Shown here in pieces: positions 1 to 43,107 of a DNA stretch of 43,107 bases (position 1 is its first letter; each line of letters opens with the position of its first letter). The notes under the pieces are model-generated. The model ran no database searches. It was not told the DNA's origin and was given only the letters and a program-made list of their open reading frames with translations. The stretch lies in contig CABSMV010000001.1 of the NCBI GenBank assembly GCA_902478935.1, forward strand, positions 1-43,107, given 5' to 3'. The position numbers and the translations under genes were made by a program. The stretch comes from an uncultured Collinsella sp. GTDB taxonomy: Bacteria; Actinomycetota; Coriobacteriia; Coriobacteriales; Coriobacteriaceae.

Positions 1-13
1 GTATAAGAGACAG
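1..13 (+). other. Nextera/Tn5 mosaic-end adapter remnant (library artefact)
   Basis: GTATAAGAGACAG is the 3' part of the mosaic end AGATGTGTATAAGAGACAG; it interrupts galK. Confidence 0.93.
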
Positions 14-471
14 CCCCAGAGCGTCTCCATGGCACGACCGTACGCGGCCTCGACGGCGGCAGAGCTGGAAAGGCCGCCACCCGAGGGGACGGAGCAAGTG
101 AAGGCGAAGTCGAAGCCGTGGGGCTCAACACCAAGCGCTGCGATTTCGTGGGCCATGCCGCGGACGAGGCTCGCGGACGTGCCCTTCTCGGACTCCTGAA
201 CGTCTAGCGTGTCGAGCGCGATCTCAAACGTGGGATAGCCCTCGTCGGCAACGCGAACCTTGTTGGTGTCGGTCGCTACGGCAATGCCGTCAACGGCGAC
301 ATCGAGCGAGCCGGCGATGACGTGGCCGCCCTCGTGGTCGGTGTGGTTGCCACTGATCTCGGAACGGCCGGGCGCGTGCACGTAGAGCACCTGGCGGTCG
401 CCGATGGGGCCAAACTCCTCCTCAAATAGCTTGGTGAGCGTGGCGAGTGTCTTTTCGTCGGGGGTGGTCAT
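14..471 (-). CDS. galK: Galactokinase, N-terminal part (truncated by contig end)
   Basis: Manual translation gives MTTPDEKTL...APGRSEISGNHTDHEGGHVIAGSLD (GalK signature) and VPSGGGLSSSAA (GHMP motif). RBS AAGGA lies upstream. Absent from the ORF track because there is no stop. Confidence 0.9.
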
Positions 472-511
472 GGGAGTCCTTTCCTTGGCGCGCGAGGGTA
501 AGTTTTGCGCC

Positions 512-716
512 GTTATGAGTACGTTAACAACTTGAAGCGGCATGAACCAAGTGTTCACGATGCCGCACGTTACGGGCTATGTTAACGTACTCATAACACA
601 ACGCTTGTCACTTTTTGAGAATCTGGTAATCGGTAGAAATTCAGCCGTGAACGGTATTGCCGTATGGACTTATAAAGCAGAAGAGATGCGGATTGAAAAA
701 GTAGAGTACGTTAACA
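512..716. promoter_or_regulatory. Three LacI-family operator-like sites in the galK / regulator divergent region
   Basis: GTTATGAGTACGTTAACA (512-529), its exact reverse complement (580-597), and GAGTACGTTAACA (704-716). The CG-centred pattern is typical of LacI operators. Confidence 0.75.
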
Positions 717-809
717 TGCGTCCGACGATAGCGGGCCTCGGCGCGGAGTGTATTTCTGCCCGGGCCGGCATTCACGCTATTCAGATCTCGCAAGGGTGAA
801 GGTGATCCT

Positions 810-1841
810 GTGGCAAGGCGCCCGTCCAACGATACAGGTACGCGTCCGGTCTCCATGGCCGACGTCGCCCGCGCTGCCGGCGTTTCGCAGCAGACGGTTT
901 CGCGCGTCGCCAACGGCTTGCCCAACGTTAACGAGCAGACGCGCCAGCGCGTGCAGGCCGCTATGCAAGAGCTCGGCTTTCGTCCGAGTTATGCCGGTCG
1001 CTCGCTGCGCGACGGCCGTTACCATTCGGTCGGCCTGTGCGTCAACGATGTCACCAAGTTTGGCAACCTCTCAATGATCGACGGCATCGCCAGCGCTGCT
1101 CGCGAGCATAATTGCGCCATCACGCTGGTCGAGATGTCCAAGACCGAGGAGTTTTCGCTTGCCGAGGCCACGCGTCGTATGGCCGCATTGCCGGTGGACG
1201 GCATCATCATCGGCATGAGCCGCATGGCGCCCGATTTTGAGACGTTTGATCCACTGCCGGGCATTGGAACGGTCATCGTTACCATGTACGCGCACCCGCG
1301 GGTGACCACGGTCGACTCCGATCATTACGGCTGCTCGCTCTTGCTTATGGATCACCTGTTTGAGCTGGGGCACGAGCAGATTCGCTATATTGGCGGCCCG
1401 TCGTTCTCGGTCGACGAACAATTTCGTCGCGCCGGTTGGCAGGATGCACTCGAGCGTAAACACATCGAGTCGGCAGAGCCGCTCGAGGGCGACTGGTCTG
1501 CCAACAGCGGCTACGAGGCCGGCAGGTACCTGGCCGAGCACGATCGCACCATGACGGCGATTTACGCGGCAAATGACCAGATGGCAAACGGCGCAATTGC
1601 GGCACTGCGTGATAGCGGCCTGCGCGTGCCCGAGGACGTGAGCGTGGTGGGCGTCGACGATTCGCTCGATGATTTTGTGGCACACAACGAGCTCACGACC
1701 GTGCGGTTCGATCTACATCAGCGCGGACGCGAGGTGTTTGAGCATGCGGTTCCCGAGGCGGGTACGGCGGGCAAAACCGTTGCCATTCGTATTCCCGGCC
1801 AGCTCATTATTCGACATAGCACGGCGATACTGCGCGCATAG
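810..1841 (+). CDS. LacI-family transcriptional regulator (probable galactose repressor)
   Basis: HTH SMADVARAAGVSQQTVSRVAN plus a sugar-binding fold (AANDQMA, VPEDVSVVGVDD); divergent from galK. The start may instead be the ATG at 855. Confidence 0.92.
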   Translation: MARRPSNDTGTRPVSMADVARAAGVSQQTVSRVANGLPNVNEQTRQRVQAAMQELGFRPSYAGRSLRDGRYHSVGLCVNDVTKFGNLSMIDGIASAAREHNCAITLVEMSKTEEFSLAEATRRMAALPVDGIIIGMSRMAPDFETFDPLPGIGTVIVTMYAHPRVTTVDSDHYGCSLLLMDHLFELGHEQIRYIGGPSFSVDEQFRRAGWQDALERKHIESAEPLEGDWSANSGYEAGRYLAEHDRTMTAIYAANDQMANGAIAALRDSGLRVPEDVSVVGVDDSLDDFVAHNELTTVRFDLHQRGREVFEHAVPEAGTAGKTVAIRIPGQLIIRHSTAILRA

Positions 1842-1970
1842 TTTGTGCAGGTCAACGGCGGTATATTCCGCCTCAATAACAATCGATAAGGATGCTGGCG
1901 GATAGCCGTGGCTATGCAGCCGAGTGTTATGATAGACGGGTTCTTTTGTCTATCTAGGAGGCTTTGCCTG

Positions 1971-3131
1971 ATGGAGATCACCAAGGATATCCGCTACATC
2001 GGTGTCGACGATCACGACATTGACCTGTTCGAGGGCCAGTACGACGTGTCCGAGAACGGTATGGCATACAACAGCTACGTTATCTTGGGCGATAAAAACG
2101 CTGTCGCCGATTCGGTCGACGCTGGCTTTGTCGACGAGTGGCTCGGCAACCTCGAGGCCGTGCTCGATGGCCGTACGCCCGACTACCTGGTCGTCCATCA
2201 CATGGAGCCCGATCACTCCGCCGGTATCGCTGCCTTTATGGAGCGCTATCCCCAGGCGCAGATCGTGGCCAGCATGGGTGCTTTCCGCATGATGGTCAAC
2301 TACTTTGGCACCGATTTCCCCGAGCGCAAAATGGTCGTCAAAGAGGGCGATGTGCTCGATCTGGGCGGCCACAGCCTGACCTTTATCGGCGCCCCCAACG
2401 TTCACTGGCCCGAGGTGATTTTCTCCTACGAGTCCACCGACAAGGTGCTCTTTAGTGCCGACGGCTTTGGCAAGTTTGGCGCCAACGACATCGAGGATCC
2501 CGAGGGCTGGGCTTGCGAGGCTCGCCGCTACTACTTTGGCATCGTCGGTAAGTTCGGCAAGTTCGTGCAGGCCGTTCTCAAGAAGGCCGCCGACCTGGAC
2601 ATTCAGATCATCTGCCCGCTCCACGGCCCCGTGCTGACCGAGAACCTGGGCTACTACCTCGACACCTATAACACCTGGTCGAGCTATCAGCCCGAGGACG
2701 AGGGCATCACGATCGCCTATGCGAGCGTGTATGGCCATCTGAAGGCTGCCGTCGAGGAGCTCGCATCTGCGCTCGAGGCTCGCGGCCAGAAGGTCTCCGT
2801 CTTTGACCTGGCTCGCGACGACATGGCCGAGGCCGTTGAGGATGCGTTCCGCTACGACCGTCTGGTGCTCGCCTCCATTACCTATCAGGGCGAGATCTTC
2901 CCGTGCATGAGCACCTTTATCCACACGCTCGCCGAGCATGCCTACCAGAACCGCACCGTGGCGCTTGTCGAGTCCGGTTCCTGGGCGCCCGCAGCTGCCA
3001 AGGTTATGACCAAGGAGATCGAGGGCATGAAGGACATCACCCTGACGCAGAACAAGGTGACTGTGCTGGGCTCGCTCAACGACGCCTCGCGCGCTCAGAT
3101 CGAGGCCCTCGCCGACGAGCTCTCCAAGTAG
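1971..3131 (+). CDS. fprA: Flavodiiron protein (FprA / A-type flavoprotein; O2/NO reductase family)
   Basis: HHMEPDHS, HWPE, LFSADGFG and PLHGP di-iron motifs plus a C-terminal flavodoxin domain (YASVYGH). RBS AGGAGG precedes the ATG at 1971. Confidence 0.92.
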   Translation: MEITKDIRYIGVDDHDIDLFEGQYDVSENGMAYNSYVILGDKNAVADSVDAGFVDEWLGNLEAVLDGRTPDYLVVHHMEPDHSAGIAAFMERYPQAQIVASMGAFRMMVNYFGTDFPERKMVVKEGDVLDLGGHSLTFIGAPNVHWPEVIFSYESTDKVLFSADGFGKFGANDIEDPEGWACEARRYYFGIVGKFGKFVQAVLKKAADLDIQIICPLHGPVLTENLGYYLDTYNTWSSYQPEDEGITIAYASVYGHLKAAVEELASALEARGQKVSVFDLARDDMAEAVEDAFRYDRLVLASITYQGEIFPCMSTFIHTLAEHAYQNRTVALVESGSWAPAAAKVMTKEIEGMKDITLTQNKVTVLGSLNDASRAQIEALADELSK

Positions 3132-3164
3132 CGACACGTTCACTTTTGGCGCTCAACTATCACA

Positions 3165-3203
3165 ACCACCACAAAGGGGGCAGGCACCTTTGTGGTGGTT
3201 TTT
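3165..3203. terminator. Hairpin between convergent fprA and DeoR genes (also a 13-nt-loop repeat member)
   Basis: ACCACCACAAA-GGGGGCAGGCACC-TTTGTGGTGGT followed by a T-run. Confidence 0.65.
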
Positions 3204-3205
3204 GT

Positions 3206-4009
3206 TTAAGCGCCGGCGATGATGAGGGCTGGACGTGCGCTGTCGGTGGCCTTGGCGATTGAGGTGGCGACGGCATGATCGGGGTCACGGTCCATCACGA
3301 TGGCGTCGACATCGGTCAGCTCGGCAAAACGGTACATGCCACGTCCGTTGACCTTACTGGCGTCCATGAGGGCGACGCTTTGATGGGCCGCGGCGATCAT
3401 AGCCGTTTTGGTCTCGGCCATCTGGGGAAAGTCGGTCGTAAAGCCGCAGCTGGAGACAAAGGCGCCGGGGCACATGACGGCCAGATCGGCATGGACCATT
3501 TGAAGCGCCTGCATAGTGAGCGGTCCGTACAAATAACGATGGCCTTTGCGCAGCGCCCCGCCCAGCATGACGACATCGACCGAGGGCATGCTCTCGTCGA
3601 TGTAATCGGCAATGGTAATGTCTGCCGTGATGACGGTGATGCCGTCGCGCTGGTCGAGGAGCCGGACGAACTCGAGCGCCGTGGTGCCCGAGTCGACGAG
3701 CAGCGTGTCGCCGTCATTGACGAGCTCGATGGCGCTTTGCGCGATGGCCTGCTTGGCAGCGACGTTGACATTGATGCGGCGATCCTGCGTGGAGACGGTC
3801 AGGCGTTTGTGGAGCGAGACGGCACCGCCGTGCGTGCGGCGCAGCTTGCCTGCTTCGGCGAGCGCGTCCAGGTCGGCGCGGGCGGTGACGGAGGACACGC
3901 CAAAGGTCTGGGCGATTTCTGCTACCTGCACCGAGGCATTATGCTCGAGCATTTCCATGATGGCGGCACGACGCTCATCGGCGAAGGCTCGGGTTGTTGC
4001 GTGGGCCAT
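3206..4009 (-). CDS. DeoR/GlpR-family transcriptional regulator (AgaR/LacR-like)
   Basis: ERRAAI...VSSVTARADLDAL...RRTHGGA HTH plus DSGTT sensor motif. GGAG precedes the ATG at 4009. Confidence 0.92.
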   Translation of the reverse strand: MAHATTRAFADERRAAIMEMLEHNASVQVAEIAQTFGVSSVTARADLDALAEAGKLRRTHGGAVSLHKRLTVSTQDRRINVNVAAKQAIAQSAIELVNDGDTLLVDSGTTALEFVRLLDQRDGITVITADITIADYIDESMPSVDVVMLGGALRKGHRYLYGPLTMQALQMVHADLAVMCPGAFVSSCGFTTDFPQMAETKTAMIAAAHQSVALMDASKVNGRGMYRFAELTDVDAIVMDRDPDHAVATSIAKATDSARPALIIAGA

Positions 4010-4343
4010 AGCTGCTCCATTCTCGGCAAAATTTGCAGGAATTGTGTTGACTCTATTTTCGTTCATTTTCTTTTTGAGTAAGAAAACACCTTTCGATTAC
4101 TTATCTTTTCTATAAAAGAAAGACGCTGAACGCCTAAAATTCAATATCGAACATGTCCACTCTGCTCAAATTCCTTCCGTTTACTTTTCAAAAACGACTG
4201 TATTGACCTGCATGGGCTCAATATCTCGCGCGTGTAAAGCCGCTGAATTTCATACAATGAGCGCAGTAAAACGCAAGGTAAAACGCCTTGTGAACAACTA
4301 CGCCCGATGTCCAGATGCGGGCGAGGGAGAGGAGCAAACGCTC

Positions 4344-5201
4344 ATGGCACTTGTTACCACCGAAAAGATGCTCAAGGACGCTCAGGCCGGCCACTACGCC
4401 GTCGGCGCGTTCAACGTCGAGAACCTCGAGTTTGTTATGGCCGTTCTGGCCGCTGCCGAGGAGACCAAGTCCCCCGTCATCATGCAGACCACCCCGGGCA
4501 CCATCAAGACCGCTGGTCTGGACTACTTCTACGGCATGGTCAAGGCTGCCGCCGAGCGCGCTTCCGTGCCTGTCGCTCTGCACCTCGATCACGGCGATGG
4601 CTATGACCGCTGCATGCAGGCTTTCCGCACGGGCTACACCTCTGTCATGATTGACGGTTCGCACGAGTCCTTCGAGGACAACATCGCTCTGACCAAGTCC
4701 GTCGCCGATGCTGGCCGCGCCATGGGCGTGCCCGTCGAGGCCGAGCTCGGTAAGGTTGGCGGCAAGGAGGACGACGGTCCCGCGGTTGAGGGCGAGAGCC
4801 CCTACACCGATCCGGCCGAGGCCAAGGAGTTCGTCGAGCGTACCGGCTGCACCTCGCTGGCCATTGGCGTTGGCACCAGCCACGGTGTGTACACGAGCGA
4901 TCCGCACATCGAGCAGTCCGTGGTCAAGGCCATCCGCGACGCCGTCGACGTGCCGCTGGTTCTGCACGGCACCTCTGGTGTGCCCGATGAGCAGGTTGCC
5001 GAGGCTGTGAAGAACGGCATCTGCAAGGTCAACTACGCCACCGAGCTGCGTCAGGCCTACACCAAGGGCTTCATGGCCTACATGGCCGAGAACCCTGCCT
5101 GCTTCGATCCCAAGAAGCCGGCCAAGGAGGGCATGCGTGAGATCACCGAGCTGGTTAAGATCCGCATGACCAACCTCAACTCTGTGGGCAAAGCAGAGTA
5201 A
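4344..5201 (+). CDS. Class II fructose/tagatose-1,6-bisphosphate aldolase
   Basis: GAFNVEN, LHLDHG, SVMIDGSH, EAELG, GTSHG, LVLHG and GICKVNYATEL motifs. RBS GAGGAG. Confidence 0.93.
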   Translation: MALVTTEKMLKDAQAGHYAVGAFNVENLEFVMAVLAAAEETKSPVIMQTTPGTIKTAGLDYFYGMVKAAAERASVPVALHLDHGDGYDRCMQAFRTGYTSVMIDGSHESFEDNIALTKSVADAGRAMGVPVEAELGKVGGKEDDGPAVEGESPYTDPAEAKEFVERTGCTSLAIGVGTSHGVYTSDPHIEQSVVKAIRDAVDVPLVLHGTSGVPDEQVAEAVKNGICKVNYATELRQAYTKGFMAYMAENPACFDPKKPAKEGMREITELVKIRMTNLNSVGKAE

Positions 5202-5234
5202 CAGCAAGGGTACTCCGACTCGCTATATATCCCG

Positions 5235-5359
5235 GGGAGGGACGAGGGCTTAGTTCCCCAATCGTCCTCGGGCATGCAAAAAGCCTCGCTGCGCACTTCG
5301 TGCGGCGAGGCTTTTTGCCCCCTGCGGAAAGATTGGTGAACTAAGCCCTCGTCCCTCCC
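5235..5359 (+). repeat. Rod-like structured repeat, copy A
   Basis: Outer stem of about 28 bp, CGTCCTCGGGCATG / CCCCTGCGGAAAG internal motifs, inner stem, apical GCAC-TTC-GTGC. Confidence 0.85.
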
Positions 5360-5380
5360 AGGTTGACCTACTCGAGGTCG

Positions 5381-5507
5381 TCGCCCTTGTGGCGTTAGGG
5401 CGGAAAATAATAAGAAGCCTTCGCGCTGCGGAATGATTTTGGAAACTAAGTACGGGGACCCGCCCAAGCCGTCCTGCTCGATCGCCCTTGTGGCGTTGGG
5501 GCGGAAA
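5381..5507 (+). repeat. 26-bp direct repeat pair (small hairpins)
   Basis: TCGCCCTTGTGGCGTTAGGGCGGAAA (5381-5406) and TCGCCCTTGTGGCGTTGGGGCGGAAA (5482-5507); one mismatch. Confidence 0.8.
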
Positions 5508-6006
5508 GTATGGGGCGTTAGGGCTTCTTTGCTGATGGGGGATTAGTATGCCCGGGCTTGGTTGGGGAATGCCTGGTCTAGTGAGGCTTGGAGTTTTTCG
5601 AAGGATGTCTGCAGGTTGAGGTGTTGGTCTGCAGAGCGTTTTGCTTCTGTGGTGGGGGAGTCGAGGAGGCCGTTTCTCTGTGTCGGGGGGAAGGAGAAAA
5701 GGTTTGCATGATTAAGGGATGGCTGCTGTGCTGCGTCGTTGGAAGAATGCATGCTTATGCGGCCTCCTCGATGTCCACCAAAAGGTTGCGCACGGGGTGT
5801 GCTGCTAGGTCCCGTGCGTTGGCAGTATTATGCCGCGGCTGCTGCAAAGAAGCGCTAAAGAAAGGCTTAACCTGGTTTGGTGTTACGATGAAACTGCAGG
5901 TCAGAGGTATCGAATAACACTTTTGAAAGGTTTTGGGCTTAAGGGCTTTCTAAGGTTTGTGGCGCGGATGTGGCTCGCCTGTGTGGGGCGTGTGGATGGC
6001 TCGTTC

Positions 6007-6993
6007 CTAGCGCTGCGGCTCTGCGGCGCGCACCTGCTCGATGACCTTTTTCATCGTGGCGTCGATGCGGTCTTTTTTGAGCTCGCATTCCCAGATGGTT
6101 ATGGGCGTCCAGCCCATTTGAGTGAGTGCTGCCACGGCAGCGCGGTCGCGCTCGACGTTGCGGCGAAACTTTGCCTCCCAAAACTCAACGTTGCGCTTGG
6201 GCTTGCTAGGGTTGCATTTGGGACAGCGGTGCCAAAAACAGCCGTTGACGAAGATGGCGATCTTGCGCCCGGGAAAGGCGATGTCGGGTTTGCCGGGAAC
6301 CTTCCATTCCAAGCGATAGCCCGTAAGGCCCGCGGCGCGCAGGCGCTGGCGAACGAGCAGCTCGGGCTTGGTGTTCGCACGCTTGTTGCCCTTCATGGAC
6401 TTTTTTATAGCGGCGCGACGGCGTACCAGTTCGCGCTCGTCAGCGGAGAGGTCCGAGGTATCGATGCCGTCGAGCAGACCGGGCTTGGGACGCTTTTTGC
6501 TGCGGCGCTTGGCTTTGCGCTTGGGTTTGGTAACGGGCTCGTCGGCTGTGGTGGACTCGGTGCGGTTGGCGGCGTTGGCCTCAAGCCGGTCTTCCTTCAG
6601 CTCAATCAGGGCATCAATGAGCCCCTTGTCGGCGGGCATCCATTCCACCGTGGCAAGCGAGGTGCGCGGAATCCAGCGGATATCGAGTTGGCGGTCGTGC
6701 TTCTGCGGCTCATCGGATTCATCGGCGAGCGAGCAGTAGTAGCACTCCATGGAGAGATGGAAATCGGGGTAGTCGTACTCAACGGTGTAAAAATCGCGCA
6801 GGTTGGTGACTTTGACCCGTAGCTCTTCCATGAGCTCGCGGCGTACAGCGTCCTCGGGCGTCTCGCCGCGCATGAGCTTGCCACCGGGGAACTCCCAAAG
6901 TCCCTGCATGTCGCCATAGCCGCGCTGCACGGCAAGCAGCTCATCGGATCCTTCCTTGCGAATGATCCCAGCGGCAACATGAACAGTCTTCAA
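6007..6993 (-). CDS. vsr: MutT-like NUDIX hydrolase fused to Vsr (very short patch repair) endonuclease
   Basis: NUDIX box GGKLMRGETPEDAVRRELMEELRV; C-terminal Vsr motifs NTKPE, PGKPDI, FVNGCFWHRC, FWEAKFRRNVERD, GW...IWECE. TTG start at 6993 with GGAGG 7 nt upstream. The 517-aa ORF-track call is over-extended. Confidence 0.88.
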   Translation of the reverse strand: MKTVHVAAGIIRKEGSDELLAVQRGYGDMQGLWEFPGGKLMRGETPEDAVRRELMEELRVKVTNLRDFYTVEYDYPDFHLSMECYYCSLADESDEPQKHDRQLDIRWIPRTSLATVEWMPADKGLIDALIELKEDRLEANAANRTESTTADEPVTKPKRKAKRRSKKRPKPGLLDGIDTSDLSADERELVRRRAAIKKSMKGNKRANTKPELLVRQRLRAAGLTGYRLEWKVPGKPDIAFPGRKIAIFVNGCFWHRCPKCNPSKPKRNVEFWEAKFRRNVERDRAAVAALTQMGWTPITIWECELKKDRIDATMKKVIEQVRAAEPQR

Positions 6994-7040
6994 CAGGAGT
7001 CCTCCCTCAACATCAAAACATAACAGGGTGGCTACCCGTA

Positions 7041-7058
7041 CCTTACACAACGGTAAGG
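7041..7058 (+). promoter_or_regulatory. BceR-type response regulator binding site candidate
   Basis: CCTTACA-CAAC-GGTAAGG resembles the TnACA-N4-TGTAA inverted repeat found upstream of BceAB-type transporters. Confidence 0.55.
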
Positions 7059-7141
7059 CAAGCGTAAGCCATATCGATGGTAGCCGACTCGTCTTCTTGC
7101 GACTATAGATGCCGTAGACTAATCGCAAGAAAGGACTCGGT

Positions 7142-7927
7142 ATGCAAACCACGCACATGGCGACCCCGGTACTGGAGGTCGCGCATCTCGAAAAGGTATA
7201 TGGAGCGCTGGGCAACGTGACCCGTGCGCTCAACGACGTCAGCTTTACCGTCAACCGCGGTGAGTTCGTGGGCATCATGGGCGCTTCGGGCTCGGGCAAG
7301 TCGACGTTGCTCAACTGCGTGTCGACCATCGATAGCGCCACGAGCGGCACGATCCGCATCAACGGGCAGGACGTAACACGCATGAAGCAGGCTAAGCTTT
7401 CGCAGTTCCGCCGCGAGGAGCTCGGCTTTATCTTCCAGGACTCCAACCTGCTCGATACGCTCACGGCACGCGAGAACATCGCCCTGCCGCTCACCATCGC
7501 CCGCACAAACTCGGCAGAGATCTCGACCCGCGTGCAGGATGTGGCAGCGCGCCTTTCCATCAGTCAGGTGCTCGACAAGTATCCCTACCAAATGTCCGGC
7601 GGCCAGCAGCAGCGCGTCGCCGCGGCTCGCGCGCTCGTCACCGACCCCACCATGATTATGGCCGACGAGCCCACCGGCGCCCTCGATTCCAAGAGCGCTC
7701 GCCTGCTGCTCGAGAGCCTAGAGGCCCTTAACCGCCGCCTACGTGCCACCGTGCTCATGGTCACGCACGACAGCTTTGCCGCCAGTTACACGAGCCGTGT
7801 GCTGTTTATTCGCGACGGCAAGATCTTCACCGAGCTGCGCCGCGGCGACACCGACCGCCGAGAGTTCTTCGACCGCATTATGGAGGTCGTTGCCATGATG
7901 GGCGGTGAGGGCTCCGATGCTCTGTAA
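7142..7927 (+). CDS. ABC transporter ATP-binding protein (BceA/LolD-like)
   Basis: Walker [28 protein letters not shown] and VTHD motifs. Confidence 0.95.
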
Positions 7928-10154
7928 ACTCGCTTGGGGCAACGTCCGCCGCGCCGGCCGCGACTACCTCGTCTACCTTTTGACGCTCACCCTGGGCGTC
8001 ACGGTCTTCTATGCCTTTAACACCATCTCGATGCAGGTCGACATCGCCGGCATCGATGAAAAGGGCTTAGCGCAGGTAATGGGCAGCATGCTCGGCGACC
8101 TGACGTACTTTTTGGCCGGTGTCATGGCCTTTTTGATGGTGTATGCCAATAACTTCATCATGAAACGCCGCAAGAAGGAGTTTGGCCTGTACCAGGTGCT
8201 CGGCATGGGGCGCGGGCGCGTCGCCACGATCATGGCGCTCGAGACGGTGATTGTCTCGGTCGGCGCCTTTGTCGCCGGCATTGTGCTGGGTGTGGGACTC
8301 TCCCAGCTCATGACGTTCTTTACGGCCTCGCTCTTTAAGACACAGATCGCCAATTTCCACTTCTTTTTCTCGGTGCATGCGTTCAATCTGACCCTTGCCT
8401 GCATGCTCGTAATGTTTGTGCTCACGCTACTGCTGAACCTTCGCGCCGTGCGTCGTACCAAACTCATCGAGCTTATGGGTGCCGAGCGTCGCAGCGAGAG
8501 CATCAAGACGCGCAACCCCTGGATCGCGATTGCCATCTTTGCCGTGGGCGTGGTGCTTGTGGGCGTGGCCTATTACCGTCTGCTACGTGATGGGTTCCCG
8601 CTAACCGCGACGGACAGCAAGCTGCAAGAGGCCATGAACCAGTTTGGTATTACGACCGCTATGGTTACCGTGGGCACCTTTGCCCTGTTCTGGGGACTCT
8701 CGGGCATGCTTATCAAGCTGCTGCAGAGCCTGCGCAGCGTGTATTGGCGCGGCCTCAATATGTTTACCGTGCGCCAGCTTGCGGCCAAGGTCAACACGGT
8801 GTGCTTTTCGATGGGCGTCATCGCGATGCTCCTGTTTTTGGCCATCACCTTGGTGACGTGCGGTATGTCGATTGCCAACGTGATGAACGAAAACCTGGAG
8901 CGCTATAACCCTGTTGACGTGTCTCAGACGTATGTCTATTACACGCCCGATACGCTCGACTACTACAAAAAGTATGTCAATCCGTCTGAGGCTGATCGCA
9001 TGGCGCTGGCCGATAGTACGGTCGATTTGTACTCCGCATGGCACGGCGATCGTGTCGACCCCGATAACGTTGCAGACGGTATTAAAGGCAAGTCGGCGGA
9101 CAACAACGACGAGACCGGCAAGAAGGTCAATATCGCCGATGTTGCCGGTGAGCATGTGCAGATCGATTCGTATCTGAGTTACCCGCTTGGCGGCTCGGAT
9201 CCTTCGGTGACCCCAAGTGAGATGTGCAAGACCATGGGCGAAAAGCTTCCCAAGGCGTTCGGGGGTAGCAATGCCGACATGACAGGCCTGTCTGTGACGC
9301 CGGCAAGTCAGTACAACAAACTGCGCCAGATGATGGGCAAGGAGCCGGTGCACATCGGTCACGACCAGTATCTGCTCACGTGTGATATGGGCGGCGAGCT
9401 GGTCGACCTGTACACCAAGTATATGGCTGGCGGCCATACCCTTACCTTGGGCGGGCATACGCTCAAGCCCGCAACCGATAAGTCGGACGAAGATACGGCG
9501 GCCATCGCCAACTCGGCGATGGGCAGTAATGGGGGTACCGTCGTCGTTGCCGACGAGCTGTTGTCCCAACTTAATCTGCAGCCGTATTCCAGTAGTCTGC
9601 TCGTTAACTACAAACAGGGGATGGATACGACCGAGGCAGACGAGAGCATTAAATACACTGTGCTCGACAATCTGCTCGTTGACGGCAAGGAGCCGGGGTC
9701 GTGGGGAACCTTCATCACACGCTCCGAGATGTACGCGCAAGCAGCGCAAATGAACGGTCTTATTAGCTACCTAGCCATCTACATCGGCTTTGTATTGGTC
9801 GTTGCATGCGCGGCGATTCTGTCGATCCAGCAACTCTCCAACGTGGCCGACGGCAGCCGCAGCTATCGTGTGCTGGCACAGATCGGCTGTGAGGACCGCC
9901 AGATTCGTCATTCGGTGATGGCGCAGCAAGCGGTATTCTTCCTGTTCCCGCTGGCAGTGGGCCTGGCGCACTCCTTTGTGGCACTTAAGGTGATCATCGA
10001 GCTGGTGAGCATTTTCGGAAATATGAGCATCGGCGGCACCGTGAGCCTCACCTGTGCAATCTTCCTGGCAGCATACGGTGGCTACTTCCTGGTGACCTAC
10101 CTCATGAGCACCGGCATGGTACAAGCCGCCATCGCCACCCGCTACAGCGAGTAA
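7917..10154 (+). CDS. BceB-like / FtsX-family ABC permease with a large extracellular domain
   Basis: KRRKKEFGLYQVLGM FtsX motif, about 10 TM segments and a large loop; ATG overlaps the ATPase stop region. Confidence 0.9.
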   Translation: MLCKLAWGNVRRAGRDYLVYLLTLTLGVTVFYAFNTISMQVDIAGIDEKGLAQVMGSMLGDLTYFLAGVMAFLMVYANNFIMKRRKKEFGLYQVLGMGRGRVATIMALETVIVSVGAFVAGIVLGVGLSQLMTFFTASLFKTQIANFHFFFSVHAFNLTLACMLVMFVLTLLLNLRAVRRTKLIELMGAERRSESIKTRNPWIAIAIFAVGVVLVGVAYYRLLRDGFPLTATDSKLQEAMNQFGITTAMVTVGTFALFWGLSGMLIKLLQSLRSVYWRGLNMFTVRQLAAKVNTVCFSMGVIAMLLFLAITLVTCGMSIANVMNENLERYNPVDVSQTYVYYTPDTLDYYKKYVNPSEADRMALADSTVDLYSAWHGDRVDPDNVADGIKGKSADNNDETGKKVNIADVAGEHVQIDSYLSYPLGGSDPSVTPSEMCKTMGEKLPKAFGGSNADMTGLSVTPASQYNKLRQMMGKEPVHIGHDQYLLTCDMGGELVDLYTKYMAGGHTLTLGGHTLKPATDKSDEDTAAIANSAMGSNGGTVVVADELLSQLNLQPYSSSLLVNYKQGMDTTEADESIKYTVLDNLLVDGKEPGSWGTFITRSEMYAQAAQMNGLISYLAIYIGFVLVVACAAILSIQQLSNVADGSRSYRVLAQIGCEDRQIRHSVMAQQAVFFLFPLAVGLAHSFVALKVIIELVSIFGNMSIGGTVSLTCAIFLAAYGGYFLVTYLMSTGMVQAAIATRYSE

Positions 10155-10191
10155 CAAGCGGGCAAAATCGTCGCAAAATCAGAGGCGTATG

Positions 10192-10232
10192 ACCGCCGCG
10201 AAGGGACCAGGGGCCCTTTCGCGGCGGTTTTT
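10192..10232 (+). terminator. Rho-independent terminator of the ABC operon
   Basis: ACCGCCGCGAAGGG...CCTTTCGCGGCGGT followed by a T-tract. Confidence 0.7.
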
Positions 10233-10255
10233 GCCAATCTGGTGCGTCTCAGATA

Positions 10256-10376
10256 CAAGTGAGTAGACTTTTTTGAACCTGCCGAGCACATCGCGACAAA
10301 TGCTCAATAAAACCGCAGGTCAGAGCTATGTCGTTTTGGGGCGTGCTCGGCCTTCTGCAAAAAGCCTACTCACTTG
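10256..10376. repeat. Imperfect long inverted repeat with central AATAAAACCGCAGGT core
   Basis: CAAGTGAGTAG/CTACTCACTTG and GCCGAGCAC/GTGCTCGGC arm pairs. Confidence 0.7.
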
Positions 10377-10444
10377 GTTTTTCTGCTAGAAGACCGCCAC
10401 GAGGGAAGGCAACTCCCTTACGGCGGTTTGGACGTTTGCCCAGA

Positions 10445-10527
10445 TAGTCGTTGGGGACGTTCTTAAACGACTAGTCAAACAAGAACGTCCCCAACGACTA
10501 GTCATTTAAGAACGTCCCCAATGACTA
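10445..10527. repeat. Three tandem 29-bp REP-like hairpin units
   Basis: TAGTCGTT-GGGGACGTTCTTA-AACGACTA followed by two inverted copies; 27-bp period, units share a TA. Confidence 0.85.
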
Positions 10528-10627
10528 CAAGGAGCGTCCCTAGCTGCCGCATCCGGAGTAAGACAACGCCGCAGGTAGAGGACGGACAGCGAGCGGGTCG
10601 CATTTGAGACAAGGTGACGTGAAACGA

Positions 10628-10656
10628 AAGGGCGCTGACCTTCTGGTCGCGCCCTT
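10628..10656 (-). terminator. Probable terminator of the DAHP synthase gene
   Basis: AAGGGCGC-TGACC-TTCT-GGTC-GCGCCCTT hairpin with a T-rich tail on the minus strand. Confidence 0.5.
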
Positions 10657-10732
10657 GAAGTTGAACGTCAGATTGTCCAAATGCGGCCCGCGCAGCGTCG
10701 AGCCGTTACGGCGTTTGGTAAAACGCCGTAAC

Positions 10733-11764
10733 CTACACCCGCCCCGCGATCTCGTGGATGAGGTAGTCGGTCTTTTCCCAGCCCAGGCACGGGTCGGTGA
10801 TGGACTTGCCAAAGACGCCGCCGTCGACCGGCTGGTTGCCGTCTTCCAAGTAGGACTCGATCATAAAGCCCTTGACCAGCTTGGAGATTGACTTGTTGCG
10901 GCGGCAGCTGTCGAGCACCTCCTTGCAAATGCGATACTGCTCAAGCGGGCGCTTACCCGAGTTGTCGTGGTTGCAGTCGATGACCGCTGCCGGATTGGCA
11001 TAGCCGGCGTGCTCGGTGTAGCGTTCGGCCAGGCGCTCCAGGTGCTCGTAGTGGTAGTTGGGGTAGGTGCGACCGTCGAGACCGATGTAGCCACGCATAA
11101 CGGCGTGCGCGAGCGGATTGCCGTCGCACTCGACCTCCCAGTTGCGGAAGATGAAGCTCTGGTGCGCCTGCGCGGCGTAAATGGAGTTGAGCATAACGGT
11201 GGTGGAACCGGCAGTGGGATTCTTCATGCCGACGGGTACCGAAATGCCGCTCGACACCAGGCGATGCTCCTGGTTTTCGACCGAACGCGCACCCACGGCA
11301 ACATAGCTCAGCAGGTCAACGAGGTACTGGTAGTTGGACGGATAGAGCATCTCGTCGGCGGTGAAGAAGCCCGTTTCCTCAATAACGCGCAGGTGCATAT
11401 GGCGGATTGCCTTGACGCCCTCGAGCAGGTCGTCGGGAGCCTCGGGGTTGGGGTTGTGCAGAAGACCCTTGTAACCGGTGCCCTTGGTACGCGGCTTATT
11501 GGTGTAGACGCGCGGGATGATGATGAGCTTGTCCTTGACCTCCTCGGCGGTCTTGGCCAGTCGGTTCATGTACTCAAGCACCGAATCTTCGCGGTCGGCA
11601 GAGCACGGGCCGATGATGAGCACCTTGCGTGCGTCCTCACCGGTAAAGACTTTGGCGACCTCGGCGTCAAATGCCTGCTTTTTGGCGGTAAGCTCGGCAG
11701 AAAGCGGCATTTCCTCGCGGATCTCCATGGGGATCGGCAACTTGCGTTTGAATTCCATGGCCAT
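10733..11764 (-). CDS. 3-deoxy-7-phosphoheptulonate (DAHP) synthase, class I-alpha (AroF/G/H type)
   Basis: IIGPCSA, RVYTNKPRT..GYKGL, GARSVENQEHR, PVGMKN, IDCNHDNS, GFMIESYL and GKSITDPCLGW motifs. Confidence 0.95.
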   Translation of the reverse strand: MAMEFKRKLPIPMEIREEMPLSAELTAKKQAFDAEVAKVFTGEDARKVLIIGPCSADREDSVLEYMNRLAKTAEEVKDKLIIIPRVYTNKPRTKGTGYKGLLHNPNPEAPDDLLEGVKAIRHMHLRVIEETGFFTADEMLYPSNYQYLVDLLSYVAVGARSVENQEHRLVSSGISVPVGMKNPTAGSTTVMLNSIYAAQAHQSFIFRNWEVECDGNPLAHAVMRGYIGLDGRTYPNYHYEHLERLAERYTEHAGYANPAAVIDCNHDNSGKRPLEQYRICKEVLDSCRRNKSISKLVKGFMIESYLEDGNQPVDGGVFGKSITDPCLGWEKTDYLIHEIAGRV

Positions 11765-11865
11765 AGGGGCCTCCTCAATCTATAGAAAGAGCAATAAGCG
11801 TATTGTCGAGTGTTCGGCATTATCCGCTGTCGCACGCTAAAGTGCAAGCCCTTGTCACCCCGAAA

Positions 11866-11915
11866 CCTACCAAAAAGAGACAGGTTTATTTTGGCAGGTT
11901 TTATCTGGGTAAACG
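11866..11915 (+). repeat. 13-nt-loop hairpin repeat (47/50 identical to 41869-41918)
   Basis: CCTACCAAAA-AGAGACAGGTTTA-TTTTGGCAGG-TTTTATCTGGGTAAACG. Confidence 0.85.
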
Positions 11916-11982
11916 TTGGCGCTCACCAGGATGGGATGACGCCGTGAGGGACCCTAAGCCTGCCGCCGATTCCCCGGGGAGT

Positions 11983-12222
11983 ACCCAGTGGGCAAAAAAT
12001 GCCAAATATGAGTACTGTTGCCAACCTAGTAACATATCAGTCTAGCGAGATAATAGACAAAGTGATAAATATGTTCATTAACGTTAGCAGACAGAAGTCT
12101 GCTAACGGGCGTTTTGATTAATTCAAAGGCGTATAGAGGCCGCAAGGAGGTCGTTTGAGGCGGTTTTGGCTGTTACCAAAAAGGTAACAGTACTCATATT
12201 TGCCATTTTTTGCCCACAGGGT
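11983..12222. mobile_element. MITE-like element of about 240 bp with long terminal inverted repeats
   Basis: TGGGCAAAAAATGCCAAATATGAGTACTGTT (11989-12019) matches the reverse complement of 12186-12216 at 30/31; central perfect hairpin CGTTAGCAGAC-AGAA-GTCTGCTAACG; no credible ORF. Confidence 0.55.
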
Positions 12223-12270
12223 CTGGAAAGCGCCGTCAATGAGGTCTCAGGGAAGGCGTTTCGAGGGCTG

Positions 12271-12310
12271 CAAAACAAAAACGGGGACGCAGATTGCCTG
12301 CGTCCCCGTT
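12271..12310 (-). terminator. Rho-independent terminator of the marR-ABC operon
   Basis: AACGGGGACGCAG-ATTGC-CTGCGTCCCCGTT with a T-tract on the minus strand. Confidence 0.8.
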
Positions 12311-12341
12311 CTCGGGCGTTATTCGTTCACTGCGGCAGAAT

Positions 12342-14198
12342 TTACGCTGCCTCGTCGAACTGCGAATTGTACAGGTCGGCGTAGAAGCCGCCCTGGGCGA
12401 GCAGCTCGTCGTGCGTGCCCTTCTCGACGATGTCGCCGTCGCGGATTACCAAGATCACGTCGGCGTTGCGAATCGTGGACAGGCGGTGCGCGATGACAAA
12501 GCTGGTACGGCCTTGCATCAGCGCATCCATGGCGCGCTGAATGAGTTCCTCGGTACGGGTATCGACGTTGGAAGTCGCCTCGTCCAAAATCAGCGCCGGA
12601 CGGTCGGCCAAAATGGCACGGGCGATGGTCACGAGCTGGCGCTGGCCCTGCGACAGATTGGTGCCTTCCTCGTTGATCATAAAGTCGTAGCCGCCGGCGA
12701 GCGTATGGATAAAGTGATCGCAGCGTGCGGCGCGTGCGGCGGCTTCGACCTCGGCATCGCTTGCATCGGGGCGTCCGTAGCGGATGTTCTCGCGGATCGT
12801 GCCGTTAAACAGCCAGGTATCCTGCAGCACCATGGCAAACTCGCCGCGAAGTGCCGCGCGGTCCCAGTCGCGCACGTCGATGCCCTCGACGCGCAGCGAG
12901 CCGCCGTCCACATCGTAAAAGCGCTGCAGCAGCTTAATGAGCGTGGTCTTGCCAGCGCCGGTGGGACCGACGATGGCGATTGTCTGGCCGGGCTGCGCCT
13001 CGCAGCTAAAGTCGTGGATGATGGTCTTGTCGGGCGTATAGCCAAACTTGACATGGTCAAATTCCACGTGGCCGGGGCGCTTTTCGGGAATTTGCGCGTC
13101 GGCCTTCTGCTCCTCCTCGGGCGCGGCCAAAAACTCAAACACACGCTCGGTGGCAGCGGCCATCGACTGCATCGTGTTGCTCACGTTGCCCAGCTGCTGC
13201 ACCGGCTGCGTAAAGTTGCGCACGTACTGGATAAAGCTCTGGATGTCGCCGGGCGTGGCATTGCCGGTCAGCGCGAGCTGCGCGCCCACTACGACAACGC
13301 CCACGTAACCCATGTTGCCTACCAGGCTCATAAGCGGCATCATCAGGCCCGACAGGAACTGCGAGCGCCAGCCACTAATAAACAGGCGGTCGTTTTGACG
13401 GTCGAACTCCTCGATCGAGGCCTCGGCGCGGTCGAACACCTGAATAACGTTCTGGCCGGCAAAATCCTCCTCGATAATGCCGTTGACGGCGCCCAGAACC
13501 TGCTGCTGCTCGCGGAAGTACGGCTGCGAGAAGTGAATCATCACCATCAAGATAATCGCGGCGGCCGGCAGCGTGAGCACGGTGACGCCGGTGAGCGGCA
13601 GGCTGATCGAAAGCATCATGACGAGCACGCCGATAATCTGCGTGACGGACGTAATAAGCTGCGTTACGCTCTGGTTGAGCGACTGGCCCAGCGTATCGAC
13701 GTCGTTGGTGATGCGGCTGAGCACATCGCCCTTGCTGTGACCGTTGAAGTAGCTCATCGGCACGACGGCGATCTTGGCGGCGATCTCCTTGCGCATGCGG
13801 TAGCAGATCTTTTGCGTGACACCGGTCATGAGCCAGCCCTGGATCAGGCTGCAGGCAGAGCTCGCCAGATACAGGCAGAGCAAAAAGCCGAGCGTCTTGG
13901 CGATCCAGTTAAAGTCGACATCGCCGGTGCCGTTGACCTTGGCAACCAGGCCCTCGAACAGTTTGGTGGTGACCTGGCCGAGCACCTTAGGTCCCACAAT
14001 ATTGAAGATGACCGAGCACACGGCAAAGGCGACGGCGGCAAACACGGCAATCTTGTGCTGGCCGATATAGCCGAGCAGCTGCCTCATGGTGCCCTTAAAG
14101 TCCTTGGCCTTTTCGCCACGGCGCATGCCACCCATGCGGCCCATGGGTCCACGCTGACGGGTGGGCTTGGGAATTTGAGTCTTGGTCTCGTCTGCCAT
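12342..14198 (-). CDS. Heterodimeric ABC exporter subunit (TMD+NBD, canonical Walker B)
   Basis: GPTGAGKTT, LSQGQRQL, LILDEATS and IAHRLST motifs; 6-TM domain. Confidence 0.95.
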   Translation of the reverse strand: MADETKTQIPKPTRQRGPMGRMGGMRRGEKAKDFKGTMRQLLGYIGQHKIAVFAAVAFAVCSVIFNIVGPKVLGQVTTKLFEGLVAKVNGTGDVDFNWIAKTLGFLLCLYLASSACSLIQGWLMTGVTQKICYRMRKEIAAKIAVVPMSYFNGHSKGDVLSRITNDVDTLGQSLNQSVTQLITSVTQIIGVLVMMLSISLPLTGVTVLTLPAAAIILMVMIHFSQPYFREQQQVLGAVNGIIEEDFAGQNVIQVFDRAEASIEEFDRQNDRLFISGWRSQFLSGLMMPLMSLVGNMGYVGVVVVGAQLALTGNATPGDIQSFIQYVRNFTQPVQQLGNVSNTMQSMAAATERVFEFLAAPEEEQKADAQIPEKRPGHVEFDHVKFGYTPDKTIIHDFSCEAQPGQTIAIVGPTGAGKTTLIKLLQRFYDVDGGSLRVEGIDVRDWDRAALRGEFAMVLQDTWLFNGTIRENIRYGRPDASDAEVEAAARAARCDHFIHTLAGGYDFMINEEGTNLSQGQRQLVTIARAILADRPALILDEATSNVDTRTEELIQRAMDALMQGRTSFVIAHRLSTIRNADVILVIRDGDIVEKGTHDELLAQGGFYADLYNSQFDEAA

Positions 14199-16567
14199 TA
14201 GCGCTCGCCTCCTTCCATAACGGCTGCAATTTCTTCTTGGGTAAGCCCCAGCTCCTCGGCGGAAAGCTGCGACTGTGCGATCTCCAGGTACGCCGGGCAG
14301 CTGCGCAGCAGCTCCTCGTGCGTGCCGGTGCCCACTACGTGGCCGTCGTCGAGCACGATGATCTGGTCGGCGTGCATGATGGTCGCGATGCGCTGGGCCA
14401 CGACCACGAGCGCGGCGTCGGTAACGTTTTTAGCCAGCTCTTCACGCAGACGCGCGTCGGTCTTGTAGTCGAGGGCGCTAAACGAGTCATCGAAAACTAC
14501 GACCTCGGGCTTCTTGGCCAGGGCGCGGGCGATGGCCAGACGCTGGCGCTGGCCGCCCGAAACATTGGAGCCGCCCTGGCTGATGGGGGAGTCGTAGCCG
14601 CCCTCGCGTTCGGCGATAAAGTCCTTGGCCTGGGCGATGCGCGCGGCCTGGTGCATATCATCATCGCTTACCATGTCGCCGGCAAACTTGAGGTTGCTCT
14701 CGACGGTGCCCGAGAACAGGCGACCCTGCTGCGGGATATAACCAATACGGCGGCGTAGCTCGGAAAGGGTCATGTCACGCACGTCGATGCCGTCGAGCGA
14801 AATGCTGCCGCCTGTGACGTCGTACAGGCGCGGAATCAGCTGCACGAGCGTGGACTTGCCCGAGCCCGTGGAGCCAATGATGCCGAGCATCTGACCGGCA
14901 TGCGTGGTGAAGTTCACGCCGCTGATGACATCGGCGCGGGCATCGGGATACTGGAAGCTCACGTCGCGGAAGGTGAGCTCACCGCGTGACGCGCTGGTCG
15001 CGGGCAGTTTGGGCGAGGAGGGGTCGTTGATGCTCGTGGGGCAGGTGATGACCTCTTCCACGCGCTCGGCTGCGACCTCGGCGCGGGGCAGGATGACCGA
15101 AACCATGGTGAGGATCATAAACGCCATGACGATCTGCATGGTGTAGGAGATAAACGCCATCATGTTGCCGACCTGCATCACGCCGTCGGACACGCCCTGC
15201 GCGCCAAACCAGACGATAAGCACGGTGATGCAATTCATGACCAGCATCATGAGCGGCATCATAAAGCTCATGGCGCGGTTGGTGTAGAGCTGCGTGGTCA
15301 TCAGGTCGAGCGAAGCCTTGTCAAAACGCTCGAGCTCATGCTCCTCGCGGTTGAACGAGCGGATAGGCATAAGGCCGTCGAGCAGCTCGCGGGCGGTAAG
15401 GTTCACGCGGTCCACAAAGCTCTGCATCTTTTTGAATTTGGGCATAGTGAGGCCCATAAGCACGCCGACGACGGCCGAGACCGCGATGATGGCCACGGCG
15501 ATGGTCCACTCCAGGCCGGTGTGGTTGGCCAGGACGCGCATGACGGCGACGATGCCCATGACGGGCGCCATCAGACACATGCGGATAAACAGGGTTGCGG
15601 CCATCTGAATCTGCTGAATGTCGTTGGTGCAGCGGGTGATGAGCGAGGCCTGGCTAAACTTGCCCACCTCGGCCGGCGAGAAGTGCATAACCTTGTTGAA
15701 GGTCTCGCGGCGCAGGTCGCGTGCGATGGAGCAGGCGGTGCGCGAAGCCACGGCACCGGTCAGGATGGTGGCGACCAGCGACACCAGACACAGACCAAAC
15801 ATCGTGGTCGCCATGCGGCCCAGGTAGGCGTTCTGCACGTCGGCGGGGTCGATGCCCTGCGCCTTGTACTCGTCCTGTACATAGCTCACGGCGCGCTGGG
15901 TGACGATGGAGCCCGACATGGAGCCCATTTTGTCCGCCATTTGGTTGGCGCCCTCGACGAGCTTGCTTTGGTCTACCAGACCGCCCTTGACACCTAGGCG
16001 CAGACTCTTCATGGTGATCTTGCCGCCGTCGGCGTCGATCTGCTTTTGCATGCTCTGCGCGGCTGCGGCCTTCTGCTGCATCTCGGCGAGCTGCTCGGGC
16101 GTCATGGCAGCCATCTGCTCGGGGGTGGGCATGGCCTGGGCAGCGCCGCCATCGCTTGCCTCGGTGGACGTGCCGGTCATGTCGCCCATGGAGTCGGCGT
16201 CGATGCCTTGGTTGAGCGAAAGGACGACGGTCTCGGGCAGGCTCATAATGTCGGCGAGCTTGCTGCCATCGGCACGCTCTTCCTCGGTGCCCTTGTACGT
16301 TCGAATGCCGTTTTTGTCAGCCTTGCTAAACACGGCCTCCACAGCCTTGGCGTCCTTGGCGCTCATGAAGAGTTCGAGGTCGTCGAGCGATTCGGCGCGA
16401 ATGGTGTCGGGCACGGGCGAGGCGATGCCGCCTTGCTGCACGCCCACGTCGACGATGTCGCTCATATAGGTAGGCAGCGCCAGATCGGCGTTGCAGCTGA
16501 TTACGATAAGTACGATAGCTGTGAACAGTGCCAGGACGTGCTTTTTAAAGAGCTTGAGAATCCTCAC
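14198..16567 (-). CDS. Heterodimeric ABC exporter subunit (degenerate site) with a large extracytoplasmic insertion
   Basis: GSTGSGKST, VSGGQRQRL, VVFDDSFS (Asp for catalytic Glu) and VAQR (Gln for His switch); TM287-like pattern. Confidence 0.93.
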   Translation of the reverse strand: MRILKLFKKHVLALFTAIVLIVISCNADLALPTYMSDIVDVGVQQGGIASPVPDTIRAESLDDLELFMSAKDAKAVEAVFSKADKNGIRTYKGTEEERADGSKLADIMSLPETVVLSLNQGIDADSMGDMTGTSTEASDGGAAQAMPTPEQMAAMTPEQLAEMQQKAAAAQSMQKQIDADGGKITMKSLRLGVKGGLVDQSKLVEGANQMADKMGSMSGSIVTQRAVSYVQDEYKAQGIDPADVQNAYLGRMATTMFGLCLVSLVATILTGAVASRTACSIARDLRRETFNKVMHFSPAEVGKFSQASLITRCTNDIQQIQMAATLFIRMCLMAPVMGIVAVMRVLANHTGLEWTIAVAIIAVSAVVGVLMGLTMPKFKKMQSFVDRVNLTARELLDGLMPIRSFNREEHELERFDKASLDLMTTQLYTNRAMSFMMPLMMLVMNCITVLIVWFGAQGVSDGVMQVGNMMAFISYTMQIVMAFMILTMVSVILPRAEVAAERVEEVITCPTSINDPSSPKLPATSASRGELTFRDVSFQYPDARADVISGVNFTTHAGQMLGIIGSTGSGKSTLVQLIPRLYDVTGGSISLDGIDVRDMTLSELRRRIGYIPQQGRLFSGTVESNLKFAGDMVSDDDMHQAARIAQAKDFIAEREGGYDSPISQGGSNVSGGQRQRLAIARALAKKPEVVVFDDSFSALDYKTDARLREELAKNVTDAALVVVAQRIATIMHADQIIVLDDGHVVGTGTHEELLRSCPAYLEIAQSQLSAEELGLTQEEIAAVMEGGER

Positions 16568-17013
16568 TCGGCATCTCTCCTTTCTTGATTGCGGTCGATA
16601 ATTTCGTTGGCACGTCTTAGAAGGCGCACCATCTCTTGGGTATCTGTTTCGCCGAGCTGCTCGAGGAAGGCCGCGGTGCGCTCCTCGAATTCCCGTCGTT
16701 TGATTTCGAGATCCTGGAATCCCTTGTCGGTCACCGTGACGTGTACGCGACGACGGTCGGTCTTTGAGTGCTCGCGCTCGACCCAGCCCTTGGCTTCGAG
16801 AGCGCGTAGGATATTGGCGATGCGGGCGCTCGAGACCCAGGCGCGATCGGCGAGTTCGCTCGGCGTGAGCGAACCGCCAGCGAGCATGAGGGCGCGCATG
16901 ACGGCCATCTCGCCGCCGAGGGCTTTGTCCGCAAAGCGCGAAATGCGCTGATGCATGCTGCCGAACTCGGTAAGGAGCTGACGCCCAAGTTCACGGAAAT
17001 CGGTATCTTCCAC
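16564..17013 (-). CDS. MarR-family transcriptional regulator
   Basis: LTPSELA...LEAKGWVER..SKTDRR..V.VTDKG winged helix; overlaps the ABC start by 4 nt. Confidence 0.92.
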   Translation of the reverse strand: MEDTDFRELGRQLLTEFGSMHQRISRFADKALGGEMAVMRALMLAGGSLTPSELADRAWVSSARIANILRALEAKGWVEREHSKTDRRRVHVTVTDKGFQDLEIKRREFEERTAAFLEQLGETDTQEMVRLLRRANEIIDRNQERRDAE

Positions 17014-17563
17014 CGAAAACCCCTAACATTAGAAACTATTTTCGGTGAAAGATGATACCCCCGCACGCGCACCCTATACGGTAGATTTTGGGACATGCCT
17101 AGAAAACAACTTTTAGGCGACCTCCGTACACCGTCGGTATCAGCAAAGTTAGGGGTAGATCTCTGAGCACGTCCTAAAGCCCACTCAGAGGCACTTTACC
17201 CTGCTAAAGCTGGCATAACAGCTAGAGTGAACGTCGTACAAAGGCAAGGAAAAATACCAAACAAATCGGTGAACGGTAGTTGCTCGCGCTCGCATTTCCT
17301 GCGGATTTGTTAAAAACGCCCTAATGGTATAAAAAAAGAAACATATAACAGCCCTGATGAAGGGGGTGGCTATGTTATCCTTCTCAAACGGGTGAAATCT
17401 TGGGTTTTGGGTTGCAGTTCCAAGGTGGACAAACGTTTTTCCCTGTACCAACGTGTGGTGAAGAACGGAAGAAGCCGGTAGTGCAAGCCGATAATTCAAG
17501 AATTCAATAAGCAGCGGTGTGAGAGAGCGCCGCATTACACGTAACTAGGAGCGTGGTTACACA

Positions 17564-19615
<2,052 letters not shown>

Positions 19616-19616
19616 A

Positions 19617-19641
19617 TATTGTTAGTGCTATACTAACAATA
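19617..19641 (+). promoter_or_regulatory. Perfect palindrome containing an extended -10 element upstream of the glycyl-radical gene
   Basis: TATTGTTAGT-GCTAT-ACTAACAATA; TGCTATACT at 19626-19634. Confidence 0.5.
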
Positions 19642-19700
19642 ACGATTACTGATTAGCGTGCCGGTTTCGGCCGGCGCCTATTAATCGAAGGAGACATATT

Positions 19701-19952
19701 ATGAAGGTTTCTGAAGTTTCCGAGACTCAGGCCGATAACCTGGTCCACATGCTCGACGCTTACGCCGAGAAGGGTGGCCACCACCTGAACGTCAACGTCT
19801 TCAACCGTGAGACGCTGCTCGACGCTCAGGCACACCCCGAGAAGTACCCGCAGCTGACCATCCGCGTTTCCGGCTATGCCGTGAACTTCCACACGCTCAC
19901 CAAGGAGCAGCAGGACGAGGTCATTGCGCGTACCTTCCACGACAAGTTCTAA
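19701..19952 (+). CDS. grcA: Stand-alone glycyl-radical domain (GrcA-like; C-terminal part of PFL)
   Basis: GGHHLNVNV...[34 protein letters not shown]; own RBS GAAGGAG and ATG. Confidence 0.92.
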
Positions 19953-19980
19953 AGGGATTTAACTCCTGTAGGATTACTGG

Positions 19981-20103
19981 GGCCGTTTTTGGGTTATTTT
20001 CCAAAACGTCCTCGGACATGCAAAGAGGCTCCGCTGCGCGCGTTGCGCGGCGGGGCCTCTTTGCGTCCTGCGGGATGTTTTGGAAAATAACCCAAAAACG
20101 GCC
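19981..20103 (+). repeat. Rod-like structured repeat, copy B
   Basis: 26-bp perfect outer stem, CGTCCTCGGACATG / CGTCCTGCGGGATG motifs, apical GCGC-GTT-GCGC. Confidence 0.85.
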
Positions 20104-20256
20104 AAGCGGGGTTCTTCGGAGTCACCCTTTAGGCGGAACTCTCCTAATTATTTGGATGAGTCGTTTACTTACTTGTGCTGTTACCGTCTTCCCGCTGTTG
20201 TTGGGGTATGCTTTGTTCGTATGTAAACGTATGACATGTTGATAGGGGAGGGTGCT

Positions 20257-21267
20257 ATGGCTCGCGAGGGCACTCGTTCTAAGGATTCTGCTAAGCCTGG
20301 CATCAAGGAAGTTGCAGCGGTGGCGGGGGTTTCGCCTACTACGGTATCTCGCGTGCTTAATAACCGCGGTTATATTAGCCAAGAGACCCGCGATAAGGTC
20401 CACGCCGCGATGGAACGCATCAACTATACGCCCAACGATATCGCCCGTGCCATGCTCAACGGCCGTCTGAACCTTATCGGCATGATCGTTCCCTTTGTGA
20501 GCAGTCCGTTCCATGCTCAGGTTGTGCAGGCGGTCGAGCGCACGTTGGCGGAAAACGGCTTTAAGATGTTGCTGTGCAACAGCGCCAATCGACCTGATCT
20601 TGAGCGTTCCTATATCGACATGCTCCGCCGCAATATGGTCGACGGCGTTATCGTCAGCTCCCTCAATATCGGTGCCGAGGCATATGCCGAGATGGGCTTG
20701 AGCCTGGTTGGCATCGACTGCGATCTTGGCGAGGGCTCTGTCCAGATTGCAAGTGACAGCTATGGCATCGGCGAGCTCGCCACGCGCCGTCTGATTGATG
20801 ACGGCTGCAGGCGTATCCTGTGCCTGCGCAGCAATAGCCGCATGCGCATGCCTGCCAATAAGCGTACCGATGCCTACCTCGATGTTGTTGAGCAGGCCGG
20901 TTTGTCCGCGCTTGTCCGTGAGGTTGAGTTCGTTAAGCCCGACGACGAAAAGGGCGCGGTCGTTGCGAAGATCCTCGATGAGAACCCCGATATTGACGGC
21001 ATCTTTGCGGGAGACGATACGATGGCGGCCATCTGTCTCAACGTGATGAAGCAGCGCGGCTTGAGCGCTCCAGACGACATTAAGGTCGTGGGCGCGGATG
21101 GTGCCCGCCGCACTATGACGTTTATGCCTGATTTAACAACCGTACGTCAAGATATCGATCGCATCGGAGAGCTCGCGGCGCAATCCATCATTGCTCTTAT
21201 TAACGGTGAAAAGCCCGAGTCGAATATCAAGCTTCCCGTTGAGCTTATCGAGGGCAAAACCGCGTAA
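20257..21267 (+). CDS. scrR: LacI-family regulator (ScrR-like sucrose operon repressor)
   Basis: IKEVAAVAGVSPTTVSRVLNNRGYIS HTH, typical of ScrR; adjacent to PTS and GH32 genes. Confidence 0.88.
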   Translation: MAREGTRSKDSAKPGIKEVAAVAGVSPTTVSRVLNNRGYISQETRDKVHAAMERINYTPNDIARAMLNGRLNLIGMIVPFVSSPFHAQVVQAVERTLAENGFKMLLCNSANRPDLERSYIDMLRRNMVDGVIVSSLNIGAEAYAEMGLSLVGIDCDLGEGSVQIASDSYGIGELATRRLIDDGCRRILCLRSNSRMRMPANKRTDAYLDVVEQAGLSALVREVEFVKPDDEKGAVVAKILDENPDIDGIFAGDDTMAAICLNVMKQRGLSAPDDIKVVGADGARRTMTFMPDLTTVRQDIDRIGELAAQSIIALINGEKPESNIKLPVELIEGKTA

Positions 21268-21323
21268 TTCGCCCCGTGCCAAAAGAATTCCTCAAACGCC
21301 TCTGATGACCGTTCACCGGCATA

Positions 21324-21404
21324 TGTCAACCGTTTGCCGACGACTGGAACTGCGAAAAGACGTATTGGTGTGAAAACGTTTGATATATGAAAACGATTGA
21401 TATA
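21324..21404. promoter_or_regulatory. LacI/ScrR- or cre-like operators
   Basis: TGTCAACCGTTTGCCG (21324-21339) and tandem TGAAAACGTTTGATATA / TGAAAACGATTGATATA (21371-21404). A related site, ATGTAAACGTATGACAT, is at 20221-20237. Confidence 0.65.
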
Positions 21405-21450
21405 TCTTACCATTGTACCGAGTTAGTATGTCGTGGAAAGGAAGTCTCGG

Positions 21451-22833
21451 ATGCACAAGGTGTATTACCAGCCTGAGGGAATTTGGGTAGGCGACATCAT
21501 GCCGTACGGCGAGGACGGCACGTTCTATCTCTATCATCAGCGTGACACGCGTAACCCCGAACCTTTCGGAGAGCCGTTTGGCTGGGCACTCGCTACGACC
21601 AAGGATTTCGTCAACTACAAGGACTTTGGCGAGAGCCTTGAGCGCGGCGGCGACGAGGAAGTCGACCAGTACATTTATGCCGGCACGGTGTTTAAGGTGG
21701 GCGACAAGTACCATGCGCTCTACACTGGTTGCAATCGCGATAAGGTCCGCGCACGTTTGATGAAGCAGGTTCTTCTTCACGCAACGAGCGACGACGCCGT
21801 CAAGTGGGAGAAGAACATCGCCGAGACGCTGCTTCCGCCCCAGGAGGGTTACGATGACCGCAACTGGCGCGATCCCTTTGTGCTTTGGGATGAGGAGAAC
21901 GAAGAGTACATGCTCATCCTCGGCACGCGTGTGGGCGAGGACAAGCGTCTGATGACCGGCCGCCTGGTCAAGTTCACCTCCAAGGATCTGACCAACTGGG
22001 AGTTCCAGGGCGACTGGTGGAACCCGGGCCTGTACACCATGTTTGAGATGCCTGATCTCTTTAAGATGGGCGACTGGTGGTACCTCGTCTTTTCCGAGTA
22101 CAGCGACGGCAACAAGACCCGTTACCGCATGTCCAAGTCCATCAACGGTCCTTGGATTACCCCCGCTGACGACTCCTTCGACGGCCGCGCGTACTACGCC
22201 GCTCGCACCGCATTCGATGGCGAGCGTCGCGTTCTCTTTGGTTGGGTTCCTACGCGTGACGAGGGCGGCGACCCCAGCTCTTACCTATGGGGTGGCACCT
22301 TTATGCCCCTCGAGATCGTTCAGCGTGCCGACGGAACGCTCGGCACCAAGCTCCCCGACAGCATGCTTGGCGTCTTTGGCGAGGCTAAGGCAGTCGAGAC
22401 CTTTGAGCTTTCCTGCGAGTCGGGCAAGGTCGAGCAGGTGCTCGCCGCGGATGCCGGCTCCACCTACTTGCTCGATGCCGACATTGAGCTCGGCGGTAAC
22501 GCTGCCGGCTTCTCGGTCAAGTTCGCCGAGGACGCCGAGACCGGTCTTGCCTATGAGTTCCGCGCCAACCTGCGCGAGGGCAAGCTCGAGTTCACGCCGG
22601 CTCCCCAGTACCCGTGGTTCCAGGTCAACAACATGGGCCTCGAGCGTCCGTTGTTCTTTAAGGGCGAGGGCACTCACCATGTGCGTCTGGTCGTCGACGA
22701 CGACATCGCGACCATCTTTGTCGATGATGTTGCGCTCAACGCTCGCTTCTGCAACAAGCAGGGCCAGGGTGTGGCGCTTACCGTCACCGACGGTGCGCTC
22801 AAGTGCGCAAACGCAACGATCGCGTCTCTGTAG
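21451..22833 (+). CDS. GH32-family beta-fructofuranosidase-like protein (divergent, cytoplasmic)
   Basis: Clan GH-J catalytic motifs WVGDIMP, WRDPF and MFEMPDLF; YYAART; C-terminal beta-sandwich; no signal peptide. Confidence 0.82.
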   Translation: MHKVYYQPEGIWVGDIMPYGEDGTFYLYHQRDTRNPEPFGEPFGWALATTKDFVNYKDFGESLERGGDEEVDQYIYAGTVFKVGDKYHALYTGCNRDKVRARLMKQVLLHATSDDAVKWEKNIAETLLPPQEGYDDRNWRDPFVLWDEENEEYMLILGTRVGEDKRLMTGRLVKFTSKDLTNWEFQGDWWNPGLYTMFEMPDLFKMGDWWYLVFSEYSDGNKTRYRMSKSINGPWITPADDSFDGRAYYAARTAFDGERRVLFGWVPTRDEGGDPSSYLWGGTFMPLEIVQRADGTLGTKLPDSMLGVFGEAKAVETFELSCESGKVEQVLAADAGSTYLLDADIELGGNAAGFSVKFAEDAETGLAYEFRANLREGKLEFTPAPQYPWFQVNNMGLERPLFFKGEGTHHVRLVVDDDIATIFVDDVALNARFCNKQGQGVALTVTDGALKCANATIASL

Positions 22834-22878
22834 CGGCAACGAACCGTTTTATGATTTAGAAAAGGAATGGAGAGGAAC

Positions 22879-24330
22879 ATGGACTACAAGGCAGTGTCCC
22901 AGCAAGTCGTCGACAACGTCGGCGGACTGGAGAACATCGAGGGCGCCACGCATTGCGTGACCCGTCTGCGTCTGGTGCTCAAGGATACGAGCAAATACAA
23001 CAAGGCCGAGCTCGAGAACATCGATGGCGTCAAGGGCGTGCTGTACAACAGCGGCCAGCTCATGATCATCTTCGGTACCGGTACCGTCAACAAGGTTTAC
23101 GATGAGTTTATGGCTCTGACGGGCGTTAAGGAGATCAGTGCTTCCGAGGTCAAGGGCGCTGAGGCGGACAAGAAGGGCAAGTTCTTCTCGGTCCTCAAGG
23201 TATTCTCGGACATCTTTATCCCCATCATTCCCGCCTTCGTCGGCGCTGCAATCATCATCGGCCTTAAGTCGCTGATCGTTGCCAACGGCCTCTTTGGCAT
23301 GGAAGGCAGCCTCGCCGATCACAGCGAGTTCCTCAAGAACCTCGCAAGCTTCTTTGCCATTATCGCCACCACGTTCGACTACCTGCCTGTCCTGGTTATG
23401 TACAGCGCGGTCAAGCGTTTTGGCGGTAACCCGATCCTGGGCATCCTCGTCGGTATCGTCATGGTTCACCCGAGCCTTATGAACCGCAACACGTTCGTTA
23501 TGGACCCGACGGGTGCTGAGTACTGGAACTTCGGTCCGCTATCCATTCCCATGGTTGCTTTCCAGGGCGGCGTATTCCCTGCAATCCTGACTGCCTGGTT
23601 TATGGCCAAGGTCGAAAAGATTGCCCAGAAGTACATCCCCGAGGTCGTTTCGTTCGTCTTTGTCCCGACCGTTACCCTGATTCTCGCTAACGTCGCCCTG
23701 TTCACCGTGTTCGGCCCGCTCGGCAACCTGATCGGCGACGTCCTCGCTGGCGTAATCGATGTCCTGTACAACAGGATGGGCGTCTTTGGCGCCTTTGTCT
23801 TCGCCGCGTTCCTGCAGCCGCTCGTCGTTACCGGTACGCATCAGTTCATCCAGGGTATCGAGGCAAACCTTGTTGCCACGACTGGCTTCAACTACATCCA
23901 GGCCATCTGGTCGGTTTCCATCATCGCCCAGGGCGGCGGCGCCATCGGTATGTACCTCATTCACAAGAAGCACTCCAAAGAGCGCAACATCTGCATGTCG
24001 TCCTTTATCCCGACGCTGGTCGGAATCTCCGAGCCCGCTATCTTTGCTGCAAACATGCGCTATTCGATCATTCCGTTCATCTGCGCATGCATCGGTGCAG
24101 GCTGCGGCGGTGCCTTCGTCAAGCTCTTTGAGGTGCGCGCTATCGGTCAGGGTCTGACCGGCGTGCTTGGCCTGCTCATCGTCACGCCCGAGACCCTCGT
24201 GTGGTATGTGGCTGGCAATCTCATCGCCTTTATCGTGCCGATCGTCTTGATCTTTGCCTACAACAAGGCAAAGGGCGTGCCGACCACCGATGAAGAGGGC
24301 GCTGGCGCTGGCTTCGACGTTAGCTTCTAG
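22879..24330 (+). CDS. scrA: PTS EIIBC component, sucrose/trehalose/beta-glucoside family
   Basis: EIIB HCVTRLRLVLKD; EIIC with VVTGTHQ and GISEPAIF; no EIIA domain. Confidence 0.9.
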   Translation: MDYKAVSQQVVDNVGGLENIEGATHCVTRLRLVLKDTSKYNKAELENIDGVKGVLYNSGQLMIIFGTGTVNKVYDEFMALTGVKEISASEVKGAEADKKGKFFSVLKVFSDIFIPIIPAFVGAAIIIGLKSLIVANGLFGMEGSLADHSEFLKNLASFFAIIATTFDYLPVLVMYSAVKRFGGNPILGILVGIVMVHPSLMNRNTFVMDPTGAEYWNFGPLSIPMVAFQGGVFPAILTAWFMAKVEKIAQKYIPEVVSFVFVPTVTLILANVALFTVFGPLGNLIGDVLAGVIDVLYNRMGVFGAFVFAAFLQPLVVTGTHQFIQGIEANLVATTGFNYIQAIWSVSIIAQGGGAIGMYLIHKKHSKERNICMSSFIPTLVGISEPAIFAANMRYSIIPFICACIGAGCGGAFVKLFEVRAIGQGLTGVLGLLIVTPETLVWYVAGNLIAFIVPIVLIFAYNKAKGVPTTDEEGAGAGFDVSF

Positions 24331-24369
24331 TTGAGCCGTTCAGTGTAATCTGAGGATAAGTCCATTTGA

Positions 24370-24407
24370 GGAAGGGCGTTCGACTCGTGTGAGTCGAGCG
24401 TCCTTCC
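24370..24407 (+). other. Intergenic 17-bp hairpin between the PTS gene and scrB
   Basis: GGAAGGGCGTTCGACTC-GTGT-GAGTCGAGCGTCCTTCC; two G-U pairs, no U-tract. Confidence 0.6.
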
Positions 24408-24431
24408 CCATAGACGAGAAAGTCAACGGCG

Positions 24432-25874
24432 ATGTTAAATCAAAAAAACAAGGTGACACGCGCGGACTATGAGCAGTGGCGTGTCGGACAGGATGAGACG
24501 GCGGCTCGCATCGCGTCCGACCCCGATAGGCTTCTGTTCCATGTGGAGCCTGAGCTTGGCTGGCTCAACGACCCCAACGGTTTGGTTCAGATTGGTGATA
24601 CGTATCACATCTATCATCAATACGATCCGTTCGATGCTGCGCATGGCGGTCCAGTGCTTTGGAACCATCTGACGACAAAGGATTTTGTGACGTACGAGAA
24701 TCACGGCCCCGTGCTGTTCCCCGATTCCGATTTGGATTCGAGCGGAGCGTATTCTGGTTCTGCCTTTGTACGTGATGGCAAGATTCACTACTTCTATACC
24801 GGCAACGTCAAGCATTTTGACCGCGATGATTACGACTACGTGTTGACGGGCCGTGAGCAAAACCAGATTCATATGGTTGCCGAGAATCCCGACGAATTGG
24901 GCGAGAAGTGCATAGCTGTTGGACCGGTCGATTACCCCGACGATATCGGTACGCACGTGCGCGACCCCAAGATCCTTGAGCACGATGGTATCTACTACAT
25001 GGTTCTGGGTGCTCGTACGAAAGACGACCGTGGCTGCGTGCTTGTCTATACCTCGCGCAATCTTGAGGACTGGAGCTATGCGACGCGCATTGAGTTGGGC
25101 GAGAAGTTTGGCTTTATGTGGGAGTGCCCCGATCTGTTTGAGCTCGATGGCGAGCTTATTCTCGTTTGCTGTCCGCAGGGTGTGCCTGCCGATGGTTGGC
25201 GTTACCGCAATCCGCATCAGTGCGTGTGGTTCCCCATCGAGGCCGATTGGGAGGCGCCGAGCTTTAAAATCGTCGGGCAGGGCATGCCCCCGATGGTCGA
25301 TGCCGGTTTTGATTTCTATGCTCCGCAGTCCTTTGAGGATACTGCAGGCCGGCGTTTGATGATCGGATGGTCGGGTTGCCCCGATGCGACGGCAGAAAAC
25401 CCGACGGTGGCGCGCGGGTGGCAGTGCGCGTTGACGGTGCCGCGAGAGCTGAGCATGCGCGATGGCAAGCTCTGCCAGCAACCGGCGCACGAGATTGAGA
25501 GGATACGCGGCGACTGCGTTCGCGCGACAGGCGGTGAAACCGTTGAGGAGCCGGGCCGCCTGTTTGATCTTGTGGTTTCCTGTGAGGGCGCCAAGATGGT
25601 CGAGCTCGAAATCCGCAAGGGTGTCTTTGTGTGCTATGCAGACGGGATGCTTACCCTCGACATGGGTGACGAAGGCTATGGGCGCGACCAGAGGTCGATC
25701 GAGCTCAGCGAGCTTCGCGACCTGCGCGTGCTTTCGGACACTACGATGGTCGAGATTTTTGCAAATGGCGGCGAGGCGGCACTTACGAGCCGTACCTATT
25801 CGCCGGCGGTTCCGGCGATGGAGCTGCACGCCGAGGGCGCGGCATCGATGAATTTCTACCGCCTCGTGCATTAA
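24432..25874 (+). CDS. scrB: Sucrose-6-phosphate hydrolase (GH32)
   Basis: WLNDPNG, YSGSA, VRDPK, MWECPDLF and GFDFYAPQ motifs. Confidence 0.93.
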   Translation: MLNQKNKVTRADYEQWRVGQDETAARIASDPDRLLFHVEPELGWLNDPNGLVQIGDTYHIYHQYDPFDAAHGGPVLWNHLTTKDFVTYENHGPVLFPDSDLDSSGAYSGSAFVRDGKIHYFYTGNVKHFDRDDYDYVLTGREQNQIHMVAENPDELGEKCIAVGPVDYPDDIGTHVRDPKILEHDGIYYMVLGARTKDDRGCVLVYTSRNLEDWSYATRIELGEKFGFMWECPDLFELDGELILVCCPQGVPADGWRYRNPHQCVWFPIEADWEAPSFKIVGQGMPPMVDAGFDFYAPQSFEDTAGRRLMIGWSGCPDATAENPTVARGWQCALTVPRELSMRDGKLCQQPAHEIERIRGDCVRATGGETVEEPGRLFDLVVSCEGAKMVELEIRKGVFVCYADGMLTLDMGDEGYGRDQRSIELSELRDLRVLSDTTMVEIFANGGEAALTSRTYSPAVPAMELHAEGAASMNFYRLVH

Positions 25875-26150
25875 CCGTGCATGGGGCACGATTGGACTTG
25901 CTGGGCGGAATGTGTTGCAGTTGCCGCAGCGAACTACCGTTTATCGCGTATAGCTACCGTTTGCGGGATAAGTAACACTCATTTATAAACCGTGTAAAAT
26001 CTCAGCCAAGCACGGAGTTTTCCAGGGAGACGCTGTCCTTTGTTGTGTGCAAGGGGCGGCGTCTCTTTGGCGCTTGGAGGCCGTTGCGCAACAGTGCGGC
26101 GGCGCGTGTCATGTATTGAAAAACCAACGTTGAGATGGGTCGTGATAATA

Positions 26151-27005
26151 ATGGGCAAGTACGTAATCGTGGTTGAGTCTGGTTCGGATGTGACGCCGGA
26201 GCTTTGCGAACGCTACGGCATCGTGCGCGTGCCCATGCATGTCACGATTGGTGACGAGACCGTCGAGGACGGCTCGATCGATCCGCTCGAGATTTATTCG
26301 CGCTGCAACGAGTTTGGCGTGATGCCCAAGACCAGTGGCTGTGCGCCTGCGGATTTCGCTCACGTGTATGACCGCATTCATGCCGAGCAGCCCGACGCGA
26401 CTATTCTGCATCTCGCGTATTCCGAGGCCACGACCTGCTCGCATCAATCATCGAAGATCGCCGCCAAGGGTCGCGACTACGTTTACTCCATGGACACGCG
26501 TTTTGTCTCGGTGGGCCAGTCGCTCGTTGTCGTCGAGACCGCCAAATACATCGAGGCTCACCCCGATGCCACCGTCGACGAGATCTTTGCATTTACGAAT
26601 TCCGTCATGGACCGTGTGCTGCTGGGCTTTGTTCCTACCGACCTAGCCTTCCTTAAGGCAGGCGGTCGTCTGTCCAACGTGGCATTCCTTGGCGCCCACC
26701 TGCTCAAGATTAAGCCCTGCATTGAGGTAACGGGCGGTAAGTTTGTGGCGACCAAGAAGTTCCGCGGCTCTATGCTCAAATGCGCCCGCGCCTTTATTGA
26801 CCACATGGTTGCGAAGGGCGAGATTGACTACTCGCACATTGGCCTGGCGTATTCGGTAGGTCTTTCCCAGGAGCTGCGCGACGACATGGAAGTCTATGCG
26901 TACGACCTGGGCTTTAAGGACGTTACCTGGACTCAGGTCGGCGGTGTCATCTCGAGCCATTGCGGCCCGACCGCCTTCGGTGCGGTGCTCACGCTTAAAG
27001 CGTAA
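26151..27005 (+). CDS. DegV-family fatty-acid-binding protein
   Basis: VESGSD, PKTS, LKAGGRLS, LLKIKP and ISSHCGP motifs. Confidence 0.92.
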   Translation: MGKYVIVVESGSDVTPELCERYGIVRVPMHVTIGDETVEDGSIDPLEIYSRCNEFGVMPKTSGCAPADFAHVYDRIHAEQPDATILHLAYSEATTCSHQSSKIAAKGRDYVYSMDTRFVSVGQSLVVVETAKYIEAHPDATVDEIFAFTNSVMDRVLLGFVPTDLAFLKAGGRLSNVAFLGAHLLKIKPCIEVTGGKFVATKKFRGSMLKCARAFIDHMVAKGEIDYSHIGLAYSVGLSQELRDDMEVYAYDLGFKDVTWTQVGGVISSHCGPTAFGAVLTLKA

Positions 27006-27191
27006 GGCCTGGCGTCTATCGATTTCTATTGCCTCGGCGGCGGGCGGGTTGCGACAACCTTCCCGCCGCTCTTGCGTAGGGCCAAATAGGACAATCCAAT
27101 TGACCGCTAAACCGTTTCGCCATCATGCATATGGGCTAGAATGACTCTGGCATTTATGTAGCTAAAACCAATGAGAGGCAAGGTAGCGGGA

Positions 27192-28010
27192 ATGGCTGAG
27201 ATGACGCTCGAGGGTGTGGACGCTCGTCCCGAGGACTCTGCGTTTGCCCTGGGCCGCGTGCATTCGATTGAGACGATGGGAACGGTCGATGGACCCGGCA
27301 TCCGCTTTGTGGTGTTTGTTCAGGGCTGTCCCATGCGCTGTGCGTATTGCCACAACCCCGACACCTGGTCGGTTAACGGCGGCACCATGGTGACCGTCGA
27401 GCACCTGATGGACGAGTTCCAGAGCAACCATGAGTTTTATCGCAGCGGCGGCATTACGGTTTCGGGTGGCGAGCCGCTTCTGCAGCCCGAGTTTTTGGCC
27501 GATCTGTTCCGCGCCATGCATAATAACCCCGATGGTCGCGTGCATACCTGCCTGGATAGCTGCGGATATGCGTTTGATCCCGCGCATCCCGAGAAGTTCG
27601 ATGCCGTACTCAACGAGACCGATATGGTGCTGCTCGACATTAAGCATGCCGATCCGGTTGAGCATAAAAAGCTGACCGGTTGCGATCCTGCACGTATCCT
27701 GGCGTTTGGCGATGAGCTGGCGCATCGAAGAATCAAGGTCGTTATCCGTCACGTAGTAGTACCGGGTATTACCGACACGGTGGAGGAGTGCGAGGCACTC
27801 GGTCGCCTGATTGCCCCGTGGCATAACGTGGTGGGCTTGGAAATGCTGCCGTATCACACGATGGGTGTCGTCAAGTACGAGCAGCTGGGGATTCCCTATA
27901 AGCTCGAGGGCGTGCCCCAGATGGATACCGCGCGCATGCCCGAGCTGCGCAACGCTGTCATGACGGGCATGAAAAAGCGCCGCGCGGAACTCAAAAACGC
28001 CATCGGATAG
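27192..28010 (+). CDS. pflA: Pyruvate formate-lyase activating enzyme (radical SAM)
   Basis: GTVDGPGIRFVVFVQGCPMRCAYCHNPDTW, SGGEPLLQ and LPYHTMG motifs. The start could also be 27171 or 27201. Confidence 0.95.
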   Translation: MAEMTLEGVDARPEDSAFALGRVHSIETMGTVDGPGIRFVVFVQGCPMRCAYCHNPDTWSVNGGTMVTVEHLMDEFQSNHEFYRSGGITVSGGEPLLQPEFLADLFRAMHNNPDGRVHTCLDSCGYAFDPAHPEKFDAVLNETDMVLLDIKHADPVEHKKLTGCDPARILAFGDELAHRRIKVVIRHVVVPGITDTVEECEALGRLIAPWHNVVGLEMLPYHTMGVVKYEQLGIPYKLEGVPQMDTARMPELRNAVMTGMKKRRAELKNAIG

Positions 28011-28134
28011 AGTGCCATTTTTGCCCCTTTATGATACCCGCGCTGCGCTGGCCTAACGACTCCGTATCGCGCGGTTGAGTCAAAATGCTGGTACCATACC
28101 GTGGATAGCAGTTTTCACGGGTTTGGGGGATGGT

Positions 28135-28875
28135 ATGCCTACCATCGCAATCATCGGTGCACTCGAAAAAGAGGTTGCGCAGATTAAAGAAGAACTGAAC
28201 GGCGCTCGTGTGGCACAAGAGGCGGGCTTGACCGTTGTCAGCGGCGAGCTCGACGGTTTGTCCGTTGTTGCTACGACCGCTGGCATGGGAACCGTAAACG
28301 CCGCGGCGGCAACGCAGCATCTCATCAGCAAATATGCCCCGCAGGCCGTTGTGTTTTCGGGCATTGCGGGTGGCCTAAACCCTAAGCTCCATATTAACGA
28401 CGTGGTTATAGGCAAGTGCCTGCGCTATCTCGATACTGACACGGCGCTCATCGCCGAGTCGGCGCCGGGACTCGAGGAGTTTGTCTCGACACCGGCGTTG
28501 GCTGATGTTGCCGCCGCCGTGCTTGCCGAGCATGGATTTGTGGATGTCTCGGCGGATGAGAATTCTGCGGAGAGGGACCCCAAGCAGTTCCTGTGTGGCA
28601 CTATCGCCACGGGTGACCGCTTTGTTACGGGTGACGCCATGCGTAACGCTGCGATTGAGGCCACGCATGCCGATTGCGTCGAGATGGAGGGCGCGGCAAT
28701 TGCGCACATCGCGGCCAAGAATGGTGTCGATTGCCTGGTACTGCGCGCTATCAGCGATAATTGTGACGAGGCATATGACGCGTTTTGCGAGCGCGAGTTC
28801 GATCTGGATGAGTACGCTCGCACCGCGAGCGGCATCACGCTTGACATCGTTCGTCGTATCGCCGCCGCGCAATAG
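28135..28875 (+). CDS. mtnN: 5'-methylthioadenosine/S-adenosylhomocysteine nucleosidase
   Basis: IAIIGALEKEV, GMGTVNAA, SGIAGG, TGDRFV, VEMEGAAIA and RAISD motifs. Confidence 0.93.
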   Translation: MPTIAIIGALEKEVAQIKEELNGARVAQEAGLTVVSGELDGLSVVATTAGMGTVNAAAATQHLISKYAPQAVVFSGIAGGLNPKLHINDVVIGKCLRYLDTDTALIAESAPGLEEFVSTPALADVAAAVLAEHGFVDVSADENSAERDPKQFLCGTIATGDRFVTGDAMRNAAIEATHADCVEMEGAAIAHIAAKNGVDCLVLRAISDNCDEAYDAFCEREFDLDEYARTASGITLDIVRRIAAAQ

Positions 28876-28914
28876 CACGCCCGTTTTGTAAAAACCTACG
28901 ACCAAGGAGTATCC

Positions 28915-29505
28915 ATGGCCGATTCCATTAACTATCAGCTTGCCAAGTTTGTTGCCAGCTACGGCAAGGTTTCGCAGATCCCCGAGTCCACCTGTCCCGA
29001 GGTGAGCTTTGTCGGCCGCTCAAATGTGGGCAAGTCGTCTATCATGAACAAGCTCTTTGGCCGCAAGAACCTGGTCAAGGTTTCGAGCACGCCGGGCAAG
29101 ACGAGCAACATCAATTTCTTCGAGGCCGACGACGTGCACTTTGTGGACCTGCCGGGCTACGGTTTCGCTCGCCGTTCCAAGGCCGAGCGCGACCGTTGGG
29201 CCGAGCTCATTGGCGACTTTTTCGACTCCGAGCGCAGCTTCAACCTGGTTGTGTCGCTGGTGGACATTCGCCACGACCCCAGTAAACTCGACTATGACAT
29301 GATCGACTACCTGCAGGGCAACGAGTTCAACTTTATCGTCTGCCTCACCAAAGCCGACAAGCTCAGCCGCACCCAACAGGCCCGCCAGGCGGCAGCCATC
29401 AAAAAGCAGCTCAACGTCCCGGCCGAAAATGTAATCATCACAAGCTCCCAAACCGGTACCGGCATCGACGAACTAAAAAAGCGCATCGCCGAGGCTTGCC
29501 TCTAA
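28915..29505 (+). CDS. engB: Ribosome biogenesis GTP-binding protein YihA/YsxC
   Basis: GRSNVGKSS, SSTPGKT, DLPGYG and TKADK motifs. Confidence 0.96.
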   Translation: MADSINYQLAKFVASYGKVSQIPESTCPEVSFVGRSNVGKSSIMNKLFGRKNLVKVSSTPGKTSNINFFEADDVHFVDLPGYGFARRSKAERDRWAELIGDFFDSERSFNLVVSLVDIRHDPSKLDYDMIDYLQGNEFNFIVCLTKADKLSRTQQARQAAAIKKQLNVPAENVIITSSQTGTGIDELKKRIAEACL

Positions 29506-29595
29506 TAAGTGCTCCTATCAATAAAATGCAGAACATCAGCCCGGCGACTTTCCAGAGCGTAGGTCCCTGTAGCCGCCGCCGGCGAAGTTAACATA

Positions 29596-29720
29596 GGGGA
29601 GGCCAGGGGCTTTGCCCCCAAATCTTTCCGCAGGACGGCAGGACCCCCGCCGCACGAAGTGCACAGCGGGGGTCCTGCCATGTCCGAGGACGATTTGGGG
29701 GCAAAGCCCCTGGCCTCCCC
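29596..29720 (-). repeat. Rod-like structured repeat, copy C
   Basis: On the minus strand: 28-bp perfect outer stem, CGTCCTCGGACATG / CGTCCTGCGGAAAG motifs, apical GCAC-TTC-GTGC. Confidence 0.85.
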
Positions 29721-29741
29721 GGCGAGTATACGGGACGGCGA

Positions 29742-30623
29742 CTACAGGTATTCGATCTGGGCGCCTTCCGTGTCGCACGTGAGGATATGCGTATCACACT
29801 TAGGGAACTGCTCGCGCAGCTTGACCTGCAGGAACTTTGCCACGATGGTGTCGTCAGTCACGGCCATGAGGGTCGAGCCCGAGCCGCTGATCCAGATGGT
29901 CTTGGCGCCTCCGTTAAGGCAGGTGTCGCGCACAGCGTTGTAGTCGGGGATAAGGCGGCGGCGATAGGGCTCCTGGATGCGGTCGTCATTGGCGGCGGCA
30001 ATCAGGTCAAGGTCGCCGGTCTCCAGACCGCGCGTCATGCCAGCAATGCGGCCCATCTGCCACACGGCGGTGGAGAGCGGAATCTCCTGCGGCACGACCT
30101 TGCGCGCCTCGCTCGTATGCACCTCGTAGGGTGGAATCACAGTAATAAAACGAAGCTTGTCGCTTACCTCGTAGCGCAGGCACTGGGGCAGCGAGTCGGT
30201 CGGCGTAAAGGAGCAGACGGCGCCGCCAAGGATGGCGGGAGCGACGTTATCAGGATGCCCCTCGACTTCGGTGGCAATGCGAACAAGCTCGGCACGGTCG
30301 ACGGTGTGGCCCGTCAGTGCGGCGGCTGCCATGATGCCGGCGACGACGCAGGTGGAGCTGGAGCCCAGGCCGCGGGCGACGGGCACGTCGGTCTGGATGT
30401 CGATGGCAACGGGGAAGGCCGGCTCGCCCCATGCGGCCAGCGCATCGACAAAGCTCACATAGACCAGGTTATTCTCGTTTTGGAACTCCTTGGGGCAGCC
30501 CGTGATGGTGAGCTTGTCGGCGCGCTCGAAGGTGAAGTGCGAGTAGAGGCTGACGGCCATGCCGAGGGTGTCGTAGCCGATGCCTAGGTTGGCGCTGGTT
30601 GCTGGGACGGTGATTTTGATCAT
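29742..30623 (-). CDS. thrB: Homoserine kinase
   Basis: VPATSANLGIGYD, PVARGLGSSS, EGHPDNVAP and ISGSGST motifs; RBS AGGAGG. Confidence 0.96.
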   Translation of the reverse strand: MIKITVPATSANLGIGYDTLGMAVSLYSHFTFERADKLTITGCPKEFQNENNLVYVSFVDALAAWGEPAFPVAIDIQTDVPVARGLGSSSTCVVAGIMAAAALTGHTVDRAELVRIATEVEGHPDNVAPAILGGAVCSFTPTDSLPQCLRYEVSDKLRFITVIPPYEVHTSEARKVVPQEIPLSTAVWQMGRIAGMTRGLETGDLDLIAAANDDRIQEPYRRRLIPDYNAVRDTCLNGGAKTIWISGSGSTLMAVTDDTIVAKFLQVKLREQFPKCDTHILTCDTEGAQIEYL

Positions 30624-30637
30624 GTGGGTCCTCCTGG

Positions 30638-30749
30638 GCGGGTCTGGCCGTTTAGTTCGCTGCTCGGGCAGTCCTGGCTCGCTCGGAAAGCACATTAAGT
30701 GCTTTCCGGCTCGTGCGGAACTCGCGACGAACTAAACAGGCAGACCCGC
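30638..30749. repeat. 112-bp rod-like hairpin between thrC and thrB
   Basis: GCGGGTCTG..GTTTAGTTCG / CGAACTAAAC..CAGACCCGC outer stem; CGGAAAGCAC-ATTAA-GTGCTTTCCG apical stem. Confidence 0.75.
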
Positions 30750-30826
30750 ATGTCAGTTCGTCATCATCCCGGGGGTTATCTGATGAAAGAAGGTGCGCCG
30801 GCTTTCGCCGGCGCTTAATAAGGGAT

Positions 30827-32344
30827 CTAGTTGGTGCTCATTCGTTTTGCTGCAGACTCGACGTAGCTTGCCATCTCATCGACGTCGCAGACGTCTTCGA
30901 AGCGGACGGGTTTGGATTCGAGTTCGGCGAGCTGGGTCGGGGCGACCGTGTTGGTGGCCTGCTCGAGCACACGCATAGCCTCAAAATCATCCTCGGGAAC
31001 ATCGAGACCCAGGGCGTCGCAGCAGGCGCGTGGGAACTTGTAGGGGCTGGCGGTCGAAAGCAGCACGCGGGCCTTGGCGCCCTCGGCGGGAGCGACCTTT
31101 TCAAAGACGTGATAGCCGCAAGCGGTGTGCGGGTCGATCACGTAGCCGTTCGCGCCCCAGCAGCTCTTGATGGCAGCGCGGACCTCGTCCTCGCTGGCCC
31201 AACCGCAGCCAAAGACGCTCTGAATCTTTGCCAGCAGGTCGGCGGGAACCTCGTAGCGACCAGTCTGTGCCAGCTGCTCCATAAGGCCGGCAACAAGCTC
31301 GCAGTCGCCATCGGACAGGAAGTACAGCATGCGCTCCAGGTTAGAGCTGATGAGGATGTCCATCGACGGCGAGATGGTCGTGAAGAACGGACGGTTGCGG
31401 TCGTAGACGCCGGTGGTCAAGAAGTCGGCGAGCACGTTGTTCTTGTCGCTCGCGACGATGAGCTTGGCGACGGGCAGACCCATACGCTTGGCATAGTAGC
31501 CGGCCAGGATATCGCCAAAGTTGCCGGTCGGTACGCAGAACTCCACGGCGTCGCCGGCCTCGATAGCGCCGGCGCGCAGCAGCTGCGCATAGGCGGCAAA
31601 GTAGTAGACGACCTGCGGTACCAGACGGCCGACATTGATGGAGTTGGCGCTCGAAAGCACCGTGCCGGCGGCCTCCAGGCGCTCGGCAAGCTCCTTATCG
31701 GCAAAGATACGCTTGACGGCACTCTGGGCGTCGTCAAAGTTGCCGCGGATTCCGCAGACGGCGACGTTATCGCCCTCCTGAGTGGACATCTGCAGGTTCT
31801 GGACGCGGCTGACCTTGCCCTCGGGATAAAAGACGGTGATGCCCGTGCCCGGAGCGTCGGCAAAACCGGCGAGCGCGGCCTTGCCGGTGTCGCCTGACGT
31901 GGCGGTGACGATCATGATGCGCTCGGCGCCGCCGTCCTTGGCGGAAGTGCGGGCCATGAGGCGGGGGAGCATCTGTAGGGCGACGTCCTTGAAGGCGCTT
32001 GTGGGGCCGCCAAAGAGCTCCATCACATAGGTCTGAGGGGCGTCAGCACCCGGCGCTGCGTCGAGTTTGACGAGCGGCGTAACCTCTTCACTCGCGAACG
32101 TGCCGCGGTATGCCTCGTCGACACACGCCGAAATTTCTTCGGCCGTGTAATCATTCAGTAACATTCCCAACACATCTTGAGCGATTTCAAAGTACGATTT
32201 AGCTGCAAGCGAGCTGATATCGACCTGCTGGGTGCCGAGCTCGTCCGAGACAAACAAACCCCCGTCGGGAGCGATGCCAGTGCGGATTGCCACCTTACTT
32301 GAGCACGATAAAGTGCGTCCTCGTGTACTATGATAAGTTCCCAT
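30827..32344 (-). CDS. thrC: Threonine synthase
   Basis: YHSTRG, GIAPDGGLF, PLP lysine in GPTSAFKD, ATSGDTG, SANSINVGR, VPTGNFG and TASPYKF motifs. Confidence 0.96.
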   Translation of the reverse strand: MGTYHSTRGRTLSCSSKVAIRTGIAPDGGLFVSDELGTQQVDISSLAAKSYFEIAQDVLGMLLNDYTAEEISACVDEAYRGTFASEEVTPLVKLDAAPGADAPQTYVMELFGGPTSAFKDVALQMLPRLMARTSAKDGGAERIMIVTATSGDTGKAALAGFADAPGTGITVFYPEGKVSRVQNLQMSTQEGDNVAVCGIRGNFDDAQSAVKRIFADKELAERLEAAGTVLSSANSINVGRLVPQVVYYFAAYAQLLRAGAIEAGDAVEFCVPTGNFGDILAGYYAKRMGLPVAKLIVASDKNNVLADFLTTGVYDRNRPFFTTISPSMDILISSNLERMLYFLSDGDCELVAGLMEQLAQTGRYEVPADLLAKIQSVFGCGWASEDEVRAAIKSCWGANGYVIDPHTACGYHVFEKVAPAEGAKARVLLSTASPYKFPRACCDALGLDVPEDDFEAMRVLEQATNTVAPTQLAELESKPVRFEDVCDVDEMASYVESAAKRMSTN

Positions 32345-32447
32345 ATAACACTGCTCCTCGGATGCCTTGGTCCCAATCGGTGAAACCATGGTATCAGAGC
32401 ACGCAAAATAGGTTCGCAGAGGCTTTTAGAAAGGTAACCTCCAGCCC

Positions 32448-33836
32448 ATGATTAAGATTGCCAAGTTTGGCGGCTCGTCGGTCGCCGACGCCGAACACTT
32501 CAAGAAGATCAAGGCCATCGTCGATGCCGACCCGGCTCGCCGTTTTGTGGTGGTTTCCGCCTGCGGTCGCCGTTTTAAGGGCGACACCAAGGTGACCGAC
32601 CTGCTCTATCTGGTCAATGCGCACGTTAAGTACCACGTGTCGTGTGAGGAGCTACTCGAGGACATTGGCCAGCGCTATTTTGATATCGCTGACGAGCTGG
32701 AGCTCACCTATCCCATCCGTGAGGAGTTCGCGGCCTTTGCCGAGCGCGCCCGCTCGGGCGGCTACTCCACCGAGGAGCTTGTGAGCCGTGGCGAGTACTT
32801 TACCGCCCGCCTGATGGCCGAGTACCTGGGCTTACCGTTCCTGGACGCCGCGACGGTTGTGGCGTTCCATCACGACGGTACGCTCAGCATGAATCGCACC
32901 TCCGAGCTGGTGCAGGAGTACGGTCAGCAGGGCGGCTTTGTTATGCCCGGTTTCTACGGCGCGACGCGTGAGGGCCAGATCAAGCTGCTCGACCGTGGTG
33001 GCGGCGATATCTCGGGCTCGATCTTGGCTAAGTGCCTGGGCGCCGATCTGTACGAGAACTGGACCGACGTCTCGGGCTTCTATTCTGCCGATCCGCGTAT
33101 CGTTCCCGAGGCTCAGCCCATTGCGCGCGTTACCTATGAGGAGCTGCGCGAGCTTTCGTACATGGGCGCAAGCGTCCTGCACGAGGAGGCCGTGTTCCCC
33201 GTGCGCGAGGCGGGTATTCCGCTGGTCATCAAGAACACCAATGCGCCGCAGGACCCCGGCACCATCATTAGCGAGACGGCTGATGAGGGTGAGGCAGAGC
33301 CCATCATTACCGGCGTGACCGGCAAGCGCGGCTTTGTCGCCATCAACGTTGCCCGCGACCGCACCAAGCCCCGTGTTGGCTTTATGCGCCGCGCGCTTTC
33401 GGTCTTCGAGCGCTATGACGTTTCCGTCGAGCACATGCCCACCGGTGTCGACCGCTTTGGCGCCGTGGTGCAGGAGCAGGACGTGCACGACTCGCTGTAC
33501 TCGCTCGTGGGCGACATTCAGCAGGAGGTCGAGCCGCTCGAGATCGAGGTTGTCGAGGGCCTGGCGCTCATCGCGACCGTCGGCCGTAACCTGCGTGGCC
33601 GCGCAGGTATCTCGGGCCATCTGTTTGGCATGCTTGGCCAGGCCGGCGTGAGCGTGCGCATGATTTCGCAGAGCTGCGACGAGATCAACATCATTATCGG
33701 TGTCGAGGAGAAGGACTTCGACCTGGCGATTCAGACCATCTACCGTGCCTTCTCCGATGAGAACGGCATTGTGAAGGTCTCCGACCTGGAGGTCCCCGCA
33801 CCGGTCGATCCCGCCCTGGCCGCGCTCCGCAAGTAG
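32448..33836 (+). CDS. lysC: Aspartate kinase
   Basis: KFGGSS, RGGGDI, WTDVSG..ADPR and ELSYMGASVLH motifs; C-terminal ACT domains. Confidence 0.95.
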   Translation: MIKIAKFGGSSVADAEHFKKIKAIVDADPARRFVVVSACGRRFKGDTKVTDLLYLVNAHVKYHVSCEELLEDIGQRYFDIADELELTYPIREEFAAFAERARSGGYSTEELVSRGEYFTARLMAEYLGLPFLDAATVVAFHHDGTLSMNRTSELVQEYGQQGGFVMPGFYGATREGQIKLLDRGGGDISGSILAKCLGADLYENWTDVSGFYSADPRIVPEAQPIARVTYEELRELSYMGASVLHEEAVFPVREAGIPLVIKNTNAPQDPGTIISETADEGEAEPIITGVTGKRGFVAINVARDRTKPRVGFMRRALSVFERYDVSVEHMPTGVDRFGAVVQEQDVHDSLYSLVGDIQQEVEPLEIEVVEGLALIATVGRNLRGRAGISGHLFGMLGQAGVSVRMISQSCDEINIIIGVEEKDFDLAIQTIYRAFSDENGIVKVSDLEVPAPVDPALAALRK

Positions 33837-33909
33837 CTGCCGTCCCGGTGCATTTTTGGGACAAGTGCCAAAAATCTACGGCGGGGCGTTTCGTTTCGGT
33901 TTCGTTTCG

Positions 33910-33940
33910 ACGGGGCGGGTTTCGTGTCCGCCCCGTTCTT
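33910..33940 (+). terminator. Hairpin / possible terminator between lysC and asd
   Basis: ACGGGGCGG-GTTTCGTGT-CCGCCCCGT-TCTT, preceded by TTTCG tandem repeats. Confidence 0.45.
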
Positions 33941-34010
33941 GTATACACTGGCAACAATAATCAGCCTGCTCGGCGTGCGGGCAAAAGCCAAAACCTTTAA
34001 AGGGGGAAGC

Positions 34011-35036
34011 ATGAAACAGTACACGGTTGCTATTTTGGGCGCGACGGGAGCCGTGGGCACCCAGATGCTCGAGTGCCTCAACGAGCAGGAGCTCCCGGTC
34101 GGCAAGCTTAAGCTGCTGGCGAGCGCGCGTTCTGCGGGCAAGACCGTCGAGTTCCGCGGCGAGCAGATCGTGATTGAAGAGGCTTGCCCCGAGGCCTTTG
34201 AGGGCTGTGATATTGTGCTCGGAGCCGCCGGCGACGATATCGCGAAGGAGCTGCTGCCCGAGGCCGTCAAGCGCGGCGCCGTCGTGGTCGACAACAGCCA
34301 TGCCTTCCGCATGGATCCCGAGGTGCCGCTGGTCGTGCCCGAGATCAATGCCGACGATATCAAGTGGCATCACGGCATTATCGCCAACCCCAACTGCGCG
34401 ACCATCATCGGCCTGGTTCCCACCTGGCCGCTGCATCAGCTCGCCGGCGTGAAGCGCATGATCGTCTCGACGTATCAGGCGGCTTCGGGTGCCGGCGCTC
34501 CCGGCATGGCCGAACTCGAGGCTCAGCTGGCCGCCCTGGGCCGTGGCGAGGAGATTCCCGAGCCGCGCGCGTTTGCCGCCCAGCTGGCGAGCAACCTGAT
34601 TCCGCAGATTGGCGGCGTCAAGGAGGAGGGCTTTACCTCCGAGGAGATGAAGTTGCAAAACGAGGGCCGCAAGATCATGCACCTGCCCGAGCTGCGCGTG
34701 AACTGCACCTGCGTGCGCGTGCCCGTGCTGCGTTCGCACTCCGAGAGCATTACGCTCGAGTTTGAGCGCGATATTACGGTGGAAGAGGCCCGTGCTGCGC
34801 TTGCTACCGCTCCCGGCGTCAAGCTGGTTGACGATATGGCTGCCGAGGATGCACACGACCGCTTCCCCATGCCGATGGACACCTCCGACCAGGACCTGAT
34901 TTGGGTCGGCCGCGTGCGCCGCGACATCTCGAACCCCGACGCTGCGCGCGGCATCACCTTCTGGTGCTGCGGCGACCAAATCCGTAAGGGCGCGGCAACC
35001 AACGCCGTCCAGATCGCTAAGCTGCTCTGCGAGTAG
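34011..35036 (+). CDS. asd: Aspartate-semialdehyde dehydrogenase
   Basis: GATGAVG, IANPNCAT, STYQAASGAG, CVRVPV..HSE and IRKGAATNAVQIA motifs. Confidence 0.96.
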   Translation: MKQYTVAILGATGAVGTQMLECLNEQELPVGKLKLLASARSAGKTVEFRGEQIVIEEACPEAFEGCDIVLGAAGDDIAKELLPEAVKRGAVVVDNSHAFRMDPEVPLVVPEINADDIKWHHGIIANPNCATIIGLVPTWPLHQLAGVKRMIVSTYQAASGAGAPGMAELEAQLAALGRGEEIPEPRAFAAQLASNLIPQIGGVKEEGFTSEEMKLQNEGRKIMHLPELRVNCTCVRVPVLRSHSESITLEFERDITVEEARAALATAPGVKLVDDMAAEDAHDRFPMPMDTSDQDLIWVGRVRRDISNPDAARGITFWCCGDQIRKGAATNAVQIAKLLCE

Positions 35037-35048
35037 TGTGACCTGTCC

Positions 35049-35178
35049 GGCGGGGGCCGGGCTTAGCTTTCAGAACGTCCTCGACCATGTGTGGCGCCTT
35101 GTCCTGCTCCTTCGGAGCCGCGGACAAGGCGCCACACTGGTCTGCGGAGTGTTCTGAAAGCTAAGCCCGGCCCCCGCC
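35049..35178 (+). repeat. Rod-like structured repeat, copy D
   Basis: 27-bp perfect outer stem, CGTCCTCGACCATG / TGGTCTGCGGAGTG motifs, apical GCTCC-TTC-GGAGC. Confidence 0.82.
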
Positions 35179-35437
35179 TTCGGTGACGCTGTTACGAGCG
35201 GACTGCGATGGGGGCGTTGTTGGTTGGGGCCGCTGGGCTGATGGGAGCACGTGGCTGTTGTGGGCCCTGGTCCCGGCGGCGGCCTCGGCGCTTTGCGCCT
35301 GCCGCCTTGGGGGACTGTGGGGCGCGGTCGGCAGCTGCGGCGCGTTCGCGCCTGCTGCCTAGGGTGACTTTGGGGTCGATTGGGGTTGTCTGCACAATTC
35401 GCGGTATTATGTTGCGGAGTTTTGAAAGGAGCCGCTG

Positions 35438-36016
35438 GTGGTCACGACGACGTTTGCTTCGCCTTTGGGCGAAATCTTGCTTGCCGCTGATGGCCGCGGT
35501 CTGACGGGACTTTGGTTTGAGGGGCAGGAGCATTTTGGCTCCACGCTTCTCCGGGAAGACTCCGAACATGTTGAAGGCACCGATGCGGTTTCTGGTGCTG
35601 GCGGCATGTCTTCGGTGAATCCGACAAACGGTGCTGCCTCGTCGGTACTTGAGCGTTCTTGGGCTTGGCTGAATGCTTATTTTGCGGGGCAGGAGCCTCG
35701 GTTTACGCCGCCGTTGCATATGATTGGTACGGCGTTTCAGCGCGAGGTTTGGTTTGAGCTGCTTTCTATCCCGCGTGGCGAGGTCGCTACGTATGGTGAG
35801 ATCGCCCAGCGTGTTGCGGCTCGACATCGTGTACCGGGAAACGAAGCACCCGTTGCGTCTCCCCGTGCCGTGGGGGCCGCGGTCGCGCGTAATCCCATTT
35901 CGATTATTGTGCCGTGCCATCGCGTGGTTGCCGCCGATGGTTCGCTCAACGGATATGCCGGCGGCCTCGACCGCAAGGAGTGGCTGCTGCGGCTTGAGGG
36001 CGCGTACGAGGAGTAA
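35438..36016 (+). CDS. ogt: Methylated-DNA-protein-cysteine S-methyltransferase
   Basis: SPLG, GTAFQREVW, RAVGAA..RNP and VPCHRV active site; RBS AAGGAG. Confidence 0.95.
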   Translation: MVTTTFASPLGEILLAADGRGLTGLWFEGQEHFGSTLLREDSEHVEGTDAVSGAGGMSSVNPTNGAASSVLERSWAWLNAYFAGQEPRFTPPLHMIGTAFQREVWFELLSIPRGEVATYGEIAQRVAARHRVPGNEAPVASPRAVGAAVARNPISIIVPCHRVVAADGSLNGYAGGLDRKEWLLRLEGAYEE

Positions 36017-36161
36017 CGCTCGAGCACTTTGCATAGCCAAGATGCCGTGAAAGGACGAGTCACTGTCCCTTCGCGCTCGGTATGCGTCCAAGCCCTCGGC
36101 ATCTGGGCCTTAAGTTTGGCTAAGCCATATCCTGCGTATTTGAAAACGCGCAGGTTGAGCA

Positions 36162-36178
36162 GCTAAGGCTGCGCTAAG
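36162..36178 (+). promoter_or_regulatory. OmpR/CiaR-type direct-repeat box upstream of the response regulator
   Basis: GCTAAG-N5-GCTAAG. A second TAAG pair is at 36111-36124 and a TATCAT -10 candidate at 36195. Confidence 0.5.
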
Positions 36179-36244
36179 GCGGTTGACGGTGCGCTATCAT
36201 CGGCAGTATCGAAACCTGTAGAGCCGTGCGCCAAAGGAACAACT

Positions 36245-36928
36245 ATGAAGCTGATGCTTGCCGAGGACGAACCTGGCCTCTCCCGCGCCCTCATCGCGAT
36301 TCTTCAACATAGCGACTACGAGGTCGACACCGCCCTCGACGGCCTGACGGCGCTCGAGTATCTACTCACCAACGATTACGACGCCGCAATCCTGGACATC
36401 ATGATGCCCGGCATGGACGGTATCGAGGTGCTCAAGCGCACGCGTGAGGCCGGCAAACGCCTGCCCATCATCATGCTTACGGCCAAAAGCGAGGTGTCCG
36501 ATAAGGTCGAGGGTCTGGATGCCGGTGCCAACGATTACCTGACCAAGCCGTTTGCCGCCAAGGAACTGCTCGCGCGCATTCGTGCTATGACGCGCGCCGC
36601 GACGGCAATTGACGCCACGACGCTCAGCGTGGGCAACGTGCGCCTCGACACGGCATCGTGCACACTTGTGGGTCCCTTGGGCGAGGAACATCTGGCTAAT
36701 CGTGAGTTTCAGCTTATGGAGCTCTTTATGCGCAACGCCAGCACGCGCATGCCTACCGAGCGTTTGATGCTCGAGGTTTGGGGTGAGGACGCGCCCGAAG
36801 GCGCCAACGTGGTGTGGGTCTACATCTCATACCTGCGCAAAAAGCTGACGGCGTTGGGTGCCAATGTGGCCATCCGCGCGTCGCGCAATCAGGGATATTC
36901 GCTTGAGGTTGTCGAGGAGGGCGAATAA
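36245..36928 (+). CDS. OmpR/PhoB-family response regulator
   Basis: AEDE, LDIMMP, GANDYLTKPF and winged helix VWVYISYLRKKL. Confidence 0.96.
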   Translation: MKLMLAEDEPGLSRALIAILQHSDYEVDTALDGLTALEYLLTNDYDAAILDIMMPGMDGIEVLKRTREAGKRLPIIMLTAKSEVSDKVEGLDAGANDYLTKPFAAKELLARIRAMTRAATAIDATTLSVGNVRLDTASCTLVGPLGEEHLANREFQLMELFMRNASTRMPTERLMLEVWGEDAPEGANVVWVYISYLRKKLTALGANVAIRASRNQGYSLEVVEEGE

Positions 36929-36930
36929 GC

Positions 36931-38310
36931 GTGAGCGCGAGCGCGTGGTGGAAGCGCATGGCGACAAAGCTCGGCATGGGAGCGGACTCGGGTAATCCGG
37001 GGCGCGTCGATGCTGCCAGTGCAATGGGACGTCGTCTGCGTCGCAAGTTCATCCTGGTTGCCATGGGTGCCGTGACCGTCGTGCTTACGCTCATCATTGC
37101 CGGCATCAACGTCGTCAACTACTCGCATATCTGCAATATGGCCGATGCTCGCCTGGACTATATCTTGGCGGGCAAGAACGGCATTGATTGGACGGATGAG
37201 CCTAAGACCGACCCCGGCCAGGATGTGGGCGCCGGTAAGACCGCTGCCGGTGACCGGGTGGCCGTGCGCGCCGGGCATTTTGAAGGTATGACGGCGGAGT
37301 CTCCCTTCGACACGCGCTACTTTACGGTGTCGATTGCCGGTGGGCAGGTGACCGATGTCAACACGGCCCGCATTGCCGCGGTGGGCGCTAAGCGTGCTGC
37401 ACGCATCGCTGCAGGACTATATTCCAAGGGTTGGACCTCGGGCTTTTCTGGTAACTACCGCTATACGGTTACGGTTCAGGGCGACGAGACAACCTATGTG
37501 TTCGTGGACTGCTCGCGGGAGCTTGCAAGCTTTCATTCGTTTTTGAGTGCGAGCATGGCAATCAGTTGCATTGGCTGGCTGGCGGTGCTGGCAATTGTGG
37601 CGGGCGCCTCGGGTGCGGTGATTCGACCGATGGTTGAGAGTTACAGCAAGCAGAAGCGCTTTATTACCGATGCAAGCCACGAAATCAAGACACCGCTGGC
37701 CGTGATCGACGCTGCTAACGAGGTGCAGGAAATCGAGAGCGGCGAGAGCGAGTGGACGCAGAGCATTCACGAACAGGTTAAACGGTTGACGGCACTCACG
37801 GAGCGTCTGGTATTTTTAGCTCGCATGGACGAGGGCTCGGCGGGCTTTACCATGACATCGATCGATCTTTCGGAGGCAGTGGACAAGGCGGCGGCGCCGT
37901 TTGAGTCGGTGGCGGTTTCGCGCGGCAAGCGTCTGTCGACTTCGATTGCGAGCGGCGTGCGGGCCCATGCCGACGCTGCAGCGGTGGCGCAGGTGGTTGA
38001 GTTGCTGCTGGACAACGCCACGCGCTATGCGAGCGAGGGCAGCGTGATTGAGCTGAGCTTGCGCGCGGCCTCGCGCGGTCAGGGTAAGGGCGCCGCTGAA
38101 CTTGTCGTATCGAACGCCGTGGACGAACTGCCCGAAGGCGACCTGGATCGATTGTTCGACCGTTTCTATCGTGCGGACGTGTCGCGCAGCTCCAAGACGG
38201 GCGGCTCGGGCGTGGGCCTATCCGTGGTGCGTGCCATCGCCGAGGCCCATGGCGGGAGCGCTTCTGTCTGCGGCCACGGCAACCAGATCACCTTCACCGT
38301 CCGCCTCTAA
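36931..38310 (+). CDS. Sensor histidine kinase (CiaH-like, 2 TM)
   Basis: FITDASHEIKTPL H-box, LLDNATRYA, LFDRFYRAD and GSGVGLS motifs. The exact start is uncertain. Confidence 0.94.
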   Translation: MSASAWWKRMATKLGMGADSGNPGRVDAASAMGRRLRRKFILVAMGAVTVVLTLIIAGINVVNYSHICNMADARLDYILAGKNGIDWTDEPKTDPGQDVGAGKTAAGDRVAVRAGHFEGMTAESPFDTRYFTVSIAGGQVTDVNTARIAAVGAKRAARIAAGLYSKGWTSGFSGNYRYTVTVQGDETTYVFVDCSRELASFHSFLSASMAISCIGWLAVLAIVAGASGAVIRPMVESYSKQKRFITDASHEIKTPLAVIDAANEVQEIESGESEWTQSIHEQVKRLTALTERLVFLARMDEGSAGFTMTSIDLSEAVDKAAAPFESVAVSRGKRLSTSIASGVRAHADAAAVAQVVELLLDNATRYASEGSVIELSLRAASRGQGKGAAELVVSNAVDELPEGDLDRLFDRFYRADVSRSSKTGGSGVGLSVVRAIAEAHGGSASVCGHGNQITFTVRL

Positions 38311-38341
38311 AACCTGCCAAAATGAACCTGTCCCTTTTTGG
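38308..38341 (-). repeat. 13-nt-loop hairpin repeat, inverted relative to 41873-41906
   Basis: Reverse complement is CCAAAAAGGGACAGGTTCATTTTGGCAGGTTTTA, 33/34 identical to 41873-41906. Confidence 0.85.
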
Positions 38342-38395
38342 TCGGTGCGAAATGGGTAATACTAAGGAGTTATCCGACCAGATGGGAATAAATCG

Positions 38396-39090
<695 letters not shown>

Positions 39091-39097
<7 letters not shown>

Positions 39098-41868
39098 CGC
39101 CCATGGATCAGGACCGCCAAAACAGCCAACGCCGCGACGCGCGGAACACGGAGCGCGAGCAGGATTTTACGACCTACCGCACTGCCCAAAGCTCAAACGA
39201 CATGGTGCCGACGGTGTTTCGCCGTGGTGTCTACCGCACGATTCGCGGCAGCCTCAAACGCTTCTTGTCCATCGTCGTGATCACTGCGCTCGGCGTGAGC
39301 GTGATGTGCGGCCTCAAGGCGGGTTGCGAGGATCTGTGCGATTCGGTCGACGCTTACTTTGACCAGCAGAATGTTTATGACATTAACGTGCAGTCGACCT
39401 ATGGTCTGACCGATGACGATCTTGCTGCGATCCAAGAGGTCGATGGCGTCGAAACGGCCGAGGGCATCTACACCGAGACCGCCTACACCGCCGTGGGCAC
39501 AACGCGCGAGCGCGTGGTCGTGCAAAGTCTCTCCAAGGAGAACATCGATCAGCCAGTGCTCGTGAACGGCGATTTGCCCGAGAGCGCCGATGAGGTCGCG
39601 GTGACTTCGAAGTTCCTGAAGGCTTCGGGCAAAAAGCTCGGCGATACGGTGAGTTTTGCCGCCAATGACGCGAGCTCGTCGAACCAAAGCGCCAAGGATC
39701 AGTTTGCCGCGGGCGATTACACCATTACGGCCGAGGTCCTCGATCCCACTGATGTGAGCTCCGACTCGACAGTCAACGCCTTTCGCGCTGCTTCGGCGGC
39801 GGACTATAAGTTCTATGTGAGCGAGGACGCCGCGACATCTTCTTCCTACTCCGCGGTCCACGTGATCGTCGAGGGAGCCAAGAGCCTCAACTCCTATTCG
39901 GATGCCTACGCGGCAAAGATCAACAAGGTCAAGGACAATATCGAGAAGATCCGCGAGGAGCGTGAGAAGGCGCGCGCTCAGGAGCTGACAGTCGACACGC
40001 CGGCAAGCTTAGATGCGGCTGAGCGCCAGGCGAATATGCTCTTTGGGATTGAACAGGGCAACATCAACCGCATGGCAGAGGGCAGTGAGGAGCGCGTGCA
40101 AGCGCAGGCCGACCTGGACCAGCGTCGCGCCGCCGCCGACCAGCAGTTTGCCGATGCCCGCGCCGAGCTCTCTGACCTGGGCGAATGCACCTGGTACATC
40201 CAGGACCGCGGCAATATCGCAAGTTACTCGAGCGTGGAGAGCGATAGCTCGTCAATTGAAGCCATCGCCACGGTGTTCCCGTTCATCTTCTTTATCGTCG
40301 CCGTGCTCATCAGCCTCACTACCGCCACGCGTATGGTCGAGGAGGAGCGCACGCTCATTGGCCTGTACAAGGCGCTCGGCTACTCGCGCGAGCGCATCCT
40401 GTCCAAATACGTGGACTATGCGCTGTGGGCGTGCCTGATCGGCGGCGTGCTCGGCAATATCATCGGATTTGTGGGCCTGCCGCTGTTCCTGTTTACGGTG
40501 TTCGACGACATGTACTCGCTGCCCCAGATGCTGCTTTCGTACGATATCGTGTCGTCGCTCGTGTCGGTGGCGCTGTTTGCCGTGGGCGTGGTGGGCGCCA
40601 CGATTATCGCCTGCCGCCACGAGATGGCCGAGACCCCTGCCTCGCTCATGCGTCCCAAGGCCCCGCGCGCCGGCTCGCGCATCTTGCTCGAGCGCATCGG
40701 CTTTATCTGGCGCCGCATGGGCTTTTTGAACAAGGTGGCAGCACGTAACCTGTTCCGCTACAAAAAGCGCGCCTTTATGACCATCTTTGGCATCGCGGGC
40801 TGTACGGCGCTTGTGATTTGCGGCATGGGCATCCGCGATACGTCGGTGGCGCTTTCGCCCAAGCAGTACGGGCATATCACGCGCTATGACCTGCTGGCGG
40901 TTGCCAATCCCGACGATTTTTCGCAGACGTGCGCGGCATTGGATGAGCGAAGCGCAGCCAAGGATTCCGACGTGACCGTGACTTCGACGCTGCCGATTAT
41001 GACCGACAACGTCACCTTTACATTTGGCGGCAAGAGCGAGACCGTGCAGCTGATCGTGGTGCCCGATGACCGCACGAACGACCTGGACGACTACGTGCGT
41101 CTCGAGGATGAGTCCAAAGAGCCTCTATCTTTGCGCGACGGAGATGTGTATCTGAGCAAGAGTTCACAGCTGGTACTGGGGATTCAACCGGGCGATACGG
41201 CACACGTCCAGGATTCGTCGCTCAACGTAGCCAAGGTCAAAGTCAGCGACATTTCGCTCAACTATCTGGGCAACACGCTTTACATGACGCAGGGCACCTA
41301 TGAGCGCGCGTTCGGTCGAAGCGCGCGCCTTAACGGCGTCTTTGTGCTGCTTAAGGGCTCGTCGGCCGATCAGATTGCGTTTAGCAAGAAGCTTAAGAGC
41401 GACGGTTGGCTCACCATCTCGAGCATGGCTGAACATTGGCAGAACTTCGAGGCGAACTTCACTATCATCAATTCCGTCGTGGTGCTCGTGACCTTTATGG
41501 CGGCGTGCCTATCGTTTGTGGTGGTGTTTACGCTGTCCAACACGAATATCTCCGAGCGCGAGCGCGAGCTGGCGACCATCAAGGTGCTGGGCTTCCGCCG
41601 TGGCGAGGTGCACCACTACGTCAACAAGGAGACGTTGATCCTCACGGCGATCGGCGCTGCGCTGGGCGTGCCGCTGGGCGGCTTGCTGGCCGAGAGCTTT
41701 ACCTACATTTTGCAGATGCCGTCGCTGTACTTTGACGTCGAGGTCGAGCCACTGAGCTACGTGCTCGCCGTGCTGCTGGCCTTTGGCTTTACGTTTATCG
41801 TCAACCTCGCCACCAATCGTACCCTCAACAAGATCGACATGGTCGGCGCCCTCAAGAGCGCCGAGTAG
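39091..41868 (+). CDS. FtsX-like ABC permease (tandem FtsX domains)
   Basis: RMVEEERTLIGLYKALGY and NISERERELATIKVLGF motifs with two extracellular domains. The start is uncertain (39091, 39103 or later). Confidence 0.92.
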
Positions 41869-41918
41869 CCTGCCAAAAAGGGACAGGTTTATTTTGGCAG
41901 GTTTTATCTGGGCAAACG
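41869..41918 (+). repeat. 13-nt-loop hairpin repeat / terminator
   Basis: CCTGCCAAAA-AGGGACAGGTTTA-TTTTGGCAGG-TTTT immediately after the permease stop. Confidence 0.85.
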
Positions 41919-41984
41919 CCGGGCAGCCTATAGGTGGCCCGGCGTTTGCCCCGTTTTGCTGGGGATGTTTGTCGTTCGGTGCTC

Positions 41985-42305
41985 TTACTGGCCAATCCAG
42001 TGTTGCGCATAGCTCTTAATGTCCTCGGTAAAACCGTCAAGGTCGTCGAGGGCGATTACGCTGTCGATAAGCAAATTGGCTATCTCGCGGTGCATTGTGC
42101 TGCGGCGAATGTCGTTTGCAATTACGCCTGAGGACAGCTTGTCTCTATTGAGGCGCTCTTCTAGTGCCCAAAATCTACTGGACGCTTCACTGTCGCCGTT
42201 CAGCATCTCAACGTACTGGCCGATGAGCTTTTCCATATAACGTTCTTGCCATTGAGGAAGCATTTTCTTAAACAGCTTCCAGTCGCTTTCGGCTACGTCC
42301 CGCAT
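41985..42305 (-). CDS. Small hypothetical protein (106 aa)
   Basis: MRDVAESDWKLFKKMLPQWQERYMEKL...; GGAGGA RBS; natural-looking helical composition; function not recognised. Confidence 0.75.
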   Translation of the reverse strand: MRDVAESDWKLFKKMLPQWQERYMEKLIGQYVEMLNGDSEASSRFWALEERLNRDKLSSGVIANDIRRSTMHREIANLLIDSVIALDDLDGFTEDIKSYAQHWIGQ

Positions 42306-42423
42306 ATGTCCTCCGCTCGTCAAACGGGCTTTCCATTTGCCTTTCATTCTATTTGGTTTTCGCTCGCAGGCGTGGATGAGAGGCTCTCTTTAGCCTTCGA
42401 GATTGGGCTTGAATGGGCCGTAT

Positions 42424-42583
42424 GCCACAAAACGGGCCTATCTACTACGTTTAATTGGATGTCCTCAACCATGCCGGGGAAACGAAAAATAAAACCGCAG
42501 GTAGAAGACCTGTCGATTTTCGAAAAAGGCGGTCATGGTTGGCCCCTTCGGGCTAAACGTAGTAGATGGCCCCATTTCGTGGC
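42424..42583. repeat. Imperfect long inverted repeat with central AATAAAACCGCAGGT core
   Basis: ATCTACTACGTTTA/TAAACGTAGTAGAT and CAACCATG/CATGGTTG arm pairs; the core is identical to that at 10306-10320. Confidence 0.7.
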
Positions 42584-42764
42584 GGACCATCAAACGAACA
42601 CCGATGCTTGTGCTGTAGCCGCTCCGATCATACGTAAGTTGCGGTGGAATAGTTCCTAGATTCAGCCATTTGCGGGCTAAGCAGGAACTATTTCACCGCA
42701 ACTGAATTTCAGGCCAGGCACCCGCAGCAAGAAGACGAATAACCTCGGCGAGTATGTAAACGCA

Positions 42765-42861
42765 GGGCCCTCCGACCCCGCCCGACGATTTCGATTGGCG
42801 ACCTTTGACGGAGTCAAGGGAGGAGCCAAATCGAAATACGTCGGGCGGGGTCGGAGGGCCC
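42765..42861 (-). repeat. 97-bp rod-like hairpin downstream of pfkA
   Basis: 23-bp perfect outer stem GGGCCCTCCGACCCCGCCCGACG, followed by ATTTCGATT/AATCGAAAT and an apical stem. Confidence 0.8.
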
Positions 42862-42884
42862 GATGGGATGGATTTCGGCCGAGG

Positions 42885-43094
42885 CTATTCGTCGCCGAAG
42901 CTGATGCCCAACGCCTTGGCCTCGCGCACCAGATCGCTCTGGGGGTCGACATACTTGAGCTTGCCGGCGACCTCCTCGAGCGGCATGTGGCACATCTTTC
43001 CATCGCGCAGGGCAATCATGTAGCCAAACTCGCCGCGCAGGCAGCCCAGTGCCGCCTCGACGCCGCACTGGGTCGCAAAGATGCGGTCCTGGGC
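42885..43094 (-). CDS. pfkA: 6-phosphofructokinase, C-terminal part (truncated by contig end)
   Basis: Manual translation gives AQDRIFATQCGVEAALGCLRGEFGYMIALRDGKMCHMPLEEVAGKLKYVDPQSDLVREAKALGISFGDE*, which matches PfkA-family C-termini. Confidence 0.82.
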   Translation of the reverse strand, partial: AQDRIFATQCGVEAALGCLRGEFGYMIALRDGKMCHMPLEEVAGKLKYVDPQSDLVREAKALGISFGDE

Positions 43095-43107
43095 CTGTCT
43101 CTTATAC
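43095..43107 (-). other. Nextera/Tn5 mosaic-end adapter remnant (library artefact)
   Basis: CTGTCTCTTATAC is the reverse complement of positions 1-13; it interrupts pfkA. Confidence 0.93.

Follow-up and report, generated by a model that had tools for sequence, protein, structure and literature searches.

Correia/ERIC-type MITEs lie between genes, measure 100-150 nt and are co-transcribed as long rod-like hairpins in mRNAs; they are characterized by conserved terminal inverted repeats, target-site duplications, high copy number and presence/absence polymorphism. In the attC sites of integrons, structure is conserved over sequence; these sites carry extrahelical bases, keep one orientation directly past stop codons, and it is their folded strand that is recognised. 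Hairpin terminators devoid of a U-tract, called "I-shaped", have reportedly been proposed for Actinobacteria. BIMEs bind gyrase, and REPs also serve as the target of IS621. REPs are described as extragenic imperfect palindromes that lie mostly downstream of genes and are thought to be transcribed, and their defining feature is a GTAG or CGTC tag that stays unpaired at one of their ends (PMC3733652, the definition in its section 6). They are presented as natural targets of the IS110-family element ISPpu9 (PMC12288879) and of ISPpu10, for which the stem-loop is required (10.64898/2026.03.19.712850).

The window analysed here, a 43,107-nt stretch of a 1.94-Mb Collinsella genome, contains four copies of a hairpin element and the remnant of another (Table 1). 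Collinsella is a common human-gut genus. The initial annotation had placed copies A to D 12-33 nt past stop codons in sense orientation; their coordinates and motifs were confirmed on reading and by a covariance model (102.7-136.3 bits), and the gaps run from 11 to 33 nt. Copy D represents a second apical subtype (CCTGCTCC-TTC-GGAGC). The matching left arm of the remnant is found in a relative directly 3′ of fba, where RNA-seq reads join positions 5215 and 5474. In a C. aerofaciens record with its deposited annotation, the end of thrB is likewise 21 nt from the element found here as copy C, and this record has no annotated feature on it.

Table 1. Elements of the hairpin family and their host genes in the window.
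Feature	Position	Strand	Covariance-model bounds	Score (bits)	Description
Copy A	5235..5359	+	5235-5358	126.2	Long form, 33 nt past fba stop
Copy B	19981..20103	+	19979-20104	115.3	Long form, 26 nt past grcA stop
Copy C	29596..29720	-	29597-29720	136.3	Long form, 21 nt past thrB stop
Copy D	35049..35178	+	35048-35178	102.7	Long form, 11 nt past asd stop
Remnant right half of a second element	5426..5464	+			CTGCGGAATG and right arm, left half missing
fba, class II aldolase	4203..5201	+			ORF with PF01116 match; precedes copy A
grcA-like glycyl-radical gene	19701..19952	+			ORF with PF01228 match; precedes copy B
thrB	29742..30695	-			ORF with GHMP kinase domain matches; precedes copy C
asd	33924..35036	+			ORF with PF01118 and PF02774 matches; precedes copy D

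The four copies first noted are all real, but the family is larger. The genome has 12 intact long copies, three interrupted by an insertion sequence (IS) and at least one short copy, and the copies are dispersed over at least 12 contigs, 3′ of housekeeping genes. Copy numbers are ~16 in each of three genomes; the complete genome G187 has 15 long copies, and G199 has 15 long copies and one weak match. Hairpins of this family were found in 110 of the 121 Collinsella genomes sampled, and a short form of 82-97 nt extends to further clades and to additional genera of Coriobacteriaceae. Across the whole window, no Rfam model matched at its gathering score, and at an E-value threshold six copies matched generic miRNA-hairpin models only (best 37.6 bits against a gathering score of 90). 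Literature searches returned no account of REP-like palindromic elements of such form in Coriobacteriia. The initial claim of a real but unrecognised family is upheld by the further copies in the genome and genus, by the very strong covariation described below and by the lack of an Rfam relative. These comparisons are best read as a family of extragenic palindromic hairpins that would be specific to Coriobacteriaceae and expanded in Collinsella.

All copies are built around a small, asymmetric and invariant core, 5′-(A)CGTCCTCG-GNC ... GNC-CTGCGG(A/G)ATG-3′, which folds into an imperfect mini-hairpin with a bulged T, a T·C mismatch and a G/AA loop; the internal-loop nucleotides are invariant across genera. 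The core caps a stem of ~28 bp in the short form, and in the long form (121-131 nt) an extra hairpin of 12-19 bp lies within its apical loop, with ~55-60 paired positions per element. The core starts with CGTC, yet this word sits inside the long outer stem, away from the end of the element. RNA folding of copies A-D with their flanks gave -107 to -132 kcal/mol, and ssDNA folding gave -57 to -71 kcal/mol (z -12 to -17.5; none of 200 shuffles was as good), both DNA strands folding equally well. To call the stems unrelated was an overstatement, as GGGCTTAG-like words are shared among the stems of different copies. The elements had also been said to lack a U-tract, which holds for the sequence after the whole element but not for its interior, where a T-rich descending strand follows many, not all, inner hairpins (e.g. 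GGCTTTTTG or GGGGGTTCTTTCG). Core words recur often in the flanks, with a tendency towards ..GTCC at the 5′ edge and (C)TGCG in the 3′ flank, and the flanks hold no direct repeats.

The interrupted copies carry a 1578-bp IS110-family element, the transposase of which scored 164.2 bits on NF033542 (cut-off 140). This element inserts only in the conserved right motif, always at the same position and orientation and with a 2-bp core on either side, and the pattern CATTCCG-CA-[IS]-CA-GGACG was seen in the three interrupted copies here and at 12 of the 13 relatives' loci with readable flanks. Several relatives carry an IS110-family insertion at the grcA locus occupied here by copy B, and the IS itself shows a candidate 9-nt guide. 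These insertions show directly that an IS110-family element specifically targets the conserved right motif.

The elements are placed and oriented relative to genes. A same-strand stop codon lies 8-59 nt before the element at 24 of 26 distinct loci, a tally that bears out the sense orientation noted from the first four copies. In this genome, 13 of the 15 long copies lie 9-34 nt past the stop of a same-strand, Pfam-confirmed gene (fba, grcA, thrB, asd, Fe-ADH, MIP, aminotransferase IV, TPP enzyme, P-type ATPase, pta, Opp-type ATPase, ppc and groEL), and the short copy on contig C22 is also located directly past a stop codon. The exceptions are copies I and K, which have no preceding gene, copy K being 144 nt upstream of a divergent tRNA-Leu. 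In five element-poor species, all 18 matches follow frames of 162-492 codons at a distance of 8-59 nt, and 9 of the 11 matches examined in other genera lie 5-26 nt past frames of at least 302 codons. Replichore does not set this orientation, because copies on opposite strands occur 5 kb apart and strands are mixed along a complete genome.

The same place is held by ordinary terminators in relatives: fba is followed by a GC hairpin and a run of T5-6 at the position of copy A in all five element-poor relatives examined, and conversely a hairpin and T-run are found in this genome at four of nine genes that have the short form in relatives. The element itself was rejected as a canonical intrinsic terminator, since its hairpin lacks a directly adjoining U-tract. 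For none of the 12 intact copies do the 10 nt on the 3′ side contain a run of at least four T. A scan for consensus terminators over positions 19000-36000 left copies B, C and D uncalled as wholes, with trivial sub-hairpins only. As only ~16 genes per genome have the element, it is not the general terminator of these bacteria.

Transcription across the position of copy A was analyzed at the single fba locus of a relative ~95% identical, using three stranded raw-read runs in which the read direction taken as sense is the one expected from the convention usual for the tool and the one in which fba was 2.3-fold stronger. The fba-sense depth went from 158-194 to 93-115, 25-31 and then 5-10 inside the element and was 3-16 beyond it, a drop of at least 10-fold in all three runs, with limited mapping inside the element because that of the other strain differs there. 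On the opposite strand, the two sides of the element had depths of 135-204 and 87-108, and reads over its edge numbered 44-51 in antisense versus 1-7 in sense. These profiles suggest an end of sense transcripts at the element and the passage of antisense ones, with the caveat that a terminal snap-back hairpin would be under-sampled by random priming. Since the hairpin is nearly symmetric and its strands fold alike, the evidence for its proposed polarity consists of the core motif and this one RNA-seq locus.

The stems were compared among copies for compensatory changes. In a 10-copy alignment, both sides had changed in 39 of the 56 predicted pairs. In a larger alignment of 58 matches (44 distinct rows), this was the case for 45 of 55 pairs; 98.1% of cells were paired versus 70.5% in shuffles and 39-52% in slid controls, and the covariation score was reached by none of 500 shuffles. 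Double changes numbered 651 cells, beside which one-sided changes were rare. The G-U share was 0.75% of 1465 pairs, with no enrichment over A·C; such scarcity is unusual for a helix selected as RNA. The initial annotation was right that loop motifs are conserved while stems are kept paired, and that the short helix in the motif covaries, as columns 38/114 switch among GC (37), AU (4) and CG (3), and columns 39/113 among AU (32), GC (8) and CG (4). Its proposal that G-T wobbles mark the sense strand failed to generalise: the outer stems contain 11 G·T/T·G against 16 A·C/C·A and 1414 Watson-Crick pairs. The lack of a G-U excess, together with the equal folding of both strands, points to complementarity kept at the DNA level. 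From the initial reading, the conserved loops, covarying stems and sense orientation are supported, and the argument for selection on the sense RNA is not, nor are the unrelated stems.

We tentatively read the family as a REP/REPIN-like palindromic element serving as an orientation-dependent transcript 3′-end module, which is plausible, if still short of probable. The element would be transcribed as the tail of the upstream gene's mRNA, most sense transcripts would end there, and the very stable helix might shield the mRNA 3′ end; the element would thereby stand in for the ordinary intrinsic terminator that relatives have there. Polarity would come from the asymmetric core, presumably as the recognition site for a putative factor, and either selection on both strands or some process acting on the DNA would keep the arms Watson-Crick complementary. 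The family may have descended from a mobile REP/REPIN-like element, with the short form as its probable ancestral form across Coriobacteriaceae. It would now be static on the species timescale, and over longer times whole elements or inner modules may have been exchanged between loci.

Alternatively, the element could be a selfish, non-autonomous ssDNA hairpin of the REPIN type, the core of which, with its bulged T, is recognised by a host-encoded Y1 (HUH) transposase. Its place past stop codons would then reflect insertion targeting or tolerance during past or present mobilisation, without a host function. This is possible but somewhat doubtful. Watson-Crick-only pairing, equal folding of the strands and the words often shared between flanks and core agree with it, and REPIN hairpins are described as likewise rich in compensatory changes (PMC3116915). 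The genome harbors a single-copy RAYT-like (Y1_Tnp) gene, which scored 37.2 bits on PF01797 and 44.9 bits on NF047646, under the NCBIfam cut-off of 80. Close orthologues of this gene are found in 53 of 60 sampled genomes of the genus and are missing from all four rod-poor ones, a co-occurrence that is confounded by phylogeny. With filters off, no element was found within 1.5 kb of either Y1 gene, and no family inverted repeats flank the RAYT-like gene.

Comparison of orthologous loci bears on both readings. Such loci are sometimes occupied by different family members, as would suit a REPIN-type element: copy L is 66% identical to its counterpart in G187, with both sides changed in 13 of 27 outer pairs, the inner module of copy I is swapped between species and copy G is chimeric. 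Five orthologous pairs (E, F, I, K and L) have 41 compensatory differences versus one other. Copy number and loci are nevertheless the same between species, all 15 long copies of G187 being at loci orthologous to those of this genome, and the coding flanks of the species sharing them are 89-99% identical. From these loci we infer that the elements are maintained and not mobile on the species timescale. Further points against a REPIN-type element are that the copies are strictly sense-oriented and keep 8-34 nt from stop codons, neither of which is a known property of REPINs, and that occupied sites lack ordinary terminators.

Selection purely as RNA, which would make the element a 3′-UTR module such as a protein-bound stabiliser, a processing site (e.g. 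for RNase III) or an sRNA source, is unlikely in our view. It would be consistent with the sense orientation past stop codons, the invariant internal-loop nucleotides across genera, the end of sense RNA coverage at the element in the relative and the scores of sense matches, which are 40-50 bits above those of antisense matches. It is at odds with the G-U content, which is not enriched, and with the rarity of one-side changes beside double changes. Moreover, antisense transcripts with an equally stable helix cross the element, which argues against structure-only cleavage. The elements have no Rfam relative, and replacement of the whole element at a locus is atypical of conserved RNA genes.

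It is similarly improbable that the core is an undescribed, orientation-specific and U-tract-free 3′-end signal on a self-renewing DNA palindrome with inserted modules. A dedicated factor would then read the core on the nascent RNA or on extruded or unwound DNA. Arms re-templated from each other would explain the Watson-Crick-only covariation without G-U intermediates, and hairpin modules inserted into the apical loop of older cores would explain the long form as the short form plus an insert, as well as the core words at the outer flanks and the swapped inner modules. Very doubtful is a site that works as DNA, bound by a protein or extruded as a cruciform, where highly transcribed genes end (a topological barrier, a BIME-2-like gyrase site or an oriented RNA polymerase roadblock at the element's edge): the strand-symmetric, Watson-Crick-only pairing, the invariant core sequence, the mostly central-metabolism or chaperone host genes expected to be highly expressed and the sense reads that seldom enter even the first arm would fit it, but no candidate protein is known, positive supercoiling ahead of the polymerase disfavours cruciform extrusion, and the apparent stop at the 5′ edge is equally explicable as a sampling artefact of a terminal RNA hairpin.

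If the preferred reading as a 3′-end module is true, Coriobacteriia would have REP-like palindromes that are strictly oriented and occupy the terminator position of ~16 mostly central-metabolism genes. The many doubly changed cells with almost no G-U provide a natural comparison of DNA-level and RNA-level helix upkeep, and a near-symmetric hairpin acting in one direction only would make it possible to study how polarity arises. Bridge-RNA IS110 elements would gain a second type of natural target, this one a structured repeat from outside Proteobacteria, which is relevant to how the structure of a target gates bridge recombination, a question of current interest. Should the core instead be a U-tract-free 3′-end signal, it would define a new hybrid class of terminator and mobile module and offer a structured "safe-harbour" site for a bridge-RNA recombinase. 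The elements are unannotated in a RefSeq record, and short-read assemblies break wherever the IS sits in them.

Like Correia/ERIC-type MITEs, the elements are intergenic, of comparable length and predicted to fold into rods within mRNAs. An assignment to MITEs was rejected, as the terminal arms vary between copies, the flanks are not direct repeats and the copy number is not high; presence/absence polymorphism was likewise rejected, with 15 of 15 loci common to G187 and an equal count in G199. Structure-level conservation, extrahelical bases and one orientation past the stop codon are shared with integron attC sites, a candidate that was dismissed on reading, as the ends have no RYYYAAC/GTTRRRY boxes and the dispersed elements form no cassette array.

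The REPIN-RAYT system resembles the family in its ~100-nt hairpin with common compensatory changes (as described in PMC3116915; 45 of 55 pairs here), in the vertical persistence described for it and in the single-copy RAYT-like gene. REPINs have two inverted, conserved REPs at their ends with a variable spacer between, whereas the present elements combine a conserved middle with variable arms; REPINs flank RAYT genes, whereas no family element flanks the RAYT-like gene here; and REPINs have no reported orientation relative to genes. As with REPs and BIMEs, the elements are extragenic and downstream of coding regions (24 of 26 distinct loci), and they are the target of an IS110-family element. 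CGTC, the tag of some REPs of Proteobacteria, opens their core, but this word is internal here and terminal in REPs. REPs are 20-40 bp long with hundreds of copies (at least 100), their conserved stems measure 8-9 bp, and either orientation is found, often in dimers. The elements here are 82-131 nt long with ~16 copies, their long hypervariable stems enclose a conserved internal core, and their orientation and spacing past stops are strict. With intrinsic terminators they share a GC-rich hairpin 5-35 nt past the stop in sense orientation, a site held by canonical terminators in relatives and, at the fba locus of one relative, a fall of sense coverage across the element. Unlike such terminators, they have no T-run after the helix, contain ~55-60 paired positions versus 5-15, and form a repeated family with an invariant asymmetric core.

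All four elements of the window (copies A to D, listed in the table with the other features) are built as the initial annotation had described, each with a 26-28 bp outer stem, the left motif CGTCCTCG-NNN-ATG, an inner stem, a triloop and the right motif CTGCGG(A/G). RNA folds of these copies with their flanks have energies of -107 to -132 kcal/mol, and as single-stranded DNA the copies reach -57 to -71 kcal/mol on either strand (z -12 to -17.5), a stability matched by none of 200 shuffles. A strict regular expression found 10 copies in the genome assembly that contains the window (1.94 Mb, 212 contigs, 60% GC), and a covariance model trained on these, the kind of scan that had been proposed, extended the family beyond the window's four to 12 intact copies. 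They score 97.8-136.3 bits on the sense strand and 45-86 bits on the opposite strand at the same places. Three further partial matches are all broken at one identical base of the right motif. The core has two invariant sets of positions, CGTCC-T-C-G in its 5' half and C-T-G-C-G-G in its 3' half. Many inner hairpins, those of the D subtype excepted, have an A-rich ascending and a T-rich descending strand, like a bidirectional terminator. That the family is real is virtually beyond doubt. Long, near-perfect hairpins that lack CGTCCTCG and CTGCGG also follow genes on contigs C18, C76 and C24; they could either be degenerate relatives or belong to distinct palindromic families.

Elements and associated features. 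Numbers without a contig name are window positions; C plus a number is a contig of the same assembly; depths are from RNA-seq of a relative at fba
Feature	Location	Details
Copy A	5235-5359 (+)	after fba
Copy B	19981-20103 (+)	after grcA
Copy C	29596-29720 (-)	after thrB
Copy D	35049-35178 (+)	after asd
Interrupted copy	left half, end of C5; right half, inside C33
Interrupted copy	left half, end of C78; right half, start of C138
Interrupted copy	left half, end of C147; right half, start of C116
Short copy	C22	~95 nt, after a gene
Right-half remnant of second element	5426-5464	downstream of copy A; one relative has an intact element directly after fba as its counterpart
Direct repeats TCG(T/A)TCGCCCTTGTGGCGTT(A/G)GGG	~5378-5400, ~5479-5501	around the remnant
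Insert in another relative	between 5508 and 5615	1731 nt
Facing pair (copies M and K)	C138:310-433 with C138:93-130	~180 nt apart, beside a tRNA-Leu gene
Core-less hairpins	C18 ~19290-19385; C76 past 6530; C24 past 10032	after genes
Y1_Tnp genes	C47:8714-9523; C24:5448-6176	full length
Small RNA	5655-5805	probably minus strand
Adapter remnants, Nextera type (CTGTCTCTTATACACATCT and complement)	ends of C147, C45, C139, C149, C120	assembly contamination
Depth	4767-5009	sense 158-194; opposite not used
Depth	5091-5171	sense 93-115; opposite 87-108
Depth	5172-5252	sense 25-31; opposite 43-56
Depth, inside element	5253-5333	sense 5-10; opposite 43-68
Depth	5334-5414	sense 14-17; opposite 135-204
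Depth	5415-5576	sense 3-11; opposite not used

The elements follow genes in a fixed orientation. Thirteen of the 15 long copies of this genome lie 9-34 nt past the stop codon of a Pfam-confirmed gene on the same strand (fba, grcA, thrB, asd, Fe-alcohol dehydrogenase, MIP channel, class IV aminotransferase, TPP enzyme, P-type ATPase, pta, oligopeptide ABC ATPase, ppc and groEL). The exceptions are copy I, with the start of a divergent ABC gene 103 nt away, and copy K, which converges with copy M and lies upstream of a divergent tRNA-Leu, at a distance of 144 nt; no convincing small ORF precedes either. The M/K arrangement is kept in two relatives, the complete genome G187 (1158192-1158629) and G199. 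In five element-poor species, each of the 18 matches comes after an open frame (162-492 codons) at a distance of 8-59 nt, 17 of them within 25 nt, and in other genera 9 of 11 matches, a twelfth (G080:C2:196017) being left out of this count, are 5-26 nt past the end of frames of 302 codons or longer. With each gene counted once within the genus, 24 of 26 loci follow a same-strand stop codon, which bears out the sense orientation claimed from the window. An independently annotated C. aerofaciens record ends thrB 21 nt before the element, which itself is unannotated. An orientation set by the replichore was rejected on the basis of nearby copies on opposite strands: copy C, on the minus strand, sits between plus-strand copies, and the 15 copies of G187 are of mixed strand, with opposite-strand copies 5 kb apart. 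The orientation of the element tracks the gene and not the chromosome arm.

Transcription at the fba locus was followed in three stranded paired raw-read runs from a relative ~95% identical, mapped to positions 4200-6600 at a likeness of at least 90%. The first mate on the minus strand was taken as fba-sense, according to the usual convention of the tool, and fba was 2.3-fold stronger that way. Across the upstream edge of the element, 48, 51 and 44 antisense reads were found in the three runs versus 3, 7 and 1 sense reads; the opposite-direction reads continue from a highly abundant small RNA at ~5669-5805. The depths inside the element reflect partial mapping, as the relative has another element here, with an arm complementary to the remnant downstream of copy A, and a terminal snap-back hairpin would be poorly primed in library preparation. 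These data show that most sense transcripts do not extend beyond the element while antisense transcripts pass, the exact sense 3' end lying below their resolution. The small RNA is discrete, with a depth of 1100-1900 versus 50-190 for fba and adapters abutting 5669 and 5805. It has a long closing stem (fold z -5.3) and AGG-repeat insertions that vary near 5663-5702, and it matched no Rfam family.

The place of the element can be taken by terminators. In 5/5 element-poor relatives, a GC hairpin with 5-6 consecutive T behind it stands after fba (80-86% identical) in place of copy A. In the converse comparison, nine genes carry the short form in relatives and no recognisable element in the present genome; four of them have a hairpin and T-run here (C76, C74, C24 and C48), one a long motif-less hairpin (C18), one a hairpin without a T-run (C60), and three nothing obvious. 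The elements themselves lack a U-tract, as had been stated for the window, since a T-run follows none of the 12 intact copies, and a consensus terminator scan did not call copies B, C and D.

Within the genus, the covariance model matched 35 of another 36 genomes and 110 of the 121 genomes of a second sample; in 12 other families of the order, represented by 24 genomes, it matched none. Weaker matches occurred in four other genera of the family (6/12, 1/3, 2/9 and 1/4 genomes), and the one genome of a fifth gave none. The matches in element-poor Collinsella species and in other genera are of a short form of 78-99 nt, in which a stem of ~28-32 bp is followed by ACGTCCTCG, a tiny hairpin such as GGCC-TTC-GGCC, and CTGCGGAATGT; the long form is the short form with its apical loop swapped for ATG and a 12-19-bp hairpin. 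A core-pattern scan of GTDB genomes gave at least 120 stretches, and 80 loci (L128-L207) were examined. Among the matches listed, 32 of these 80 are true short-form elements, labelled Collinsella or Coriobacteriaceae save for one MAG labelled Ruminococcus. A further 45, also among the matches listed, represent a conserved coding stretch of many high-GC bacteria in unrelated phyla, which is matched by the core pattern with a 36-40-nt gap; its reverse strand reads PFLMPIEDV, which we take to be EF-Tu. This resemblance is due to chance and is a caution against searching by motif alone. The other three among the matches listed are chance hits without palindromic flanks.

Comparison of orthologous loci separates the history of the sites from that of their content. 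Each of the 15 long copies of G187 occupies a locus whose orthologue is one of the 15 in the present genome (blastn, 600-nt flanks), and G199 has 15 long copies and one weak match. Between the 12 intact copies and G187, upstream coding flanks are 89-99% and downstream flanks 52-97% identical, and identity of the elements ranges from 100% (copy H) down to 66% (copy L). Copy L and its orthologue have different apical subtypes, and copy L is closer to the thrB-locus element of another species than to this orthologue. Copy I keeps its outer stem with four compensated pairs and has an inner module of the other type, and the left arm of copy G is mismatched to its right arm. Of the outer-stem differences from G187 in copies E, F, I, K and L, 41 are compensated on both sides and one is not. 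The sites are thus stable, and from these subtype, module and arm differences at orthologous loci, it appears that whole elements or modules have been exchanged between loci or lineages. In 62 distinct elements, whose orthologues are not independent, the 3' flank starts with (C)TGCG in 13 and CTAYG in 16 more, and GTCC stands at the 5' edge in 15. Considered alongside the swapped modules and the two forms, short and long, these core words at the outer edge suggest that hairpin modules may have become nested in the apical loops of older cores.

The interrupted copies contain a 1578-bp IS110-family element (e.g. locus L117 1509-3086) with one 466-codon frame, which scored 164.2 bits on the RNA-guided transposase model NF033542 (cut-off 140). 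Among 60 genomes sampled from the genus, 26 carry the IS. The IS lies within the element in the same place and orientation, with its transposase gene antisense to the element, at 12 of 13 loci with readable flanks, the thirteenth having only three readable flank bases, as well as at all three in the present genome. The insertions span at least five loci (B, D, M, N and O), with the junction CATTCCG-CA-[IS]-CA-GGACG in the right motif, and those of the present genome are recent, since the same three loci are intact in G187. The non-coding left end of ~290 nt holds ACATTCCGC, which is identical over 9 nt to the left flank of the target; because only ~0.03 such matches are expected by chance (330 x 20 / 4^9), ACATTCCGC is a candidate bridge-RNA guide. 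Known IS110 elements that target REPs include ISPpu9 (PMC12288879) and ISPpu10, which requires the target stem-loop (10.64898/2026.03.19.712850). Another IS110-like gene, on C160, belongs to a different element.

The two Y1_Tnp genes of this genome, IS200-like and RAYT-like, encode a C-terminal helix-turn-helix. The 270-aa product of the C47 gene scored 37.2 bits on PF01797 and 44.9 bits on NF047646, the REP-associated tyrosine transposase model (cut-off 80). Of 60 genomes sampled from the genus, 53 have a close orthologue of this gene (75% identity or more), and among the 36 with element counts, the orthologue is found in 31 of 32 element-rich versus 0 of 4 element-poor genomes, a split in which phylogeny is a confounder. 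Neither gene has an element within 1.5 kb, and the C47 gene is only a lead as a possible transposase of the family. The best reading of the family, which we hold tentatively and with somewhat less than even confidence, is that of an oriented 3'-end module of transcripts with a mobile element as its ancestor. A REPIN-like selfish element acting as single-stranded DNA, to which the equal folding of both strands and the C47 gene would point, is rather unlikely beside the stable sites and the strict sense orientation.

The stems are maintained by paired changes, as the initial annotation had proposed: 39 of 56 predicted pairs changed on both sides among the 10 copies found by regular expression. 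A further alignment combined matches of this genome with those of relatives (58 matches, 44 distinct rows); it was fitted to the model and is therefore biased towards structure, and its rows are related. In it, 98.1% of 2409 cells are paired versus 70.5% in shuffles, and 45 of 55 pairs (651 cells) show both-sided changes. The covariation score was reached by none of 500 shuffles, and sliding the partner by 1-3 columns left 39-52% paired; the effect far exceeds the caveats of alignment fit and kinship. The argument from sense-strand wobbles failed. In the outer stems of 53 distinct elements with ungapped stems (16 of 69 regular-expression hits, with gapped stems or false, were excluded), there are 1414 Watson-Crick pairs and 51 others (C.T 12, C.A 11, T.G 6, A.C 5, G.T 5, G.A 5, T.C 3, G.G 3 and C.C 1), and G-U-type pairs (11, 0.75% of all pairs) are not more frequent than A.C-type pairs (16). 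For the two apparent wobbles of the apical stem, a 5-bp stem with a 2-nt bulge and a triloop is the better interpretation and the structure preferred by folds with DNA parameters; copies B and I, with double changes from A-T to G-C, agree with it.

In a helix selected as sense RNA, tolerance of G-U pairs would be expected. Their scarcity and the equal folding of both strands fit upkeep of complementarity at the DNA level or selection on both strands. Templated correction of quasi-palindromes, a known mutational process, is one possible DNA-level route. The core is under selection, as its bulges and mismatches are invariant, and it is the source of the element's asymmetry. A pure RNA module, which would agree with the positions after stop codons and the loss of sense reads, is improbable given so few G-U pairs. 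A DNA-level site for a binding protein would suit the equal folding of both strands and is the most doubtful reading.

The element family is absent from Rfam and from the searchable literature. The proposed comparison with Rfam returned no described family for the entire window at gathering scores, and an E-value scan of six copies gave generic miRNA-hairpin models only, well under threshold. Among the papers returned by literature searches, none was found to describe such an element in Collinsella. Main-text passages of a human-microbiome RNA survey mention Collinsella for another motif, a ribosomal leader (PMC8040213), and the candidate-RNA tables of that survey might list the element under an HMP2 number. 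A phage or plasmid origin was rejected: no match was found among 50,697 phage records, and the sole 'plasmid' match is a 900-kb C. aerofaciens replicon with identical thrB context. CGTC-tagged REPs (PMC3733652) have only the four-letter head in common with the element and differ in stem length, loop, tail and copy number. Several defining features of REPs, REPINs, MITEs, attC sites and canonical terminators were tested and are lacking, and we file the element under none of these classes. In its functional behaviour, it resembles REP/REPIN-type palindromes.
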